From contig OW818657.1 in assembly GCA_942492905.1 (NCBI GenBank), forward strand, positions 6,157,511-6,221,510: a stretch of 64,000 nucleotides of DNA, in the 5' to 3' direction. Numbering within the stretch: position 1 is the first letter of the stretch; every line of letters begins with the position of its first letter. The translations under genes were made by a program, and so were the position numbers. The stretch is from an uncultured Verrucomicrobiota bacterium (lineage in GTDB: Bacteria > Verrucomicrobiota > Verrucomicrobiia > Verrucomicrobiales > V1-33). Below the pieces are notes generated by a model, which had not been told where the DNA came from, searched no databases, and worked only from the letters and a program-made list of their open reading frames with translations. This document shows, piece by piece, positions 1-64,000 of the stretch.

Positions 1-1219
1 CCAACCCGCTGCCGGCATCCCAACGAAGCGGAAGGTTGTTTTCCGGATCCAACGGCACTTCGTCCGGATATCCAGGAACCAGATCGGTCAGGGCCGTCGG
101 CCGCTTCCCCCCATGGCCCATTGACCACAGCTTGGCGGCAATGGCTGCCCGGCAGCAGCGGCGGGCGGCTTCCTTCCCCATGACATTTTTTTCGATATGG
201 AACAAAGTTTTGAAATTAGCGCCCGCGATCACCCTCCCGGCCCGATTGGGTTCAAAGCTCCAAAGGCTCAGTTCGGATTCAGCATGCAGCCATTCCCTTA
301 CAGCTTTCACTTCCGCTCTCGCCTCGCGGCCTTCCTTGAAACCCAGCCGGGAAAGCATGTCGAAATGACGCACATTGATATTGAAACTGGCTTGGGGCTT
401 ATACCGGCTATTCGCCAACCAACCAGGCGGCTCGGCAGTTTTGAAGAATCGAATCAGTTTGGCCGGCGGCCAGGTGGAATGTTTTCGCAAGTCGGGGCAG
501 GCCGCCTTTTCCTCACGGACTTCTTCCGCCCATGCGCGCATCAAATTTTCCTTGAGCAGCGGTGGACTGTCCAACAGAGCCATACCTTGCGCCAAAACGG
601 TGCCGGAATTGCCGGATTGCGCGAGCAGCTGCATCAACGCTCGATCCAGCACCACTCTGGAACCCGTTCCCAGCATCAACGCCGCAAGAGTCCGGGACGA
701 TTCCTGATAGCGCTGGGCCGCCCTTCGTATCAAGGCCCACCATTCCAGAGCACCAGCTCCGTCCCCCGCCTGTGACAATGCCTGCGCCTTGGCCTGCACG
801 ATATTGAGCGGTACGATAAACCTTTTAAAGACGGTGGCTTCATCCGAGATCATAACGCCCTGCCAATGCGGGATTTCGAGGGCTTGTTCCGTAATTTTCC
901 GTATCGCCGGAGCGGCATCCAGCAAGGGCTGCATCAACACGGCATCCCAAGGCATCCGCCAACCGATGATTTCCGCCTGCTCCGGGGTGAGCTCAGGCCA
1001 ATCCCGCTTTTCCATTTCATTGATCAGGAAAGTCAGACCATTTTCCGCCTCGGGCACCTCAGCAAATGGGGCTGGCAAGACAAAACCGGCCGGGATCATC
1101 TCCGGCTCATCCCGGATCAACTGCACCCAGCCGAGGTAACCCAACAGCGCCAATATGCCTGTGGCGGTCAAAACTTTAATCCGCAGCGAAAGCGGTGGGG
1201 AGGCTGCATCAGGAGACAT
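1..1219 (-). CDS. Hypothetical membrane-anchored protein, truncated at the left window edge
   Basis: Not in the ORF track (no stop in window). Manual translation from ATG at 1219 (alt. 1276) stays open to base 1: MSPDAASPPLSLRIKVLTATGILALLGYLGWVQL... One N-terminal TM helix; ends ...RPTALTDLVPGYPDEVPLDPENNLPLRWD, a pseudopilin GspG-like C-terminal motif. Confidence 0.75.
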   Translation of the reverse strand, partial: MSPDAASPPLSLRIKVLTATGILALLGYLGWVQLIRDEPEMIPAGFVLPAPFAEVPEAENGLTFLINEMEKRDWPELTPEQAEIIGWRMPWDAVLMQPLLDAAPAIRKITEQALEIPHWQGVMISDEATVFKRFIVPLNIVQAKAQALSQAGDGAGALEWWALIRRAAQRYQESSRTLAALMLGTGSRVVLDRALMQLLAQSGNSGTVLAQGMALLDSPPLLKENLMRAWAEEVREEKAACPDLRKHSTWPPAKLIRFFKTAEPPGWLANSRYKPQASFNINVRHFDMLSRLGFKEGREARAEVKAVREWLHAESELSLWSFEPNRAGRVIAGANFKTLFHIEKNVMGKEAARRCCRAAIAAKLWSMGHGGKRPTALTDLVPGYPDEVPLDPENNLPLRWDAGSGL

Positions 1220-1350
1220 CGGATTGAGCTTAGGGACCAATTCGGATTTATGCCAGAGGAACCGCCCGCCCCGCATTTCCTCTTGCCCCGCCGGGCGGGC
1301 GGTTGTCCGATGCGCCTCCCGATTGACCGGGAAAATCTTATCAGGCAGAC

Positions 1351-2577
1351 ATGGCCACTATCGTTCAAAAATTTGGCGGCACCTCAGTAGGGAACCCAGA
1401 GCGGATCCGCCGGGTGGCTCAACGGGTGCTGGAAACCCAGCGGGAAGGGAACCGGGTGGTGGTGGTGGTTTCCGCGATGAGCGGGGTGACCGATGGCCTG
1501 TTGAAACTGGCCCGCGAGGTCTCCGACGAGCCTACCGAGCGGGAAATGGATGTGCTGCTGGCGACCGGGGAACAGACCACCATCGCCCTGACCGCGATGG
1601 CGATCAATGCCCTCGGCGGCAAGGCGGCTTCCCTCACCGGCGCCCAGGCCGGCATCGTCACCGATGGCGTCCACACCAAGGCACGCATCAGCACCATCAC
1701 TCCGGACGGGGTCAATCGTCTCCTTGATGAAGGCCATGTCGTGATCGTGGCCGGCTTCCAGGGCGAAGCGGCCGATGGACGCATCACCACCCTGGGCCGC
1801 GGCGGCAGCGACTTGACCGCCATCGCCATGGCGGCGGCCATCAAGGCGGATCTGTGTCAGATTTATACTGACGTGGACGGCGTTTACACCTGCGACCCGC
1901 GGATTGTGCCGGATGCCCGGAAAATCCCGGTCATCAGCTACGAGGAGATGCTGGAGATGGCCAGCAGCGGCAGCAAAGTGATGCAGAGCCGGAGCGTGGA
2001 ATTTGCCAGTAAATTCGGGGTCCCGTTTGAAGTGCGGAACAGCATGAACCAAAACCCCGGCACCCTTGTTACCCAGGAAACCATGAATATGGAATCAGTT
2101 GTCATCCGCGGGATCAGTCTGGAACGCGACCAGGCCAAGATCACCATCACGTCCCTCCCTGATCAGCCCGGTTATGCCGCGCGCGTCTTCGACACCATCG
2201 GGAAAACGGACATCAATATCGACATGATCATCCAGAACACGGGGCGCGACGGACTCGCCCGGATCTCGTTCACCCTGCATAAGAGCAATCTCAAAAAGGC
2301 CTGCGACGCCCTCGCCCCGGTGCTGGCGGACATCAGCCCCGGCATCGAACTGGAACCGAAGGACGGAATCGCCAAGGTGAGCGCGGTCGGGATCGGGATG
2401 CGCAGCCACAGCGGGGTGGCGGCCACCATGTTCAATGCGCTGGGCGCGGCGGGCATCAATATCGACATGATTTCCACCTCCGAGATCAAGATCGCGGTGA
2501 TCGTGGATGAAAAACAGGGCGAGGAAGCCTGCCGGGTGGCACATCAGGCCTTTAAATTACACGAAGCCGTGGTATGA
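1351..2577 (+). CDS. lysC: Aspartate kinase
   Basis: VQKFGGTSV, VVVVSAM, TLGRGGSDLTA, IYTDVDGVYTCDPR, two C-terminal ACT domains. Confidence 0.97.
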   Translation: MATIVQKFGGTSVGNPERIRRVAQRVLETQREGNRVVVVVSAMSGVTDGLLKLAREVSDEPTEREMDVLLATGEQTTIALTAMAINALGGKAASLTGAQAGIVTDGVHTKARISTITPDGVNRLLDEGHVVIVAGFQGEAADGRITTLGRGGSDLTAIAMAAAIKADLCQIYTDVDGVYTCDPRIVPDARKIPVISYEEMLEMASSGSKVMQSRSVEFASKFGVPFEVRNSMNQNPGTLVTQETMNMESVVIRGISLERDQAKITITSLPDQPGYAARVFDTIGKTDINIDMIIQNTGRDGLARISFTLHKSNLKKACDALAPVLADISPGIELEPKDGIAKVSAVGIGMRSHSGVAATMFNALGAAGINIDMISTSEIKIAVIVDEKQGEEACRVAHQAFKLHEAVV

Positions 2578-2596
2578 GTCCCGGCGTTAGACCTGA

Positions 2597-3652
2597 ATGC
2601 GGATGATCCGCTTTCCGTCCGAAGCCGATATGATCCCCCGCCTCCCTGCCCTGCTCACGTCTACCCTCCTCCTGCTGGCCGCCCCGCTGCTCAGCGCCCA
2701 GGATTCCCCACCGCCCCGCGCGGTGCCCCTCGACCTCGCCGACAAGGAGGGGAATTACGCCCCGCTTCCCCCAAAAACGGACCTTGATGCCAATCTGCGC
2801 ATCCAGATCTATCTGGATGAAAACAATTTCGGGCCAGGTTACCTGGACGGGAAAATCGGGGAATTCGGCAAAAAAGCGGCCTCGGTTTACAATCAGATCA
2901 ACGGAATCCCGGTCGGAAACTACCATCCCCTGATCGAGGCCTCCCAAAAACGGGTGCCCGAGCCTTACACCACCTACACGATCAAGGAGGAGGACCTGAA
3001 ATTTATCACCGCCAACCTGCCCTCGAACCCGCCGGAGCAGGCGAAAACCAAATATCTGGGTTACCGCAATCTCCTCGAATTCACCGCCGAACGGTTTCAC
3101 ACCAGCGATGAATTCCTCCAGCAGATCAACGGCAAGAACCTCTACGGCCTGGCCCCGGGCAGCGTGGTGAAGGTGCCGAACATCTCCCCCTTTGAACTCG
3201 AAAACTGGGCCAAACACGTCAAATTCAAGCCCGAAGGACCGCAGGCCAGCCACTCGGTGGTGGTGGACATCCGGGCGCGGGTGGCCATCTTTTTCGACGA
3301 CCAGAACCGGCCCATCGCCAGCTTTCCCATCACCCCAGGCCGGCCCAAATTCATCCAGTTCGGCGAATGGAAGGTGACCAACATGGTCAGCACCCCGACC
3401 TTCCGCTGGGACAAGTCCATGCTGGAGGAGGGCAAGCGCAGCGACAGCTTCTACGAACTGCCGCTCGGACCGAATAATCCCGTGGGCATCATGTGGTGCG
3501 GCACCAGCCGCAGTGGCATTGGCCTGCACGGCACTCCGACCCCGCATACCATTGGCCGTGCGGAAAGCCACGGCTGCATCCGCCTCGCCAACTGGGATGC
3601 GGTGCGCCTCCCTGGCCTGCTCCGCCCCGGCTCCCGCGTCATCATCCGGTAG
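2597..3652 (+). CDS. L,D-transpeptidase (YkuD family) with peptidoglycan-binding/LysM-like region
   Basis: Signal peptide; IGLHGT...SHGCIRLANWD catalytic motif; GPNNPVG. Confidence 0.9.
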   Translation: MRMIRFPSEADMIPRLPALLTSTLLLLAAPLLSAQDSPPPRAVPLDLADKEGNYAPLPPKTDLDANLRIQIYLDENNFGPGYLDGKIGEFGKKAASVYNQINGIPVGNYHPLIEASQKRVPEPYTTYTIKEEDLKFITANLPSNPPEQAKTKYLGYRNLLEFTAERFHTSDEFLQQINGKNLYGLAPGSVVKVPNISPFELENWAKHVKFKPEGPQASHSVVVDIRARVAIFFDDQNRPIASFPITPGRPKFIQFGEWKVTNMVSTPTFRWDKSMLEEGKRSDSFYELPLGPNNPVGIMWCGTSRSGIGLHGTPTPHTIGRAESHGCIRLANWDAVRLPGLLRPGSRVIIR

Positions 3653-3744
3653 TGTCTGCACCAGGCATTTCCCCATCCGCTTCTGCCTTGCTTAAGTGAG
3701 GAAGGAAATCTATTTTCCCGGGTCTGTCCTCCGTTCCCTATCCG

Positions 3745-4758
3745 ATGAAAATCGTCTTCAATCTCCTCATCATTGCCCTCGCCGTTGCGGCGGGCTGGTA
3801 TTTCCAACCGGGAATCGTGACCTCCATGGACGCCAGCAAGGCGAATACGCAAAAGAAACGCAGCGATGAAATTGCGGCCGCCGTGAAACAAGCCACCGGA
3901 GCCACCCTGCCGGACGGCACCACCGCCAAAGAATCCGCCGCGGCCAGTTCCGCCCGGCAATTGGCGGAATCCATGCGCAAGGGTGCTCCTTCCCCTACCA
4001 CCCCCGCCCCTGAACTCCCCGGCGGCACCTCCACCACCCCACCCGCCGGGACGCCTGTCCCGGAAACCCCCGTGGTGGCCCAGGTGGACGAAATTGACGC
4101 CAAATACCCCCTGCCGACCTTCAAAGAGATTGAAGAGATCACCAAAGAGTGGTCGACGATTCCCAGCCGCGCCTTTCCCCGCACCGTCAAGACCCTCGTC
4201 GCCATCAACCTCGAAGGCCCCAATGGGAAAATTTCCCTCCCGGAAAAATCCGAAGCCCTCGCCATCGGCATGACCAGGGGGATGCTCTCTCTGATGAAGA
4301 GCCGGGAAGACCCTGCCCGCGGTCTGGTCCCGCTCGCCAACACCGATCTCAAGGAAACGATGACGGCGCTCTACGAAAAGTACAAGGCCTACAAAACCGA
4401 ACTGGTCATGAAACAACGGGCCCGGGCCCGCGGCCTCAAAGCCCGCGCCAATGGTGCCACCGATGCCGAGTTGGCCGCCGCCGGTCCCAAACCGAAGGTC
4501 GAATCCGGCGGCATCGTCACCGCCATGGTCGAAAGTCTGCGCTTCAAACAAATTAAAGAGACCACCGAGGACCGCATCACCGCCTGGGGCGACCTCAACA
4601 TTGAGCAATTTGAAGGCACCAGCTACTGGACCGGCACCATCCAATGCACCGTGGACAACCCCATCTTCGGCCCTACCCCCACCGAACTCATGGCCTTGAT
4701 CCGGGACGATAAAGTCGTGAAATGGCTGTATTCCGGCTCGAAAGAGGAAGTGCAGTAG
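3745..4758 (+). CDS. Hypothetical exported protein with Pro/Thr/Ala-rich linker
   Basis: 337-aa ORF with host-like codon usage and N-terminal hydrophobic helix. Confidence 0.75.
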   Translation: MKIVFNLLIIALAVAAGWYFQPGIVTSMDASKANTQKKRSDEIAAAVKQATGATLPDGTTAKESAAASSARQLAESMRKGAPSPTTPAPELPGGTSTTPPAGTPVPETPVVAQVDEIDAKYPLPTFKEIEEITKEWSTIPSRAFPRTVKTLVAINLEGPNGKISLPEKSEALAIGMTRGMLSLMKSREDPARGLVPLANTDLKETMTALYEKYKAYKTELVMKQRARARGLKARANGATDAELAAAGPKPKVESGGIVTAMVESLRFKQIKETTEDRITAWGDLNIEQFEGTSYWTGTIQCTVDNPIFGPTPTELMALIRDDKVVKWLYSGSKEEVQ

Positions 4759-4860
4759 TCCCTCCTTCCTCCTGCGGCGTTTCTCCCGCGCCATTCCCCG
4801 GCAAAGATGGTGCTCGACATTTGTTTAATTTATCTTAAGTTTCCGTAGTTTTCCATCCTT

Positions 4861-5385
4861 ATGCTCAAGGCCCTTTTCTTCTCCGTGCTCGCCGTCGGAC
4901 TCACCGCCGCCTACCTGCTCACCACCAGCCACGCCGAACCCCTCCCCGCTGGAGCCAAAGCCCCGACGGATGCCGTCCTGGATCAGGACGGTAAACCCTT
5001 CGACCTCGCCGCCGCCTACAAAAAAGGCCTCACCCTGGTGTATTTCTACCCGAAGGCCGACACCCCCGGTTGCACCAAACAAGCCTGCAGCCTGCGCGAC
5101 GAAAATGCTGAAATCACCAAGGCCGGCATCCAGATCATTGGGGTGAGCATGGACAAACCGGAGGCCCAAAAGGCCTTCAAAGAAAAATACAAACTCCCCT
5201 TCACCCTCCTCGCCGACCACGACGGCAAAATCGTCGCCGGCTTCGGGGTGCCCACCATGCGCATCGGCTTCAGCAAACGCCAGTCCTTTCTCGTCAAAGA
5301 CGGACTCATCGTCTGGACCGATCCCGAAGTGAACCCCGCCACCCACACCGCCAAGGTGCTGGAAGCGGCCGCGAAACTGAAATAA
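4861..5385 (+). CDS. bcp: Peroxiredoxin, Bcp/PrxQ family, with signal peptide
   Basis: YFYPKADTPGCTKQAC motif. Confidence 0.9.
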   Translation: MLKALFFSVLAVGLTAAYLLTTSHAEPLPAGAKAPTDAVLDQDGKPFDLAAAYKKGLTLVYFYPKADTPGCTKQACSLRDENAEITKAGIQIIGVSMDKPEAQKAFKEKYKLPFTLLADHDGKIVAGFGVPTMRIGFSKRQSFLVKDGLIVWTDPEVNPATHTAKVLEAAAKLK

Positions 5386-5436
5386 CTGTGCTGATGGACG
5401 AGGCTCCCGCCGGGTTTCCCACAAGTTCCTTTCCCC

Positions 5437-5469
5437 AAAAAGCCCCGCCCATCCCGGCGGGGCTTTTTT
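5437..5469. terminator. Intrinsic terminator, potentially bidirectional
   Basis: AAAAAGCCCCGCC-catccc-GGCGGGGCTTTTTT. Confidence 0.85.
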
Positions 5470-5572
5470 GTGGCTCAGACCTTCCCCTCTTTTCCCCCGG
5501 GCCAGCCACGCCCGCCGCTAAATCGCGGAAAATCCCCGTTCCCTTCCCAATGATCCCGTCCATGGAAGAGGC

Positions 5573-6004
5573 ATGTCCTTCCTCATCGTGGACGGCCACA
5601 GCATGATCTTCGCCTGGCCGGACCTCCGCGCCCTCCACCAGCGCCACCAAATGCAGGCCCGCGAGCGTCTCTGCCAACTCCTCCGGCTCTGGCAGGACCA
5701 CTCCGGCGAACGGGTCGTGGTGGTCTTCGATGGCAAAGGCCCAAAAATCACCAGTGGCCGCACCAACGAGGACGACATCCAAATCATTTACGCCCCATCC
5801 TCCGAGACCGCCGACACCGTCATTGAGCGCCTCACCGCCCGCTACGCCGCGGATCATCACCTCACCATCGCCAGCGACGACCGCCTCGTCCAAACCACCA
5901 TCTCGGTCAGCGGCGGTTACTGGATCACCTCCGTGGAACTCGCCGCCCGCCTCCAGCAGGCCGAAACGGAATTGCAACGTCTCCTCAAAAAACTGCGCAC
6001 CTGA
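5573..6004 (+). CDS. NYN-domain (YacP/Rae1-like) ribonuclease
   Basis: LIVDGHSM, VVVVFDG, TADTVIERL, IASDDRLV acidic motifs. Confidence 0.85.
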   Translation: MSFLIVDGHSMIFAWPDLRALHQRHQMQARERLCQLLRLWQDHSGERVVVVFDGKGPKITSGRTNEDDIQIIYAPSSETADTVIERLTARYAADHHLTIASDDRLVQTTISVSGGYWITSVELAARLQQAETELQRLLKKLRT

Positions 6005-6128
6005 AACGGTTCCCCTTCCCGTAAAAATCCGGACTCCCCGCGAAATCCGTGGTTTCCCCCACCCGGACCCCACTCTAAAATACGCGCTCCCAATTTCCCG
6101 CCACTTTCCCCTAGCACGTCCCAAGCCC

Positions 6129-9125
6129 ATGCTCTCCGCCGCCCAGATCCGCCAGTCCTTCCTCGATTTCTTCAAGTCCAAGCAGCACACCATCGTGCCC
6201 TCGGCCAGCCTGATGCCGGACAGCCCGAACCTGCTCTTCACCAACGCGGGGATGAACCAGTTCGTGCCCATCTTCCTCGGCCAGATCGAGTGCCCCTACA
6301 AACCCGGCCGCGCCGCTGATACCCAAAAGTGCATCCGCGCCGGCGGCAAACACAACGATCTGGATGATGTCGGTCTCGACACCTATCACCACACCTTTTT
6401 CGAAATGCTGGGGAACTGGTCCTTCGGCGACTACTTCAAAAAGGAAGCCATCGCCTGGTCTTGGGAGCTCATCATCGACGTCTGGAAATTCCCCGCCGAA
6501 CGCGTTTACGCCACCATCTACCAGCCGGACAAATCCCTCGGCGACCCCGCCGAACGCGACCAGGAAGCCTGGGACCTCTGGGCCGAAAAATTCCGCGGCG
6601 CCGGCCTGGATCCTGACATCCACATCGTCAACGGGAACAAAAAAGACAACTTCTGGATGATGGGCGAAACCGGCCCCTGCGGCCCCTGCACCGAAATCCA
6701 CATCGATCTCACCCCCGGCCCGGTGCGCACCAGCGTCGAGCGACAGAAAGAAGGCGCCCTGCTCGTCAACGGCCCCGACGCCCGCTGCATCGAAATCTGG
6801 AATAACGTCTTCATCCAATACAACGCCAACCCCGACGGCAGCTTCGTCCCCCTCCCCGCCCAGCACGTCGATACCGGCATGGGCTTCGAGCGCGTCGTCT
6901 CCATCATCCACGGCACCCAGAACTTCACCACCTTCGAGCACTCCAATAAAATCTCGAACTACGACACCGACGTCTTCCGCCCGCTCTTCGACGAAATCGA
7001 AAAACTCAGCGGCAAAAAATACCTCAGCACCCTCCCCGCCGCCGGCAGCACCGGCGAGACCGAGCAGGAAAAAATCGACATCGCCTTCCGCGTCATCGCC
7101 GACCACATCCGCACCCTCAGTTTTTCCATCGCCGACGGCATCACCCCCGGCAACAACGACCGCAACTACGTCCTGAGAAGAATTCTCCGCCGCGCCGTCA
7201 AATACGGCCGCACCCTCGGCTTCACCGAGCCCTTCTTCTACAAACTCACCGACACCCTCGCCTCCCACATGGGCGAAGTCTTCCCCGAACTCCGCGCCCG
7301 CAAAGAGTTCATCAAACAGACCCTCAAAACCGAGGAGGAGGCGTTTAACCGGACTTTGGATAAGGGGATCGCGTTGTTTGAAACTGAAGCTAAAACCATC
7401 GAAGTTATCCTGAAACACTTTGAGCAGACTTCCGGGATTGATGAACGTAAAATGTCCCCAGGTGAGCATGAGGTGGACTTCTTTACCGAGTATCAAACTG
7501 ACCGATTCAAAGCCGATCCGGCCATCTCAATAGCTGTCCTTCAACTCATTTCCGAGGCTCTTGGGGATGCATCTTTGATCGAAAAGCTCACAGGTAAACC
7601 AGAAGAAATAGCCAGACAGTATGCCGAAATCATTCTCTACCCGAATAGATACGGCATCGTAAAAAACAAGCTCAAAGCACTCACTGCTTCCATCAGCGGA
7701 AATTTCGCTTTCCGTCTCTATGACGAACAAGGCTTCCCCCTCGACCTCACCGAACTCATGGCCCGCGAGCGCGGCCTGACGGTGGACAAGGAAGGCTTCG
7801 AAGTCCTGATGAACCAGCAGCGCGAGCGCGCCCGCGCCGCCCAGAAAAAATCCGTCATCAAACTCTCCGAAATCGAAACCAAGGAACCCACCACCTTCCT
7901 CGGTTACGACGCCGAAGAGACCGAATCCAAGGTCCTCGAAGTGGTCACCGTCGGCGACAAAACCGCGGTCATCCTGGATGCCACGCCTTGTTATGCGGAA
8001 ATGGGCGGACAGCTGGGCGATACCGGCACCCTGCTCGCCGGAGCGGAAGTATTGTCCATCGCCAACACGCAGAAATCAGGGAACACCTTCCTGCATTACC
8101 TCGCCTCGGATGACGTCACCCTGACGCCCGGAGCCGCCGTCACGGTGCGCATTGATGAAGCCCGCCGCGACGCCATTTCCCGCCACCACAGCGTGACGCA
8201 CCTCCTGCACTGGGCCCTGCACGAAGTGGTTAGCCACGATGCCACCCAGAAAGGTTCCTACGTCGGCCCGGAGAAGCTGACATTCGACTTCAACAGCGCC
8301 GCCCTCAGCCCGCAGCAGGTCGCCGACATCGAAAAACTGGTCAACGAACGCATCGTCGAAAACGCCCCGGTTTCCTGGTCCGAGGTGAAATATACCGACG
8401 TGAAATCCCGCCCGGAAATCATGCAGGCCTTCGGCGAAAAATACGGCGACACCGTCCGCGTCGTCCAGATCGGCGGCAACCCTAACGCCCTCGATGGCTA
8501 CAGCATGGAACTCTGCGGCGGCACCCACATCCGCCGCACCGGCCAGATCGGGCTTTTCAAAATCCTCAGCGAAGCCGCCACCGGAGCCGGCATCCGCCGC
8601 ATTGAAGCCGTCGCCGGTCTCCCCGCCTACGAGCAGGCCGCCGCCGATGCCACCCGCCTCAAACAACTCGCGGGCAAAATCGGCGCGCCCCTGCCGGACC
8701 TCGAAAAGAAAATCGACCTCCTCCTCGAGCAAACCAAGTCCCTCGAAAAAGCATTAAAGTCAGCCCAGCAGCGCGAAGCCGCTGGCCGCGCCAAGGAACT
8801 TCTCCCTAACGCCGAAGGCCCGGTCCTCATCGCCAACCTTGGCGACGTGGACGGCGACTACGCCATGGCCGTGAGCGACGCCCTGAAGTCCCTCTTCAAC
8901 GGCATCGTCGTCCTCGGCACCACCGGCGGCGGCAACGTCGCCCTCATCGCCACCGTGAGTAAAGACCACCAGGCCAAAATCCAAGCCGGTAAAATCATCC
9001 AAACCATCGCCCCCCACGTCGGAGGCAAAGGCGGCGGCAAACCCGACTTCGCCCGCGGCGGCGGCAAGGAAGTCAGCGGCTTGGATGCGGCCCTGGCCGA
9101 AGCCAGACGGCTGGCGGCTGGGTGA
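6129..9125 (+). CDS. alaS: Alanine--tRNA ligase with an internal ~93-aa insertion
   Basis: LLFTNAGMNQF, HHTFFEMLGNWSFGDYFK, DTGMGFER, HSVTHLLH, ELCGGTH, GGKGGG. Start at ATG 6129 (MLSAAQIRQSFLDFF); the track's 5730 start is an upstream extension. Confidence 0.98.
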   Translation: MLSAAQIRQSFLDFFKSKQHTIVPSASLMPDSPNLLFTNAGMNQFVPIFLGQIECPYKPGRAADTQKCIRAGGKHNDLDDVGLDTYHHTFFEMLGNWSFGDYFKKEAIAWSWELIIDVWKFPAERVYATIYQPDKSLGDPAERDQEAWDLWAEKFRGAGLDPDIHIVNGNKKDNFWMMGETGPCGPCTEIHIDLTPGPVRTSVERQKEGALLVNGPDARCIEIWNNVFIQYNANPDGSFVPLPAQHVDTGMGFERVVSIIHGTQNFTTFEHSNKISNYDTDVFRPLFDEIEKLSGKKYLSTLPAAGSTGETEQEKIDIAFRVIADHIRTLSFSIADGITPGNNDRNYVLRRILRRAVKYGRTLGFTEPFFYKLTDTLASHMGEVFPELRARKEFIKQTLKTEEEAFNRTLDKGIALFETEAKTIEVILKHFEQTSGIDERKMSPGEHEVDFFTEYQTDRFKADPAISIAVLQLISEALGDASLIEKLTGKPEEIARQYAEIILYPNRYGIVKNKLKALTASISGNFAFRLYDEQGFPLDLTELMARERGLTVDKEGFEVLMNQQRERARAAQKKSVIKLSEIETKEPTTFLGYDAEETESKVLEVVTVGDKTAVILDATPCYAEMGGQLGDTGTLLAGAEVLSIANTQKSGNTFLHYLASDDVTLTPGAAVTVRIDEARRDAISRHHSVTHLLHWALHEVVSHDATQKGSYVGPEKLTFDFNSAALSPQQVADIEKLVNERIVENAPVSWSEVKYTDVKSRPEIMQAFGEKYGDTVRVVQIGGNPNALDGYSMELCGGTHIRRTGQIGLFKILSEAATGAGIRRIEAVAGLPAYEQAAADATRLKQLAGKIGAPLPDLEKKIDLLLEQTKSLEKALKSAQQREAAGRAKELLPNAEGPVLIANLGDVDGDYAMAVSDALKSLFNGIVVLGTTGGGNVALIATVSKDHQAKIQAGKIIQTIAPHVGGKGGGKPDFARGGGKEVSGLDAALAEARRLAAG

Positions 9126-9142
9126 CTTATTGACTCCCCCTG

Positions 9143-9502
9143 TCATCCTCTCTCATCTTTCTTCCTCTCCGCGTATTTTGGTAGAAGCTGACGGTCGGTT
9201 GAAATTTTCGCCCGGTTCCGCAAATCCTCCTCAACTTTCGCGGCCACCACGCCCCGGATCATGATGAAACCGCATTTCGGACAAAACCATCCGGACCGTT
9301 TATCAAACCCCATCGATTCCCTGCTCCATCTGGAATCCCCACGTGCTGTGAAAAAGAGGTCCGGCCAAGCCAGACCATCGATCACGAGGCTGGACACCGA
9401 TTGACCCACTGAAAAATCACCCGCTTTGGTGGCCGCCCCGCAATCTGGACAGACAGGGGTTTCGCCAAGGTGCACACGGTTTAGCTTTTCCGAGTCTGAC
9501 AT
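9143..9502 (-). CDS. Small zinc-ribbon protein (two CxxC motifs)
   Basis: ATG 9502, MSDSEKLNR...CPDCG...CPKCG; lower GC than flanking genes. Confidence 0.6.
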   Translation of the reverse strand: MSDSEKLNRVHLGETPVCPDCGAATKAGDFSVGQSVSSLVIDGLAWPDLFFTARGDSRWSRESMGFDKRSGWFCPKCGFIMIRGVVAAKVEEDLRNRAKISTDRQLLPKYAERKKDERG

Positions 9503-9618
9503 AAGTCCGGCATTATCTTCGACCTGGCACTGAGCGCATCTACATTTTCTGAACCTATTTGCACGATAACGCCGAATGCCCAAACAATCATCATCGCAAA
9601 GCCCAATAGAAAGCGAAT

Positions 9619-9647
9619 TTGACGCGACGCACAAATATGCGCATATT
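9619..9647 (+). promoter_or_regulatory. Sigma70-like promoter with operator palindrome for the TA operon
   Basis: TTGACG (9619-9624), 17 nt, CATATT (9642-9647); perfect 14-bp palindrome AATATGCGCATATT (9634-9647) overlaps the -10. Confidence 0.6.
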
Positions 9648-9653
9648 CGCTTC

Positions 9654-9908
9654 ATGCGCACGACGATTGATCTTCCTGAGCCACTCTTCCACCGGGCGAA
9701 GCTTCTTGCGGTGCAGCGACGAGTGACACTTAAAAAGCTCATCACGGAGGTGCTGGAAACAGCATTCCATGAGCCTGTTCCTGTCTCCCGCCGCATGACC
9801 TCGCCTCCGGTTCCGTTTGAGGCTACCGGTCCGCTGCCTGCCCTGTCCAACCGGCAGATCGCTGAACTCTTTGAGGAGGAAGACCTCCGCAAAGCCGGTA
9901 TCCCATGA
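9654..9908 (+). CDS. vapB: Antitoxin, ribbon-helix-helix/CopG-like (VapB)
   Basis: MRTTIDLPEPLFHRAKLLAVQRRVTLKKLI; stop overlaps the toxin start (ATGA). Confidence 0.8.
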   Translation: MRTTIDLPEPLFHRAKLLAVQRRVTLKKLITEVLETAFHEPVPVSRRMTSPPVPFEATGPLPALSNRQIAELFEEEDLRKAGIP

Positions 9909-10333
9909 CTACTGTAGTGGATGTGAACGTGATGTTTGCGATTCTGGTGTCGGGCCATGCCCACCATCCGGCGGCGTGGGATTGGTGGCAGCAACAAGCG
10001 GATCAATCCGTCGCTTTGTGTCTATATTCACGAATGGGCACGCTGCGGCTGCTTTCCAATGCCAAAGCCATGGGAGGCAGACCGTTCATTCCGGAAAAGG
10101 CTCTCGATACTTGGGATATTATCGCTGCCGATCCGCGCTGTTTTTGGCTGGAAGCTGAAGCCAGCCATGATTTCCACCTCCGCCGGCTGGTCATCGGACG
10201 GCAAGCTTCCTCCAACCTGTGGACGGATGCCTGGTTTGCTGCGCTGGCCTCCTCGAACAATTCACGCCTGACTTCTTTCGATTCTGATTTTCGGTCATTC
10301 AACTTGGCGAATTTTGAACACCTCTCGTCATGA
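9905..10333 (+). CDS. vapC: PIN-domain toxin VapC
   Basis: VVDVNV, WTDAWFAALA, TSFDSDF PIN motifs; H..HPAA.DWW subfamily signature. Confidence 0.88.
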   Translation: MTTVVDVNVMFAILVSGHAHHPAAWDWWQQQADQSVALCLYSRMGTLRLLSNAKAMGGRPFIPEKALDTWDIIAADPRCFWLEAEASHDFHLRRLVIGRQASSNLWTDAWFAALASSNNSRLTSFDSDFRSFNLANFEHLSS

Positions 10334-10484
10334 TACCATGGCTCGCCTTCCGCCACACCGCCCAAATTCCCCTACATTCCCCGGCACAACTCCCGCTTTC
10401 CCTTTGCAAAATGGCCCGGCGGCACAGATGGAGAATTTGGGCACAAGATTTGTTCAACAAACCTTGATTTTTCACTCATTTTAA

Positions 10485-11792
<1,308 letters not shown>

Positions 11793-11816
11793 CCGTCCCC
11801 CATCCACAGACACCCC

Positions 11817-12143
11817 ATGGCCCGCCAAGTCATCGACGAACTGGACGAACCGCAGACCATCTGGTCCACGGTGAGCCGCTTTGCGGGCCTGGGGTGTGTG
11901 TTGATGCTCATCGGGATCATCTCGGTCCCGTTCTTCCCCCGTTTCCGCGACTATCGCGCTCTCAACGAGGAAGGCCGCGAAGTTGCCGCCCGCCGCGACA
12001 AAGAACGCGCCCTGCTCGACGAAAAGGAAGCCGAACTGCGCATGCTCACAAGCGATCCGCAATTCATTGAACTCAAAGCCCGCGACCACCTCGACCTCTA
12101 CAAGGAAGGCGAAGTGGTGTTCCGTTTTGAAGAAGGGAAGTAG
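11817..12143 (+). CDS. ftsB: Septum formation initiator FtsB/DivIC
   Basis: TM helix plus coiled coil, IELKARDHLDLYKEGEVVF; conserved eno-ftsB synteny. Confidence 0.8.
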   Translation: MARQVIDELDEPQTIWSTVSRFAGLGCVLMLIGIISVPFFPRFRDYRALNEEGREVAARRDKERALLDEKEAELRMLTSDPQFIELKARDHLDLYKEGEVVFRFEEGK

Positions 12144-12163
12144 CCCGCTGCGCAGCCCAAAAC

Positions 12164-12349
12164 GTAGCCCTCATCGCTCCGCGTGATGAGCAGAGCCGCA
12201 AGAGTGGCACGTTGAATCAAAGGGCGTTGGAGAACATTCCCCCCGCGCAAAAAATTGCCGCCACGAAACCACCGGGGTTGCTATTATAATTCGGAACTTG
12301 CGCAGGCAAGGGACGCTGAAGGCTCATCACGCGGAGCGATGATGGCTAC
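12164..12349. repeat. Inverted pair of GTAG-family REP-like palindromes (REPIN-like)
   Basis: GTAGCCCTCATCGCTCCGCGTGATGAGC (12164-12191) and its reverse complement with 1 mismatch (12322-12349). Confidence 0.75.
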
Positions 12350-13089
12350 TTTGGGCCAAACCGCCCGTCCTGCAGGAATGCCAGCACCTCACGCTGGGCC
12401 TCGGCATTTTTCGGCATCCGCGTGTGTGAAGTGGTCAATACCCGGAAATCCGCCATACCTTCGAGGCGGCCACTGTCGACCGCCACCACGCCATCGTCGG
12501 GGCCTTTGATAAAGGGCGACAAATAGGGAAACCAGCCGGGCCGGTTCCCCATCAGAATGCCCGGAGCATAATCCGCCGGGTCCGGCAGCTTCGAATCGGC
12601 TTCCTTCGGACAGCAGGAGACGGCCACGGCCGGGGCGATCATTCTGGCGAGCGGTTTCCACTTCAATGGCTCCGCCAGCGGCGTCCCATGGTTTGGGGCC
12701 GCCAGAAAAACCACCCTGCCCAACCGCGCCGGCTTGCCCGCGGCGAGGTACTCCCGCACCACCAAGGCGCCCATCGAATGCGCGACCAAGTGGACCCGTT
12801 TGGTCCGGTCCTGACAGTGTTCCGCGATCATCTGCCGCACCCAGTCTGCCGCCTCCACTGGAGCCGCGACTTTCCGGGAGGGATACCTCACATTAATGGT
12901 TTCATACCCCTGCCGGTTCAGAAATTCCGCGGTCGGCTCCAGGGTGTCGCGGAACCAATCCAGTCCATGCACCAGCACCACGTAATCACCTGACCCCGCC
13001 CGGCGTTCCACGCCAAAAGGCGCGGCCGGCAGTGGCGTGACCATGCCGAACAGCACGGAGCAGCAGATCGCATAAATCCAATTTCGCAT
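12346..13089 (-). CDS. Secreted alpha/beta hydrolase (lipase/esterase)
   Basis: VVLVHGL, AHSMG nucleophile elbow, APNHGT, DDGVV, H near the C-terminus. Confidence 0.85.
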   Translation of the reverse strand: MRNWIYAICCSVLFGMVTPLPAAPFGVERRAGSGDYVVLVHGLDWFRDTLEPTAEFLNRQGYETINVRYPSRKVAAPVEAADWVRQMIAEHCQDRTKRVHLVAHSMGALVVREYLAAGKPARLGRVVFLAAPNHGTPLAEPLKWKPLARMIAPAVAVSCCPKEADSKLPDPADYAPGILMGNRPGWFPYLSPFIKGPDDGVVAVDSGRLEGMADFRVLTTSHTRMPKNAEAQREVLAFLQDGRFGPK

Positions 13090-13169
13090 GGCAATTCATG
13101 CCAGCCCTCGACCGACCCCGCTACCGCAAAGAACAGCCCCGGCATGAGCCCCCCCGTAAATTCCTTTCC

Positions 13170-14471
13170 CTACTCCACTATTGCCGCACAGGCCGGCACG
13201 AGGATGGAATCACTCATGCCATGCAGGATCTTTTTGTCCGCCGGGACAATGGTCGCCAACACCCCGCCGAGCTGGATCGCCGATCCATCGCGCGGCACAA
13301 AATAATACGGACAAAGCCGCACCCGGCCATGCATGATTTTCACCGCACCCGTGGTGCGGTCGAAGTAGGGATGCTCCACCACCTTTGCGGCATGGAATTG
13401 CTGCAACACCCACGGCGATTCTGCAAAATCCCCCTGCGCCTCCGTCACCGCTGCCGCCCATTCCGGCTGGCTGACATCGTGCCCGATCACCACACTGCGG
13501 CTACCCCAGGCATCCTGATGAAACCCGCTGCGTTTCAGCACCAGTTGCCGCTCCTTCTGGGAAAAACCAGCCAGTTCGTCCCAGGCATTGATCTCCAATC
13601 CCGGCAGCACCGCGTGATGCGGCAGCGGCGTCGGATCCATCACCCAGCCGCGCGGGATGATTTTAGCCAAGGCATCGCGCTGATTTTCCCGCAGTTCCTG
13701 ACGCCACAATTCCCGCAGCGGCCGGCTCCAGAACAACGCCAACCACAGCTTCTCCTCCAGCCACGGTTTCATCGGCGCGGAAATCGTCAGGCTGCCTTCC
13801 GCCGCCGCGGCCTGTATCGCCTGCCAGCCCGGAATCTGCGGCAGATCGAACAATTCAAAAAACCGGTAAATGTCACGTCCTGCCGGTTGATAGGACTCCG
13901 CTTCGGCCACGGCAAACCCCGAGCCCGCCTGCCTCGCCAGCCATTCCATTTCCGGCCGGTAGTCACCGGATTCCTTGGAAATCACCAAGTCCGCCCCCTG
14001 CGGAAACAGACTGCGGAATCCCGTCACCATGCCATCCGCCCCGCCCAGCAATGGTTTGTCAGGGTGCAGCTTCGCATAAGTCTGCCCCAGCCATCCCGTC
14101 AGGCCGATTCCCCCGGGCACACTGTCGATTTCACTCATCGCAAATCCGGTTTCCGTCAGGATCAAATCCGGCCGGATTACGCCCGGCAATTGATTCCGCA
14201 ACGGCTTCGCCCGCGCCGCCTCCAACAGTTCCGCCGGTTTCCCCGCATCCAGATACCCGGCAATCCACGGCGGCACCTTGCCCTTCAAACTCCGGTAATA
14301 AAGGTCATTCGCCGCCTTCAGAAAAACATGCAGCCGGTGCCCCAGCTTCTGCAACTCCGCCACCTGCTTCGGCTCAATCGGAAACGGCTCCGGCGAGGTC
14401 AGCCACGCCTTTCCCGCAAACAGCCCGCCTTCGGGCATGGCCTGCAAAACTTCTTCTTGGGTTGGGGGCAT
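13170..14471 (-). CDS. Putative circularly permuted ATP-grasp (glutathionylspermidine synthase-like) ligase
   Basis: VIRPDL...SEIDSVPGG, LVLKRSG...WGSRSVVIG, WVLQQF motifs. Confidence 0.6.
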   Translation of the reverse strand: MPPTQEEVLQAMPEGGLFAGKAWLTSPEPFPIEPKQVAELQKLGHRLHVFLKAANDLYYRSLKGKVPPWIAGYLDAGKPAELLEAARAKPLRNQLPGVIRPDLILTETGFAMSEIDSVPGGIGLTGWLGQTYAKLHPDKPLLGGADGMVTGFRSLFPQGADLVISKESGDYRPEMEWLARQAGSGFAVAEAESYQPAGRDIYRFFELFDLPQIPGWQAIQAAAAEGSLTISAPMKPWLEEKLWLALFWSRPLRELWRQELRENQRDALAKIIPRGWVMDPTPLPHHAVLPGLEINAWDELAGFSQKERQLVLKRSGFHQDAWGSRSVVIGHDVSQPEWAAAVTEAQGDFAESPWVLQQFHAAKVVEHPYFDRTTGAVKIMHGRVRLCPYYFVPRDGSAIQLGGVLATIVPADKKILHGMSDSILVPACAAIVE

Positions 14472-14532
14472 AAATATCTAATTTAAGTCGGGCACGACAA
14501 TGTGCTCGATCGACTTCCCTGAGCCGAATCAT

Positions 14533-14793
14533 CTAATTCCATACCATAGTAGGAAACTCGGGACTGATCCAAAAAGTTGGCCAGTCATCAAAATGGAGAA
14601 TCTCTGCTGTCCCAATGATGAGTGTATAGGCCGGTTCATCCGGGAAGTCGTTGATACGAATCTTCCAATCTGAGTGCTCGGACCTCCCAACAAAGCAAAT
14701 CCCTTCCCTTCCCGGCCCTGTCTGCCAGTCAACAGGCCGCTGGTACTCCGGAAAGGACTCCCAGTTATTCGCGAGCGAGAATGGCGGACTCAT
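14533..14793 (-). CDS. Small hypothetical protein
   Basis: Lower-GC ORF directly after ruvA; WKIRINDFPDEPAYTL...FDDWP; ATG 14793 (alt. TTG 14805). Confidence 0.55.
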   Translation of the reverse strand: MSPPFSLANNWESFPEYQRPVDWQTGPGREGICFVGRSEHSDWKIRINDFPDEPAYTLIIGTAEILHFDDWPTFWISPEFPTMVWN

Positions 14794-14812
14794 TTTTCCA
14801 AACAAATGATGG

Positions 14813-15433
14813 TTAAGCCTGGCTCAACAACCGCAGCGCCCCGCGCACCAGGCCGCTAGTGTCGGCGGCGGCTCCTTCTTCAAGGAGTTTTTTGACGGCT
14901 TTCTGGGCTTCCACTTGTTTGTATCCGAGATTGATGAGGGCCAGCACGGCGTCGTTGAGCGCCGCCTGCTCGGGGGTTTGCGCGGCTTTGGCGGCGGGGC
15001 TTTCGCCGGCGTCCTTCCAGGCATCGGTGACGCCGACCTTGTCCTTCAACTCGAAGATGATGCGCTCGGCGGTCTTTTTGCCGACGCCGCTGATTTTGGA
15101 GAGGGCGGTGACATCGCTGTTCACGACATGGCGTTTGAAATCACGCACCACCATGCCGGTGAGGATGGCGAGACCCATCTTCGGACCCACGCCGGTGACG
15201 CGGTTGAGAAGGAGGCGGAAGAGATCGCGCTCCTCGTCGGTGGCGAATCCGTAGAGCATCTGGGCGTCCTCCCGCACCAGAAAATGCGTCAGGATCTTCA
15301 CCTCCTGCCCCTCGGCCGGCATCCGGTCGTAGGTACTCACAGGCACAAAGACTTCATAACCAATGCCCTGCACATCCACCGTCAAACGGTCGGGAAGGCT
15401 CTCAGTCAGGATGCCACGGAGAAAGGTAATCAT
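14813..15433 (-). CDS. ruvA: Holliday junction branch migration protein RuvA
   Basis: MITFLRG, VGYEV-like, VREDAQMLYGF, VTGVGPK, ISGVGKKTAERI, ALINLGY. Confidence 0.97.
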   Translation of the reverse strand: MITFLRGILTESLPDRLTVDVQGIGYEVFVPVSTYDRMPAEGQEVKILTHFLVREDAQMLYGFATDEERDLFRLLLNRVTGVGPKMGLAILTGMVVRDFKRHVVNSDVTALSKISGVGKKTAERIIFELKDKVGVTDAWKDAGESPAAKAAQTPEQAALNDAVLALINLGYKQVEAQKAVKKLLEEGAAADTSGLVRGALRLLSQA

Positions 15434-15586
15434 GCCGCCATGGTAAACGGCAGGCAGCCGATGCCAATGGAAAGTCCACCAGGTGCGGGACACAATATTT
15501 CTGGCACAGCTCCGGGGACCGGATACGTTGCCAGCGCGGTGAGCCACGCCGGATCACCTTTTCCAATCCAATCACCAAATCCGATC

Positions 15587-16165
15587 ATGGGCTTTCTCGA
15601 CGATCTTTATCAGGAACACGGCCAGTCCGTGCAACAACGTGTCTCCACCGAACTCGGCATCCCCGCTGACAAAGCCGCCCGCGCGTTGCCCACGGTGGCT
15701 CCCATCATCCTCGCCGGGCTAAAGCGCGAGATGGACAAATCCGGCCCTGCGGGAGTGGAGTCGCGCATTCAGGATCTCAATAACAATGGCATCCCGGACG
15801 ACGAGGAAGTCGGCGGTCTGCTGGGGGGCAAAGGCAAGGAAGCCTCCGCTCTGATGGCCAATCAACTTGGGATCTCCGGGGCCGCCGCCTCCAAACTGAT
15901 TCCCATGCTGGCCCCGATCATCATCGGTATGCTGATGAAAAAAGGCGGCGGCGCGGAGGGAGGCCAGGCCGGGACGGGTGGAGCCGGCGGCGGACTCGGC
16001 GGCATGGCTGCGATCCTCGACCGCAATGGCGACGGCAGCATTCTCGATGACCTCAGCGGCCTGATTACAAAAGGCGGCGTGGGCGACCTGCTCACCACTG
16101 GCGGGGCCAGCAAAAGCGGCTGTATCGGCTCCATCCTTGGCATGCTGCTGGGCGGGAAGAAGTAG
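15587..16165 (+). CDS. DUF937-like protein
   Basis: MGFLDDL..., Gly-rich, ILDRNGDGSILDDL motif. Confidence 0.75.
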   Translation: MGFLDDLYQEHGQSVQQRVSTELGIPADKAARALPTVAPIILAGLKREMDKSGPAGVESRIQDLNNNGIPDDEEVGGLLGGKGKEASALMANQLGISGAAASKLIPMLAPIIIGMLMKKGGGAEGGQAGTGGAGGGLGGMAAILDRNGDGSILDDLSGLITKGGVGDLLTTGGASKSGCIGSILGMLLGGKK

Positions 16166-16188
16166 CTTTCAGCCGCGGAAGGAGGTTG

Positions 16189-16260
16189 AACCGCAGAGAC
16201 GCAGAGGACGCGGAGGGATTTTAGAGCCGGAGGTTTCCGGTTCTCTGCGTCTCTGCGGTT
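16189..16260. repeat. 18-bp inverted repeat between convergent genes (REP/terminator-like)
   Basis: AACCGCAGAGACGCAGAG (16189-16206) / CTCTGCGTCTCTGCGGTT (16243-16260), followed by an A-run. Confidence 0.7.
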
Positions 16261-16302
16261 TAAAAAAACCCGCCATTCCTTGGCCCCTTCCGCAGCCTCC
16301 GG

Positions 16303-17223
16303 TCACGCCGGCGCCAAGGCCCGGCTGTCCTTCAGCCCTAGACTGGCGTAGATCTCACGCGTGGCGCTGGACTGGTTGAGCGTGTAGAAATGGATGCCGG
16401 AGACGTTGTTATTGAGCAGATCCGCGCATTGCTCGGTGGCATAATGCAGGCCCACCCGGCGGACCGCTTCGGGGTCATTTCCGGCGCGCTGCAGGGCCTT
16501 CAGGAGGCGGGCCGGGAACACCGAGCCGCCTGACAAATCCGCCATGCGCTTCATCCCGTTGGTGGTGGTAATGGGCATGATGCCCGCGATGATCGGCACG
16601 TGGATGCCGGCCAGGGCGCAGCGCTCGCGGAAGTCGTAGAAGTCGTGGTTGTCGAAGAACAGCTGGGTGCAGATGTAATCCGCGCCGGCATCGACCTTGG
16701 CCTTGAGATGGTCCATCTCGACCAGACGGTTTGGCGTCAGGGGATGGCCTTCCGGGAAGCCGGCCACGCCAATCCCAAACCCGCGTTTGTCAGGATGCGC
16801 CCCGGTGTCGTTGAAGCGTTTGATGAATTTGACCAGATCCGCGGCAAACTGGAAAGCATCCTTGGAGCGGTCATACCCTTCCAGATTCCCCGGAGGGTCG
16901 CCGCGCAGCGCCAGAATATTGCTGACGCCCGCCGCCGCATACCGCTCCAGGATTTCCGCGATCTCCTTTTCCTGATGGCACACGCAGGTCAGGTGAGGGA
17001 TCGGATCAAGCGCGGTGGTTTTTTTCAGGCGCACCACCAGATCATGGGTCATTTCCCGCGTCCCGCCGCCCGCTCCATAGGTCACGCTGACAAAATTGGG
17101 CTGGTAGGGTTCCAGCTGGGCGATGGTTTCATACAGCCGCTCCACCGCCTCGGAGGTCTTGGGCGGGAAAAATTCGAAGGAAAGGGTGGTGGGCGTGGCA
17201 GCCAGGATATCGGAGATGTGCAT
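16303..17223 (-). CDS. metF: 5,10-methylenetetrahydrofolate reductase
   Basis: SFEFFPPKT, SVTYGAGG, HLTC, LALRGD, YICTQLFF, HFYTLN. Confidence 0.97.
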   Translation of the reverse strand: MHISDILAATPTTLSFEFFPPKTSEAVERLYETIAQLEPYQPNFVSVTYGAGGGTREMTHDLVVRLKKTTALDPIPHLTCVCHQEKEIAEILERYAAAGVSNILALRGDPPGNLEGYDRSKDAFQFAADLVKFIKRFNDTGAHPDKRGFGIGVAGFPEGHPLTPNRLVEMDHLKAKVDAGADYICTQLFFDNHDFYDFRERCALAGIHVPIIAGIMPITTTNGMKRMADLSGGSVFPARLLKALQRAGNDPEAVRRVGLHYATEQCADLLNNNVSGIHFYTLNQSSATREIYASLGLKDSRALAPA

Positions 17224-17345
17224 GGGAAAATCGGACCGTGCGGAGGACGCGGATTATCGCACGCGGCGGCAACTCCTCAAACCCTAATAATCGGACTGAC
17301 GCCATCCGCAGTCCATGGGTCCGGGGGGCCCCGCTCCGGGGCAAC

Positions 17346-17382
17346 AAAAAACCGGCGGCCCTGGATGTCAGGAGCCGCCGGT
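17346..17382 (-). terminator. Intrinsic terminator of the cytochrome gene
   Basis: ACCGGCGGC/GCCGCCGGT stem followed by T6 on the minus strand. Confidence 0.75.
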
Positions 17383-17396
17383 GATTCGTTCAGGAA

Positions 17397-17780
17397 TTAT
17401 TTCTTCTCGCGGTGCGCGTCATGGCAGGACTTGCAGTTGGCGGCGGCTTTCACCGCAGCACCGGCATCGGCATCGCCTTTTTCCAGCTTCTCGCCGGCGA
17501 GGACGAGGGCCGCGGTTTTCTCCTTCCAGGAGGCTTCCTCCCCTTTGGAGGGTTTGGCAGGGCTGAGGGACTTCAGCGCCGCGAGCAGTTTGGTGGCTTC
17601 ATCCTTGGACAATTCGCCCTTGGTGGCTTTTTTGATATCGGAGGTGTCGCCCTTGAAGTGATCCTTCATCACCTGGCCGATGGGGGATTCCTCCTTTTTT
17701 TCGCCTTCCGCCACCGCCCTGAAGGCGAGGCCGGCACTGAGGGAGAGGGTGAGAGCAAGCAGGATGGTCGTTTTATTCAT
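17397..17780 (-). CDS. Secreted c-type cytochrome (class II/c'-like)
   Basis: Signal peptide; C-terminal CKSCH heme-binding motif on a helical protein. Confidence 0.85.
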   Translation of the reverse strand: MNKTTILLALTLSLSAGLAFRAVAEGEKKEESPIGQVMKDHFKGDTSDIKKATKGELSKDEATKLLAALKSLSPAKPSKGEEASWKEKTAALVLAGEKLEKGDADAGAAVKAAANCKSCHDAHREKK

Positions 17781-18008
17781 AGGATGGATGGTTTTGCGCG
17801 GATCAGCCGGATGCTTCCCACACTCCGTTTGAGCGGACGACGGGCAGCGATCTGATTTCCGCAGGCTTTGTGCCGGAAATCAGGGAATCTGTCCATCCAT
17901 TCCTGCGGCCGGACTGTTCCTACCGGATGTCAGGACCCATCGGGCTGTCGCTTCAGGAGACGGCTTTCCATTTCGCGGGAACTCCAAGGAACCACTGGCG
18001 GACTGGAA

Positions 18009-18039
18009 GTGGTCGGGGCGGCCAGATTCGAACTGACGA
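18009..18039 (-). repeat. att core, duplicated 3' end of tRNA-Pro
   Basis: GTGGTCGGGGCGGCCAGATTCGAACTGACGA identical at 18009-18039 and 38577-38607. Confidence 0.95.
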
Positions 18040-18114
18040 TTTGATAAACCACGCTTCAACCCGTTGGTTTTCAGGGAAATACACGGCTGCGGTTTAGGGT
18101 GGACAAGGGCGGCA

Positions 18115-18134
18115 GTTCTTAGTAGAGTTCTTAG
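18115..18134 (+). promoter_or_regulatory. Putative integrase arm-type binding sites (left)
   Basis: GTTCTTAG x2 (18115-18122, 18127-18134), 12-bp period; matching pair at 38519-38538. Confidence 0.6.
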
Positions 18135-19259
18135 ATGGCCAGCCTTTGGAAACACCCGCAGAGCAAATACTTCACCGCCTGTTGGACCGATGCCAATGGC
18201 CGGCGCATGAAGCGCTCCACGAAAACGACTGACAAGAAGCTGGCGGATAAGCTGGCCAGGCAGTTCGAAGAGGAGAGCCGCGCCAAGCGCACCGCGAAGC
18301 AGGCCCGCCGAGTTCTGGCCGATATTTACCGCGACCTGTCCGGCGAGGAACTGCCCGCCGTGACGGTCCGGGAATACTTCACGGGCTACGTGGAGCGGAA
18401 GAGGCCGGAGGTTTCCCCTGCCACTCTCGATTACTACGCCGGCCACTCACGCCGGTTTCTGGCGTGGCTGGACAAGAAGGCTGACGCTGATATTTCCGAA
18501 ATCACCAAAACGGAAATCTCTGCCTATCGGAACCATGCCGCCACCAATGCCGGCCCCCGCACCACCAACAACACACTCAAGGCCGTTAAAACCTTCTTCG
18601 CTGCTGCCCGAAAAGATGGCTACCTGACCGATGACCCCGCCGCCGACGTGGACACCGTGCGCGACCGCAGCGAATCCACCCGCCGCCCCTTTACTCTGGA
18701 TGAGCTCCGCGCCCTTATGGCCGTGGCCACCGATGAATGGCGCTCCCTGATTCTCTTTGGACTCTACACCGGCCAACGCTTGGCAGACGTGGCCACCCTC
18801 ACATGGCAAAACCTCGACCTTGCCCGCGAGGAACTTCGCCTCACCACCCGGAAGACCGGTCGCCGCCAAGCCCTCCCCTTGGCTGCCCCGCTGCGGGCGC
18901 ACATCGACACCCTCCCCGCTGGCGACGATCCCAGCGCGGCACTCCACCCCACCGCCGCCGCCACCATTCAGCGCACCGGCCGCAGCGGCATTCTTTCCAA
19001 GTCCTTCGCGGAACTCCTTACCGCCGCCGGCTTGCGCAAAGCCACCGCCACCAAGGAAGAAGGGAACGCCCGCACCAAGCATGAGCTCTCCTTTCACTCC
19101 CTCCGCCATACGGCCACCAGCCTTCTGAAAAATGCAGGCATCCCGCAATCTGTCGTGATGGACTACATCGGCCACGACTCCGCCGACGTCAGCCACGGCT
19201 ACACCCACACCGGCCGCGAAGCCCTGGAGAAGGCCGCCGCCGCTTTTCCAACTCTGTAA
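18135..19259 (+). CDS. int: Tyrosine recombinase / integrase
   Basis: TGQRLAD (R), FHSLRH (HxxR), IGH, GYTH (Y); adjacent to att. Confidence 0.96.
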   Translation: MASLWKHPQSKYFTACWTDANGRRMKRSTKTTDKKLADKLARQFEEESRAKRTAKQARRVLADIYRDLSGEELPAVTVREYFTGYVERKRPEVSPATLDYYAGHSRRFLAWLDKKADADISEITKTEISAYRNHAATNAGPRTTNNTLKAVKTFFAAARKDGYLTDDPAADVDTVRDRSESTRRPFTLDELRALMAVATDEWRSLILFGLYTGQRLADVATLTWQNLDLAREELRLTTRKTGRRQALPLAAPLRAHIDTLPAGDDPSAALHPTAAATIQRTGRSGILSKSFAELLTAAGLRKATATKEEGNARTKHELSFHSLRHTATSLLKNAGIPQSVVMDYIGHDSADVSHGYTHTGREALEKAAAAFPTL

Positions 19260-19268
19260 ATTTCTGAC

Positions 19269-20102
19269 ATGGCCACCAAGAAGAAGCGCAAAACCCCTCC
19301 CACCGTGAAGCGCCTGCAAACGGCGATGGACCGACGAGCAAAAGACATGGGCTGGAGTGAACACGACCGAGCCGCCCGAAGGCGTATGGCGGCAGCCCTG
19401 AGGACCTGCCGGGCACACTATCGGAAGCATCTGCCGCACCATTGGCGATTCATGGTCCGTTCCGCCCGAATCCAGATCCTCCAAGCCGTAAGGGACTGCC
19501 GAACATTGGACGCCTTGCTCCTAGAGCGCAGCTTACCGCCGGTGATGATGGAGGCGTTCACGGAGTATAACCACTCTGGCGCCCTCGCGGGGATTGATTG
19601 CCGCGCCTACGCGGAACTTGCCGTCCTGACCCAAGGCAAAAGACCCTCCTCGAAGGTTTCCGCCTCAGGCGAGCCGAACAAGTTTACGTGGAAATTTACC
19701 TTGGAGCGAGTCCGGGAGGCCCTGAGGGATGGAAGGAGCGTAGAGTATGCCCTCGACCTCTACGCGGACACCATCCAATCCATGGCGCTAAGCGGACAAG
19801 CGGGGTTTTTTGAGGAGCTTGGGGATTTATTCCGCAAACACCGCAGCACCCCATTCAAACGCAGTCTGACAGATTGGATTGTCCGGGCATGGCTTCCGCT
19901 TTGCCTCTGGGAATGCAGCGCTGACGGCCACGAAGCCCACTCAAGATTCTGTCAAGCAGCGGACCTGCTGGAACTGAATTTCCCCGGGGCTGAGGATGCC
20001 GTATTCTACCATCAGTTTATCACGGCATGGAGGAACACGCGGAGCAAGAAAATGAATCCGAAAGCCAGGACTTTCGTAAAACCGAACGGCCAGCGGGATT
20101 AA
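19269..20102 (+). CDS. Hypothetical protein co-oriented with int
   Basis: 277-aa ORF starting 9 nt after int; basic N-terminus; no family recognised. Confidence 0.65.
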   Translation: MATKKKRKTPPTVKRLQTAMDRRAKDMGWSEHDRAARRRMAAALRTCRAHYRKHLPHHWRFMVRSARIQILQAVRDCRTLDALLLERSLPPVMMEAFTEYNHSGALAGIDCRAYAELAVLTQGKRPSSKVSASGEPNKFTWKFTLERVREALRDGRSVEYALDLYADTIQSMALSGQAGFFEELGDLFRKHRSTPFKRSLTDWIVRAWLPLCLWECSADGHEAHSRFCQAADLLELNFPGAEDAVFYHQFITAWRNTRSKKMNPKARTFVKPNGQRD

Positions 20103-20229
20103 TCCGGCCGGCCGGCCAACTGGATAAAGCCCACGAATGGCCAAGGGCGGAAGGCCGTGGATAGGGTGCTATCAACAGAGCGCAACCCACGACGGGGAGC
20201 GGCTGCCTACACCCAACCACCATATCCCG

Positions 20230-20466
20230 ATGATAAAGCCCGAAAAACAAGCCGCCCTCGCCGAGGCCAACACCGCAGGCACCACCCGCCAGCCCGTTGT
20301 GCCCGCCTTTCTCAAGGTCCCCGCCGCCGTCGCCTACTCCGGGATTGGCCGCAGCACCCTATACGAGCTCATGGGAGCGCGGAAAATCAAAAGCCACCGC
20401 ATCGGCGCCGCCCGTGTCATTGACCGGGCCAGTCTCGATGCCTTCATTTCCTCCCAGCCTTCCTAA
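20230..20466 (+). CDS. Excisionase/AlpA-like helix-turn-helix protein
   Basis: FLKVPAAVAYSGIGRSTLYELM...IKSHRIGAARVIDRASLDAFI. Confidence 0.85.
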   Translation: MIKPEKQAALAEANTAGTTRQPVVPAFLKVPAAVAYSGIGRSTLYELMGARKIKSHRIGAARVIDRASLDAFISSQPS

Positions 20467-20614
20467 ACCTTTGCCGCGCTTTGCGCCAAGGAGTCCCCGC
20501 CCGCTGCCTCTCGTAAAGGCAGCAGAGCGGGAGGGGCTGGCCCCGGGTTTCAACCCTTACAGCCTACCCGATTCCACGGTTTCCGCAAGCACGGCGCACC
20601 TTCAGATGCGTCCC

Positions 20615-20767
20615 ATGAAATCACCTTCCCACCAGACACACGAACACACCAAGGAGGGAGCCGTCTCCCCTCCGGTCCGCTGGATAACTCCCAGCGAAGG
20701 CACCGACCACGCCTCCCGCCGCAGGATGCCCTCATTTGCCATCATAGAAGGGAGGCAGCGCTTATGA
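20615..20767 (+). CDS. Possible small ORF coupled to the helicase gene
   Basis: 50 aa; stop overlaps the next ATG (ATGA). Confidence 0.3.
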   Translation: MKSPSHQTHEHTKEGAVSPPVRWITPSEGTDHASRRRMPSFAIIEGRQRL

Positions 20768-22179
20768 GTAGCCGCCTTCATCCTGCTGATCAGGAACACC
20801 CCGTTGAACGGAACGCCCTCAGTATCGCCCTACTGCATGGGCCGGCTATTCTGACGAGCCACGGTTTGCGGTATTTCCATTTCACGGGACAGCACGCCAC
20901 GCTTTTCCGCATCCTGGAGGTGGCCGCCGGGGAAACTCCCAGCGGCATTCCCGAAATGGTCCGCATTCAAGCCTTGGCATCGAATGAGCAGGATTCCGGT
21001 ATTCCGGCGGGTGAGGTTGGCCAAGCCTTGGCTTGTCTCACGGAGGGAACCGGGGAAGCCCACAATGCCTCATGGTATGCTGGTAAGATCATAGCCGGCT
21101 GGAAGAGGCGAGAAAGCTTGGCGCTCACCATCCGCTTGGAACAAATCCAGAACGGAGACGCGGAAGGCGACATCGGGCAACTCATCGCCAGGCTGGCCGA
21201 ATTGGCGCGCGACAGCTCCCCGGACCTCACCACAATCAATCTGGCAAACATCCGAGGATGTATGCTGACCGGGGAGCAACTCATGGCCCTGCACGTGCCC
21301 CAGCGCCCCCGCCTGCTGGACGATTGGCTTTGCCGTGGCGACCTGGGATTCATCTTCGCCCCCCGTGGCGTAGGTAAGACGTGGATTTCCATGGCACTCC
21401 CGCACGCCATCAGCGCCGGGGCACCCCTTGGGTTATGGTCCGCAGGGGAAGAGCGCTCCAGCGTGCTCTATCTTGACGGGGAAATGCCGCTCGAACTCAG
21501 CAAAGCCCGGCACACAGGACTGACGCTGGAAGGCGGGAACGTGGCCTATCTCCATCATGACGTGCTTTTTGAAAAACTCGGTCACACCCTTAACATTGCA
21601 GAGCCGGGCCACCAAGAGGCCATTACAGCATTACTCCTCAAGGAAGAACGGAACTTTCTGGTTCTGGACAACTTGAGCTGTCTGGCCTCCGGCGTGGATG
21701 AAAACAAAGGCCTCGCCTACGAACCGATTGCGGCCTGGTTGCTCGAACTCCGACGCCGGAAAATCACCACCATCATGGTCCACCATGCCGGCCGGGAAGG
21801 CTTCATGCGGGGCCACAGCAAGCGGGAGGATGCCGCCTCCTGGATCATCGAACTGCGGGACGCCAAGGACGAGGGGCAGCCGGGAGCGCGTTTTGTGAGT
21901 CATTTTGCCAAGCCTAGCCGGAACACCGGGCAGCACATGCCGGACCTGCTTTGGCACTTCACCACGGACGAAGCGGACGGCCGCACGGCCATCCATTGCG
22001 AACCCGCCGAGGAAAGTGAATACGAAGCCATGCTTCGCCATATCGCCGACGGCGTGGAAACTGTCACCGATCTTGCCGAAATAATGGGTAAAGGAAAAGG
22101 CACCATCAGCAAATGGGTGAAAAGGGGCGAAGCTACCGGCCGGCTCAAAAGGAGCGGAAACCGCATCCTCCCCGCCTGA
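20764..22179 (+). CDS. Replication protein: DnaB_N-like region + AAA_25/RecA-like helicase + C-terminal wHTH
   Basis: Walker A APRGVGKT, VLYLDGEM, Walker B LVLDNLS, HHAG...RGHS; C-terminal DLAEIMGKGKGTISKWVKR. Confidence 0.85.
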   Translation: MSSRLHPADQEHPVERNALSIALLHGPAILTSHGLRYFHFTGQHATLFRILEVAAGETPSGIPEMVRIQALASNEQDSGIPAGEVGQALACLTEGTGEAHNASWYAGKIIAGWKRRESLALTIRLEQIQNGDAEGDIGQLIARLAELARDSSPDLTTINLANIRGCMLTGEQLMALHVPQRPRLLDDWLCRGDLGFIFAPRGVGKTWISMALPHAISAGAPLGLWSAGEERSSVLYLDGEMPLELSKARHTGLTLEGGNVAYLHHDVLFEKLGHTLNIAEPGHQEAITALLLKEERNFLVLDNLSCLASGVDENKGLAYEPIAAWLLELRRRKITTIMVHHAGREGFMRGHSKREDAASWIIELRDAKDEGQPGARFVSHFAKPSRNTGQHMPDLLWHFTTDEADGRTAIHCEPAEESEYEAMLRHIADGVETVTDLAEIMGKGKGTISKWVKRGEATGRLKRSGNRILPA

Positions 22180-22189
22180 CTCAGAAGCA

Positions 22190-22303
22190 GTTTCCAAGTT
22201 TCCGGGCATATGGATGGAAACATGGAAACCCGTGCGAGCGGCGGAAACCGCAACTGGAAACCGTCTGGAAATAGTCTCGCATCCGTGGAAACTGAGTGGA
22301 AAC
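22190..22303. repeat. GGAAAC iteron array, putative replication origin
   Basis: GTTTCC at 22190 and 22198; GGAAAC at 22216, 22224, 22243, 22256, 22287, 22298; GGAAAT at 22267; AT-rich tract ~22350-22380. Confidence 0.7.
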
Positions 22304-22735
22304 TATGCGGAATCGGCCCGATATTTGAGGGATTCGAGGAATTCAGGCCAAGTTTTCAGTAATCTAGAAAAATCACAAACTGGCCGCTCCTGAACTGTAG
22401 CGAGCCCACTTGGTAAAGCGCTGGTTGAAGCAGCAGCCAGCCTTGGGCACCCCTCTCCTGATTGCCCATTCGCTGGCTCCCACCCGGATCAGGTGCTTGG
22501 TCTAGATCTGCAATGGAGGCAATCGATGTCCCGGTCGGTGCGCTGCCAGCCGCGCTGGCGGAGCGTTCCGTCAGCCCATTCACAGCTGAAACCGGCACGG
22601 GATGCGGTCACTCCCCGTGTGCCCCCCACTTAGGTTCCTTTGAAAGGCGGCATCAGCCGGATACCAAGCCCGGCCTTCTGAAAATTTGACTTACGGAACA
22701 ATCTGTGAAGCTGTTCTTCCAACGTCCAATCTCCC

Positions 22736-23236
22736 ATGACCACGTACCCATCTTCTACCGCCCTCCGCCGTTTGCTCGGCTGGACGATGATGCTGGCATA
22801 CCTGGCGGGAATTCAAGGTTGGGCGCCGATGGCATTTGGTGCCGTCGCAGCGTTGCAGCATGGGCATGAGGTCAGTCTGTCGCAGGAAAACGGCGACTGG
22901 CACCTTGTGTTGAGCCACCTGGATCATGAGGATTGCGATGCTGAAGAGGCCCCGCACGCGGAAGATCATCATGGCGCCGAACTCGCGGCTGCGGAAGATC
23001 ACCATCACGGCCCGGCCCACGTTTTTTGCTTCGCTTCTGAAAATTCCAATGCCTTGGGGGCTGCGGGACTCTCCGCGCCCAAGGTCAATTTTGAGGCGGG
23101 GTTGGTTGAAAAATGCGCACGTCCCGAATTCCGCATCTACCCGGTGCCGGTGTATCTGGATGGCGTGGCGGCACGCCCGCCGCCGGGCAAACCGGCGTGG
23201 CTGGTGTGTCTGAGGACAACCGTGCTCATCGTTTGA
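22736..23236 (+). CDS. His-rich exported protein preceding czcC (CzcI/DUF2946-like position)
   Basis: N-terminal TM; HLDHEDC...HAEDHHG...DHHHGPAH; ends LRTTVLIV. Confidence 0.7.
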   Translation: MTTYPSSTALRRLLGWTMMLAYLAGIQGWAPMAFGAVAALQHGHEVSLSQENGDWHLVLSHLDHEDCDAEEAPHAEDHHGAELAAAEDHHHGPAHVFCFASENSNALGAAGLSAPKVNFEAGLVEKCARPEFRIYPVPVYLDGVAARPPPGKPAWLVCLRTTVLIV

Positions 23237-23251
23237 GATAAAAGCCTGACC

Positions 23252-23299
23252 AACCCGTGATTCGCTCCCCCGTGGAGCCGCTTCGCGGGTTTTTCGTTT
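23252..23299 (+). terminator. Terminator-like hairpin between the His-rich ORF and czcC
   Basis: AACCCGTGA/TCGCGGGTT outer stem, GCTCC/GGAGC inner stem, then TTTTCGTTT. Confidence 0.5.
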
Positions 23300-23390
23300 G
23301 TGCGCGGCCCGCTGGCCGTGCGTTCCGGGCTGCGCTCTGCCCGCTTTGACCTCAACGCGCATCATTCTTTTTCCCAAAATCATTCCGCTC

Positions 23391-24728
23391 ATGAATCCCT
23401 TTCCAATAACCATAAGCTGCCGCGCTCCCCGCGTGGTGGCGATGGTGTTTTCCCTGTTGGCCTCCCCCGCTTTCGCGGACGTGGAGCCTCTCTACAAACT
23501 TCCCGCAGCTCCGAACCCATCCGGCACGGTGAGCCTGCGGCAGGCCATCGGTTTGGCCCTCTCCAATCATCCCTCCTTGGCCACGTTCACCCTGGACGTG
23601 CGGGTGGCCGAAGCCCGGATGATCCAAGCCGGGCTGAAACCCAATCCCCAACTCAATTTCACCTCGGAGAACCTCCCCGGCTCCGGTCCCTACAAGGACG
23701 GGGAACTGATGGAGAACACACTTCAATTGAGCCAACTCGTGGAGCTGGGCGGCAAACGTGATGCCCGCCTGCGTGAAGCTGAAGCCGGGCGCAGCGTGGC
23801 GGAGTGGGCCTGGCAGGTGCGGCGCATTGAGGTGCTGCGTGATACCGCACAGGCCTTCGTGGCGGTGCTGGCTTCCCAAAAGCAGGTGCAGCTCGCCGAA
23901 GAAACTGCCGGTCTGGCGGCAAAGGTTACTCCGATGACGCAAAAGCGGGTGGAGGCGGGTAAAGCCAACGCCGTGGAAGTCACCCGCAGCAATGTGGCGG
24001 TGGCATCCGCCAAGATTGAATTGGAGCAGGCCAAGCGCTCGTTGGCGTCGGCCCGCACCAATTTGGCGGCGCTCTGGGGGGCGCGGACGGCCAACTTTGA
24101 TAGTGTCACCGGCGACTTTGGCTCGGTGAAAACCATTCCGGTCTTTTCCACTCTGGTGGCGCAAATCAAGAGCCACCCTGAAATCACACGCTGGTCGGCG
24201 GAGCGCGCCCAACGCGAGGCTGTGCTGGCGCGGGAGTATACTCTGGCTAAAGCGGATGTCACCGTCTTCGGTGGGCCGCGCACTTTGGGGAAAGCGGAGG
24301 AAATCACCTTCACGCTGGGTTTTTCCATTCCGCTGCCGTTCAGGAACCGCAATCAGGGAGCCATCGCGGCAGCGGAGGTGGAAATCGCCAAAACCGACAC
24401 GGAGCGGCTGACTTCGGAGATGAGTGTCTTCACGCAGCTCAGCGCTGCCTATCAAGTATTGCAGCGGGCCGCGAATGAAGTCGAAATCCTGAACAAGGAC
24501 GTGCTACCCGGCGCAGCGGAAGCCGAAAAAGCGGTGACGGAAGGTTATGAAGCCGGCCGCTTCACCCAGCTCGAAATCCTCGATGCCCGCCGCACCCTGA
24601 TTCAAGCCCGCCACCAGCAACTCCGCGCCCTGTCCGATTATCATCAGGCCGTGGCTGAAATCGAAGCCCTCACCGCAGGTCCGGTCAATTTGTCAGCAGC
24701 CGGTGCCGCCTCCCCCTCTTCCAAGTAA
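23391..24728 (+). CDS. czcC: TolC-family outer membrane factor of heavy-metal RND efflux
   Basis: Signal peptide, QAGLKPNPQL, LSQLVELGGKRDAR, GYEAGRFTQLEILDARR. Confidence 0.9.
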   Translation: MNPFPITISCRAPRVVAMVFSLLASPAFADVEPLYKLPAAPNPSGTVSLRQAIGLALSNHPSLATFTLDVRVAEARMIQAGLKPNPQLNFTSENLPGSGPYKDGELMENTLQLSQLVELGGKRDARLREAEAGRSVAEWAWQVRRIEVLRDTAQAFVAVLASQKQVQLAEETAGLAAKVTPMTQKRVEAGKANAVEVTRSNVAVASAKIELEQAKRSLASARTNLAALWGARTANFDSVTGDFGSVKTIPVFSTLVAQIKSHPEITRWSAERAQREAVLAREYTLAKADVTVFGGPRTLGKAEEITFTLGFSIPLPFRNRNQGAIAAAEVEIAKTDTERLTSEMSVFTQLSAAYQVLQRAANEVEILNKDVLPGAAEAEKAVTEGYEAGRFTQLEILDARRTLIQARHQQLRALSDYHQAVAEIEALTAGPVNLSAAGAASPSSK

Positions 24729-24749
24729 CTACTTTTCCAAAATTTATCC

Positions 24750-26030
24750 ATGAACTTTAAAGCGATCATCAACGCAGGCATTATCGCCCTGCTTCTCATC
24801 GGCGGCGCACTGGCCGCCAAGCGAATCCTCGGCCTCGAATTCAACAGCCACGACCACGCGGATGGCCACGGCGCGGCTCCCGCGGCCGACGATCCCAGTA
24901 AGCGGCGCGGGCCGCATGGCGGGCGCTTTTTTGGCGAACCTGACTTCGAGTGCGAAGTGCAGATTTACGAGCCGGAAGGCGTCACCCCGGAGTTCCACGT
25001 TTACTTCTACAAGGACGGGAAGCCCTATGATCCCAAGGATGTGAAGACCGTGATCAAGCTGGAGCGGATCAACCGCACCGACACCATCAACTTCAAGCCG
25101 GAGGCGGATTACCTGATCGGCGACGGTCCCGTGGTGGAGCCGCATTCCTTCCACGCTTTCGTGACGGTGCAGCACGCCGGGAAAACCTATGATTGGAAAT
25201 TCGATTCGATCGAAGGCCGTGCCGAAATGCCGGAAGAAATCCTCGCCCGGGCGGGTGTGGAAATGATCAAGGCCGGTCCAGCAAAAATCCGCCAGAGTGT
25301 GAATCTGCGGGGGCGCGTGCGGGTGAATGAACAAACCCGCACCAGCATCATGCCGCGTTTTGATGGGCTGGTGAAGGAGATCAACAAGGAGCTGGGGGAC
25401 AGCGTTCAAAAAGGTGATGTGCTGGCCACCGTCGAAAGCAACGACAGCCTCCAGCCTTACCCGGTGAGGGCGGAAATCGCCGGCACGGTCATCGAGCGCG
25501 AAGTGAAGCTGGGAGAATTTGTCAGCAATCAGCGCCCCATGTTCGTCATTGCCGATCTGGGAAATGTCTGGGTGGACTTCATCGTTCACCGCAAGGACTT
25601 CCCGTTGCTGAAGCCTGACCAGTCCGTGACCATCAACCCCGGCGAAGGCATGGAGCCCATCGACGCCAAGCTGAGCTATCTCTCACCGTTCAGCGCGGAG
25701 GGGTCGCAAACCATGCTGGCCCGCGCCGTGGTGCCCAATGCCAAAGGTGATTTGCGCCCCGGCCTGTTTGTCTCGGGTGATGTGGTTTATGAGGAAGCCG
25801 ATGTGCCGGTGGCCGTGAAGGCCAGCGCCCTGCAAAACTTCCGCGACTGGGACGTGGTTTTTGTCCGGGTCGGCAATCTGTTTGAAGCCATGCCCTTCGA
25901 GATCGGCAGGCGGGATGCCGAGTGGATCGAGGTGAAGGAGGGCATCCCCGCCGGGATTTCCTACGCTGCCGAAAACAGCTTCATCATCAAAGCGGATGTA
26001 ATGAAAGGCGGAGCCACCCACGACCACTAA
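24750..26030 (+). CDS. czcB: RND periplasmic adaptor subunit
   Basis: His-containing N-terminal extension, GPHGGR, VIADLGNVWV, LRPGLFV, C-terminal HDH. Confidence 0.9.
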   Translation: MNFKAIINAGIIALLLIGGALAAKRILGLEFNSHDHADGHGAAPAADDPSKRRGPHGGRFFGEPDFECEVQIYEPEGVTPEFHVYFYKDGKPYDPKDVKTVIKLERINRTDTINFKPEADYLIGDGPVVEPHSFHAFVTVQHAGKTYDWKFDSIEGRAEMPEEILARAGVEMIKAGPAKIRQSVNLRGRVRVNEQTRTSIMPRFDGLVKEINKELGDSVQKGDVLATVESNDSLQPYPVRAEIAGTVIEREVKLGEFVSNQRPMFVIADLGNVWVDFIVHRKDFPLLKPDQSVTINPGEGMEPIDAKLSYLSPFSAEGSQTMLARAVVPNAKGDLRPGLFVSGDVVYEEADVPVAVKASALQNFRDWDVVFVRVGNLFEAMPFEIGRRDAEWIEVKEGIPAGISYAAENSFIIKADVMKGGATHDH

Positions 26031-29225
<3,195 letters not shown>

Positions 29226-29238
29226 TCCCCCAAATCCC

Positions 29239-30522
29239 ATGCATATCCTGCGCCACGATTCACCCCGTTTCCGCTCCCAACTGAAAAGCCTGAACCGGTC
29301 GGCAGAGGCCGCGCCGGAGGTGGCGGATACGGTCAGCAACATCATTGCCGAAGTGCGCCGCCGCGGGGATGCCGCCGTGCTGGAATACACTGCGAAATTC
29401 GGAGGCCCCGCGCTGAAGCCTGCCGGGATGCGGGTGACGGCAGCGGAATTTCAGGAGGCGGATAAGGCTACCAGTGACGAAGTAAAAGCCGCGCTCCATC
29501 TCGCCCATAAAAATGTGCGGGACTTTGCCCGGCGCGGGCTGCGGAAGGACTGGCACATGAAAAACCGTCAGGGGGTCCGGGTGGGTGAGTCGTTTCACCC
29601 CTTCGGGCGCGTCGGCATCTACGTGCCCGGAGGGAATGCGCCGTTGGTTTCCACCGCCATCATGACCGTGACCCTGGCAGCCACCGCAGGGGTGCCGGAA
29701 ATCGTGGTGGCGACCCCCGCGGATGCCGCAGGCAAAGTGCATCCGCCGTTGCTCCACGCGCTCCAGCTCGCCGGGGCGACAGAGGTTTACAGGATCGGTG
29801 GAGCGCAGGCCATTGCGGCTCTGGCCTACGGCACCAAAACCATTGCGCCGGTGGTCAAAATCTTCGGCCCCGGCAATGCCTATGTCGTTGAAGCCAAACG
29901 TCAGGTTTTCGGAGCGGTTGCCATCGACCTCCTGCCCGGGCCGAGTGAAATCATGGTCATCGCCGATCAGACCGCTGATCCGGCCTGCCTCGCGGCTGAC
30001 TTGCTGGCGCAAGCCGAACACGGTCACGGCAGCGTGGTCTTTGTGACGGATTCGGGAACTATCCTGATCGAAATTCAGGCTGAACTTAAACAACAAATGG
30101 CTGAGGCCCTGCGCGGGGAACATCTGGCCCATGTCGTTGGCGATGGTTTGTTCCTGGTGCTGGTCGCGCAGCTTGGCGATGCGGTGGCCATCGCCAATGA
30201 TTTCGCGCCGGAGCATGTTGCCATTGTCGCGGAAAACGAGGATGAACTGGCCAGCGGCATCCGCACTGCCGGAGCCATTTTTCTGGGGCACTGGTCCCCA
30301 GTGGCAGGCGGTGATTTCGTCGCCGGTCCCAGCCATGAGCTTCCTACCGGCGGCTCCGGAAAGTCTTTTTCCGGGCTGACCGTGGATCAATTCCAGCGCC
30401 GCACCAGCACGGTCCGCTTCAGCCGGAAATCTCTCGGGAAATCCCTTGATGCAATCCAAACCATCAGCGCCGTCGAAGGGCTGGACCGCCACGGAGTTTC
30501 CGCAGCCATCCGCATCAACTAG
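29239..30522 (+). CDS. hisD: Histidinol dehydrogenase (island-borne)
   Basis: VGIYVPGG, IFGPGNAYV, PGPSEIMVIAD, DLLAQAEH, APEH, GDFVAGPSHELPTGG. Confidence 0.93.
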   Translation: MHILRHDSPRFRSQLKSLNRSAEAAPEVADTVSNIIAEVRRRGDAAVLEYTAKFGGPALKPAGMRVTAAEFQEADKATSDEVKAALHLAHKNVRDFARRGLRKDWHMKNRQGVRVGESFHPFGRVGIYVPGGNAPLVSTAIMTVTLAATAGVPEIVVATPADAAGKVHPPLLHALQLAGATEVYRIGGAQAIAALAYGTKTIAPVVKIFGPGNAYVVEAKRQVFGAVAIDLLPGPSEIMVIADQTADPACLAADLLAQAEHGHGSVVFVTDSGTILIEIQAELKQQMAEALRGEHLAHVVGDGLFLVLVAQLGDAVAIANDFAPEHVAIVAENEDELASGIRTAGAIFLGHWSPVAGGDFVAGPSHELPTGGSGKSFSGLTVDQFQRRTSTVRFSRKSLGKSLDAIQTISAVEGLDRHGVSAAIRIN

Positions 30523-30594
30523 CAAATACCTCCGGATTCTGCTTATTTCAAAAGCTTCAACGCGCCGCCTTTTTTATTCCCCCACTTTTTCCTG

Positions 30595-31818
30595 ATGAAC
30601 CCCGCAACCCATCCCTCCCTCTGGAAGCACCGCATCTTCCAACAGCTTTTTTGGGCACATGCGCTCAGCCTCACCGGCAGCGGGCTGACTTCGCTCGCTT
30701 TGGGCTTGCTGGCCCATGAGCTGGTCGGGGCATCCGCCTCCACCGTGCTGGGCTTCACGCTGATGATCCGCATCATCGTTATTGTGCTTTGCTCTCCCTG
30801 GGCTGGAAAACTCGCAGACCGTTTTGGAGCCCGGCAGGTCATGGTGTTCTCCGACATCCTGCGTGTGGTGGTGATGGTGGGGTTCTTCTTCGCCGATTCC
30901 GTCTGGCAAATCTACGCCTTGGCGGTTCTGCTGAATTTCGGGTCGGCTATCTTCACTCCGATTTACCGGGCAGTCATTCCGGGGGTGGTAACAAAAGAGC
31001 AGTATCCGAAAGCGCTGGCGGTCGGGTCCATCGCCTATGACACGGCAAATATTCTTGGCCCATCGCTGGCCGCGCTTGTCATCTCCCTTATCGGATTCCG
31101 GGGCAACTTCATCGCGGATGGCCTGACATTTTTAGGCAGTGCGGCCTTGCTGATCGGCCTGCCCCGTCTGGCCAGTGAAGTGGCAGGACAGGCAAAAAAA
31201 GCGCCCACTTCCGTGCGGCATGGGTTGACCGCAATGATCCGCCGCGCCCCGCTGCTCCAGTCTGTTCTGCTCGCCCTGCAAACCAGTATCGGCGGGGCTT
31301 TTGTCATCGTGGCGACCATCGATTTCGTGAAAAACGATCTCCGCCTCAGTGACTCCGCCTATGCCTGGGTGATGGCCGCATTCGGGATTGGCTCTGTGGC
31401 CGGGGCCATGATCTACGCCAGATGTTCGGTGCGCGTCAGGAATGGTTTGGTTACCGCTTCCGCGCCGGTCATGTTGGCGGGATTGATTGCCGTCGCTGTC
31501 TGGCCGCAATACGCCGCTTTGTGCTTGGCCTGGTGGTTCATCGGTGCGGGCTACAGCACCCTCGGCATCCGCGGCAGCGAATTGCTCGCCGCCAACAGTT
31601 CCGGGGAGGAACGGGCCCACATTTACGCCGCCCACTTCGCCCTGAGCCATGCTGGCTGGGGACTGACCTACCCCTTGGCCGGTTGGCTTACCTCAAACCA
31701 GGGCTTTGTGCCTACAGCCTGGATCTTCGCCGGGATTCTCCTGGTGATTTCATTGGGAGTTTGGAACCGCCAAAACAAGGTGAATCACGAAACTCCTCCG
31801 GCTCCGGACAAATCATAG
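30595..31818 (+). CDS. nreB: MFS transporter, NreB/NrsD-like nickel exporter
   Basis: LALGLLAHELVG..LG..L.I, AAHFALSHAGWGLTYPLAGWL match the NreB family; ~12 TMs. Confidence 0.75.
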   Translation: MNPATHPSLWKHRIFQQLFWAHALSLTGSGLTSLALGLLAHELVGASASTVLGFTLMIRIIVIVLCSPWAGKLADRFGARQVMVFSDILRVVVMVGFFFADSVWQIYALAVLLNFGSAIFTPIYRAVIPGVVTKEQYPKALAVGSIAYDTANILGPSLAALVISLIGFRGNFIADGLTFLGSAALLIGLPRLASEVAGQAKKAPTSVRHGLTAMIRRAPLLQSVLLALQTSIGGAFVIVATIDFVKNDLRLSDSAYAWVMAAFGIGSVAGAMIYARCSVRVRNGLVTASAPVMLAGLIAVAVWPQYAALCLAWWFIGAGYSTLGIRGSELLAANSSGEERAHIYAAHFALSHAGWGLTYPLAGWLTSNQGFVPTAWIFAGILLVISLGVWNRQNKVNHETPPAPDKS

Positions 31819-31879
31819 CCCCATCAACAATCCGAGGGGTGGTTTAAAAGACCGGAGCTCGGGAATATGCCCCGGAGAT

Positions 31880-32800
31880 TTATTTAGCAGGGGGCACTTT
31901 GCCCTGAGCTTCCAAGGTTGCTTTTAGGCTCGCGGCCAGCTGGGAGGCGGGGCCTTTCCCCCAGTAATGCAGGAAGAGATAGCGGGGCTGCTCATGGGTC
32001 ATGTGATGGTGAATGGCCACGATGTTGATGCCTTCTTTCCGCAGTGTTTTCAGCACTGGCTGGAGTTCGTCTTCCAGCACGCAGAAATCGCCACAGACCA
32101 CAGCATTGTCGTCGGTGCCGGCAAAGGCGGCCCAGGTGTTGACGCCCATTTCCTTGGCCATGTCGCACCCGCAGGGCATCTTTGCCGTGCGCCCGAACAC
32201 GGCTTTATACATGCCGTCCTTCACCTGTCCCTTCGCGCCCAGCATCTGATCGAGCGGGGCGGCGGTGATGGCGTTGCCGGTGGGGGCGAAGGCTTTGCCG
32301 AAAACCCGCTGCGGCTGCGGCTGGCCGGCGCGGACCGACTTCACCGCATCCAGGGCGGCCCGGACGGCCGTGGCCAGCTTCACGGTCCCGCCTTCTCCTC
32401 CGATGTGCATGAAGTAGACCTTGGGATCATCCGCGAAGAAGTGGTTATGCAGCGCGGTGACACTGAGTCCGCCATCAAGCGCGGCGGACATGGCAGCATT
32501 CACCTCGTCCTCGAAGAGCACGAAGTCACCGGCAACCATCACCTCAGCCTTCACTCCAGGGGTGAAGGCGGCCCACGTGGTGAGGCCCATGAAGGGCGGC
32601 ATGGTCCAGCCATCCACGGCGATTTTGACATCCGTGCGCGGGCTGGTGATTTTGAACACGGCCTCGGCTTCGTTCACGGTGCCTTTCAAGCCGGTGAGGG
32701 ATTCGATTTGAGCGCTATCCAAGGCGGAGGAAGCCACGGACGCACTGAGGGCGAAGACGACGGCAGCAACAATTTGGCGGATCATAAGGTGGGCATTCAA
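31880..32800 (-). CDS. DUF1259 (LppY/LpqO-like) tandem-domain exported protein
   Basis: Two repeats: GDFVLFEDEVN...VTALHNHF...YFMHI and GDFCVLEDELQ...IVAIHHHM...LFLHY. Confidence 0.85.
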   Translation of the reverse strand: MNAHLMIRQIVAAVVFALSASVASSALDSAQIESLTGLKGTVNEAEAVFKITSPRTDVKIAVDGWTMPPFMGLTTWAAFTPGVKAEVMVAGDFVLFEDEVNAAMSAALDGGLSVTALHNHFFADDPKVYFMHIGGEGGTVKLATAVRAALDAVKSVRAGQPQPQRVFGKAFAPTGNAITAAPLDQMLGAKGQVKDGMYKAVFGRTAKMPCGCDMAKEMGVNTWAAFAGTDDNAVVCGDFCVLEDELQPVLKTLRKEGINIVAIHHHMTHEQPRYLFLHYWGKGPASQLAASLKATLEAQGKVPPAK

Positions 32801-32865
32801 CCTTCTGGAAGCAGGGGCTGCAAGATTTAATTGAAATACCTGTTTCCCGTGACTACAGGAATGGA

Positions 32866-33783
32866 ATGCCGCTTCCTTCCTGGCTCATTCTGCTTTACAC
32901 GCTGCCAGCCTCTCAAGCGGCGGCGCGGCTCAGCTTTTGGCGGCAATTGAAGCGGCTGGGGGCCGTTGCCCTGAAAACTTCAGCCTATGTGCTGCCGCAA
33001 CGCCCGGAACAGGAGGAATCCCTGCAATGGCTGGCCCAGCAAATCCGGCAACAGGGCGGCGAAGCGACCCTGCTGCGGGCGGCACAGGTGGATACGCTGT
33101 CCGTCAATGAAGTGACAGACCTGTTTCAGTCTGCCAGAACCGCCGACTACGAGGAACTGCTGGCCGCCGCGGCTGCTCTCAAACCTCCCGGCGTCCGCCA
33201 GCCAGTGGAACCGGCGGAGGTGGAGCGGCTGAAAAAGCGGTTCCTCGCCATCAGGAAGATCGACTTCTTTGATTGTCCCGCCGCCGGCAAGGTGCGGCAG
33301 GCGCTGGAAGCACTGGCTCCGGCCAAGCCTTCCGTTAAGAAAAGCGGTCTGGTCAGGGTAGCCAACTATCAAGGCCGCACCTGGCAGACCCGGCCCCGCC
33401 CGGAATTGGACCGCATCGCCTCCGCCTGGTTGATCCGCCGCTTCGTTGACAAGGCCGCCGTCTTTGTCTTTGCGGCGGAGCGGACGCCTGACCGGGCGGG
33501 CGTGACCTTCGACATGGTGGATGCCGATTTCGGGCATGAAGGGGACGACTGCACGTTTGAGACCCTGGTGCGGCGGTTTTCGCTGAAGGCCCCGGGCCTG
33601 CCGGAGGTGGCGGAAATCGTCCACGCCGCCGACATTGAGGACGGTAAGTTTCCCCGCACGGAAGGTTCCGGCTTGCTGTGCGTGCTGCGGGGCTGGGCCC
33701 GGCAGGGCCTCGCCGATGAGGAGATCCTGCGGCGCGGCCTGGATCTCATGGACGGCCTCCACCTTTCCCTGACCGCCCCTTGA
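32866..33783 (+). CDS. chrB: Chromate resistance regulator ChrB
   Basis: WLILLYTLP..ARLSFWRQLKRLGA; WQTRPRPELDRIASAWLIRRFVD; FGHEGDDCTFE. Confidence 0.9.
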   Translation: MPLPSWLILLYTLPASQAAARLSFWRQLKRLGAVALKTSAYVLPQRPEQEESLQWLAQQIRQQGGEATLLRAAQVDTLSVNEVTDLFQSARTADYEELLAAAAALKPPGVRQPVEPAEVERLKKRFLAIRKIDFFDCPAAGKVRQALEALAPAKPSVKKSGLVRVANYQGRTWQTRPRPELDRIASAWLIRRFVDKAAVFVFAAERTPDRAGVTFDMVDADFGHEGDDCTFETLVRRFSLKAPGLPEVAEIVHAADIEDGKFPRTEGSGLLCVLRGWARQGLADEEILRRGLDLMDGLHLSLTAP

Positions 33784-33789
33784 TTTCCC

Positions 33790-35130
33790 ATGGACCCGCA
33801 GCCCGACCCCTCCTCCCGCCGCCCTGACTTTCCTTCGTTGAGGGAGGCGGTGCGTTATTGGTTCACCCTCGGTTGGATCAGCTTCGGCGGACCGGCGGGG
33901 CAGATCGCCATCATGCACAAGGAACTGGTGGAGAAGCGGCGGTGGATTTCCGAAAGTCATTTCATGCACGCGCTGAATTTCTGCATGTTGCTGCCGGGGC
34001 CGGAGGCGCAGCAACTGGCCACCTACCTCGGCTGGCGGATGCACGGCTGGCGGGGCGGGGTGGCGGCGGGGGCTTTGTTTGTGCTGCCCTCGGTATTCAT
34101 CCTCTTTGCCCTGAGCTGGCTCTACATGGCGGGCGGTCATCTGCCGTGGCTCGCGGCGATCTTTTATGGGCTGCTGCCTGCGGTGATCGCCGTGGTGGCG
34201 GAAGCCGTCCTCCGGATTGGCAAAAAGGCGCTGAAAAGCCCCGCCCTGTGGACGCTGGCGGCGTTGTCGTTTGTCGCCATATATCGTTACCAGGTCTCCT
34301 TCGTCTTCATTATCCTGGCAGCGGCGCTGACCGGCTGGATCGGCCACCGGCTGGCGCCCGGGCAGTTCCCCGCTGGAAAAGGCCACGGAGACAAGTCCGG
34401 GAATGATGACAGGGACTATCTGGCATTGCCGCCTTCCCCGCGCAGCACCTGGAAGCGCTCCGCCGGTGTCATCACACTGTGTCTTTTGTTATGGTGGACG
34501 CCCATTCTGGCCTTGGGGGCCTGGCTGGGCTGGCAGAGCACGGGGTTTGCCCAGGGCGTGTTTTTCAGCAAGGCGGCGCTGGTCACCTTTGGCGGAGCCT
34601 ATGCCGTGCTCCCTTACGTGGCCCAGCAGGCGGTGGAGAAATACGGCTGGCTGTCCCATCCGCAGATGATGAGCGGCCTGGGCCTGGCGGAAACCACGCC
34701 GGGACCGCTCATCATGGTGCTGCAATTTGTCGGGTTTGTCGGCGGCTGGCAGTTCCCCGGCTCCCTCAGTCCGCTGGCGGGGGCCACCGTGGGGGCGCTG
34801 ATTACCACTTGGGCGACCTTCATCCCGTGCTTCCTCTTTGTGTTCCTCGGCGCTCCCCAGGTGGAGCGTCTGCGGGAGCAGCCCCGGCTGGGTGCCGCGC
34901 TGACAGCGATCACTGCCGCCGTGGTGGGAGTGATTCTGAACCTCGGGGTCAAATTCGCGGAACATGCTCTTTGGCCGTCCCCGTTTTTGAAATTCGATTG
35001 GTTCGTGGCGTCGGTGGCTTTGGCGGCATTTGTCGCCATGCAGAAGTTCAAAATCGGATTGATGCCAACCATCGGCGCGTGTGCCGTTTTAGGGTTGGTG
35101 TGGCGATTCTATGGCGCCTCTCCTTATTGA
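33790..35130 (+). CDS. chrA: Chromate efflux transporter ChrA (long-chain), island copy
   Basis: SFGGPAGQIA, LPGPEAQQ, TFGGAY, ETTPGPLI. Confidence 0.95.
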   Translation: MDPQPDPSSRRPDFPSLREAVRYWFTLGWISFGGPAGQIAIMHKELVEKRRWISESHFMHALNFCMLLPGPEAQQLATYLGWRMHGWRGGVAAGALFVLPSVFILFALSWLYMAGGHLPWLAAIFYGLLPAVIAVVAEAVLRIGKKALKSPALWTLAALSFVAIYRYQVSFVFIILAAALTGWIGHRLAPGQFPAGKGHGDKSGNDDRDYLALPPSPRSTWKRSAGVITLCLLLWWTPILALGAWLGWQSTGFAQGVFFSKAALVTFGGAYAVLPYVAQQAVEKYGWLSHPQMMSGLGLAETTPGPLIMVLQFVGFVGGWQFPGSLSPLAGATVGALITTWATFIPCFLFVFLGAPQVERLREQPRLGAALTAITAAVVGVILNLGVKFAEHALWPSPFLKFDWFVASVALAAFVAMQKFKIGLMPTIGACAVLGLVWRFYGASPY

Positions 35131-35271
35131 TTCCTTGGTGGGGCAGGTTGTCCAATGTGATTCACCTTAGGGCGCCTCAGCAGCTGGAGGGGGGTGACTC
35201 TTGGGAAGATAGGCCGGTGGCTTATTCTCCGCCGAGGAGATGCCCCCAAGCGCAGACCTTCAGGCTGCATG

Positions 35272-35642
35272 TCACCAAACGTCCACCAGCGCATCAGAAT
35301 CACGCGCCAGCTCTCTCCCTTCCGGCCAGACAAGTGCCACCGCCCACACGGCCGTCCGCGCCCGCATGAGATCCCCTGCGGCGCACTGGGCCAGTGCATG
35401 TGCCAAGTGAAATCGCCCGACAATATCCCGGTGCCGCGGCTTCAGTCGGACCAATTTGGCTGGCCAACTCAGTCCCCATTTCCCACCGCTCCCACCCTTG
35501 GCAGATCATGACTCGAACAGCACGCACCGCAGGCTTTCACCTGGTCGGGAAGAAGCAAGTTATCAAGAACTCCCCACGCATCCTCATAAAGCCCGAGGAA
35601 CGCCAGGCCCTCCGCTTCATCGATGAGCCGCGCTGCTGTCAT
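35272..35642 (-). pseudogene. TPR-like helical protein broken by two +1 frameshifts
   Basis: Three consecutive frames give MTAARLIDEAEGLAFLGLYEDAWGVLDNL / PAVRAVRVMICQGWERWEMGTELASQI / HRDIVGRFHLAHALAQCAAGD...VW*; length 371 = 3n+2. Confidence 0.6.
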
Positions 35643-35776
35643 GTTTCCACCGATATTGCTGCAGGAATCACACGTCCATGGCCCAGGCGACCGGGGCAAG
35701 GGAAATGCCCCCAACTCCAGCGAAGGACTGGTCATGCTAAACCGGGCATTTCCCGTGAATTGAGGTAACATGGGAC

Positions 35777-36358
35777 ATGCGCCCATCACTCCTCTGCCGG
35801 GAACGTCTGGAACGGATTCAGCGAATTCTTGAGCGAGCCGCCAGGGAACCAGTTACCGTCCGGGAATTCACCAGAACATACGGCGTTGGGAAAAGGGAAC
35901 TGGAGCAGGCCGCGGAGCTTGGCTGGGTAGAAATCATCATTATAAAGCCGCGCACCGGTCGCCCTTCGCCCGCCGTGAAACTCCGGGAACACAGCGAAAC
36001 CCAGTCAGCGAAACTCCCCCCTCCCCGTAGATTCATTGAGAAGTTGATTAGCTGCCGACACTTCAATTTTGCCTTGGCGTCCACCTGTAACGCCGTGAAG
36101 CGCGGCCACAGCTATTTCTTCCACACGCCGACCTACACGCAAGCCTACCTGAAGAGCTTCCCCAAGGCCCGGAAGCGCCATGCCGCCACCAGCAGCATGA
36201 GCCGGCTTTTGAAACACCCCGATGTAAAAGCCGCCCGCGCATGGTTCTATGCAAAAATAAATCAGGAAATCCCTCGCGAGGAATCCATGCCCCCAACCAG
36301 GCAAGCGATCCGCCGCCGCCTCTTTGAAGCTGGCAGCCGGTTTGCTTGGCGATGCTGA
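35777..36358 (+). CDS. Hypothetical DNA-binding protein (HTH-like N-terminus; TerS-like helical motif in the C-terminal half)
   Basis: TVREFTRTYGVGKRELEQAAELGWVEI; YTQAYLKSFP...AATSSMSRLLKHPDV. Confidence 0.6.
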   Translation: MRPSLLCRERLERIQRILERAAREPVTVREFTRTYGVGKRELEQAAELGWVEIIIIKPRTGRPSPAVKLREHSETQSAKLPPPRRFIEKLISCRHFNFALASTCNAVKRGHSYFFHTPTYTQAYLKSFPKARKRHAATSSMSRLLKHPDVKAARAWFYAKINQEIPREESMPPTRQAIRRRLFEAGSRFAWRC

Positions 36359-36432
36359 GAACCCCAAGAAGCAACCCGTGGGACTGTCGGGGTTTGTCGG
36401 GGTTTATTCCGTGGGAATTGAACCTTACCGAC

Positions 36433-36921
36433 TTACCTCCGGGAGGTTTTAGCGCCCGTGAGTTCAGCCAACAAACCGACGAGCCCCCCGGGAGCCTCGA
36501 CTTTTTCCGGCTCATACCAGCCGGCCATTTTGATCAGCTTTTCCACGGCATCCAGCTTCGAGGGCATCCGGCAACGGTAAGAGGTGCCCCACGTGCTGGT
36601 GGTCTCAGAGTACTCCTGGCAGAGCTCGTGCGATTCTTTGACCTCGCCGACGGGTGTTTGCATGATGGCCACCAAATAACGCGCAATCGTCTCCCGACGC
36701 ACCCCGAGACGGTTCTCCAAGACCTTCGCAAATTCCCCCCGCAGCTCCCGAACCCTCAGCATAACCTTGGCATCAGCCATCAGTCGCGAGGCATTCGACA
36801 TACAGGTTTCCGTGGTCGAACGTGACTCAGCGACGTGTTCGCGGTAGGCTTTGGCGGCAGAGGCCCCTTCAGCCACGGCTTCCGCAAAAGCCTCGTGTCT
36901 TGGATTGTCGAGAACTGGCAC
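36433..36921 (-). CDS. terS: Terminase small subunit
   Basis: GTG start MPVLDNPRHEAFAEAVAEGASAAKAYRE...NASRLMADAKVMLRVREL; C-terminal MPSKLDAVEKLIKMAGWY. Confidence 0.8.
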   Translation of the reverse strand: MPVLDNPRHEAFAEAVAEGASAAKAYREHVAESRSTTETCMSNASRLMADAKVMLRVRELRGEFAKVLENRLGVRRETIARYLVAIMQTPVGEVKESHELCQEYSETTSTWGTSYRCRMPSKLDAVEKLIKMAGWYEPEKVEAPGGLVGLLAELTGAKTSRR

Positions 36922-37130
36922 GAGGTCACGGTGGGTTACCAAATTCTAAATACTCAAGACGAATTCAGCGGCGGCCGGCCGGCTTTGCCCGTGTGGAACT
37001 TGCGCGGCAACCTTACTTCCATGAGTCCCGATTGATGGTAATCACCAGCCCGGGGTCTGTCGCCTCCCACACCAAGCGTACTTGATATTACTATTGTGCT
37101 GCCCTGAGATTTGCCACTAGTCTGATCAAA

Positions 37131-38051
37131 ATGGCATCTGAGTCCCCACTAAGTTTTCCAATGGATCTGAAACAACTGCAATCCTATTTAAAGATTGGCA
37201 AGCTGCTGATAAAGGTCATTAGTCCCCTAAAAGAGAAGATCACGCACGCGATACACTGGGAAACGACACGCCAAATGCACCATGGCTGTATCCATGCTAT
37301 ACGGCGATTCAGCACAGTTACCAGATCGCGTGGACCTGATCACTGGGACACCGAGCCAGTTACCGAAGGCATCAGAGAGTTGGCCTCCCATCTTCTTCAT
37401 GTTCCTAAGCAAAAGCTCCACGTTACTTTAAAGCTCATTGCACCAACAGGGGGCAACCCTGCCGACCTGACGGTTTCAACTTTAGGCCGGACAGGCGCCT
37501 CAAGCCGGCCAGAAGATGCCGGGGATTCTGCTTTGAACCGGGTGGGCAACAACTCGGACTTCGCTTCGCTTCTTGGCTGTTCAGATGGCGTCACGGACTG
37601 GAAACGTGCATACAACGTTTTTCACTGTCCCAATCTAGAGAAAAGGCAGAAATATTGCTGTAGCCGAACGAACTTTCTGGATTTTTACCGAACTAGTCTG
37701 GTTTTCCCCCTTCGTGTTGAAGTTTTGAATTCCAATCAAACCGAGACGTTCGGGTTTGTTACTATCGATTCCATGTCAGCGAATATCTTTTCTCTGCCCG
37801 ATATTTTTGATTTCGGCGGTGACAAGCTGGATGAATACGCTACAATCATCGACGCAAGTTGCTTGATTCACGCTATCGCCACAGTCGTAGACACACTGGC
37901 CATGATCATGCGATCCGGTTGGGGCGCCAACAAGACAGCCCACCCCCGAAAAGTTTCCCGCCCAGCACTACCAGCCAATCCAACACCCAATGTCACAACA
38001 AAACACATCAAGCAAAAGGCTCTCAGGCAACGCCGCACAGGGGGCGATTAA
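37131..38051 (+). CDS. Hypothetical lower-GC protein with a GAF-like domain
   Basis: NSDFASL...FHCPNL...FYRTSLVFPLRV...FGFVTIDS pattern resembles a GAF sheet. Confidence 0.65.
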   Translation: MASESPLSFPMDLKQLQSYLKIGKLLIKVISPLKEKITHAIHWETTRQMHHGCIHAIRRFSTVTRSRGPDHWDTEPVTEGIRELASHLLHVPKQKLHVTLKLIAPTGGNPADLTVSTLGRTGASSRPEDAGDSALNRVGNNSDFASLLGCSDGVTDWKRAYNVFHCPNLEKRQKYCCSRTNFLDFYRTSLVFPLRVEVLNSNQTETFGFVTIDSMSANIFSLPDIFDFGGDKLDEYATIIDASCLIHAIATVVDTLAMIMRSGWGANKTAHPRKVSRPALPANPTPNVTTKHIKQKALRQRRTGGD

Positions 38052-38176
38052 GCGAAGTACAGTCGCGTCGCCCGTGCCAATGAATATTATCAACTCGATG
38101 CAAAAGGCATACGGGACTACAAAGAGTAGCGCCAACGCCCCAGCAACAGAGCGACGATAAGTCCTCTGAAAAAACC

Positions 38177-38214
38177 AAAACCCGCCTTTTCCGCAGTGAT
38201 TTGGCGGGTTTTTT
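38177..38214. terminator. Terminator-like hairpin
   Basis: AAAACCCGCC-16 nt-GGCGGGTTTTTT. Confidence 0.5.
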
Positions 38215-38518
38215 GTGCCCAAATTTTCGGTTCCGGCCGTAGCTGAGGAGGATATGCCGGCTTGGTTGGTGGTGCCAACAGAGCCCCGCGGGCATGAAAA
38301 CCGGTGATTTATGGTAAAGCGCCCCTCATAAAACCCGAACCTTTCCGTCAGTCCAGCCCCATGAATTCCACCGGGCCGGGGCGCCGCCGTTTGATGCCAC
38401 CCCGGGAGACGGTGAACGTCTCTGGAAAGCGTATCAGAGTTCGCAAAGAGTTTTTAACGTACCACCATGCCAACGGAGGACAGAGGGCCTGCGGACGGCA
38501 GCGCACCAACCCAGACAT

Positions 38519-38538
38519 GTTCTTAGATTCGTTCTTGG
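38519..38538 (+). promoter_or_regulatory. Putative integrase arm-type binding sites (right)
   Basis: GTTCTTAG (38519-38526) and GTTCTTGG (38531-38538), 12-bp period. Confidence 0.6.
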
Positions 38539-38577
38539 CTCTCTCGGACCGAATTGATAATCCCTTGAAAATCAAGG

Positions 38578-38654
38578 TGGTCGGGGCGGCCAGATTCGAA
38601 CTGACGACTTCTTGCTCCCAAAGCAAGCGCTCTACCAAGCTGAGCTACGCCCCG
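38578..38654 (-). tRNA. tRNA-Pro(TGG), integration target
   Basis: CGGGGCGTAGCTCAGCTTGGTAGAGCGCTTGCTTTGGGAGCAAGAAGTCGTCAGTTCGAATCTGGCCGCCCCGACCA; 77 nt, encoded CCA. Confidence 0.98.
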
Positions 38655-38760
38655 TAATGCCAATTTGGCAGAGCGGCACCATGCCGCCCCAAAACGGGCA
38701 CGCAACCGGAATTCCTGCTTCGTGAAAGATCGTTCCCCGGAAACCCGTCCCCGCTGGTCT

Positions 38761-39676
38761 ATGATCCACTTCCGATCCCTTGCTTTTTTCGTGTTCAGTC
38801 TGGTGCTGCCCGGCGTGTCTGCCTTGGCGCAGGAGAAATACCAGGAACCCGATTATCCGGCGCCACCCGAGGCGGAGCTCCTGCCCGGCGTGCCGGAAGG
38901 CACCATCCAACGCTTTACCTTTGCCAGCAAGGAAGGGGTCTTTCCCGGCACCATCCGCCGCTATTGGGTCTACGTGCCGAAGCAATATGAGGCCGCCAAA
39001 CCGGCCGCGCTGATGGTTTTCCAGGACGGCCATTCCTACGTGGGACCGCAAAGGGCAATTCCGTTCGCCCACGGTGATGGACAACCTGATTGCCAAGGGG
39101 GAAATGCCGGTGACCATCGGAGTCTTCATCAATCCGGGAGTTTTTGCCGATAGCCTGCCCGAAGGAGACGGCTGGAACCTGCCGAAGGGCCTGAGGAGCA
39201 ACCGCTCGGTGGAATACGATACCCCTGGTCCAGCCTACGTGACTTTCCTCGAAAAGGAACTCCTGCCGGAAGTTTCAAAAACCTGGCAGATCACCGCGGA
39301 CCCAGACCAACGGGCCATCTGCGGGATCAGCAGCGGCGGCATCTGCGCCTTCACCGCGGCGTGGGAACGGCCGGATCTTTTCCGCAAGGTGATGAGCCAC
39401 GTGGGCAGTTTCACGGATATCCGCGGCGGTTATATCTATCCGGCGCTGATCCGCAAAACGGAGCCGGTCAAACCCCTGCGGGTCTTCCTCCAGGACGGGG
39501 CGAAGGATCTCGACAACAAATTCGGTAACTGGCCGCTCGCCAACCAGCAGATGGCGAACAGCCTCGCCTTCAGGAAATACGATCACCAATTCGTCTTCTC
39601 CCCGGACAGCGCCCACAGCGGGAAATTCGGCGGCTCGGTCCTGCCGGATTCCATGCGCTGGCTCTGGCGAAAATGA
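38761..39676 (+). pseudogene. Enterochelin-esterase-like hydrolase with a single +1 frameshift (pseudogene or sequencing error)
   Basis: YWVYVP..LMVFQDG in one frame; VMDNLIAKGEMP, GISSGG, VFLQDG in the next. Removing C39049 gives YVGPKGQFRSPTVMDN. Confidence 0.75.
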
Positions 39677-39709
39677 GCCGGCGTGCGGCGCCCGCCTGAC
39701 ACTCCGGCT

Positions 39710-40531
39710 TCAGGCCTCAAAGACTTCGTGCAAATATGACAGGCTCAGGTCGGCGATGGTATCGGCGTCCGGGGTGTAATCGAAGACTTCCACGCTGACC
39801 CAGCGGTCATAACCGGTGGCCCGCAGGGCTTCGACAATGGGTTCATACAGCACCGTTCCCTGGCCAGGGCCCTTCAGGTTGGGGTCGTTGGCGTGGAAAT
39901 GGACGGTGTCCGCCATGCTGGCCCGGATGATGTCAGGAATCGGCGTGGCTTCATCACTCATCGCTTTCACATCCAGATGCAGACGGCAGGCCGGATGATC
40001 CACCAGCCGCAGCAGCTTGATGGTTTCCTCCGCCGTGGTGAGGAAATTCGTTTCCTTCCGCGCCAGCGGCTCCATGGCCAGCGTGACCCCAAGCGGCCCG
40101 GCCGTTTCGGAAATGGTGCGCAGGACTTCAGCCGCGCGGGCGGCGGTCTCGTCCCAGGAAACGCCGTCTTCGAGATGGCGTTGTTTCGGACTGCCCCAGA
40201 CCATGATATTACCTCCCATCGCCGCGCACAGGCGGGCGAGGTGGCAGCCGAAAGCCGCGGTGCGGTCGCGCACGAATTTGTCGGCGGTGGTGAGGTGCAT
40301 CCCCGGTGGTTGGACCAGCAGCCAGTGCAGGCCCACCACTTCCAGGCCATGCTTCCGGGTGACCTTGCCAATCTCTATCGCTTCGGCTTCGGTCAGGTCG
40401 GCGGGGTTCGGGTTCAGGGTGAAGGGAGCGATTTCCACCCCGTCGTAGCCGTGGGCGGCGATGTGCTCACAGACGAGATCATGCGTCCACTCGGGACCCT
40501 GCCAGGTTTCGTTGCAGATGGAAAATTTCAT
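39710..40531 (-). CDS. Sugar phosphate isomerase/epimerase (xylose isomerase-like TIM barrel)
   Basis: [37 protein letters not shown]. Confidence 0.9.
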
Positions 40532-40667
40532 GGAGGAAATGGTAGGAAAACGTCAAACCATGGCGGCGGCACCGGTAGGGAGCAACCGCCGGGAAGCCTG
40601 GGGATTCCGGTTGCGTTCCGGCACCCGTCCGGGAGTTTCAAGGCCCCATTTTCCGCCCTTCCGACTT

Positions 40668-41552
40668 ATGCCAGACGCTCCCCGCCAACTCAAACTCGGC
40701 CTGCCCAGTGGCAGCCTGCAGGAACCGACCCTCGCCCTTCTCGCCCGCGCTGGCTTCAGCGTTTCCGGCGCGTCCCGCAGTTACCGCCCCGCCGTGGACG
40801 ACCCGGAACTCGAAATCCGCCTGCTCCGCGCCCAGGAAATCGGCCGTTATGTGGACCATGGGTTCCTCGATGCCGGCATTACGGGCCGCGACTGGATCAT
40901 CGAAAATGACGCCAAGGTCGAATACATCTGCGAATTGCCCTACAGCCGGTCCACCCCCCGCCCGACCCGCTGGGTGCTCGTAGTGCCGGAGGATTCGCCT
41001 ATCCAGACGGTGCACGACCTGCAGGGTAAACGCATCGCCGCCGAGGCGGTCGGCCTGACCAAACGCTATCTGGAATCCAAGGGCGTCCAGGCGGAAGTGG
41101 AGTTCTCCTGGGGTGCCACCGAGGTGAAAGTCCCGGAATTGGTCGACGCCATCGTGGATATCACCGAGACCGGTTCCAGCCTGCGTGCCAACCGCCTCCG
41201 CATTGTGGATACCCTCCTGGAGAGTTACCCGCAATTCGTCGCCAGCCCCGCCGCCATGGCCGATCCCTGGAAGGCAGATAAAATTGCCCGCATCGCCATG
41301 CTCCTCAAAGGAGCGCTGGATGCCCGGGGCAAGGTCGGTCTGAAAATGAACCTTCCCAGCAACCGGGTCAAAGCGCTGGTCGAAGCCCTCCCCAGCCTGC
41401 GCCGCCCCACCATTTCCCCGCTCTATGACAGCGACTGGGTCAGCGTGGAAACCGTGATTGATGAATCCATCGTCCGGGAGATCATCCCGCAGCTCAAAGC
41501 GCTCGGAGCCGAGGGTATCATCGAGTATCCGCTGAACAAATTGGTGCATTGA
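40668..41552 (+). CDS. hisG: ATP phosphoribosyltransferase, long form
   Basis: [45 protein letters not shown]. Confidence 0.96.
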
Positions 41553-41647
41553 GCTCCGCCGGAATGATTTTCCGGAACCCTTTGCCTTCGCTGGCATTTC
41601 CATAAACTCCCGGTTATGCTGTGGACGCTCCCTTGACCGCTGAAATT

Positions 41648-42496
41648 ATGAACCGTGTTCGTTCCACTTTCCTTACTGCCATCCTCCTCGCTGGCGGGGC
41701 TCCTGTGCTGATTGCGCAAACTGAAAAACCCGCCACGCCCACGGCGGCGGTGCCCGTGGACAAGGGCGGCGGAGAGCTGGATCTTTCCAAATTCCCCGGC
41801 CAGGTGATCGATGAAGTCATCGTCCCGGTGCCCAGCGAAATCTTCACGGTCCTCGACAAACTGGGCGACCCCGACTGGAAAGCGGAAGTCAGCACCACGC
41901 CCAAGCCCAGCTTCAGCGAGCGCACCGATGTCGCCCTGCTCCTGGGAGCCACCGTCGCGGATGGCTTTATCGCCGTGCAGGCCGAGGATAAAACGTCCGT
42001 CACCGACGTGGGCCGCAATGTCCTTAGCCTTGCCCAGGCCCTCGGGGTCAAGGACGATGTCATCCGGCATTGCCAGGCGATCGACGACGCCGCCAATGCC
42101 ACCAAGTGGGACGTGGTCCGCCAGGAACTGGATGCCACCCAGGCCACCGTCCGTGCCAAGATGCAGCAGATGCACGACGGGGCCCTCGCCGAATGCATTT
42201 CGGTCGGCGGATGGTTGCGCGGCACCCAGGTGATCACCGCGGTGATCGGCAAACAATGGAGCGCTGAACGGGCGGAATTGCTTTACCAACCAGACCTCGC
42301 GGAATACTTCAACGACGCCTTGGAAGAGATGCTGGTGAAGGCCAAAAACCCTGCCAAACTCAAGGACATCGCCGATGGCTTGTCCCGTGTGCGCGAACTG
42401 ATGGACAACGGAGGCGGGGATATCACTTCCGCCGCTGTCACCGAGATGAATACCGTCACCGCGGGTCTGGTGAAAAAGATCATCACCAAGCCATGA
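41648..42496 (+). CDS. Hypothetical exported helical protein
   Basis: Signal peptide, host-like codon usage. Confidence 0.75.
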   Translation: MNRVRSTFLTAILLAGGAPVLIAQTEKPATPTAAVPVDKGGGELDLSKFPGQVIDEVIVPVPSEIFTVLDKLGDPDWKAEVSTTPKPSFSERTDVALLLGATVADGFIAVQAEDKTSVTDVGRNVLSLAQALGVKDDVIRHCQAIDDAANATKWDVVRQELDATQATVRAKMQQMHDGALAECISVGGWLRGTQVITAVIGKQWSAERAELLYQPDLAEYFNDALEEMLVKAKNPAKLKDIADGLSRVRELMDNGGGDITSAAVTEMNTVTAGLVKKIITKP

Positions 42497-42957
42497 AGCC
42501 GCCCCGCCTCCCCAACTTTTCTCCCGCCATGAGCCGCTTCACCCTTTTCCTCGCTGCCCTCCTCTTCACCGCCGTCCTCCCGGTCCAGGCGGTGGTGGAC
42601 GACTCCCACTCCGCCGCCATGGAGGCCGCCGTGCCCGCCGTGAAGGAGGGATTCAAAATCCGTCAGGAATACTGGAACGGCACCATGAAGAGCGGCGATA
42701 AAAAGATCGTCAAACAACAACTCTTCAAAGGCAACGAATACTGGTTTTTCCTCGGCACCGACGCCGAAAAAGCCACCCTCAAAATCGACATTTTCGACCG
42801 CAAGGGCACCAAGATCAACGTGGAGACCAAACTCTCGGAAAACGCCGCCGCCGTCCGGGTGCTGGCCCCGGCCACCGGCACCTACGTGGTGGTTTTCAGT
42901 CTCACCAGCAAGGAAGGCGAGGACATCCCCTGGGCGCTGGCCTATGGTTATCGCTGA
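42493..42957 (+). CDS. Hypothetical exported beta-sandwich-like protein
   Basis: Coupled to the previous gene; signal peptide (alt. start 42529); PATGTYVVV motif. Confidence 0.7.
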   Translation: MKPPRLPNFSPAMSRFTLFLAALLFTAVLPVQAVVDDSHSAAMEAAVPAVKEGFKIRQEYWNGTMKSGDKKIVKQQLFKGNEYWFFLGTDAEKATLKIDIFDRKGTKINVETKLSENAAAVRVLAPATGTYVVVFSLTSKEGEDIPWALAYGYR

Positions 42958-42979
42958 GCCCGGTCCGCCCGCCACGGAA

Positions 42980-44380
42980 TCATTCCACGGCCTTCACCAC
43001 CCCGCGCACCCTGCCTTTGCCCAACTGGGTGGTGAATTCCTCGCCTGGTTTCAGTTCCCGCGCCTCCCGCACCACTTTTCCTGACGCATTAAGCGTATAG
43101 GAAAATCCCCGGGCCAGCACGGCCTCCGGCCCCAAAGCCTGGAGTTGCCGCCGGTTCTGGTCCACCTGATTCCGCCGCGCCGTCAGCGCCGCCAGCACGC
43201 GCGATTCCAACCGCTCGCGCCGCAAGGCCAGTTCCGCCCGCCGCTCCTGCATCACCCGGTCCGGCCGCGCCCGCTCCAGTTGATGGGCGAGGGTCAGCAA
43301 CCGCTGCCGCTGCGTCCTCATTTCATCCGCCACCGCCGTCTGCAGTTCTTCCGCCAGATCGTCCACCCGTTGCCGCCACGGCAGCAACACCCGCTCGCCA
43401 TCGCGGCTCAACGCCCCGCGCGACATCAGATCCAGTTCGCGCCGCCATGACATCAGGAGCGATTCCACCCGGCGCTGCATCCGACTGCCCTGGCGCTCCA
43501 GCATGGCCCTCAACTCTGCACCATCGGGTGCCAGCAACTCCGCCGCCGCACTGGGAGTGGGTGCCCGCAGATCGGCGATGAAATCGGCGATCGTGAAGTC
43601 GATTTCGTGCCCAATGGCAGAGATCAGCGGCAGGGGACAATCCGCCATCGCCCGCGCCACCACTTCCTCATTGAACGCCCACAAATCCTCCAAACTGCCG
43701 CCACCGCGGGCGACCACCACCGTATCAATGCGTGGCAACTCGGCCGGCTCCGTGCTCAAAAACCGCAGGGCTTCCGCGATCTCTTCGGCGGCCCCGGCTC
43801 CCTGCACCCTGACCGGATAAACCAGCACCCGAAGCCACGGTGCACGCCGCCGCAGGATGTTCAGCATGTCCTGCAGCGCTGCTCCGGTAGGCGAAGTCAC
43901 GATCGCTATCGTCAGGGGAAAGCGTGGGATGGGCTGTTTCCGGTCCTGCTCAAAAAGCCCCTCCTCCAGCAGGCGCCGTTTCAGAGCCTCGAATCTCGCC
44001 TGCAAGGTCCCCACGCCCGCCGGCCGCACCTGCCGGACAATCATCTGATATTGCCCCCGCGCCTCATACACCGACACCTCTCCGAAAACCTGCACCGCCA
44101 GCCCATCCCCCAGCCGGGCTCCGACACCCGCGGCATTGCCTTTGAAAAGCACACAAGCCAATTGCGCGCCCCCATCCTTCAAGGTGAAATAATGATGCCC
44201 GCTGGACTGCTTCCGGTGATTGCTGACCTCTCCCTCCACCCACACCGCCCCGATCCCATCCTCCAGCAAACTCCGGATGCGCCGCGTCAGTTGGGTCACA
44301 CTTTCCACCTGTTCCGCGTCCTTCTCCTTGTCCTCACGGGACTTCCGGCGCGAAGCAGGGGTGAAATCGAAGAGGTCCAT
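42980..44380 (-). CDS. xseA: Exodeoxyribonuclease VII large subunit
   Basis: VWVEGEVSN, GHHYFTLKD, TSPTGAALQD, ARGGGSLEDLWAFNEE, IGHEIDFTIAD, APTPSAAAE. Confidence 0.97.
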   Translation of the reverse strand: MDLFDFTPASRRKSREDKEKDAEQVESVTQLTRRIRSLLEDGIGAVWVEGEVSNHRKQSSGHHYFTLKDGGAQLACVLFKGNAAGVGARLGDGLAVQVFGEVSVYEARGQYQMIVRQVRPAGVGTLQARFEALKRRLLEEGLFEQDRKQPIPRFPLTIAIVTSPTGAALQDMLNILRRRAPWLRVLVYPVRVQGAGAAEEIAEALRFLSTEPAELPRIDTVVVARGGGSLEDLWAFNEEVVARAMADCPLPLISAIGHEIDFTIADFIADLRAPTPSAAAELLAPDGAELRAMLERQGSRMQRRVESLLMSWRRELDLMSRGALSRDGERVLLPWRQRVDDLAEELQTAVADEMRTQRQRLLTLAHQLERARPDRVMQERRAELALRRERLESRVLAALTARRNQVDQNRRQLQALGPEAVLARGFSYTLNASGKVVREARELKPGEEFTTQLGKGRVRGVVKAVE

Positions 44381-44525
44381 GGGTCAGGGAAGATGGGGCA
44401 ACCTCCAGCTCATGCACCAGGGAGCGGTCCGGCGCAACGGTCGTGGAGCACCCGCCGCAAAAGTAACCTGCGCAGTCGTAGAATCCATGCCATCCGTGGC
44501 CTGCGGGTCCCTCTCTCCCGTCCTC

Positions 44526-45848
44526 ATGGCCGCCCCCCTCACACCTCCCACCTGCCCGACCCTGCGCCAAGCCGTGCGCTATTGGTTCCGGCTTGGTTGC
44601 ATCAGCTTTGGCGGGCCTGCCGGGCAAATCGCCATCATGCACCGCGAATTGGTGGAGCAGCGCCGGTGGATCTCCAACCGGCACTTTCTTGAAGCGCTCA
44701 ATTTCTGCATGCTGCTCCCCGGCCCGGAAGCCCAGCAACTGGCCACCTACCTCGGCTGGCGGCTGCACGGCTGGCGCGGGGGCGTGGCGGCGGGCGCGCT
44801 GTTTGTCCTGCCATCGGTGTTCATCCTCTTCGCCTTGAGCTGGCTCTTTATGGCCGGTGGACACTTGCCGTGGCTGACCGGACTCTTTTATGGCCTGACC
44901 GCGGCGGTGATCGCCATCGTCGCCGAGGCCGTCCTGCGGATTGGCAAAAAGGCCCTGCGCAGTCCGTCGCTGTGGACCTTGGCAGGCCTGTCTTTCATCG
45001 CGATCTATTTTTTCAACGTCTCCTTTGTTCTTATCCTGTTGGGCGCGGCCCTGACTGGATGGCTGGGCCATCGGCGTTTCCCCCGGCAGTTCCCGGCCAG
45101 CGGCGGCCATGGCAGCAGCGCCTCCGCCTCCTCTGATGAAGCCCTGACGCTTCCCCTGCCCCCGGCTCCCGCTGCCAGCTGGCGGCGCAGCGCCACCATC
45201 CTGACGGTGTGTCTCAGCCTCTGGTGGCTCCCCATTTTTGCCGTCGGACTCTGGTTGGGCTGGCAGAGCACCGCCTTCCACCAGGGGGTCTTTTTCAGCA
45301 AGGCTGCCATGGTGACTTTTGGCGGTGCCTACGCCGTGCTGCCCTACGTGGCGCAACAGGCGGTCGACCACTATCAATGGCTCAGTCATGCCCAGATGAT
45401 GAGCGGTCTGGCCCTCGCCGAAACCACCCCAGGACCGCTGATCATGGTCCTGCAATTTGTGGGCTTCGCCGGGGGCTGGCAACATCCCGGAACTCTGACT
45501 CCGCTCGCAGGGGCCACCCTCGGTGCCCTCATCACCACCTGGGCCACCTTCCTGCCCTGTTTCCTCTGGGTCTTTCTGGGAGCCCCGCATGTCGGCACCC
45601 TCCACCAACGTCCCGCCCTCAGCGCTGCCCTCACTGCCATCACTGCTGCCGTGGTTGGCGTGATCCTGAATCTCGGCGTCACCTTCGGCCTGCACGCGCT
45701 GCGTCCCGTGCCCGGAGAGCCCATCGATTGGTTCATCGCCAGCCTGGCCGTCGCGGCCTTCCTCGCCCTGCAACGATTCAAACTCCCGCTGCTGCCCGTC
45801 ATGGCCTGCTGCGCTGCCGCCGGCATGGCCTGGCACCTGGCATTCTGA
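44526..45848 (+). CDS. chrA: Chromate efflux transporter ChrA, chromosomal paralog
   Basis: Same motifs as the island copy; no adjacent chrB. Confidence 0.93.
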   Translation: MAAPLTPPTCPTLRQAVRYWFRLGCISFGGPAGQIAIMHRELVEQRRWISNRHFLEALNFCMLLPGPEAQQLATYLGWRLHGWRGGVAAGALFVLPSVFILFALSWLFMAGGHLPWLTGLFYGLTAAVIAIVAEAVLRIGKKALRSPSLWTLAGLSFIAIYFFNVSFVLILLGAALTGWLGHRRFPRQFPASGGHGSSASASSDEALTLPLPPAPAASWRRSATILTVCLSLWWLPIFAVGLWLGWQSTAFHQGVFFSKAAMVTFGGAYAVLPYVAQQAVDHYQWLSHAQMMSGLALAETTPGPLIMVLQFVGFAGGWQHPGTLTPLAGATLGALITTWATFLPCFLWVFLGAPHVGTLHQRPALSAALTAITAAVVGVILNLGVTFGLHALRPVPGEPIDWFIASLAVAAFLALQRFKLPLLPVMACCAAAGMAWHLAF

Positions 45849-45887
45849 CCCTGGACTTCACCCCGGGATGGCCACGGAATCCTGCGG

Positions 45888-46967
45888 TTATTTTTTCTTC
45901 AAATCACTTAGCAGAATCTTCTGCGAAATCGCCACCGCTCCAGTCAGAGTGCGGGTCTCCATCGTCACCGCAGGAGCCGGGGCGTTCCAGTCGATCTGAA
46001 GCAGACCGAAGTTAGGCTCGGCATAGGAGATGGGGCTCACCCGATGTGGATTGACCGCGGCCGCCCATCCCGGATGGCTGTTGGTGAGGCCACTGGAGGT
46101 GAAGTCATACAGGGGATATGGTCCCTCCCGGGTCTGAGAGATTTCGGAGAAATGCACATCCCCTGAGATGAATATCACCCCATTGGCCCCGGTGCGTCCG
46201 ATCAGATCGTAGAGCCGCTTCCGCTCCAGCGGAAAATTGCCCCAGGATTCCATGCCCTTTTCGCTGGCGATGACCTGGGTGCTGGAACCGATGATCCTCA
46301 AATCCGCCGGCAACCGGAGCTGGGCTTCCAACCAGGCCCATTGATCCGCGCCCAGCACCGTGGCGTCCGTGTCCTGGTTGGGCACATACCAGCCGACCAG
46401 ATTGAGCCGGGCCTTCTCCTCTGCCGACCGCGTATCCTTGGAAGCCCGGCTGCGGAAGTAGCGGAGATCCAGCAGGATGATCTGCACTCGTTTCCCTTCC
46501 GGCCCAAACCGCCAGGATTCATAAACCCCGGGCCGCTTCCGCCGGGGGGAATCGAGCGGGACCCCGTAAAAATCCAACATGATCTGCTGCGACTCCACCT
46601 TCCGCGAATACCCCGCCCCGCCATCGTTCACCCCATAGTCGTGATCATCCCAGGTCGCCAGCACCGGGCAGGTTTTCCGCAGGGCACCGTATCCCGGCTT
46701 GGCTCCCAGTTCGGTATACTTGGCCTTCATTACCTCCATGTCGGTGGTGTCCCCGTAAATGTTATCCCCGATGGCTAGGAACAGTTCCGGCTTCACCTTG
46801 ACGACCTCATCCCAGATGGGCTGCGGTTTATTCTGCGAGGCACACGACCCAAAAGCGATCCGCTCCAGCACCTGCGGCGAAATTTCCTCCGCGGAAACCC
46901 CTGCCAACAGCCCCCACCCCAAAACACTGATACCCACCCATACAGGAATCCGGAAAAAATCGGTCAT
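45888..46967 (-). CDS. phoD: Alkaline phosphatase D family protein
   Basis: FGSC, GDNIYGD, TWDDHDYG, LDLRYFR, SGDVH. Confidence 0.9.
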   Translation of the reverse strand: MTDFFRIPVWVGISVLGWGLLAGVSAEEISPQVLERIAFGSCASQNKPQPIWDEVVKVKPELFLAIGDNIYGDTTDMEVMKAKYTELGAKPGYGALRKTCPVLATWDDHDYGVNDGGAGYSRKVESQQIMLDFYGVPLDSPRRKRPGVYESWRFGPEGKRVQIILLDLRYFRSRASKDTRSAEEKARLNLVGWYVPNQDTDATVLGADQWAWLEAQLRLPADLRIIGSSTQVIASEKGMESWGNFPLERKRLYDLIGRTGANGVIFISGDVHFSEISQTREGPYPLYDFTSSGLTNSHPGWAAAVNPHRVSPISYAEPNFGLLQIDWNAPAPAVTMETRTLTGAVAISQKILLSDLKKK

Positions 46968-47086
46968 AACGTTAAAAGGAAAATGATTTCAGCCGGCGCA
47001 CACCAGCCGATGAAAAGACGGCACCCGCTACCTCCCCTTATCGACTATTCTGAAAGGGGACCCCGGGCCCGCTCCATCGGCGGCCT

Positions 47087-47533
47087 TCAGCCCACGGTCA
47101 CTTCGTGATAGTCCAAGGCCCATTCCTTCATGTAGCGCACCCGTTGCGGATCAATGCGGTAGATGATGAGCGCCGGATTGTCTGCCGTGCCGAGGTAGCG
47201 CCGGAGCAGAGGATTGGCCTGCCAGATTCCCCCGATGACGTCAGGATCGGTCACGATTTCCGCCCTGCCGGTGATCCGCACCTGATCGTGATCCGCGTTC
47301 AGATAACAAAGTTCCACCCTGGGATTGGCCGCAATCTCGGCAGTCTTGCCGTAGGTGCGCAGGTTGGCGATGTAGACCGTGAATCCCTCGACTTTGACCG
47401 GTGAAACGGGACGGAGCCGCGGCTGTTCCCCATCCATGGTCGCCAGCATGGGGAACCTGGCCTCTGCCATCACCTGGCGGGCCAGCGCCGGAAGTTCCTC
47501 CGGTTGGGGGGTGGTCGGGACAGGCGGAATCAT
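47087..47533 (-). CDS. Pyridoxamine 5'-phosphate oxidase-like (split-barrel FMN-binding) protein
   Basis: LATMDGEQPRLRPV, KTAEIAANPRVELCY, QVRITGRA. Confidence 0.85.
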   Translation of the reverse strand: MIPPVPTTPQPEELPALARQVMAEARFPMLATMDGEQPRLRPVSPVKVEGFTVYIANLRTYGKTAEIAANPRVELCYLNADHDQVRITGRAEIVTDPDVIGGIWQANPLLRRYLGTADNPALIIYRIDPQRVRYMKEWALDYHEVTVG

Positions 47534-47703
47534 AATCCGCGTAATCTACCGGAAGCCGGACGGATTGCCAAGGCCCCCCTGCGCCATCCTCAGCGAACCG
47601 TCCCAACCAAAGCCCGGAGGCCAGAAGAACTCACCCGCTTTCCCCAGACAGTCTGATCCGGGGATTGACACCCGAAGCGGAAAAATGGCATTATTAAACC
47701 TGC

Positions 47704-48204
47704 ATGAGCAGCTTCCGCGTCCGACCCCGTTTCCGGCAGATCGTGGATCTGGACGCCGACGCCGTCCAGACCCGTCTCGCCAGCCATCTCACCCGGGAAG
47801 GCAGCCGCTGCACGGTGAAAAATTTTCCGGGCTACCTCAGCCTGCGCATTCCCGAGCAGGACGCGCACTTCTGGTCGCCGCAACTCAACCTCAGCCTGGA
47901 TGCGACCGATGACGGAAAGACGCTCATCAACGGAACCTACGGGCCGAACCCGAACGTGTGGTCGCTCTTCCTCTACGGCTACCTCCTGGTTGGCACCCTG
48001 GGTATGTTGGCCGCCATTTTGGGGTTTTCCCAATGGCTGATCGACCTGAATCCGTGGGGCTGGTGGATTTTCGGGGTCATGGCGGCGGGCGCGATCATCC
48101 TTTATCTGGTGGCGCAGTTTGGCCAGAAACTGGGGGCGTGGCAGACGTTTCTGCTGCACCAGGCCTATGAGTCAGCCATCGGTCAGTCTGTCGAGATTCA
48201 TTGA
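47704..48204 (+). CDS. Hypothetical membrane protein (two C-terminal TMs)
   Basis: HFWSPQL, GPNPNVWSLF followed by hydrophobic helices. Confidence 0.75.
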   Translation: MSSFRVRPRFRQIVDLDADAVQTRLASHLTREGSRCTVKNFPGYLSLRIPEQDAHFWSPQLNLSLDATDDGKTLINGTYGPNPNVWSLFLYGYLLVGTLGMLAAILGFSQWLIDLNPWGWWIFGVMAAGAIILYLVAQFGQKLGAWQTFLLHQAYESAIGQSVEIH

Positions 48205-48227
48205 GCCTATTTTATAGGCTTCGTTCT

Positions 48228-48704
48228 TCAGACCGCCTGGATTTTGCGCAAGATCCCTTCGCAGCCGTTTTCCACCAGATCGAGCACCGTTTCAAATCCA
48301 TCCTCTCCGCCGTAATAGGGGTCGGGGACTTCGACTTCAGCACGGTCCGTGACAAAATCGCAGAAGAGCTGTACCCGGAGCAGGTCATCCTCCCTCCGCA
48401 CAAATTCCCGCAGGTCCAGCCGGTTTTGCCGGTCCATCACCAGAATCAGGTCGAATTCCTCAAAATCCTCCGCCCGCACCTGCCGCGCCCGGCTGGTCAG
48501 GGCATAACCGCGCCGCGCCGCATGTTGCCGCATCCGGGCGTCTGGCAAATGGCCGCAATGCCAATCTCCGGTGCCCGCCGAGTCCACCTCCACCCGATCC
48601 TGCAGTCCTTCGCGTTCCACCAGACCTCGCATCACGCCCTCGGCCGCCGGGGAACGGCAGATGTTGCCCAGACAGACAAACAGCACTTTGAATTTTTTCG
48701 ACAT
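48228..48704 (-). CDS. Low-molecular-weight protein-tyrosine phosphatase
   Basis: VLFVCLGNICRS, DSAGT, DPYYGG; start ATG 48704. Confidence 0.93.
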   Translation of the reverse strand: MSKKFKVLFVCLGNICRSPAAEGVMRGLVEREGLQDRVEVDSAGTGDWHCGHLPDARMRQHAARRGYALTSRARQVRAEDFEEFDLILVMDRQNRLDLREFVRREDDLLRVQLFCDFVTDRAEVEVPDPYYGGEDGFETVLDLVENGCEGILRKIQAV

Positions 48705-48973
48705 GGGGGAAACCACTGAGACCCATCCTGGCGTGGCAACCGGCCATGGCAACAGCTGCTGCTTCCTCAAAAAATCCTGAAAAGCGGTCAGTTGGGGAGG
48801 CGCCCGCAGGCAAGTCACCTGGCGGGCAAGCAGGAAATCCCGGATGGAGCCCGTGGGCGTATTTCCGTGACAATCCCCACCTAGAATTATACCTATTATG
48901 GCGGTGGCACACCGATCCTTCATGATGTTTGGACAGATCGGAATTTTTTCATGCTCACCAGCTTCCCCTCCAA

Positions 48974-51900
48974 ATGAAATTGCGCACCAAACTTACGCTG
49001 ACTTTAGGCACAGCGTTGATCGGAACTTTTTGCTATTATTATGGTCCGCCCGCTGCGTCGACCGGACCTGCGAGGGGCGACTCCCAGGTGGCACTTGGTC
49101 GGGCATCGACTTCCCTGAGGCAGGAGCAGGCGCAGGCGCAATCCGCGCTTTCCCCCGCCAGCCCACCTGCCAAGACTGACTGGCCGTCGGCCCCGGAAAC
49201 CACCAAGGCTCCGGATATGCATAAAGTGGTGGCCTTTGACGGATGGCTGGAAAAATACGTGACTGCCACTCCGGAGGAACGGGCCGCGTTGGAGCAGGAA
49301 GGCATCGCGCTGGCCCAGACCCGCCGGCCGGAATTCAAAAAACTGATTGTCACCAATCCCCAGCGCGCCCTCGCGATGACGGTGCCGCGCGTGATCCGCC
49401 AGGATCTCCCGCAGGCGGTGGTTGCCCAGTTGGAAAAACCAGTGAGCGCCCGGGGCGATTTCAAAGCCTACTTCGGCCGGCCCATGGATGCCGCCGCCTT
49501 TCCGCCGGATGAGGAACTGGTGCTGCGTTATTTTGAAACCCCGGAAGGCGCGAGCTACAAAGCCCGGGTCTTTGGCTCGCTGCTGGAACAGACCTCCCGC
49601 AAGGACGTGGCCCTGCGCGGGGTCGCCATCGACCGGGAATTGGCCGTCGCCGAAAGCCCGGTGCGGGAGCTGGAAAAGGGCGAACGCATTCCCGCCGGAA
49701 CCGCGGTGGAGGAGACCTGCCCCGTTTCCAATATCACTACGCCCACCAGCACCGAGGCGGTCGTGACGGTGGACGACGAGGCCCCTTTTGTGGAAGTGGG
49801 CGGGCGCCTGATTCTGCTATGCGATGGCTCCCACGTCCGCATCTTCGAGGAAGCCCAGCGCATGGCCAGCGGAGGCCCGGGAGTGGCAGGTTACTTCAAG
49901 GACACCTTTCCCGGCACTTCTTCGGAGGCGATCGGAAACTTCCGCTGCCTCTACATCCGGGTGACCTATCCTGACCAGATGCGTGCGCCGAACACCGAGG
50001 CTTCCGCCCAGGGCGATATGCGCAACGTGTCGCGCTACTATCTGGAAAGCTCCTTCGGCCGGATGACCACCACCACGGCGGTGACTCCTCTCATCGTGAT
50101 GCCGCACACCAAGGCATGGTATATCGCCAAGGATTCGGAAGTGGATGGACTCGGCCTGGTGCATAGCGATGCCCGCTCGGAGGCGCGCAAGCTGGGTTAT
50201 GACTCAGGGCAATATAACTGCACCGTGGTCCGCGTGAATGAAGGCCCGCGGCTCAGCGGCATTTCCTGGGGCGGCGGCGACAGCGTGTGGGTTTCCTGGG
50301 ACGGGATGGATGTGCTCAACCACGAATGCGGCCACTCCCTCGGCCGCAATCACGCCAACTTCTGGCAAACCTCCGACGGTTCCGCGATTGGCGTGGGCGC
50401 CAATCAGGAGTATGGCAACAGCGTGGATGTCATGGGCGGCGGCGGGGGCTTCGGTGCGCACTATAATTCCTACAGCAAACGCTCCCTCGGCTGGCTGCCC
50501 GATCCTAACTTGCACCGGCCGGGCACCACTTCCGCCTCCAACGGCATCTACCGTCTTTTCGCCTACGACCAGCCGGTCCTGGAGGAGGGCAAACGTTATG
50601 CGTTGCGCGTGGACAAGGACCCGCAGCGACGCTTTTTCCTGGAATACCATCCCGCCGCAGGAGGCTTGTGGACGGATTCTGTCCTGATGATCATGAGCGG
50701 CCTCGGCAGCAACGCCGGCCACCTCGTGGACACCACCCCGGGCAGCAGCGGCGGCAAGGGAGATGGCGGCATCCGCGTGGGCCGCACGTTCAGCGATTAT
50801 GAGTCGGACCTGCACTTCACCGTGCTGGGCAAACAGGACACCACCCCGCCCTCGATGGATGTGGCCATGATGCGCGGGCCGTTTCCCGGCAACGTGCCAC
50901 CGGTCATCAACAGCCTGAACGCCAGCGCCACCACCGTGGCCGTAGGTGGCAGCCTGACCTTCACCGCCAATGCCACCGATGCCAATGGCGATACGCTCGC
51001 CTATCATTGGGACTTCACCGATGGCGCCATCACCACCAATACGCCCGTCCTCACGCGGAGCTTCCCCACTGCTGATCAGCAGACGGTCCACCTCACGGTT
51101 TCAGATTTGAAGGGCGGCATAGCCCGGCGTCATGAAATCATCACCATCGGCAATCCGGGACGGGCCGTGGTACGCGGCCGGATCACGCTCAATAGCCAGC
51201 CGCTGATGGGGGTGCGCGTGACCAGTGATACCAAGTATTGTTTCACCGACACCAACGGAGACTACGCCATCGCCGATCTCACCGCCGGCTCGCGGACTTT
51301 TGCCGCCACTCTTACCGGTTATACCTTCACGGCGGGATTCGCCAATCCCCTGACCGTCTCCACTGCCGGAGCCACCGGTCAAAACTGGACCGCCACCAGC
51401 GTGCCGGAAGTAACCATCACCACCACCAACGCAGTGGAGGGCGGAACCACGGGCCGTTTTGTCCTGACCCGCACCGGCAGCACCGCCGCCGCCCTCGCCG
51501 TCAGTGTCGCACCTTTTTCCGGCTCGGCCTTGAAGACCACGGACTACACCTTCGCCCCCGCCCAAACCGCCACCGGCACCCTGGATACCTTCACCATCCC
51601 GGCGGGCCAAGCCTCCCTCACTATCGTTGTCACGGCGGTGAATGACTCCACCCAGGAGGGCCCGGAAACCATGCAGCTGCAACTCGCCTCCGGAGCCTAT
51701 CAAGTGCGGAACTCCGGGGTTGCCGTGCTCACCATTGAGGACAACGACACCACCCGCCCGGTCGTCAAAATCGAAACCATCGACCCTTATGCCACCGAGA
51801 CACCAGGAGACACCGGGACCTTCCGCATCAGCCGCACCGGCGATGCTTCGGCGGCCCTGACCGTCACGGCTGCTTTCAGCGGCACGGCCACGCGGGGATC

Positions 51901-54900
51901 GGACTATGCCAACATTTCAACCGTCGTCACCCTCCCGGCGGGCCAGACTTCGGCCCAGATTAGTGTGGTGCCGGTGGATGACGCCGCGATCGAGATCCCG
52001 GAAGATGCCACCATGACCCTCAGCAGCGGCGCGGCTTACATCATGGACCCCACCGCCACGGCCGCCACCTTCAACATCACGGATAACGACCTCGCCACCG
52101 TCACCGTCAGTGTACTGGACGACACCCTGAACGAAGCCGGGCGCGGTACCGGCACGGTCCTGCTCACCCGGACGGGAAATCTGAACCAGCCGTTGAAGGT
52201 TTATTATGGTCTGAGCGGCCGGGCGCTGCATGGCACCGACTACGTCGCCCTGCCAGGTGAAGCCACTTTCGCCGCCGGCATGGAGTCCGTGCCCGTGGTG
52301 ATTACGCCCTACGACGACAGCCATGGGGAAGGCGATGAATCCATCAGCTTCAATCTGACGGTTTTCAATAACACCTACAGCCTGTCATCCAACTATTCAG
52401 CCTCGCTGACCATCAAGGACAACACGGACCCGCCCTTGGTGACGGTGACGGCGAACTCCGCCGGCGAGCCTTCCAGCAATGGCACCTTCACGTTCACCGT
52501 CACCACCACGGCCACCACTCCCATAACCGTAAACTACACCCTGAGCGGCACCGCCACATCCGGCACGGATTACACAGCCCGTCCGGGAAGCGTAACGATC
52601 ACGCCCACCGCCGGGGCGGCCAGTTCCGCCGCGACAGTGAGCCTTCCCGTAATCAACGACTCCCTGGCGGAGAATACTGAAACCGTGATCCTGACGATCA
52701 CCCCGGGGGCAGGTTACCGGGTCTTCAATGATGGCCGGGCGGTCATGCGGCTGAAGGATGATGATTCGGAACCCGTGGCCGTTTCCACCCACAATGCCAC
52801 GCTGGCTGAGCCTGCTTCCGCCAGTTCGTTTTATATCTCGCGCCTCGGAACGGCCGGAGCCCTCAATGTCAGTTTCACCATGACGGGCACCGCCACGAAT
52901 GGCACGGACTACACCCTGCTTTCGGGAATCGCCACGATCCCGGATACGGCAACCGGGGTGGATGTCCGGGTCACTCCCATCAATGACGCTCTCGCAGAAG
53001 GCGTGGAAACCGTCACCCTGACTTTAAACTCCGGCACCGCCTATGGCATCGAAGTGGCCTCGGCCACACTCTATCTGGGCGATGATGACTCTTCCAATAT
53101 GCCTTCCATCGGCTTCCTCAGTGCCACCGGCACCACCACGGAAACGCCGGATGCCACCACCGGTGAATACCGCGATGTGGAGATCACGCTCAGCCCCGCA
53201 GCCACCGTGGCCGTGACCGCGGAATTCATGGGCGGCGGCGGCAGTGCGGCCGGTGATGACATCGACTGGAGTTATGTGGACGACGCCAATGCCCTGATTC
53301 CACGAGGCATCGTGACCTTCCCGGCCGGAAGCCTCTCGCAGACGGTCCGCATCAAGGTCCGGAATGACGGGATCATCGAAGGGGCCGAGACCGCCATCCT
53401 GGAATTGCGGAATGTGAATGGAGCCCGGCTTTCCGGGAGCCGGAACAAGCACACCCTCACCATCAACGATAACAATACTGCCAATCCGGTTCCCCGCGTC
53501 AGCTTCCTTGTTGCCAATACCACCCGGTCGGAAGCTGACGGCACCGAACCCCTCCTCATCGCCGCGCTGGATGCTCCGGCGGCTACGGCCATCACAGTGA
53601 ACTACGCCGTGACCGGCACCGCCACCGCCGGGTCCGATTATTCCCTGGCGAATGCCACCCTGAACTTTGCCGCCGGCGAGGTCTCCAAAAAACTGCCTTT
53701 CCTCATCCTCCCGGACGCCGACACGGAGGCCAAGGAAACGGTCATCGTGACCCTCAGCGCCCCGACCGGCGGCACGCTCGGCACCATCACCACCCACACT
53801 ATCAACATCTCGGATAGCAACGCCCCGATCCTCGCGGTCCAGGTGGCGGCCCCGGAGTTCAGTGAGGACACCGGAACCGGCATTTTCACGGTGTCCCGGG
53901 CCGGAGGTTCCAATGCCCTGCCTGTCACCGCGGACTATTCCCTGTCCGGCACCGCTGTCAGCGGCACGGACTACACGGCCGTCAGCGGCACCATCACCAT
54001 TCCTGCCAACCAGAATGCGGCTTCGGTGCTGATCAGCCCGATCGTGGACACCGCGGAAGAAGCAGATAAAACGATCCTCCTGACGCTCACTCCCAATCCC
54101 GACTACGAAATCAGTCTGAACAACCAGGCGTCTTTGACCATTCTGGACGATGATCTGCCGCCCGTCGTGACGCTCGTTTCCCCTGCCATCCCGGCCATTT
54201 CAATCCCTGCTGGAGTCGGCCTCTTTGCCGAGGTGACTGCTTCGCGGGAAGTGCCCACCGGCACTATCCAGATGCCCGTGGCCTGGACCCAGGTCAGCGG
54301 TCCGGGTACCGCCACCATCGAAGCCCCGGCCAGCCGAAGCACCGGCATCACCTTCCCTCTGCCCGGCACCTACGTCTTCCGTGCCAGTGCCACCCATGGC
54401 ACCGAAACCGGAACGGACATCGCCGTCGCGGTCGGCTCCGCGGTCGCCCCACCCATGCCGTTCAGTCCCATCGCCACCCGTTTTGGAAATACTCCAGCGG
54501 CGGCGGATTTCACCTTCAACCCCACCACCAGCACCTACAACATCACCGCCGGAGGCACCAGCATCCCCAGCACCGGCACGGCTGATCAGTTCCTCTTCCT
54601 GCAGCAGGCCATCACCGGCAACTGCACCGTGGTGGCGCGTATTGTCAGTATCAGCACCGGTGGCACCACCACCTCCGATAACCGCTCAGGCATCATGCTC
54701 CGGGAAAGCCTGACCGACGGTGGCAGTCCCCACGTCTTCCTCGGCATCACCAAAACGCCGTCCACGCGCTTCATCTCCCGTGCCGCCACCGATGCCGCCT
54801 CCCTCAACAGCAGCGGCACCGGTAACTTCCCCTGCTGGGTCCGGCTCCGCCGCAGTGGAAATACCTTCCTGGGAGAAACCGCCCCGGATGTCAGCGGCAA

Positions 54901-55708
54901 TCCCGGCGCCTGGACCCAACTCGGCAACCAGACCATCGCCATGAGCACAGCAGCCTATGTCGGCATTGCGTCCGCCAGCGGCAGTTCCACCGGGACCACC
55001 ACGGCTCCGGTCGTCGTCGACAACGTGAAAATCCTGAACTACGTCGGCGTGGCCAATGCCGGCCCGCTCGTCAATGCCGGAGCCGCTCTGGGTGGCATCG
55101 GGCCTTTCGCCCTCGACGCCAGTCTCACGGATGATGGCCTGCCGCTGCCGGTCAGCCTCACCACTACCTGGAGCACTTTTGATGGCCCCGGCGCAGCCAA
55201 TTTCGCCAGCCCCACTACGCCCGACACCGGCATCACCCTGCCTTCGGCGGGTCTCTACACCCTCCGCCTCACCGCCAGTGACAGTCAGATCACAACCTTC
55301 GATGACACCACAGTCAACGTGACCGGCACTCCTATCGACAGCTGGCGCACTTCCCAATTCGGGGCGGATGCCAGCGACCCGGCCATCGCTGGAGACCTGG
55401 CCGACTTTGATCAGGACGGTCTTTCCAATCTCGTGGAATACGCCCTGAACAGTGATCCGAAAAGCGATCTCGCCGCCCATACTCCCTTCCCCACCACCAC
55501 CGGCAACTCCCTCAAACTGACTTATCGGCTCAATCTGTCGGCGACCGATGTGACCGTGATCATCCAATCCTCGCCCGACCTTGGCACCTGGGGCCCCGCC
55601 CCGGCCAGTCTGACTACCCTCTCGGACGACGGTCAAACCCGCGTCATCGAAGCCAGCCTGCCCCTGACCAGCGAACGCCAGTACCTGCGCCTCCAAGTGA
55701 CGCATTGA
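48974..55708 (+). CDS. Giant secreted zinc metalloprotease/adhesin (M11-like catalytic domain, PKD, 8 Calx-beta repeats, lectin-like domain)
   Basis: HECGHSLGRNH zinc motif; eight D..E..ET...TI.D.D repeats; WTQVSGPG PKD-like; C-terminal DFDQDGLSNLVEYAL...YLRLQV. Confidence 0.88.
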   Translation: MKLRTKLTLTLGTALIGTFCYYYGPPAASTGPARGDSQVALGRASTSLRQEQAQAQSALSPASPPAKTDWPSAPETTKAPDMHKVVAFDGWLEKYVTATPEERAALEQEGIALAQTRRPEFKKLIVTNPQRALAMTVPRVIRQDLPQAVVAQLEKPVSARGDFKAYFGRPMDAAAFPPDEELVLRYFETPEGASYKARVFGSLLEQTSRKDVALRGVAIDRELAVAESPVRELEKGERIPAGTAVEETCPVSNITTPTSTEAVVTVDDEAPFVEVGGRLILLCDGSHVRIFEEAQRMASGGPGVAGYFKDTFPGTSSEAIGNFRCLYIRVTYPDQMRAPNTEASAQGDMRNVSRYYLESSFGRMTTTTAVTPLIVMPHTKAWYIAKDSEVDGLGLVHSDARSEARKLGYDSGQYNCTVVRVNEGPRLSGISWGGGDSVWVSWDGMDVLNHECGHSLGRNHANFWQTSDGSAIGVGANQEYGNSVDVMGGGGGFGAHYNSYSKRSLGWLPDPNLHRPGTTSASNGIYRLFAYDQPVLEEGKRYALRVDKDPQRRFFLEYHPAAGGLWTDSVLMIMSGLGSNAGHLVDTTPGSSGGKGDGGIRVGRTFSDYESDLHFTVLGKQDTTPPSMDVAMMRGPFPGNVPPVINSLNASATTVAVGGSLTFTANATDANGDTLAYHWDFTDGAITTNTPVLTRSFPTADQQTVHLTVSDLKGGIARRHEIITIGNPGRAVVRGRITLNSQPLMGVRVTSDTKYCFTDTNGDYAIADLTAGSRTFAATLTGYTFTAGFANPLTVSTAGATGQNWTATSVPEVTITTTNAVEGGTTGRFVLTRTGSTAAALAVSVAPFSGSALKTTDYTFAPAQTATGTLDTFTIPAGQASLTIVVTAVNDSTQEGPETMQLQLASGAYQVRNSGVAVLTIEDNDTTRPVVKIETIDPYATETPGDTGTFRISRTGDASAALTVTAAFSGTATRGSDYANISTVVTLPAGQTSAQISVVPVDDAAIEIPEDATMTLSSGAAYIMDPTATAATFNITDNDLATVTVSVLDDTLNEAGRGTGTVLLTRTGNLNQPLKVYYGLSGRALHGTDYVALPGEATFAAGMESVPVVITPYDDSHGEGDESISFNLTVFNNTYSLSSNYSASLTIKDNTDPPLVTVTANSAGEPSSNGTFTFTVTTTATTPITVNYTLSGTATSGTDYTARPGSVTITPTAGAASSAATVSLPVINDSLAENTETVILTITPGAGYRVFNDGRAVMRLKDDDSEPVAVSTHNATLAEPASASSFYISRLGTAGALNVSFTMTGTATNGTDYTLLSGIATIPDTATGVDVRVTPINDALAEGVETVTLTLNSGTAYGIEVASATLYLGDDDSSNMPSIGFLSATGTTTETPDATTGEYRDVEITLSPAATVAVTAEFMGGGGSAAGDDIDWSYVDDANALIPRGIVTFPAGSLSQTVRIKVRNDGIIEGAETAILELRNVNGARLSGSRNKHTLTINDNNTANPVPRVSFLVANTTRSEADGTEPLLIAALDAPAATAITVNYAVTGTATAGSDYSLANATLNFAAGEVSKKLPFLILPDADTEAKETVIVTLSAPTGGTLGTITTHTINISDSNAPILAVQVAAPEFSEDTGTGIFTVSRAGGSNALPVTADYSLSGTAVSGTDYTAVSGTITIPANQNAASVLISPIVDTAEEADKTILLTLTPNPDYEISLNNQASLTILDDDLPPVVTLVSPAIPAISIPAGVGLFAEVTASREVPTGTIQMPVAWTQVSGPGTATIEAPASRSTGITFPLPGTYVFRASATHGTETGTDIAVAVGSAVAPPMPFSPIATRFGNTPAAADFTFNPTTSTYNITAGGTSIPSTGTADQFLFLQQAITGNCTVVARIVSISTGGTTTSDNRSGIMLRESLTDGGSPHVFLGITKTPSTRFISRAATDAASLNSSGTGNFPCWVRLRRSGNTFLGETAPDVSGNPGAWTQLGNQTIAMSTAAYVGIASASGSSTGTTTAPVVVDNVKILNYVGVANAGPLVNAGAALGGIGPFALDASLTDDGLPLPVSLTTTWSTFDGPGAANFASPTTPDTGITLPSAGLYTLRLTASDSQITTFDDTTVNVTGTPIDSWRTSQFGADASDPAIAGDLADFDQDGLSNLVEYALNSDPKSDLAAHTPFPTTTGNSLKLTYRLNLSATDVTVIIQSSPDLGTWGPAPASLTTLSDDGQTRVIEASLPLTSERQYLRLQVTH

Positions 55709-55781
55709 TCCTACCAGCCCGTTCCACCCCGACTCCAGCCGTCCGTCCCAAGCGTGGCGCCCGAAGCATGAACCCCTGTTT

Positions 55782-56576
55782 ATGAAACAAAAATCCGTCT
55801 TCCTTGCCGAAAACACCAACTCCGAGATTGAGGAATTCCTCAAGGCCCACCACACAATTTACATCCCGGTGGGAGCGACCGAACAGCACGGGCCGCACTC
55901 ACCGATTGGCACTGATGTGCTCATTCCGCAGGAAATCGCCCGCCGCGTCTGCGAAAAACTGGGCAACGCCCTCGTCGCCCCCGCCTTGCCTTACACCCTG
56001 TCCTACCCGCACCGTGGATTCACCAGCGAGTTCAGCCTGAGCATCGAAACCTTCATGGCCGTAGTCCGCGAGCTGGCCCTCTCCTTTGCCAAAGCTGGAT
56101 TCAAACGCATCGTGTTTCTCAACGGCCATTACGATAACACCTATGCCCTGGCCTACGCCTGCGCCCAGGCCGCCGAAAAAATTCCGGAAGGAGCCAAGGC
56201 CTTTCCTTTCAATTACTGGGACGGCATGACGCCGGAGCAGTGGGCCAGGATGACGGAACAAGGCAAGGGCCTGCACGCCGGCGAAGGCGAAGTCTCCATG
56301 CTGCTCGCCATCAATCCCGGTCTGGTCGACATGGCACTGGCCAACGCGGAATTCCCCAGCTTCCCGGAAACCATCACAAAATCCCCCGCCCTGCACACCG
56401 CCTACTTTTTCTCCTCCCCCGGCAGCGTCTACCGCATGTCCAAAACCGGCACCTGGGGCGACGCCACCAAAGCCACCGCAGAAAACGGGGAGCAGATCCT
56501 GCAATCCGGCGAGGAGTCCGTCATCAATCTGATGACCGATATCGAAACGACCTTCCGGGAACTGACCCTGCGCTAA
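55782..56576 (+). CDS. Creatininase family amidohydrolase
   Basis: PVGATEQHGPHSPIGTD, FLNGHYDN, HAGEGEVS. Confidence 0.9.
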   Translation: MKQKSVFLAENTNSEIEEFLKAHHTIYIPVGATEQHGPHSPIGTDVLIPQEIARRVCEKLGNALVAPALPYTLSYPHRGFTSEFSLSIETFMAVVRELALSFAKAGFKRIVFLNGHYDNTYALAYACAQAAEKIPEGAKAFPFNYWDGMTPEQWARMTEQGKGLHAGEGEVSMLLAINPGLVDMALANAEFPSFPETITKSPALHTAYFFSSPGSVYRMSKTGTWGDATKATAENGEQILQSGEESVINLMTDIETTFRELTLR

Positions 56577-56692
56577 CCGGACGCGGGAGTTGCCGGAAAA
56601 CACCTCCTCAACGGTCCACTGCGGGCGGCATGGAGGACGGCACCAAGCACCTGCGAAGAAATTAGCAGACCAGTCTTGACATTCTGCGGGAT

Positions 56693-57118
56693 ATGCGAAA
56701 AAATTCGCACATGCCTGCCCAACGCCGGACTCCGCCTGACGAAACTCCCCTGACGCGGCGGGAACGGCAATTGATGGATGTGATCTACCGCCGCCGGGAA
56801 GCGACCGCCCGGGAGATCCTTGATGAATTGCCAGACGCGCCCAGCTACTCCACGGTGCGCACCCTCCTCACCCTGCTCGTGAAAAAAGGGCAGCTCCTCT
56901 GCACCCCTGGAGACCGCGCCCACCTCTACCGTCCGGCCCGCCAGCGCACCGCCGCCGCGGAATCCGCGCTGCGCCGTCTGGTCAGGACGTTTTTTGACGG
57001 GTCCGTCGCCAACGCTGTTTCCGGTCTGCTTTCCCTGCGCGATCAGCCCCTGAGCCCGGAAGAAATCACCCGTCTGGAGGAAATGATCGCCCAAACCAAA
57101 AAGGAGGACCCCTCATGA
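56693..57118 (+). CDS. BlaI/MecI/CopY family repressor
   Basis: LTRRERQLMDVIY, YSTVRTLLTLLVKKG, LVRTFFDGS. Confidence 0.92.
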   Translation: MRKNSHMPAQRRTPPDETPLTRRERQLMDVIYRRREATAREILDELPDAPSYSTVRTLLTLLVKKGQLLCTPGDRAHLYRPARQRTAAAESALRRLVRTFFDGSVANAVSGLLSLRDQPLSPEEITRLEEMIAQTKKEDPS

Positions 57119-58893
57119 TATGGCAAAGCGGGGAAATGCTGCAGGGTCTCCTGCTCCTCCTGGCCAAAGGCTCCGCCTGGCTGGCCCTGTGCGGCCTGGT
57201 GCGGTGGGTGCTCCCACGGGCCGGTCTTTCGTGGCGGGTCGCCCTCATGACCTTGCTGCTTCTCAGCGCCGCCAGCCTGTTGCCTGCCTTGTGGACATGG
57301 ACGCTGCTTCGGCCTGTCCCGGCCGCCCAGACCAACTCACCTGCCACTGCCCATCCGGTCGTCACAGAAAATTCAAACCAGTCCCCCGACACAGCGCCGC
57401 TTTCCGAAGTCACTAAATCTGCCCCGGCTTCCGCGAGCATCTGGCCTTGGCAGGACTGGCTGGCCCTCTTCTGGCTGGGAGGCACCGCCGGCCTGGCCCT
57501 GTGGCTGATCACCGGTTTCCGCACCGCCAGCCGCTGGATCCGGCACGCCGTGCCGCTGACCGATCCCGCCTGGCAAAACATCCTCACGGAAGAATGCCAA
57601 CGCCAATCCCTGCGCCGGATCCCGCGCCTGCTGGTCAATCCTGAAGTGCCCGGTCCCTGTGTCGCCGGCTGTTTCCGGCCCGCCCTGCTCCTGCCGGCCT
57701 GTTGTCAGGACTGGGATCTGGAAACCCGCACCCTCGTGCTCCGCCACGAACTCGCCCATGTCCGCCGGGGTGATTCCTGGCATGCCTGGGTCCGGGCGAT
57801 GGCCCTGACCATCCACTGGCTGAACCCACTCGTCTGGATCGCCGTCTCCCGCAGCCGGCGCGACGAGGAACTGGCCGCCGATGCCGCCGTCCTGGCATCC
57901 GGCACCCCTCCCGACCGCTACGCCGCCACCCTGCTTTCAGTCGCCCGCTCCTGTCAATTCACCACCCTCACCCCGCTCGTCTCCGCCATGGCTCATTCCT
58001 CCACCCTCGAATTCCGCATCCGCCATCTCCTCGGCACAAAGTTTGCCCCCCAATCCCCCGCCCGCTTCGCCGCGGCCGGGATTGGCCTGAGCTTCCTCAC
58101 CGCCGGCTTCATTGGCTGCAGCAGCGTGCAGCAGGAATCGCACGACTACAACAACTGGGAACTTGCCGGTGCCCATACTCCCATCACCCCGATTGATAGT
58201 GAAGAATTGAAAGGCCTGCTCTCCACCGATCCATCCCAGGCCAAAGGGTTTACCGTGAACTTCCGGGTAATAGATTTGGCAGGCCACGATCTCACGGCGC
58301 CCTCCAGGTCTCCCTTCTTTCCCAGCTCCAAAGACCCGGACTTCAGGTCGTTCACCCGCTCAGTTACTCTCCGACCTGGACAGACGGTCCAAGTTCAGAG
58401 CATCATTGAGTTTCCCCACCCAACAGAATTTGATCCTCCTCAATGGCCTTTAGCTGACGGAACCAGATCCCCTGTTGCCCCCAATGCTGCAATGCAATCC
58501 ACCGGGGGCAGTTTTCCGGTCACGCCTACCACTCCCTCCAAGTTCACCTACCGCACCATCGGCTGGAGAGCGGATGAAGTGACCGTGGAACCGGAGCGGG
58601 CTTACCTCAAGGTGTCAGGGACTTTCCATGAAACCACTTTCGACGGTTTCATCCGCAACGCCGGTGAAGCCTACAGCACCATCATAACGAAAGGAACAAA
58701 CGCCTTTGGCCGCAAAGAGGAAGTCGTGCTGAGCGATAACAAAGTTCTCTCCCCCACCTTCACCACGCGCGAAACTCCATTCAAAGTCGCGGCCCTTCCG
58801 GGCAAAACCTACCGCCTCCGACTGAATCTGAAACACCCTGACGCCTTTCTGGAAATCTCCTGTACCCCGGAAGTCCCCGGCAAGGAACGATAG
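57115..58893 (+). CDS. M56 (BlaR1-like) peptidase with a secretin-like C-terminal domain
   Basis: VLRHELAHVRRGD, HWLNPLVW, EELAADAAVL; C-terminal EFPHPTEFDPP, PTTPSKF, PTFTTRE. Confidence 0.88.
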   Translation: MIWQSGEMLQGLLLLLAKGSAWLALCGLVRWVLPRAGLSWRVALMTLLLLSAASLLPALWTWTLLRPVPAAQTNSPATAHPVVTENSNQSPDTAPLSEVTKSAPASASIWPWQDWLALFWLGGTAGLALWLITGFRTASRWIRHAVPLTDPAWQNILTEECQRQSLRRIPRLLVNPEVPGPCVAGCFRPALLLPACCQDWDLETRTLVLRHELAHVRRGDSWHAWVRAMALTIHWLNPLVWIAVSRSRRDEELAADAAVLASGTPPDRYAATLLSVARSCQFTTLTPLVSAMAHSSTLEFRIRHLLGTKFAPQSPARFAAAGIGLSFLTAGFIGCSSVQQESHDYNNWELAGAHTPITPIDSEELKGLLSTDPSQAKGFTVNFRVIDLAGHDLTAPSRSPFFPSSKDPDFRSFTRSVTLRPGQTVQVQSIIEFPHPTEFDPPQWPLADGTRSPVAPNAAMQSTGGSFPVTPTTPSKFTYRTIGWRADEVTVEPERAYLKVSGTFHETTFDGFIRNAGEAYSTIITKGTNAFGRKEEVVLSDNKVLSPTFTTRETPFKVAALPGKTYRLRLNLKHPDAFLEISCTPEVPGKER

Positions 58894-58897
58894 AAAT

Positions 58898-60097
58898 TCA
58901 CCGGCGGCGGTCCTCCCGGCGGTCTTTGTCTTTTTCCTTCTGCTTCTGGGCGGCCGCGAGGCCGGCGGCTTCGACTTTGCGGAAGCGGCCTTTGGTTTTG
59001 CGGGCGATGTCCTTGAGCATGTCCTCCTCCTCCTTTTTGTCGGCTCCTGTGAGGTAGTAGATGGTGTGGATGCGGGGGAGGGTTTCGCGTTCTTCGGAAG
59101 CGTCTTCCAGGAGGGCGGTAAGGGTTTTGGCGGGGATGGTGGTCATGCCGCCGCCGGGTTGGCTGGCGGTGGCGTTGCCATCGGTGAGCATGAAGGCCGT
59201 TTCTGGATTGAGGCGGAGGAGTTCGGTGAGGGCGTAATCGTGGCGGGTGCCGCCCGGTTTGCCTCCGGTGGGCGGGGCCGAGTTGGCGTCCACTTCGGTT
59301 TCGATGTGAGCGCGGGCGGCCGCCTTGTTTTCATCGGTGGCCCGCACCAGTTCGGGCTTCCAGCTGCGGGCGCTGCCGCTCCAGCGGATGATGCCAAACC
59401 GGGTGTCCGGGCCGAGGCCGTTGATGAGTTTGATGGCCTCAAGGCGGATCACGTGGAAGGCCTGATCCTTGCCTTCCTTGAGCAGCTTGCGGGTGCTGCT
59501 GTCGTAGTCGCCGGTGCGGGTGAACATGGACTGGCTGACATCGATCATGATGACCAGACTTTTCGCGCTGTCCTTGATATCGAAGAAGGCGAGACCGCTG
59601 CCTTTTCCAGTTCCGCCTCCACCACCAAGTCCGCGTCCAGTGCCCCGGCCATAACCACTGGCGCCGATCATGCCGGAGATCTGGTCGGAGACGAGTTCGC
59701 TGGGGTCTAGCGGAAGCATCCGCTTCAAATCCACGTCGGGCATGGCAGGGACGACCACGGGCGACGGCGCTTTTGAAGCCATGCGCTGCGAGTAGCTGGG
59801 GCGCGGCGCGGCGGCATCGTGTTTGGCATTGCTGAGGGCCTGTTCGCGCAGCTGGGCGGGAAGCTGCACGCGCTTTTCCGGCGGGGTGAAGGTTTCCTCA
59901 GGAGGCTTGATGAGGATTTCGCTGACCACCAGAATAACCGCCACGGCAATGATGGCCCCGTGCAGGATGATACTTAACGCCAGAGTGCCGATGGAGCCTT
60001 TTTCCGCTGGGGGATCAGCTGGTGCGAGGGCGGCGACGGGGAGCCGTGCGACCGGGCGGACCGGTGGGACGATCCGTTTCGGGATCGGTTTATGCAT
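58898..60097 (-). CDS. Membrane-anchored vWA-domain protein
   Basis: TM (SIILHGAII), Gly-rich linker, MIDVSQSM MIDAS, GGTRHDYAL, MLTDG. Confidence 0.8.
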   Translation of the reverse strand: MHKPIPKRIVPPVRPVARLPVAALAPADPPAEKGSIGTLALSIILHGAIIAVAVILVVSEILIKPPEETFTPPEKRVQLPAQLREQALSNAKHDAAAPRPSYSQRMASKAPSPVVVPAMPDVDLKRMLPLDPSELVSDQISGMIGASGYGRGTGRGLGGGGGTGKGSGLAFFDIKDSAKSLVIMIDVSQSMFTRTGDYDSSTRKLLKEGKDQAFHVIRLEAIKLINGLGPDTRFGIIRWSGSARSWKPELVRATDENKAAARAHIETEVDANSAPPTGGKPGGTRHDYALTELLRLNPETAFMLTDGNATASQPGGGMTTIPAKTLTALLEDASEERETLPRIHTIYYLTGADKKEEEDMLKDIARKTKGRFRKVEAAGLAAAQKQKEKDKDRREDRRR

Positions 60098-61124
60098 CCT
60101 CGTTTTCCTCCTTGGTTTTCGGTTTGGCAGGCTTTTTTTTCGGCTTGGATTTGGGTTTTGGTTCCGCTTTCCCGGTTTCCAGCTCTTCTGGAATGTCCTC
60201 CGATTCGACCGCTTCAGCGGCGGGCTTGGGTTTGGCGGGCGCGGTGGGTTGTTGTTTCAGCCAGGCCCCGGCGGCGGTGGCTTCCGGGGACGTCTGATAG
60301 AGTTGCGTGAGATCGCCAGCCCATTCGACGGCCTGGGTGATTTCTTTTTGAGCGGTGGAAAGCTGCGCCGCCGCCCAGAGGCCCCGGGCGGCGAGATCTT
60401 CCTCTGCTCCATGAAAAAGATGAGGGTAAAGATAACCATCGAAGGCCTCGTTGAGGAGTTGGGCATGCCGGGGAACCAGTTCGTCCTCGTCCTCCCAGCG
60501 GGGATGGTCCCTTTCCAGTTGTGTCAGGGCCGCGGCGGAAGCTTCGGCCATGACGTGGCGCAGCTCGATCAGGACGCGGGGATCGCCACTGTGCTGGAGC
60601 AGGGCTTCCGCCTGGGGACGGACTTCCTCGGTGCGGCCTTGGCGGAGCATGACCCGGAGGCGGCCGGCCTGGGCACGGCCGCGGCGTTCGGCACTCCAGT
60701 CGGCCGCCTCGATCTGTTCATAGATTTTGAGGGCCCGCTCCCGGCGGTCTGCGGTGTTCACCCGCGTCAGCAATTCGGCATAAATCAGCCCAATTTCGCC
60801 ACCCTTGGTCCGGGGCCGGCCAAGCCACGGAAGGTGTTTCACCCAATAGATCATGAGCGGCTCCGAACGTCCCTCGCGGATGGCGGTGGCGCGGGCTTCG
60901 GTTTCGCCAGGGAAAGGAGCGGGATCGATGTGTTCAATTTCTGTGAGGGGGATGAGCCGTTCAGCAGGCGCGGCGGTGGGGGTGGCGCGGTAGGTGATTT
61001 TGACGGCATCGGGAGTGAAGTCGATGATTTTGCAGTCGGCTTTGCGGCCGTTCTTCAGGACGATGGTGTCCTGGGCGGAGGAAAAACCCACAGTCAGGCA
61101 AAGCAGGAGGGCGGCTGATTTCAT
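60090..61124 (-). CDS. Exported TPR-like protein
   Basis: Signal peptide, DTIVLKNG, helical repeats; overlaps both neighbours. Confidence 0.7.
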   Translation of the reverse strand: MKSAALLLCLTVGFSSAQDTIVLKNGRKADCKIIDFTPDAVKITYRATPTAAPAERLIPLTEIEHIDPAPFPGETEARATAIREGRSEPLMIYWVKHLPWLGRPRTKGGEIGLIYAELLTRVNTADRRERALKIYEQIEAADWSAERRGRAQAGRLRVMLRQGRTEEVRPQAEALLQHSGDPRVLIELRHVMAEASAAALTQLERDHPRWEDEDELVPRHAQLLNEAFDGYLYPHLFHGAEEDLAARGLWAAAQLSTAQKEITQAVEWAGDLTQLYQTSPEATAAGAWLKQQPTAPAKPKPAAEAVESEDIPEELETGKAEPKPKSKPKKKPAKPKTKEENEDA

Positions 61125-63967
61125 GGTTGGCCTCCGGTCAGGGATTTGAGGCGCTCGCGGGCCCGGCTGGCAGGAGGGGTTGTGGCGAAATCGCGTTTGG
61201 CGAGCAGGGCACGGTAAACGTTGGCGGCTTCCTCCGGCTGGTTGATGGATTCCAAAACGAGTCCGTGTTCCAGCCAGGCGGAGGCGGCAAATTCACGGAA
61301 TTTGGCTCCCGACAAATAACATCTTTCAAAGTGACGGGCGGCGGCACCGGGATTTGACTGGGCGAGGGCACAGCGCCCCAGTTCCAGGAGGGCGCGGGCT
61401 TTTTGACGATGCTGGGAAAGCCGGCTGGTGGTGACTTTTTCGAGGAGGTTGGTGGCATCCTCCTCCTTGCCGGCATTGCGCAGCAGGATGGCTTGTTCGA
61501 TCATGGCGTCACCACCGGCCGTGCCGCCGACCGCTTCGTGACCGCTGCGCTCAAACCAAAGCAGGGCCTCGTCCGGTTGGCCGGCGGCCAGCGCCAGCAT
61601 GCCCAGGCCATAGGAGGCGCGTTCCTTTTCGATGGCCCGGGGATGCCACTTGCGGAGGGCTTCATAGAGATCGCGCGCGGTGCGGGGAGCACCAGCCTCC
61701 CGGCGCGCGTCGGCGCAGTCAGCGAGCAGGCGCGGGTGGTGGAGCGCGGGATCCAGCAGGTCGCCGAGTTGCATAAAAACGACCCGGGCCTGATCCGGGG
61801 AAGTTTCGCGCAGCAGATGGCCGCGGGCCCACAAGGCACGGACCGCCATGGTTTTCCGGCCCGCCGCACGGGCTTCACGGTGCAGAGTGTCCAGCTTCTC
61901 CATCAGCTTGGCAATCCCTTCCCCGCCTGGATAAAGCCGGCGGGTGGCGAGCAGCAAATCTTCCACGCCCTGACTGGCAGGGTCGTCGCCCAGCCGCTCC
62001 AAGGTGGCCCAGTAGAGAATGCGGGCCGCGTCCGGATCACCGGCCTTGGCGGCGGCCTTTCCTTGCTGAAGCACCGCTTCCGCCAAACGGAGGCTGCGGG
62101 GGTGCGAAGTGATGAAACGGGCGAAGTGAGCACGTTCAGCCTCCGGGCGTTCCAGCCGGCGCAGGCCTTCACCGATTTTAAATTGCGCTTCCTCAAATAT
62201 CCGGTCCGCAGATTCAGGAATTTTTCCCAATGCCACCAAGCCATCATCCATCCGGCCCGAGGCCATGAGGGATTCACCGAGCAGCAAAGTGGCTTCGGCG
62301 TGCCGCAGGTGATCCGGGTGATCTTCGAGGAATCCGGCAAACTCCCGGGCCGCGGCCTCGTGCTGGAATTGATGGTGCAGGCAGCGGGCGCGCTCGAAGA
62401 CGGCATCGGAGGCATTGCTGCCGGACGGGTGATTTTTCAGATAGGCGGCGAGCACATCCCGGGCGGCGGACCATTGCTTTTGAAAAGTCAGGGCCATCCC
62501 TTCCCAATAGCGGGCATCAGCACGCAGCGGGCTTTTTGGAAAACGTTCGCGCAACTGGCGGAAAGTGAAGACGGCGGCTTCCGGGCGGTCGAGTTCCATC
62601 TGGCAGATGCCTCCCATAAAGTAGGCGCGGGCAGCCAGTTGATGCTCCGGGAAATCCTCCGCGAGGTCGCCATACTGACGTTCCGCTTCCTCGGTGCGGT
62701 TGAGCCCGTGCAGGGCCTCGGCGCGGGCAAGACGGAGCGGCGGAATTTCCGGAGCCCCGGCGGCACTCTGAAAACGGCCGGGATAACGGGTGGTGGCTTC
62801 CAGCACTTTGTCCCAGCGCGGGATTTGCTGCCACGAAGCCAGTTCAGTCTGCGCGGCGTCCTGCAGGAGCTTGTCAGGAGGCAGTCCGATCACGGCACTT
62901 TCGAGGAGAGCCCCGGCCTCGCGCCAGCGTTGCAGGCCCATGAACGCCTGGGCGAGCCGCAGTTGGCGGGCGGCATCGTAACTTTCGATTTTTTCGAACT
63001 GCTCCAGTTCACGGCTGATGCGCGCCAGGATGCCATCGATCTGGAAGACAAGCGCTTCCCGTTTGGCTCCTTCTTTTTTCAGCAAGTCACGGCGGGCCTG
63101 CCACTCGGCCTGGCGGGCGTGCTGGTGCTCCAGGAGGCGTGCGCGGGGCCAGAGACGGTTCAGACAGGCGATGGCCTGATACCACTTTTCGTTTTCGAGA
63201 AACTCCGCGCCCAGCTGCAGCGTCAGGAGCTGGAAGGAAACCACCTGGGTCATCCCTGACAATTCAGCAAAAGACCCGCGCACGATCGTCAGGGCCTCGT
63301 CGGGCCGGCCGGCCTCCATCAGGCTGTGGAGCAGGAGCACCCGGGCCCGGCCGGCGACTTCCTTTTGGTCCGGAGGAAGTTTGGGGATTTGATCCGCGAA
63401 AAAATCGGCCGCAGCAGGGTAGTCTTCCAATTGCAGGTATCCCGTGCCGAATAACAGAAAGGCCTCGAAGCGGCGGGTGCGGTCGTGGGCCGGATCGGCG
63501 TAATAAGCCCCGAACGCTTCCTGGGCTCCGGGGGTGTCACCGGTGCGCAGGAGGCAGATGCCCTGCCAAAAGCTGAGTTCCTCCCGGGCGGCCGCCGGGA
63601 GCCCGGGGTGCTTGAGGGATTGGCCAATCAGGGTGATCGCGGCCTCAAAATCGCCCCGCTTCACCTTGCACATGGCGAGGAGGGGGCGGATTTCATCCAC
63701 GTGGGGAGCCACGTCGGGATTTTCCCCGTAATCGGCCACAAGCTGGTCGAGCAGCTTTTCGGCTTTTTCGAAATCGGAGGCCTCAAAGGCCGCACGCCCC
63801 TGGCTGATCAGCCCGGAGGCGGTGAGATTGTCAGGGGGGGCTTCCTGAGCGGGCGGCGGCGGATCGATGGCCGCGTCCAGGATCAACGGGCCGAAAGCTA
63901 CGGCAGAACACAGCGCCGCTCCTGCCCAACGCAGCATGCGGAAAGGAGAGGGAGAGTTCTCTGACAT
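61121..63967 (-). CDS. Large tetratricopeptide-repeat protein (start may lie further upstream; frame is open to the window edge)
   Basis: Many TPR-like repeats (A.FM.G.C...AVF.F..L...FP.S; DARYWEG). Confidence 0.85.
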   Translation of the reverse strand: MSENSPSPFRMLRWAGAALCSAVAFGPLILDAAIDPPPPAQEAPPDNLTASGLISQGRAAFEASDFEKAEKLLDQLVADYGENPDVAPHVDEIRPLLAMCKVKRGDFEAAITLIGQSLKHPGLPAAAREELSFWQGICLLRTGDTPGAQEAFGAYYADPAHDRTRRFEAFLLFGTGYLQLEDYPAAADFFADQIPKLPPDQKEVAGRARVLLLHSLMEAGRPDEALTIVRGSFAELSGMTQVVSFQLLTLQLGAEFLENEKWYQAIACLNRLWPRARLLEHQHARQAEWQARRDLLKKEGAKREALVFQIDGILARISRELEQFEKIESYDAARQLRLAQAFMGLQRWREAGALLESAVIGLPPDKLLQDAAQTELASWQQIPRWDKVLEATTRYPGRFQSAAGAPEIPPLRLARAEALHGLNRTEEAERQYGDLAEDFPEHQLAARAYFMGGICQMELDRPEAAVFTFRQLRERFPKSPLRADARYWEGMALTFQKQWSAARDVLAAYLKNHPSGSNASDAVFERARCLHHQFQHEAAAREFAGFLEDHPDHLRHAEATLLLGESLMASGRMDDGLVALGKIPESADRIFEEAQFKIGEGLRRLERPEAERAHFARFITSHPRSLRLAEAVLQQGKAAAKAGDPDAARILYWATLERLGDDPASQGVEDLLLATRRLYPGGEGIAKLMEKLDTLHREARAAGRKTMAVRALWARGHLLRETSPDQARVVFMQLGDLLDPALHHPRLLADCADARREAGAPRTARDLYEALRKWHPRAIEKERASYGLGMLALAAGQPDEALLWFERSGHEAVGGTAGGDAMIEQAILLRNAGKEEDATNLLEKVTTSRLSQHRQKARALLELGRCALAQSNPGAAARHFERCYLSGAKFREFAASAWLEHGLVLESINQPEEAANVYRALLAKRDFATTPPASRARERLKSLTGGQP

Positions 63968-64000
63968 GAGCGCGGCAGACGCTAATAGCAGCAAGCAGCC

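Follow-up and report, generated by a model that had tools for sequence, protein, structure and literature searches.

Alanyl-tRNA synthetase (AlaRS) has been described as retaining a single prototype architecture throughout life (PMC8887476). The question raised by the locus considered here is how such an essential enzyme gene, alaS of a soil-type Verrucomicrobium, came to contain a long in-frame segment of foreign composition, and whether this segment does anything for the enzyme. The gene lies in the window, i.e., the whole 64-kb stretch of DNA that was analyzed, and the features on which the argument is built are the following.

6129..9125, + strand: alaS coding sequence (host gene), 998 aa plus stop; Pfam tRNA-synt_2c, tRNA_SAD, and DHHA1
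7341..7382, + strand: conserved 5′ flank AFNRTLDKGIALFE, codons 405–418, with gene-atypical G/T-ending codons in the codon map
7383..7691, + strand: insert, 103 codons, net +95 aa when compared to 903-aa orthologues; AT-richer orphan, predicted to be helical
7692..7730, + strand: conserved 3′ flank ISGNFAFRLYDEQ, codons 522–534, with atypical, allele-specific codons; includes Asp532

The host gene and the segment within it

Apart from the insert, alaS of the window is intact, as judged from its domain content, its structure alignment, and its match to the alaS equivalog TIGR00344 (818.7 bits). The true start is at MLSAAQIRQ, the same Met at which the orthologues begin, and the upstream extension of the open reading frame from 5730 is not used by relatives. 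The gene order AhpC – NYN/YacP – alaS – enolase is common to the window and to the loci L081, L082, and L085, which encode the orthologues P0002, P0003, and P0008. GIALFE has its last nucleotide at 7382 and ISGNFAFRLYD its first at 7692; the 103 residues counted between them in a preliminary description, made from the sequence alone, proved exact. In solved AlaRS structures, there is no counterpart of query residues 420–519, and the human enzyme has about 6 residues there. In the alignment to 3WQY, query residue 528 falls on chain residue 446, so that Asp532 in the LYD motif (7722–7724) would correspond to D450 of A. fulgidus AlaRS, one of the two residues contacting the G3:U70 identity pair of tRNA-Ala (PMC8887476). 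By this alignment offset, Asp532 is the probable equivalent of the Asp that reads G3:U70. The end of the slot lies 11 residues upstream of this Asp, and the loop, which is at the surface, belongs to the tRNA-recognition domain.

The insert is genuine, its frame is open, and its composition is foreign. Its GC content is 45.3% (140/309), exactly the value obtained earlier by hand, and its GC3 is 0.47 vs. 0.82 in the remainder of alaS. When GC3 was computed over 100 codons at a time for 30 long ORFs of the window, alaS had the minimum (0.46), the gene ranking next went no lower than 0.60, and all stretches below 0.55 fell within alaS, which makes the tract the sole outlier of this kind. When the insert was shuffled, the frame stayed open in only 0.3% of cases, and the other five frames all have stops. 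These data bear out the earlier claim of a foreign in-frame cassette. The codon map shows that host-atypical codons begin sharply at codon 405 (nt 7341) and end at codon 534 (nt 7730), the atypical tract taking in 14 conserved codons on the 5′ side of the insert and 13 on the 3′ side. We infer that the insert is translated and retained in mature AlaRS. AF2 models, obtained for the insert alone and in context, predict helices with a pLDDT of only 48–69, too low to tell a benign protrusion from an independent domain: the host helix 392–418 would extend to residue 435, with more helices at 464–478, 491–503, and 512–519.

The searches for relatives of the insert were extensive. No homologue was found by a word-indexed search of 5.8 billion clustered proteins, nor by phmmer run exhaustively on 1.84 billion representatives. 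Genome and metagenome contigs, scanned by back-translation, gave no relative, and blastn against plasmids and phages gave nothing. Phmmer of the insert against 80 other inserts from the same slot also found no match. Neither Pfam (E up to 1), PADLOC, nor PHROGs matched the insert, and NCBIfam gave no meaningful match. The structure search suggested in the preliminary description was equally unproductive, since Foldseek against PDB with the low-confidence insert model returned nothing significant (best E 1.7). As far as sequence comparison can tell, the insert is an orphan with no detectable relative or catalytic signature.

Known classes of inserted sequence were rejected one after another. 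An intein would need an N-terminal Cys/Ser and a C-terminal His-Asn followed by Cys/Ser/Thr, and the insert starts with TEAKT and ends with LTAS, then Ile; there is no Hint/splicing domain in Pfam, and the net 95 aa compares to at least about 130 aa needed. For a group I/II intron, the Rfam scan of 7000–8100 gave only a chance match to an unrelated sRNA model (E 0.32), and the segment is an open frame contiguous with alaS. The earlier statement that intein and intron hallmarks are missing is thus confirmed. No inverted repeat pairs were found in 7300–7780 and no meaningful direct repeats within the insert; a MITE, RPE, or REP in-frame repeat was dismissed on the lack of terminal inverted repeats or a palindrome. 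A second copy of the insert was found neither in the window nor in any collection searched, and without a second copy in the window there is no template repeat of a diversity-generating retroelement. An invertible cassette was rejected on the same junction, repeat, copy, and Rfam checks.

A hypervariable loop among near-identical orthologues

Comparison of alaS genes places the insert in a site whose content changes from genome to genome. In 80 alaS loci of GTDB genomes, the spacing between the flanking motifs F..TL..G and LYD..GFP varies from 36 to 282 residues, and the inserts are mostly unrelated to one another. On an AlaRS tree computed with the slot masked, insert length is scattered, and sister taxa differ by as much as 0 vs. 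245, 7 vs. 222, or 2 vs. 95 extra residues. The closest comparison is given by 28 cluster representatives that are about 92% or more identical to the window AlaRS in both halves. There is no insert in 20 of them, 4 carry mutually unrelated orphan inserts (24, 36, 95, and 105 aa, that of 95 aa being the window's), and the remaining 4 carry inserts of 240–260 aa, in two subtypes, with an IS200-like Y1_Tnp (RAYT) domain. Among the 120 nearest proteins, 20 unrelated insert families were distinguished, and in 79 proteins any insert is shorter than 13 aa. At the DNA level, orthologous alaS genes of the same synteny are 92–97% identical outside the slot and unrelated inside it. The AlaRS loop is therefore hypervariable among near-identical orthologues, as the preliminary description had supposed, and the alignment and insert catalogue that it called for show an insert that is neither conserved nor vertically inherited. 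A loop adjacent to the probable residue for G3:U70 is empty in some genomes and filled by a transposase domain of up to 260 aa in others, although these genomes are about 95% identical in DNA.

The RAYT inserts of relatives are IS200-like HUH transposase domains with terminal inverted repeats, and Y1_Tnp scores above cutoff were obtained for loci L075, L031, L163, and L148. They share the AlaRS loop with the window insert, lying between ...LFE(S/T)EA and ISGxFAFRLYD. The terminal inverted repeats measure 62 nt with 95% identity in L084, 23 nt with 100% in L075, and 18 nt with 100% in L086, and in translation they form linkers with a high content of G, P, V, T, and A. These RAYT domains retain the HUH and Tyr motifs, and RAYT identity is uncoupled from the identity of the host AlaRS.

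Probable exchange of the loop and its flanks

The mode by which the loop changes its content is indicated by its flanks. The 5′ arm of the window allele (GCG TTT AAC CGG ACT TTG GAT AAG GGG ATC) is near-identical in L081, L082, and L083, and partly in L086, each of which carries an insert other than that of the window, and divergence between the window and L081 begins only at codon 417/418. L084 has host-type codons at this arm. The codon switch reported earlier for the 5′ flank is real and sharp, although it is common to relatives with other inserts and so does not belong to this insert in particular. The 5′ flank looks like an older imported arm common to several alleles. The 3′ arm (ISGxFAFRLYDEQ) is allele-specific: 9–22 of 48 nt differ, compared to a background of 5.5–8% (p from 1e-2 to 4e-13), and all alleles reconverge near codon 535. 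A 3′ flank that is different in every allele indicates exchange by homologous recombination. In P0004, the 3′ arm is of the AFKLYDTYGFP type characteristic of other clades, and in the no-insert group P0008–P0027, divergence around the slot extends over a longer tract. Moreover, in the independent lineages L029, L033, L016, L003, and L005, the low-GC3 tract likewise reaches beyond the insert, taking in as many as about 45 codons of the conserved flanks. The flanks are co-converted with the insert, and the earlier suggestion of a swap through conserved flanks is upheld by the atypical codons, the 3′ arms, and the other-clade flank of P0004 taken together.

The segment is probably an allele of this recombination-exchanged, length-hypervariable AlaRS loop, a helical passenger with little or no function. 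It is proposed that a tract of about 350–390 nt (from about 7341/7380 to 7730) would have been imported by homologous recombination or gene conversion. The donor would have been another alaS allele with lower GC3, and the tract would comprise the insert and the conserved flank codons. The 3′ crossover may lie near nt 7731, and the 5′ side may fall within the arm already common to other alleles. The insert would be translated with the enzyme as a helical protrusion prolonging the host helix, and it would persist since the loop tolerates insertions, rather than through a defence benefit. The near-neutrality of the insert is an assumption. A donor allele was not found, neither the insert nor its 3′ flank having a match in protein, genome, and metagenome collections (the exact 3′-flank pattern was searched for in metagenomes), so that it is composition and allele comparison that argue for import. 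In its entirety, the interpretation given in the preliminary description is partly supported.

The comparison of inserts across loci is in line with import, with one exception. Of the 37 loci at which GC3 of the insert and of the host gene differs, 35 have the lower value in the insert. The median GC3 shift is −0.27 for singleton inserts vs. −0.05 for inserts shared by relatives (p = 3e-4), a difference that import followed by amelioration would produce. However, the inserts are AT-richer consistently across all hosts, low-GC hosts included, which the proposed import from other alleles does not fully explain. The shared inserts have dN/dS of 0.10–0.41 vs. 0.03–0.17 in the flanks, from which it follows that retained inserts are translated and constrained, more weakly than the enzyme. 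The slot alleles show, from natural variation, at which place an essential enzyme accepts large insertions.

The arrangement resembles that of mosaic genes. In these, e.g., the gene for the flagellin FliC with its central domain or mosaic pbp, the products are surface-exposed or drug-targeted and the selective agent is obvious. In alaS, too, the conserved flanks of near-identical orthologous genes enclose central segments that are unrelated and vary from one close relative to another. Foreign composition and excess divergence reach into those flanks, and compositional breaks together with co-converted flanks indicate homologous recombination with diverged alleles, as in mosaic genes. Unlike FliC and pbp, the product of alaS is cytoplasmic and essential, and its variable part goes from nothing to 260 aa. 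The locus offers an example of horizontal transfer within a gene of the core translation machinery, and it matters for phylogenetic markers and for gene clustering at fixed identity.

Other readings of the loop content

A broader proposal, which we consider possible but doubtful, is that the AlaRS loop is one of several sites used by HUH (RAYT-like) elements with a way of life not yet described. Such elements, flanked by inverted repeats and translated in frame inside housekeeping proteins, would behave in the manner of “spliceless inteins.” By nicking and excision they could turn the site into a hotspot of recombination, and cassette replacement there, with orphan inserts such as that of the window included, would make an essential synthetase hypervariable at the strain level next to a tRNA-identity residue. 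The view of orphan inserts as a by-product of RAYT target sites did not find support. The RecG loop in which RAYT is found has short inverted-repeat footprints only and no large AT-rich orphans, and orphan inserts at the AlaRS slot are also present in phyla without this RAYT; a link between RAYT and the orphans is thus not supported.

Passive exchange of a permissive loop is challenged most seriously by adaptive diversification. An antagonist, e.g., a phage protein, toxin, or tRNA mimic, would bind the AlaRS loop, which would be under diversifying or frequency-dependent selection, and the inserts would be shields, decoys, or escape variants. The six kinds of slot content in the 28 close representatives, from genomes about 95% identical in DNA, fit such a scenario, as do the recurrent imports from diverged donors, the purifying selection on retained inserts, and the position of the slot beside the Asp reading G3:U70. 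The many alleles among near-identical genomes, adjoining a tRNA-identity Asp, could indeed reflect selection. However, the inserts have no common feature, and the domain for defence, decoy, or toxin evasion envisaged in the preliminary description found no backing: there is no match to any defence, phage, or toxin family in PADLOC, PHROGs, Pfam, and NCBIfam, nor to a fold, and most relatives, including the 79 of 120 nearest proteins mentioned above, lack an insert. A permissive loop and recombination suffice to explain the pattern. We know of no AlaRS antagonist. A defence or decoy role is kept under consideration because of the striking diversity among near-identical genomes and the slot adjoining a tRNA-identity residue, but we regard adaptive diversification as unlikely. 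If the diversity of the slot were selected, it would indicate an AlaRS antagonist not yet known.

It is also worth considering that the insert is a functional accessory domain, i.e., a lineage-specific module altering AlaRS through tRNA contacts, oligomerization, or partner recruitment. Eukaryotic synthetases bear appended domains with such added functions. The location in the tRNA-recognition domain near the identity-reading Asp, the amphipathic helices predicted for the insert, and the constraint on inserts common to relatives would agree with this idea. However, the window insert was found in one genome only, among 15 billion proteins, its closest relatives have no insert or unrelated sequences at the site, and model confidence is low, which makes an accessory function quite unlikely.

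The insert might instead be the relic of an in-frame RAYT/TIR or other element that formerly occupied the loop. RAYT elements with terminal inverted repeats fill the same loop in relatives, a 27-aa RAYT relic is present in P0077/P0078, and the 5′ arm of the window resembles that of the RAYT-bearing allele L086. As an in-frame RAYT/TIR element itself, the window insert was rejected: it has no Y1_Tnp match, and tblastx against RAYT elements and other inserts gave no similarity in any frame. The same lack of similarity and of inverted repeats speaks against a decayed form. The inverted repeats encode linkers with much G, P, A, and V, in contrast to the helical, AT-rich window insert, and the footprints of the RecG loop and the orphans of phyla without this RAYT, described above, point in the same direction. 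We consider a decayed element improbable. An assembly chimera or a removed sequence (intein or intron) could be suspected since the window allele was observed once, but it is very improbable, because the window protein is recorded in the protein database as lying on a contig of 6.3 Mb, the segment forms an open stretch within the alaS frame, other in-frame inserts occur at the same loop in independent assemblies, and the splicing junctions, Hint domain, sufficient length, and significant Rfam match are all missing.

The loop being most plausibly a site of allelic exchange, its occupant can be set beside known in-frame sequences. Intragenic REPs, RPEs, and TIR-flanked RAYTs are already known (PMC3733652). 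Similar to Rickettsia RPEs and intragenic REPs, the window insert is an extra peptide, in frame in a loop of a housekeeping protein and apparently tolerated; unlike these short, palindromic, multi-copy sequences (PMC3733652), it has 309 nt, no palindrome or inverted repeat, and a single copy in the window and the collections searched. With RAYT/TIRYT elements, Y1 HUH transposases with REPs or long inverted repeats (PMC3733652), the connection is that relatives carry such a domain at exactly this loop, although the window insert itself has neither a Y1_Tnp domain nor inverted repeats. The slot resembles that of an intein in having a mobile in-frame occupant of a conserved housekeeping-protein site and flank co-conversion, but the window insert lacks splicing residues and Hint, does not reach the length of mini-inteins, and presumably stays in the protein.

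The RAYT elements of relatives deserve attention on their own, being translated in frame inside the host protein. The literature searched describes neither the AlaRS slot nor synthetases with RAYT domains in frame, and the slot gives access to what is possibly a new class of mobile elements, inserted in frame. Judging by the best 80 genomic relatives, this RAYT subfamily occurs nearly always as an in-frame part of housekeeping proteins: about 76 are embedded in large proteins without a break in the frame, and about 4 are seemingly free-standing. The hosts among these best 80 are RecG (35), AlaRS (28, in two different loops), ThrRS (8), CarB (2), a PFL-like enzyme (1), and other long ORFs (2; L095 and L107).

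RAYT domains in the AlaRS slot

In relatives, the alanyl-tRNA synthetase (AlaRS) loop matching window 7383-7691 contains a complete in-frame IS200-like Y1 transposase (RAYT) domain, with HUH and Tyr motifs intact, at the following genomic loci (L-numbers):

L024 2947-3632, RAYT in AlaRS slot
L065 3309-3898, RAYT in AlaRS slot
L075 4266-5017, RAYT in AlaRS slot
L084 4266-4968, RAYT in AlaRS slot
L086 about 4341-5074, RAYT in AlaRS slot

Each domain sits between terminal inverted repeats, the longest being 62 nt (95% identity), and the repeats are translated into G/P/V/T/A-rich linkers. The identity of the host AlaRS is uncoupled from that of the RAYT, and the related AlaRS proteins P0077 and P0078 retain a 27-aa RAYT relic. 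In other phyla, the slot is occupied by orphan inserts of 42-90 aa, found in AlaRS of Bacteroidota, Rhodothermota, Cloacimonadota, and Planctomycetota (L072, L063, L046, and L050) and again AT-richer than the host gene; in L072, GC3 is 0.43 in the insert vs. 0.92 in the host gene. The AT shift of slot inserts is consistent across hosts, including these other phyla.

Among the closest relatives, alleles that lack an insert (P0008-P0027; L085 3001-5712) show a longer tract of raised divergence around the slot (equivalent to residues about 330-580 of the window AlaRS), where DNA identity is 71-89% compared with about 95%, which suggests that even the empty slot allele is recombinant.

Residence of the RAYT subfamily in housekeeping proteins

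Among the 80 best genomic relatives of the AlaRS-slot RAYT (L087-L166, nearly all Verrucomicrobiota), the domain lies in frame within RecG in 35, AlaRS in 28, ThrRS in 8, CarB in 2, and a glycyl-radical enzyme in 1; examples are RecG in L088, ThrRS in L163, CarB in L153, and the glycyl-radical (PFL-like) enzyme in L148. The subfamily is almost never free-standing, with only about 4 free-looking RAYTs in this set. Such residence resembles that of inteins, but without splicing, and no description of a RAYT subfamily living in frame inside housekeeping proteins was found in the literature searched. The RAYT-less RecG genes of L189, L196, and L237 encode, in the loop that separates the APTxxLA motif from the GTHAL motif, short peptides matching translated inverted repeats (e.g., SSSRRGGVTSTRDACATQ), and these look like footprints of lost RAYT elements.

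In some genomes, in-frame RAYT domains are also present in a second AlaRS loop, the STLPAAGSTGE region:

L031 3888-4780 (= L145), RAYT in second loop
L139, L104, L157, L166, RAYT in second loop
Window 7035-7064, position equivalent to the second loop, residues about 303-312

The close relatives P0005, P0006, and P0029 carry small inserts there.

The alaS-enolase interval

Directly downstream of the window alaS lies a toxin-antitoxin-like pair of overlapping genes:

Window 9576-9908, unassigned 110-aa ORF
Window 9905-10333, PIN-domain ORF

A GC dip (window 9100-10400) covers this pair. At the equivalent position, relatives carry other modules, namely a ParE pair in L081 and different PIN pairs in L084 and L086; since the modules 3' of alaS differ, the alaS-enolase interval is a variable spot as well.

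Follow-up and report, generated by a model that had tools for sequence, protein, structure and literature searches.

P4 has a tyrosine integrase and integrates in a tRNA gene; instead of a small terminase subunit (TerS), it uses the cos site of its helper and redirects capsid size. More than 99.9% of known PICIs are from Proteobacteria and Firmicutes. In the SatelliteFinder PICI model, SaPI-type PICIs, which lack the capsid-morphogenesis (cpm) gene, are classed as Type B (PMC10085698). The PICMIs of Vibrionaceae have a minimalist design of int, alpA and a replication gene and travel as concatemers in capsids that they do not remodel (PMC10803314). VEIMEs, which are defined by recovery from virions, are small integrative elements of marine virus particles with a tyrosine integrase, AlpA and primase/helicases, of which some have a TerS closest to those of co-occurring phages and some are integrated in Verrucomicrobia genomes (PMC9618062). 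An earlier note on the present DNA had called satellites poorly described in this phylum, a claim that the VEIME report makes less novel.

Here, we analyse a 20.6-kb island in a 64-kb window, the whole stretch of DNA under study, from a bacterium of the Verrucomicrobiales, a host whose proposed assignment to Verrucomicrobiota is supported. With moderate confidence, we read the island as a PICI/PICMI-like phage satellite, that is, a site-specific integrative element predicted to replicate autonomously and carrying a captured multi-metal cargo; its metal-efflux genes probably spread inside phage particles.

The likeness to PICIs and SaPIs lies in gene functions rather than in a demonstrated sequence kinship with the core families of known PICIs. 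The integrase gene is at one end, there is an AlpA-type regulator, the replicase-helicase gene has iterons directly 3' of it, terS lies near the far end followed by accessory genes, and tail, holin, portal and TerL genes are absent. If the helicase with its iterons counts as the primase-replicase, four of five core functions would be present, as in experimentally validated SaPI-type ‘Type B’ elements. Of the components in the SatelliteFinder PICI model, the island has an integrase, an AlpA/Stl-type regulator (a role predicted from HTH_17), terS and nothing forbidden; cpm is missing, and about 10-11 ORFs separate rep from terS, which is at the limit of 10 that the model sets between core components. 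Unlike known PICIs, the island has a host outside Proteobacteria and Firmicutes, about 11 cargo genes between rep and terS, and a terS that is on the opposite strand and not conserved in its family. A separate primase gene was not found in it, nor were genes for capsid morphogenesis or capsid remodelling, ppi or rpp.

The minimalist PICMI design is that of the smallest members of the island's own family (5.9-6.4 kb), which have int, an AlpA-like HTH, one replication protein and few other genes, and concatemer packaging is the mode we propose for the island. However, PICMIs integrate beside fis and the island in tRNA-Pro; PICMIs lack terS, have another replication protein family and have an experimentally demonstrated helper dependence, whereas the island is known from its genes. 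To the PICMI core of only Int, AlpA and Prim, the island opposes an AAA_25/DnaB-like Rep, with ORF277 and ORF193 in addition. The likeness to VEIMEs, drawn by description, covers small size, integration, the tyrosine integrase, AlpA, replication genes, TerS and, for some VEIMEs, a host in Verrucomicrobia. With P4 the island shares a tyrosine integrase at a tRNA gene, AlpA and a single large replication protein whose C-terminal domain is of the origin-binding type, but it lacks psu, delta, sid and epsilon, its helicase family differs and its int lies at the end away from the tRNA gene.

Boundaries, backbone and relatives

The island is bounded by an exact 31-bp direct repeat, GTGGTCGGGGCGGCCAGATTCGAACTGACGA, with copies at 18009-18039 (attL, a duplicated tRNA-Pro 3' end) and 38577-38607 (attR, the 3' end of the intact gene), which delimit the 20.6 kb. 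The integration target is tRNA-Pro(UGG) at 38578-38654 on the minus strand (anticodon tgg), and the match of both repeats, noticed before, is exact. The 20-nt att core was found at two places only at up to three mismatches (0 in 100 shuffles), and a third att copy is thus absent. Housekeeping genes (MTHFR, hisG and xseA) flank the island.

The tyrosine integrase gene (18135-19259, plus strand; PF00589, E 3e-17; phrog_1, E 9e-48) is intact and encodes 374 aa, with the catalytic residues R..HxxR..H..Y present in translation as TGQR, HSLRH, IGH and YTH. It is followed by ORF277 (19269-20102, plus), a conserved backbone protein without a family match that has only 15 homologues, none of them with a Pfam or PDB match, and that stands after int in the related loci L012, L014, L015 and L325 as well. 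An AlpA/excisionase-type HTH_17 protein (20137-20466, plus; PF12728, E 2e-8; phrog_66, excisionase/regulator) probably starts at the Met near 20230, giving about 78 aa; its relatives are 70-92 aa long. The Rep helicase (20764-22179, plus; 471 aa) is an AAA_25/DnaB-like ATPase (PF13481, E 3e-17; phrog_906 and phrog_19) with a C-terminal winged HTH (HTH_29, residues 423-466). Verrucomicrobia are the main source of its 485 homologues; none is in a cultured phage and almost none in plasmids.

A putative replication origin at about 22154-22312 consists of some ten (T)GGAAAC iterons, with 11-bp spacing in part and one inverted pair; 6 of the 21 TGGAAAC sites in the window fall inside 22190-22303. 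An array is found at this position in 40+ relatives as well, with a motif that shifts with the helicase clade (TGGAAAC, GGCAACC, ATGTTGC, CGTTTCC, CGTTTAC or TGGGACA). Helicase/initiator and iterons thus co-vary across the family, and no primase domain was found in the island.

A finding new here is that the backbone is one of a Verrucomicrobiota family of small tRNA-bounded elements. Delimited relatives are discrete and 5.9-12.3 kb long, with 24-50-bp repeats of tRNA 3' ends on either side, and have int, HTH and Rep in common; the present island, at 20.6 kb, exceeds them all in size. In a sister genome (L325), where the attL sequence of the island is also present, the same attB is occupied by a variant in which the replication module has been exchanged; this sister element has a DnaG zinc-ribbon ORF.

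Pfam/PHROG scans revealed no capsid, tail, lysis, holin or head-tail connector genes among the island ORFs, and tblastn with TerL and portal queries found no homologue in the window. The same scans gave no match to relaxase, T4CP, MPF or T4SS in the backbone ORFs, and none to relaxase, T4CP or MPF in the 86 ORFs of eight delimited relatives. Both the gene order given in the earlier note (int, ORF, HTH, helicase, iterons, cargo, terS) and its account of what is missing (capsid, portal, TerL, tail, lysis, relaxase and T4SS genes) are borne out; it had named decayed prophages or conjugative relatives as the outcome that would speak against it, and the relatives are compact att-bounded elements without conjugation genes.

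A prophage, intact or decayed, is ruled against by the absence of virion, lysis and TerL genes or their remnants and by the compact relatives. By relaxase or T4SS, neither the backbone nor the eight relatives qualify as an IME or ICE, and a bare oriT could still be present. Nor do we favour the view that the island is a relic, either a decayed prophage or a fixed island, immobilised by the loss of excision; we regard this as very improbable. In its favour, excision is read from sequence features and a search for an empty site yielded none, but the 31-bp repeats are perfect, the integrase is intact, Rep and TerS have complete reading frames and virion gene remnants are absent; moreover, the shared attB holds a different variant in the sister genome, and relatives occupy five other tRNA genes, again with perfect repeats.

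Metal-resistance cargo

The earlier note described a large cargo of some 13 kb; its extent is about 12.4 kb (22736-35130), and it is a mosaic, locally captured. It begins with a His-rich small ORF (22736-23236, plus) without a family match, possibly a metal-binding or regulatory protein. Next is a czcC-czcB-czcA-type heavy-metal RND efflux operon (23298-29225, plus), assigned by profile matches, with an IhpA/IhpB-like outer-membrane protein and adaptor and a pump of the CusA/CzcA family. Positions 23607-29219 have 77-79% nucleotide identity to two loci (L245 and L246), both without backbone genes.

The operon is followed on the same strand by a histidinol dehydrogenase paralog, hisD (29239-30522; TIGR00069, 449 bits), an MFS transporter that by profile is EntS/H+-antiporter-like (30595-31818), and ORF287 (31967-32830), which has no Pfam, NCBIfam, PADLOC or locus match. 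A chrB regulator and chrA chromate efflux transporter (32866-35130, plus; ChrB_N/ChrB_C; Chromate_transp, E 2e-78; TIGR00937) complete the cargo. The predicted substrate range of the pumps is of the Co/Zn/Cd type and chromate.

The orphan terS and ORF193

The gene at 36433-36942 on the minus strand encodes an orphan TerS (phrog_51, E 2.6e-13), so the interval 36433-36921, in which the earlier note had made the lack of a TerS hit a mark against itself, does contain one. Translation likely starts at the GTG at 36921, giving 162 aa, while the source annotation (P0003) has 115 aa only. The TerS identity is real: besides PHROG 51, a PDB profile matches the solved Pam5 small terminase (E 1e-13), the AF2 model (pLDDT 84.6) has named BFVD matches that are nearly all ‘terminase small subunit’, and homologues at 41-56% identity immediately precede TerL, portal and capsid genes. 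TerL is directly downstream in 87 of the 106 family loci with enough downstream sequence to judge. The Pfam Terminase_2 score, 17 bits, is below threshold.

The protein is full length, and a dN/dS of 0.23 against the nearest relative indicates purifying selection. Identity to phage TerS is 64-70% in the C-terminal half, 38-53% in the HTH and 24-39% in the linker; the C-terminal half is equally similar to TerL-adjacent phage TerS and to the closest relatives, and the DNA-binding N-terminus has diverged. The closest relatives, L070 and L071, adjoin a second terS-like gene, and L070 also TerL, so the same TerS subtype also occurs in phage-like contexts.

Of 47 genome loci that encode this helicase family, none carries terS within 10-kb flanks, and terS is therefore not a core gene of the family. 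The PICI-type backbone with its own TerS, as previously proposed, thus holds for the present element and not for its relatives, one of which (L055) has a lone prohead protease (E 1e-81). Given this absence, its orientation opposite to the backbone and the adjoining low-GC patch, terS may be a recent passenger rather than a working hijack module.

These properties also suit a generic integrative and replicative island that moves without phage particles, by conjugative hitching via an unrecognised oriT (iOriT/IME-like), by transformation or in vesicles, with terS as a captured passenger such as an anti-phage decoy disturbing packaging. Non-conserved and reversed, terS lies in the accessory zone by att, where islands often keep defence genes; oriT alone is found on many relaxase-less islands (bioRxiv 10.64898/2026.01.13.699239), and the SatelliteFinder authors warn that systems limited to int, AlpA and primase/replicase (‘Type C’) may be mobile elements of another kind (PMC10085698). 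We nevertheless consider this rather unlikely. Neither the island nor its eight delimited relatives has a relaxase, T4CP or MPF, no PADLOC defence match was obtained, two family members each have an isolated virion-related gene (TerS here, the prohead protease in L055), the phage-like C-terminal half of TerS is under purifying selection, and a TerS-like HTH recurs in ORF193.

ORF193 (35777-36358, plus), between the cargo and terS, is a conserved, predicted DNA-binding protein of two domains, a winged HTH at the N-terminus and the TerS-like HTH at the C-terminus. It aligns to the TerS profile in hhalign at 94.8% (E 5e-8), and 7 of its 36 members match phrog_51; a fold search gave no significant TerS match (AF2 model, pLDDT 93.5). 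In L012-L015 it is located beside the tRNA end. On the other side of terS, ORF306 (37131-38051, plus) lies in a 50% G+C patch and has no homologues found.

A composite site could account for this end of the island: a small int-AlpA-Rep element ending at ORF193, in tandem at tRNA-Pro with what remains of another phage or satellite (terS and ORF306), the inner att having decayed and terS being functionally foreign. In the small L012-L014, ORF193 indeed closes the conserved backbone on the tRNA side, and the terS/ORF306 segment is lower in G+C (0.50-0.58) and opposite in orientation. We judge this improbable, as the intact terS is under purifying selection, further fragments of phage genes such as TerL or portal are absent nearby, and no third att-like copy exists at up to three mismatches in 20 nt. 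Wherever it came from, the segment is today enclosed by the sole att pair and would excise with the element.

Proposed cycle and meaning

In the satellite reading, the integrase and the AlpA-type HTH protein, as excision or activation factor, would cut the 20.6-kb element out of the tRNA-Pro 3' end upon helper induction. The AAA_25 helicase would bind its cognate GGAAAC iterons via the C-terminal winged HTH and amplify the circle, and the element's own TerS would draw to element DNA the TerL of a podovirus-like helper, whether infecting or resident. Headful packaging could then place about two element copies in each capsid of some 40 kb and deliver them to new cells, where integration would be followed by Co/Zn/Cd-type and chromate efflux. 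We infer this behaviour, since no helper phage (no prophage within the 64-kb window), circular form (no attP junction in IMG/VR), empty attB comparator or virome copy was found.

More tentatively, and in our view doubtful as a whole, the island may belong to an undescribed Verrucomicrobiota-wide minimalist satellite family in which individual members pick up one virion gene or another that matches a helper and serves as an exchangeable hijack module (TerS here, the prohead protease in L055, and the TerS-HTH-derived ORF193 in one subclade), the present member moving its 12-kb metal cargo in capsids at about two copies per head. The core of this proposed family is int, an ORF277-like gene, AlpA and Rep with clade-specific iterons, with or without ORF193.

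If the island is helper-packaged, satellites can carry large metal-resistance operons, beyond virulence, defence and antibiotic-resistance genes, and it would provide an example from an environmental phylum without an experimentally studied satellite. The family, with dozens of small elements, matched Rep-iteron pairs and different tRNA genes, is a comparative system that could show which single phage-derived genes suffice for helper hijack. For freshwater and soil Verrucomicrobia, the cycle, if true, would let Co/Zn/Cd and chromate efflux spread without plasmids or conjugation.

Boundaries and backbone of the element

The 20.6-kb element (18009-38607) is bounded by a 31-base repeat, GTGGTCGGGGCGGCCAGATTCGAACTGACGA, that occurs exactly twice in the window, at 18009-18039 and 38577-38607, the latter copy being the 3' end of tRNA-Pro(UGG) (38578-38654, minus strand), the sole tRNA found by ARAGORN in the window. 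The att sites proposed in the earlier note are therefore exact. A search with the 20-nt core of the repeat, allowing up to three mismatches, returned only two sites in the window and none in 100 shuffles, so chance does not account for the repeat, and the element contains no further, degenerate copy. This also weighs against a composite of tandem insertions whose inner att site has decayed, which we consider improbable. The flanking chromosomal genes are ordinary (DUF937, MTHFR, an esterase, a xylose-isomerase-like protein, hisG and xseA), and an ORF of 2259 aa lies outside the island at 48929-55708. The predicted attP junction reads ...AAAATCAAG + att + TTTGATAAACC..., and the predicted empty attB ...GGACTGGAA followed by the tRNA-Pro 3' end. 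The exact attP junction had no match in IMG/VR, and no empty attB was found via MTHFR neighbours, given that the closest genomes by MTHFR (90-73% amino-acid identity) are non-syntenic with no tRNA nearby. The sequence features described in the earlier note are confirmed, and its satellite interpretation is supported in part; neither junction was recovered. A fixed relic is a reading that we hold to be very unlikely.

The backbone starts with a tyrosine integrase (18135-19259; PF00589; phrog_1, E 9e-48), in whose translation the R, HxxR, H and Y residues are seen. It is followed by ORF277 (19269-20102), which has no detectable family and for which a profile of 13 family sequences likewise gave no Pfam or PDB match, by an AlpA/excisionase-type HTH_17 protein, and by a 471-aa helicase (Rep, 20764-22179) with an AAA_25/DnaB-like ATPase and a C-terminal winged HTH. 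Immediately 3' of the helicase gene is an iteron array (22154-22312) of approximately ten (T)GGAAAC units, with six of the 21 TGGAAAC sites in the window packed into 114 bp. The cargo and terS complete the gene order as first listed, with ORF193 (35777-36358) as an additional gene before terS. Genes for TerL, portal, capsid, tail, lysis, relaxase or T4SS were not detected in the element, in line with the earlier reading, and the lack of any relaxase or T4SS match leads us to reject an ICE or IME with a relaxase. Searches of the helicase and TerS against cultured phages gave no match, the helicase gave one trivial partial match and nothing else against plasmids, and a PADLOC run on the unknown ORFs returned nothing relevant. 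Near the tRNA end, ORF306 (37131-38051) lies in a patch of 50% G+C, compared with ~60% elsewhere. Pfam, PHROGs and PADLOC gave no match to it, and none of more than 400 retrieved loci holds a homologue; a 190-bp intergenic region separates it from the divergently oriented terS.

The small terminase and ORF193

The earlier proposal depended on a TerS match at 36433-36921, and this was found. The gene (36433-36942, minus strand) scores only 17 bits with Pfam Terminase_2, which is under threshold, and matches PHROG 51 'terminase small subunit' at E 2.6e-13, while a 27-sequence family profile matches the solved Pam5 small terminase in a profile search of the PDB (E 1e-13). The AlphaFold model (pLDDT 84.6) has an N-terminal HTH, long helices and a beta-hairpin, and its named matches in BFVD are almost all 'terminase small subunit'; Foldseek of the model against the PDB was uninformative (best E ~1, the NV1 small terminase ranking no higher than eighth). 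Homologues with 41-56% identity are found in podovirus-like contigs, in which a small ORF, a 526-537-aa TerL (phrog_2), a T7-type portal and a capsid gene lie directly downstream, and TerL adjoins terS in 87 of the 106 family loci whose downstream sequence is long enough. On three of the loci with TerS homologues (L001, L003 and L005) the neighbouring TerL is of the phrog_26724/phrog_2 type. PHROG 51, the Pam5 profile, the AlphaFold/BFVD comparison and the TerL synteny agree, and the window terS is a genuine small terminase. It is full length relative to its homologues, which place the start at ~36921 (GTG, the likely start) or 36942 (TTG), whereas the public call (P0003, 115 aa) omits the N-terminal HTH.

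The dN/dS of TerS against its nearest relative is 0.23. Residues 96-165, the C-terminal half, are 64-70% identical to the closest relatives and to TerL-adjacent phage proteins alike, compared with 38-53% in the HTH and 24-39% in the linker against the phage group. Such a pattern would be expected if TerS had kept its fit to a phage TerL while recognizing different DNA, although it could also stem from ordinary mosaicism among phage TerS. The closest TerS relatives (64% and 72% identity), on two retrieved loci (L070:1061-2894 and L071:825-1845), each adjoin a second, divergent terS-like ORF, and in L070 TerL comes after the pair, which points to TerS paralogs arranged in tandem in some uncultured phages.

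ORF193 is kept in a subclade of four backbone relatives (L012-L015), in which no other conserved backbone gene lies between it and the tRNA. A profile-profile comparison built on a 36-sequence alignment matches residues 84-158 of ORF193 with the N-terminal HTH of TerS (94.8% probability, E 5e-8), and seven of the 36 family members match PHROG 51 directly. The AlphaFold model (pLDDT 93.5) has a winged HTH and a helical domain, with no significant match in a BFVD fold search. The profile-profile and PHROG matches alone are thus suggestive of a TerS-like HTH in ORF193. Upstream of it, 35480-35642 overlaps a small minus-strand ORF starting MTAARLIDEAEGL and is 74% identical in nucleotides to L010:16382-16542, a stretch inside that related locus's own element, close to its tRNA end.

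A family of compact elements with exchangeable modules

The helicase has 485 detectable homologues, mostly in Verrucomicrobia (for example, Prosthecobacter and Brevifollis). An alignment-based contig scan of species-representative genomes yielded 47 backbone loci, which were inspected within 10-kb flanks; a single-protein helicase scan returned nothing. In seven of these, the limits of the element are marked by a direct repeat of 24-50 bp that duplicates a tRNA gene's 3' end (Arg-tct, Leu-taa, Arg-ccg, Ala-cgc or Gly-ccc), giving sizes of 5.9, 6.3, 6.4, 10.0, 10.2, 10.9 and 12.3 kb, and in all seven, as in the window, int is distal to the tRNA. Among 86 ORFs from eight elements, int (8/8), the AAA_25 helicase (8/8) and HTH regulators are the common content, accessory genes vary (a HigB toxin, a kinase, an FGE-sulfatase and others), and conjugation genes are absent. 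Relatives appearing as decayed prophages or with conjugation genes, either of which would have told against a satellite, were not seen; a decayed prophage is rejected given these compact relatives and the lack of virion gene remnants in the window.

In almost every one of the 47 loci a repeat array lies just 3' of the helicase gene, and the repeated heptamer differs by helicase clade: TGGAAAC in the closest relatives, GGCAACC, ATGTTGC, CGTTTCC or CGTTTAC in others, and TGGGACA in an alphaproteobacterial outgroup. Such co-variation argues strongly, on comparative grounds, for a cognate pair of initiator and origin.

TerS was absent from all 47 loci (family HMM, 10-kb flanks), so terS is not part of the backbone but an acquired module; the PICI-type backbone that the earlier note proposed to look for in related genomes is shared for int, HTH and helicase but not for terS. 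Helicase relatives in IMG/VR (L234-L244) likewise had no TerS, TerL, portal or ORF193. A non-phage island in which terS is a passenger or decoy, possibly mobilized via an unseen oriT, is accordingly a rival of some weight, albeit a rather unlikely one.

A sister genome (L325; GCA_947461315.1, CANHLJ010000052.1, 7290-12251) has ~90% nucleotide-identical flanks at the same MTHFR-flanked site, an identical attL and the int-ORF277-HTH block at 83.6% nucleotide identity; beyond the HTH the replication module is another one, in which a DnaG zinc-ribbon ORF is found. One attB is thus used by mosaic variants, which indicates module swapping at the site. A Chthoniobacterales MAG contig (DATDBU010000191.1; L055:7047-17990) holds a 10.9-kb family element at tRNA-Ala with a prohead maturation protease (11877-12875; phrog_133, E 1e-81) and a 998-aa polyvalent protein with TMP_3 (tape-measure), LPD3 and ADP-ribosyltransferase domains, with no capsid, portal or terminase, and is a second case in the family of an isolated virion-related gene. 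The integrase closest to that of the window among genome loci (70% identity) is in L011, where a tRNA-Pro-like att core occurs twice (1477-1511 and 13454-13505), inverted rather than direct and with no intact tRNA, which may reflect inversion, tandem elements, misassembly or a rearrangement artefact.

Predicted metal-resistance cargo and comparison with known satellites

The cargo comprises a His-rich ORF, a czcCBA-type RND efflux system, a hisD paralog, an MFS transporter, ORF287 (31967-32830), chrB and chrA. The efflux system is IhpA/IhpB-like (CusA/CzcA family match at 1596 bits), and the substrates given for all the pumps are inferred from the names of their families. Close DNA relatives in other Verrucomicrobiales (77-79% identity) exist for czcCBA (23607-29219) alone, and these lack the backbone and the hisD, MFS and chr genes, so the ~12.4-kb cargo is a mosaic between the origin and ORF193. 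Its insertion makes the element about twice the size of the largest delimited relative. The His-rich ORF (22736-23236, 166 aa, with motifs such as EDHHHG), directly upstream of czcC, has no family match and may serve the efflux operon by binding metal or as a regulator. Within the island, the czc and chr operons flank a full-length hisD paralog and an EntS-like MFS transporter (29239-31818), and the chromosomal hisG (40461-41552) is ~2 kb past its right end; a link of histidine metabolism or export to metal tolerance is speculative.

The best reading, somewhat favoured overall, is an element of phage-satellite type. Int and AlpA would excise it, Rep would amplify it at the iterons, and its TerS would redirect the TerL of a helper phage for headful packaging of element DNA. 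No such helper was found in the window. Contigs with homologous phage TerS are ~38-45 kb, and two 20.6-kb copies would probably fill the head of such a phage.

The SatelliteFinder PICI model has five components, and the experimentally validated SaPIs follow its 'Type B' pattern (PMC10085698). Judged by gene content, the element has int, regulator, a putative replicase and terS without a capsid-morphogenesis gene, which would correspond to that pattern. However, it has no demonstrated homology to PICI core families, its terS is inverted and non-conserved, and its phylum is outside the Proteobacteria and Firmicutes, which hold >99.9% of known PICIs (PMC10085698). PICMIs are built from int, alpA and one replication protein, lack terS and are packaged as concatemers (PMC10803314); the smallest family members resemble them in design but differ in integration site and protein families. 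VEIMEs were recovered from marine virions, some integrated in Verrucomicrobia and some with a TerS closest to those of co-occurring phages (PMC9618062), and it is their module 3 that has been linked to Verrucomicrobia; the present element, known from genome sequence, is likened to them by description. Satellites in this phylum, described earlier as poorly known, are indeed uncharacterized, although VEIMEs integrated in Verrucomicrobia had anticipated them. What is new here is mainly the co-variation of Rep and iterons, a terS that is acquired rather than core, the virion gene of the Chthoniobacterales element and the possible TerS-like HTH of ORF193.

Follow-up and report, generated by a model that had tools for sequence, protein, structure and literature searches.

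A histidinol dehydrogenase gene of a mobile genomic island, recurrently associated with metal exporters, as a candidate metal-stress isozyme

We found that a 64,000-nt stretch of DNA from an uncultured Verrucomicrobiota bacterium (hereafter, the window) carries, embedded within a metal-efflux operon on a genomic island, an intact gene for histidinol dehydrogenase (hisD), and that this gene belongs to a clade whose members recur among metal exporters. As judged from its sequence, the island ORF is predicted to encode a catalytically competent second histidinol dehydrogenase, which would convert L-histidinol to L-histidine in an NAD-dependent four-electron oxidation. The gene is of foreign origin and was probably brought in by horizontal transfer, as part of a Ni/Co/Zn-efflux cluster that travelled on an integrative island. 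The best explanation we can offer, to which we assign a probability of roughly one half, is that the product is a metal-stress HisD isozyme, a second copy that keeps histidine synthesis running. Descriptions of heavy-metal resistance islands usually centre on pumps, binding proteins and regulators; in the present case it is a biosynthetic enzyme that is conserved, selected and horizontally mobile inside metal-efflux clusters.

The island and its efflux operon

The island spans 20.6 kb at a tRNA-Pro gene and is bounded, in the window sequence, by 31-bp repeats. Its left border (18009-18039) is the direct repeat GTGGTCGGGGCGGCCAGATTCGAACTGACGA, which is identical to the 3’ end of tRNA-Pro and has an exact second copy at 38577-38607, within the tRNA-Pro(TGG) gene (38577-38654, - strand; detected by ARAGORN and Rfam) that constitutes the integration site and the right border. 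The tyrosine integrase of the island (18135-19259, + strand) contains the Pfam Phage_integrase domain and a SAM-like N-terminal domain. An integrase near one border, together with repeats that copy the 3’ end of a tRNA, characterizes a tRNA-integrated genomic island, and the earlier note on this DNA, made from the sequence letters, was right to place hisD inside a mobile element. Its statement that no other his genes are present is correct if limited to the island, since the window also contains a long-form hisG (~40668-41552), 2 kb beyond the island. An unoccupied integration site was not seen, as the closest relatives with readable contigs showed no synteny in the region upstream of hisG. 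The island additionally carries a chrB-chrA chromate resistance pair (32866-35130, + strand; Pfam ChrB_N/ChrB_C, and TIGR00937 for the chromate efflux transporter).

Three genes on the + strand precede hisD and make up, in one putative operon, a CzcCBA-type RND system with its heavy-metal (HME-RND) pump, membrane fusion protein and outer-membrane factor. They encode a CzcC/IhpA-like outer-membrane factor (23298-24728; Pfam OEP, with the NCBIfam IhpA-like model scoring below its cut-off), a periplasmic adaptor of the CzcB-like membrane fusion type (24750-26030; Pfam HlyD_D23/HlyD_3, and TIGR01730 above its cut-off) and the CzcA-type heavy-metal RND pump (26043-29225; TIGR00914 (CusA/CzcA), 1596 bits as compared with a cut-off of 701). 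The real start of the outer-membrane factor is probably downstream of 23298, as its homologues align from ~23526. Just upstream of the efflux operon, a 166-aa ORF with a hydrophobic N-terminus (22736-23236, + strand) yields a translation rich in His and Asp (HGHE...HLDHED...HAEDHH...EDHHHGPAH); it had no match in a Pfam search and is possibly a metal-binding accessory protein.

Downstream of hisD lies a gene for an MFS exporter (30595-31818, + strand; Pfam MFS_1/MFS_3). This protein shares 37% identity across 97% of its length with the ‘putative NreB’ of pKAZ5 and with homologues from Klebsiella plasmids, which adjoin NreA-like repressors in annotated nreA-nreB modules, and the label ‘NreB-like’ given to it previously is thus a reasonable one. 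The reference NreB has a His-rich tail, whereas the C-terminus of the MFS protein in the window is not His-rich, and no NreA/RcnR-type repressor adjoins its gene.

The spacing within the operon is tight, with 13 nt between the czcA stop codon and hisD and 72 nt between hisD and the MFS gene, all on the + strand and exactly as first described; the clade loci at large are similarly operon-like, with intergenic gaps mostly below 100 nt. Between czcA, hisD and the MFS gene we detected no terminator or promoter motifs above the shuffle expectation, and the hisD-MFS spacer was unstructured, folding no better than it did after shuffling. No Ni/Co or other riboswitch emerged when the island and eight related loci were scanned with Rfam, nor did we recognise a metal-sensing regulator, either in the island or at related loci. 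The induction of this operon by metal is therefore an assumption.

The island HisD and its clade

The island-borne HisD (29239-30522, + strand; 427 aa) scored 462.1 bits against PF00815 (cut-off 27) and 449.1 bits against TIGR00069 (cut-off 243.8). It retains E325-H326, corresponding to Glu326-His327 of the E. coli enzyme, which we take from structural work to be the catalytic pair, as well as H366, E413 and L415, the counterparts of the presumably substrate-side His367, Glu414 and Leu416. When aligned to E. coli HisD (PDB 1K75), positions Gln259, His262, Glu326, His327, Asp360, His367, Glu414, Leu416 and His419 were all conserved, in agreement with the initial reading of the catalytic and Zn motifs as intact. 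The ligands of the octahedral Zn site, Gln259, His262, Asp360 and, from the partner subunit, His419 in E. coli numbering (PMC11382572), are present as Q258, H261, D359 and H418 and are invariant across the clade. The loop at residues 132-136 reads G-N-A-P-L and keeps its final Leu, as in the HisD motif G-S-A-P-L and not as in the motif G-R-Y-A/S-H of HpsN, a sulfopropanediol (DHPS-3-) dehydrogenase of the same fold family (PMC11382572). An antisense ORF of 421 aa (29260-30525, - strand) was taken to be a shadow ORF that arises from the GC-rich frame of hisD.

The island protein therefore resembles housekeeping HisD (EC 1.1.1.23; E. coli 1K75, Brucella 4G07) over its full length, sharing the Zn ligands, the catalytic Glu-His, the substrate-binding residues and the GxAPL loop. 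It differs in being a second copy carried on a mobile island, and in belonging to a separate clade that was seen only inside metal-exporter clusters. A candidate for the second chromosomal hisD, for which the earlier note had proposed a check, was found in a vertical-type, Verrucomicrobiales-type gene whose product (P0389; 432 aa) has all motifs and is 56% identical to the island copy; it is recorded on a contig of 6,308,862 bp, and the contig with the HisD and HisG of the window also measures 6,308,862 bp. The two enzymes are a natural pair from one genome and directly testable.

The island HisD is 67-69% identical to the housekeeping HisDs of Chthoniobacterales. Its clade was monophyletic in 100/100 neighbor-joining bootstraps, with the Chthoniobacterales-type HisDs as the sister group, whereas the host resembles Verrucomicrobiales, and the HisD native to it clusters with Verrucomicrobiales-type sequences. 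So far the clade has a narrow scope; it is rare, falls within Verrucomicrobiota and comprises ~14 clusters when grouped at 90% identity. No more members were present among the matches listed from genome and metagenome contigs, which were housekeeping-type and at most 67-69% identical, and none of the 385 plasmids with hisD homologues in a plasmid collection carried a member of the island clade (all <45% identity).

Exporter neighbourhoods of the clade

In all distinct clade contexts that could be read (9/9), hisD formed part of a co-directional array of metal-exporter genes, which were of the CzcCBA, P1B ATPase, RcnA/NicO, HupE/UreJ and MFS types. As controls we used 160 housekeeping-type hisD loci from the genome and metagenome contig matches listed, two of which had metal-exporter neighbours (2/160; Fisher p = 2e-13, a value that reflects an association with the clade and not nine independent events, since the nine contexts share ancestry). 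We accordingly regard the linkage of hisD to exporters as a single ancestral capture that was later maintained. The arrangement in the window is no one-off, a concern raised at the outset, as every readable clade member lies among Ni/Co/Zn exporters and the gene orders differ.

The gene directly after hisD encodes an inner-membrane exporter in 8/9 contexts: an MFS protein in the window and in locus L182, a NicO protein in L002, L010 and L011, and a P1B ATPase in L001, L005 and L014. The hisD-MFS pair is kept in L182 and L183, and the neighbours include RcnA-family Ni/Co exporters (NF007454, 364 bits; cut-off 195) and P1B heavy-metal ATPases. The neighbouring modules have been shuffled while hisD was retained. 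As compared with the window, L182 is 94% identical in HisD and 93% in the MFS protein but just 69% in CzcA; in L010, CzcA is 89% and HisD 71% identical; and the RND pump of L005 is just 31% identical. The hisD genes of the clade evolve under purifying selection, with dN/dS values of 0.066-0.135 among unsaturated pairs.

These patterns bear on the possibility that hisD is a maintained passenger, captured once by accident and kept for a benefit unrelated to metal, such as gene dosage or the rescue of poor histidine synthesis. The single origin of the clade and the failure to find a metal regulator in the island or the related loci would both fit such a history. We nevertheless consider it unlikely. 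The gene is under purifying selection and has stayed among exporter genes, in their orientation and closely spaced, despite the shuffling and with CzcA identity down to 31%, and a metal-unrelated benefit would not explain its retention in one kind of cluster; moreover, the clade has gained histidines, and its changes cluster next to the metal site (see below).

The regular position of an exporter immediately after hisD raises another possibility, that of product-coupled export modelled on GAPDH-ArsJ. HisD and the downstream exporter would cooperate, with histidine made on site beside the inner membrane capturing Ni or Co, and either the Ni/Co-histidine complex or histidine itself, for chelation in the periplasm, being handed over to the MFS, RcnA or ATPase exporter. 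The precedent is a close one in layout, as GAPDH-ArsJ also comprises a paralogue of a core housekeeping enzyme beside an MFS exporter in a resistance operon for a toxic element, often a mobile one (PMC5930303, PMC9601151). There, however, the enzyme chemically couples arsenate to a metabolite and ArsJ exports the product, while for the island HisD such coupling would be hypothetical and the partner varies between MFS, RcnA and P1B ATPase. The partners come from three families that are not related to one another, and members of each are known to transport metal ions unaided; such variability argues against a specific enzyme-transporter pair; the loss of two histidines per metal ion would in addition be costly. 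Our analysis thus leaves a cooperation of this kind, and product-coupled export in general, quite unlikely; if true, histidine-coupled export would parallel the arsenate pathway of GAPDH-ArsJ, with an amino acid as its basis. In a related and less radical version, the island HisD would have been adapted to keep working when Ni or Co occupies its metal site; if true, this would make it the first case of target replacement by a gene of a heavy-metal resistance island.

Substitutions around the metal site and the proposed role

The island HisD clade is defined by 27 substitutions, several of which lie beside active-site motifs. All clade members have Asn at N133, a position of the Zn-adjacent GxAPL loop that is Thr or Ser in housekeeping HisDs; V327 adjoins the catalytic Glu325-His326; S373 and S378 follow His366; and at R417/A420 the Arg and Ala that flank the trans Zn ligand His418 have changed places (LDRHGAS vs LDAHGRS). 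These signature changes are conservative (L to V, A to S, T to N), and their nearness to the metal was judged from sequence. The clade is also enriched in histidine, with a mean of 14.3 His per protein as compared with 9.3 and 8.9 in two housekeeping groups, and gained His account for 4 of the 27 clade-defining residues (p = 0.002). Depletion of cysteine, another conceivable adaptation, was not observed, as the clade did not differ in this respect from the Chthoniobacterales-type HisDs.

Such substitutions could mark a change of function, in which an enzyme with the HisD fold would now oxidise another amino alcohol or aldehyde, for instance in the synthesis or modification of a metal chelator. 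The family has already given rise to one non-histidine enzyme, HpsN (PDB 8V35, 8WWE), which shares the octahedral metal site with the island HisD and exemplifies how the family can diversify to a new substrate, its activity depending on the bound divalent metal in the order Co > Zn > Mn ... > Ni (PMC11382572). Yet the residues that bind the substrate and Zn and perform catalysis in E. coli HisD are all conserved in the island protein, which lacks both the G-R-Y-A/S-H motif and the sulfonate/Zn-binding His of HpsN, has a HisD-type GxAPL motif, scores far above the TIGR00069 equivalog cut-off and is far closer to true HisDs than to HpsN (287 vs 210 bits against PDB chains). None of the nine clusters (0/9) contained companion biosynthetic genes, and we consider a dehydrogenase with a new substrate improbable.

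The gained histidines might instead point to a moonlighting role, in which the His-enriched protein acts mainly as a cytoplasmic Ni/Co sponge or as a chaperone for the exporters. We hold this to be very improbable, as the extra histidines number just about five and are scattered along the sequence, and as the catalytic and NAD-side motifs, which a pure binding protein would not need, are strongly constrained. The notion that the gene is the ordinary, sole hisD of its genome, located beside a czc operon by chance, is refuted by its position in an att-bounded island, its foreign clade, the presence of P0389 and the recurrence of the exporter neighbourhood (9/9 vs 2/160), even though housekeeping hisD genes in Verrucomicrobia often stand alone outside a his operon.

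The reading we favour, that of a metal-stress HisD isozyme, would operate as follows. The island hisD would be made under metal stress because it is presumably transcribed together with the efflux genes, and its product would secure the final reaction of histidine synthesis, which depends on metal. This step would maintain free histidine as a buffer for Ni, Co, Cu and Zn, and the activity would also prevent histidinol from building up. In the sub-mechanism we favour, the isozyme would back up the chromosomal HisD, whose octahedral N/O site (two His, one Asp and one Gln, plus the substrate) is of a kind prone to occupation by the wrong metal (Ni being the worst in the related HpsN) and could also lose its Zn while the efflux pumps run. 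With its clade-specific changes around this site, the island copy may tolerate metal stress better than the chromosomal enzyme, or else it may simply add to the enzyme dose. A benefit to the cell, co-transcription, metal induction and altered metal selectivity are what we infer for the island HisD, and the constant company of exporters suggests that cells stressed by metals protect histidine synthesis as a weak point.

The earlier note had proposed two roles for the gene, boosting histidine as a chelator or backing up a mis-metallated HisD. Flux through the histidine pathway is controlled at HisG via feedback inhibition, and boosting histidine through hisD alone is therefore the weaker of the two. 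A back-up for a mis-metallated HisD appears to fit better, because the clade-specific changes surround the metal site. Feedback control at HisG is also treated in a study in E. coli (PMC12724342) in which deletion of hisG or hisD left the sensitivity to Ni+Cu unchanged in the medium used, a result that counts against our proposal. Histidine has otherwise been described as a metal buffer, with his genes required under metal stress (PMC12724342, PMC13001215, PMC4871644), and the present finding connects the genetics of bacterial efflux with the buffering by histidine that is known from yeast, fungi, plants and several bacteria. Residues N133, V327, S373, S378 and R417/A420, together with the gained His, provide a shortlist for how an octahedral Zn site may be protected from the wrong metal.

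The known czc/cnr/ncc RND, nreAB and rcnA determinants supply the kinds of genes that surround hisD in these clusters (CzcCBA-type RND, NreB-like MFS, RcnA-family NicO and P1B ATPases), and in the searchable literature we found no description of hisD as an accessory of czc, nre or rcn clusters. A parallel case in which extra HisD capacity is tied to Ni comes from Ni-hyperaccumulator plants of three families, where histidinol dehydrogenase is over-expressed (bioRxiv 10.1101/420729); in these plants it is a native eukaryotic gene that is up-regulated, and not a mobile paralogue dedicated to efflux operons.

Identity of the island hisD and a second copy in the host

The ORF at 29239-30522 (+; 427 aa) is, judging by its sequence, a full-length histidinol dehydrogenase (PF00815, 462 bits; TIGR00069, 449 bits, cut-off 243.8). 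Residue alignment with E. coli HisD (PDB 1K75) showed that Gln259, His262, Glu326, His327, Asp360, His367, Glu414, Leu416 and His419 are all kept, so that the catalytic and zinc motifs reported in the earlier note are indeed present and intact. Every testable feature of HisD membership was found in the protein, and the motif test for its homologue HpsN failed, this motif being missing. An antisense ORF of 421 aa (29260-30525, -) spans the whole gene with the same GC3; we treated it as a shadow of hisD, which is GC-rich.

The gene follows a czcCBA-like set encoding an outer-membrane factor (23298-24728, +), a membrane fusion protein (24750-26030, +) and a CusA/CzcA-family RND pump (26043-29225, +; TIGR00914 1596 bits, cut-off 701), and precedes a gene matching the MFS_1/MFS_3 transporter family (30595-31818, +). 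ORF coordinates confirmed the spacing and orientation noted earlier, with 13 nt separating the czcA-type stop from the hisD start, 72 nt separating the hisD end from the NreB-like MFS ORF, and all three on the + strand. A motif scan detected no terminator or promoter motif between the three genes, and the spacer was unstructured; because of this and the short gaps, hisD is probably co-transcribed with the efflux genes.

These genes lie in a mobile element, as had been proposed. The 31-base 3' part of tRNA-Pro(TGG) (38578-38654, -; the sole tRNA in the window), at 38577-38607, recurs exactly at 18009-18039 and thus delimits a 20.6-kb integrative island that encodes a tyrosine integrase (18135-19259). 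The claim that no other his genes are present held for the island and failed for the window: a chromosomal long-form hisG (HisG + HisG_C; ~40668-41552, +) lies ~2 kb beyond the island's right border. Its listed ORF starts at 40461, and homologues point to a 294-aa protein. Only 10 kb accordingly separate the gene for the first step of the histidine pathway from that for the last, of which hisD alone is island cargo.

The relatives of the window's HisG are from Verrucomicrobiales. In a related MAG (GCA_947460575.1), HisG is 95% identical to that of the window, and HisD (locus L061, on the adjoining contig) shares no more than 58% identity with the HisD of the window. Searching with the L061 protein and listing the members of its cluster, we found the second chromosomal hisD whose existence the earlier note had asked about: P0389 (432 aa) falls in the Verrucomicrobiales-type cluster, shares 56% identity with the island HisD and retains every catalytic motif. 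P0389 and the island protein (P0361) are each recorded on a single NCBI contig, in both cases exactly 6,308,862 bp long, and the contig given for the window's HisG has this length too. From this match, which is very unlikely to be a coincidence, we infer that both copies reside in the same host and that the island hisD is not its only one.

A HisD clade among metal exporters

Among the best 120 database matches, the window's protein and the HisDs P0001-P0013 formed a separate clade. In a neighbor-joining tree that also included Verrucomicrobiales-type HisDs and used the E. coli and Brucella proteins as outgroups, this clade was monophyletic in 100/100 bootstraps. Its sister group comprised Chthoniobacterales-type housekeeping HisDs (joint group monophyletic in 90/100), and P0389 grouped with the Verrucomicrobiales-type sequences, a placement that makes the island copy a xenolog. 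One and the same HisD (P0006), in near-identical loci (L002 and L003), was found in two MAGs whose names, Prosthecobacter sp. and Chthoniobacter sp. 12-60-6, place them in different orders, consistent with either recent transfer or a binning or naming error.

Comparison with 226 Verrucomicrobial housekeeping HisDs yielded 27 clade-defining positions. These include N133, within the Zn-adjacent G-x-A-P-L loop that separates HisD from HpsN (PMC11382572); V327, the residue that immediately follows the catalytic Glu325-His326 (present in 93-100% of the clade versus <=1% of the other proteins); two serines, S373 and S378, within the loop following His366; and a swap on either side of His418, the trans Zn ligand (clade LDRHGAS, others LDAHGRS). 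Histidine gains account for 4/27 positions (H120, H168, H298 and H351; binomial p = 0.002), and the clade averages 14.3 histidines per protein versus 9.3 and 8.9 in two housekeeping groups. Cysteine content did not differ from that of the sister group.

Every clade member with a readable contig occurred among metal exporters, on the same strand and with gaps mostly <100 nt; the neighbourhood, which the earlier note had allowed might be a one-off, is recurrent. The gene orders, with HisD identity to the window, are OEP-CzcB-CzcA-hisD-MFS (window, 100%), OEP-CzcB-PII-CzcA-x-HupE/UreJ-x-P1B ATPase-hisD-MFS (L182, 94%), CzcA-hisD-ATPase-NicO (L001, 89%), x-hisD-ATPase (L014, 87%), CzcA-hisD-x-...-ATPase (L012/L013, 85%), OEP-CzcB-CzcA-ATPase-HupE-x-x-hisD-NicO followed by cop genes and ArdC (L002-L004, 77%), OEP-CzcB-CzcA-x-x-hisD-ATPase (L005, 73%), CzcB-CzcA-ATPase-x-hisD-NicO (L010, 71%) and CzcA-x-HupE-x-hisD-NicO (L011, 69%). 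The ATPases are P1B heavy-metal pumps. The NicO proteins encoded after hisD (L001 6359-7693, L002 11379-12734, L010 9287-10711, L011 6451-7878) are long (444-475 aa), contain 26-35 histidines and belong to the RcnA family of Ni/Co exporters (NF007454 364 bits, cut-off 195).

Identity to the window varies among modules: in L182 hisD is 94% and MFS 93% identical and CzcA only 69%, in L010 CzcA is 89% and hisD 71% identical, and the RND pump of L005 shares only 31% identity. The modules around hisD have thus been reshuffled, and throughout hisD has remained within the array. Its dN/dS of 0.066-0.135, in pairs with unsaturated dS, indicates purifying selection.

Possible role of the island enzyme

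The zinc of HisD is held octahedrally, its ligands being two His, one Asp and one Gln together with the substrate. A wide range of divalent metals can occupy the site of HpsN, whose activity ranks Co > Zn > Mn ... > Ni (PMC11382572). Ni, Co, Cu and Zn form complexes with free histidine, and in several organisms the genes of the His pathway are important when cells are under metal stress (PMC12724342, PMC13001215, PMC4871644); histidinol dehydrogenase is over-expressed in Ni-hyperaccumulating plants (bioRxiv 10.1101/420729). We propose that the island HisD would cover for the chromosomal enzyme when the latter is impaired through mis-metallation or through losing Zn during pump activity, sustaining the histidine pool and avoiding histidinol build-up. 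The benefit could come either from an intrinsically more metal-tolerant enzyme or from mere added dose. Since pathway flux is set by HisG, an increase brought about by hisD alone is less plausible. Scans of the island and related loci revealed neither a metal regulator nor a riboswitch.

Coupling to export, modelled on the enzyme-exporter pair GAPDH-ArsJ (PMC5930303, PMC9601151), would fit the inner-membrane exporter located directly after hisD in 8/9 contexts, but these exporters span three unrelated families. A new substrate is at odds with a HisD active site that is conserved in full and with the lack of biosynthetic partner genes, and a role of the His-enriched protein as a metal sponge with a gain of only about five histidines and catalytic residues still under constraint. 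A metal-unrelated passenger would leave retention in one single kind of cluster unexplained. Chance adjacency of a housekeeping hisD is refuted. Against 9 of 9 contexts of the clade, even distant homologues of these transporters flanked hisD in only 2 of 160 further housekeeping-type loci listed (Fisher p = 2e-13, which, since the nine contexts share ancestry, marks a maintained association and not nine independent events). P0014 and P0017, just outside the clade, have unrelated contexts.

The neighbours of the island hisD are ordinary czc-, nre- and rcn-type determinants; the window's MFS is 37% identical to those of annotated nreA-nreB modules but, unlike them, has no adjacent NreA-like repressor. 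The new element is the dedicated HisD xenolog conserved within such clusters, for which full-text literature searches gave no description; it is a case of the known recruitment of a metabolic-enzyme paralogue into a resistance operon. The clade is rare and so far confined to Verrucomicrobiota; the comparative evidence is strong, and the putative role is directly testable and bears on mis-metallation.

Other genes of the clusters, the island and its flanks

The N-terminal part of the RcnA-family exporters includes a stretch similar to the N-terminal domain of CzcB (~25-35% identical to CzcB proteins). In three clusters HupE/UreJ is followed by a conserved small protein without a family match (L002 8894-9307, L011 4431-4937, L182 7489-7920; 137-168 aa, 56-64% identity among the loci), and a second small family recurs at L002 9578-9964, L005 13769-14173, L011 7980-8327 and L012 7651-7947.

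Besides the czcCBA-like, hisD and MFS genes, the island carries, directly upstream of the efflux operon, a His-rich 166-aa ORF (22736-23236, +) whose product has a hydrophobic N-terminus, is densely set with runs of His/Asp/Glu and gave no match in a family search; a longer antisense ORF over it (22691-23413, -) is probably spurious. A DUF1259 (PF07485) gene (31880-32800, -) lies between the MFS gene and a chrB-chrA pair (32866-35130, +). With a chromosomal ChrA-like gene (Pfam Chromate_transp; 44220-45848, +), two chromate transporters occur within 13 kb, and chrB-chrA, like the island hisD, duplicates a chromosomal function. Close to the integrase, an ATPase of the AAA_25 type that ends in a winged-helix domain (20764-22179, +) and several ORFs without family matches (19269-20102, 20137-20466) are probably the island's replication or mobilisation module. 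At the island's right end, a low-GC segment (37001-38000) has a GC of 0.50 versus 0.61 for the window and holds an unassigned 306-aa ORF (37131-38051). Further downstream, the product of 48929-55708 (+), 2259 aa long, combines six Calx-beta domains with several PKD domains and is probably a large protein of the cell surface or of adhesion.
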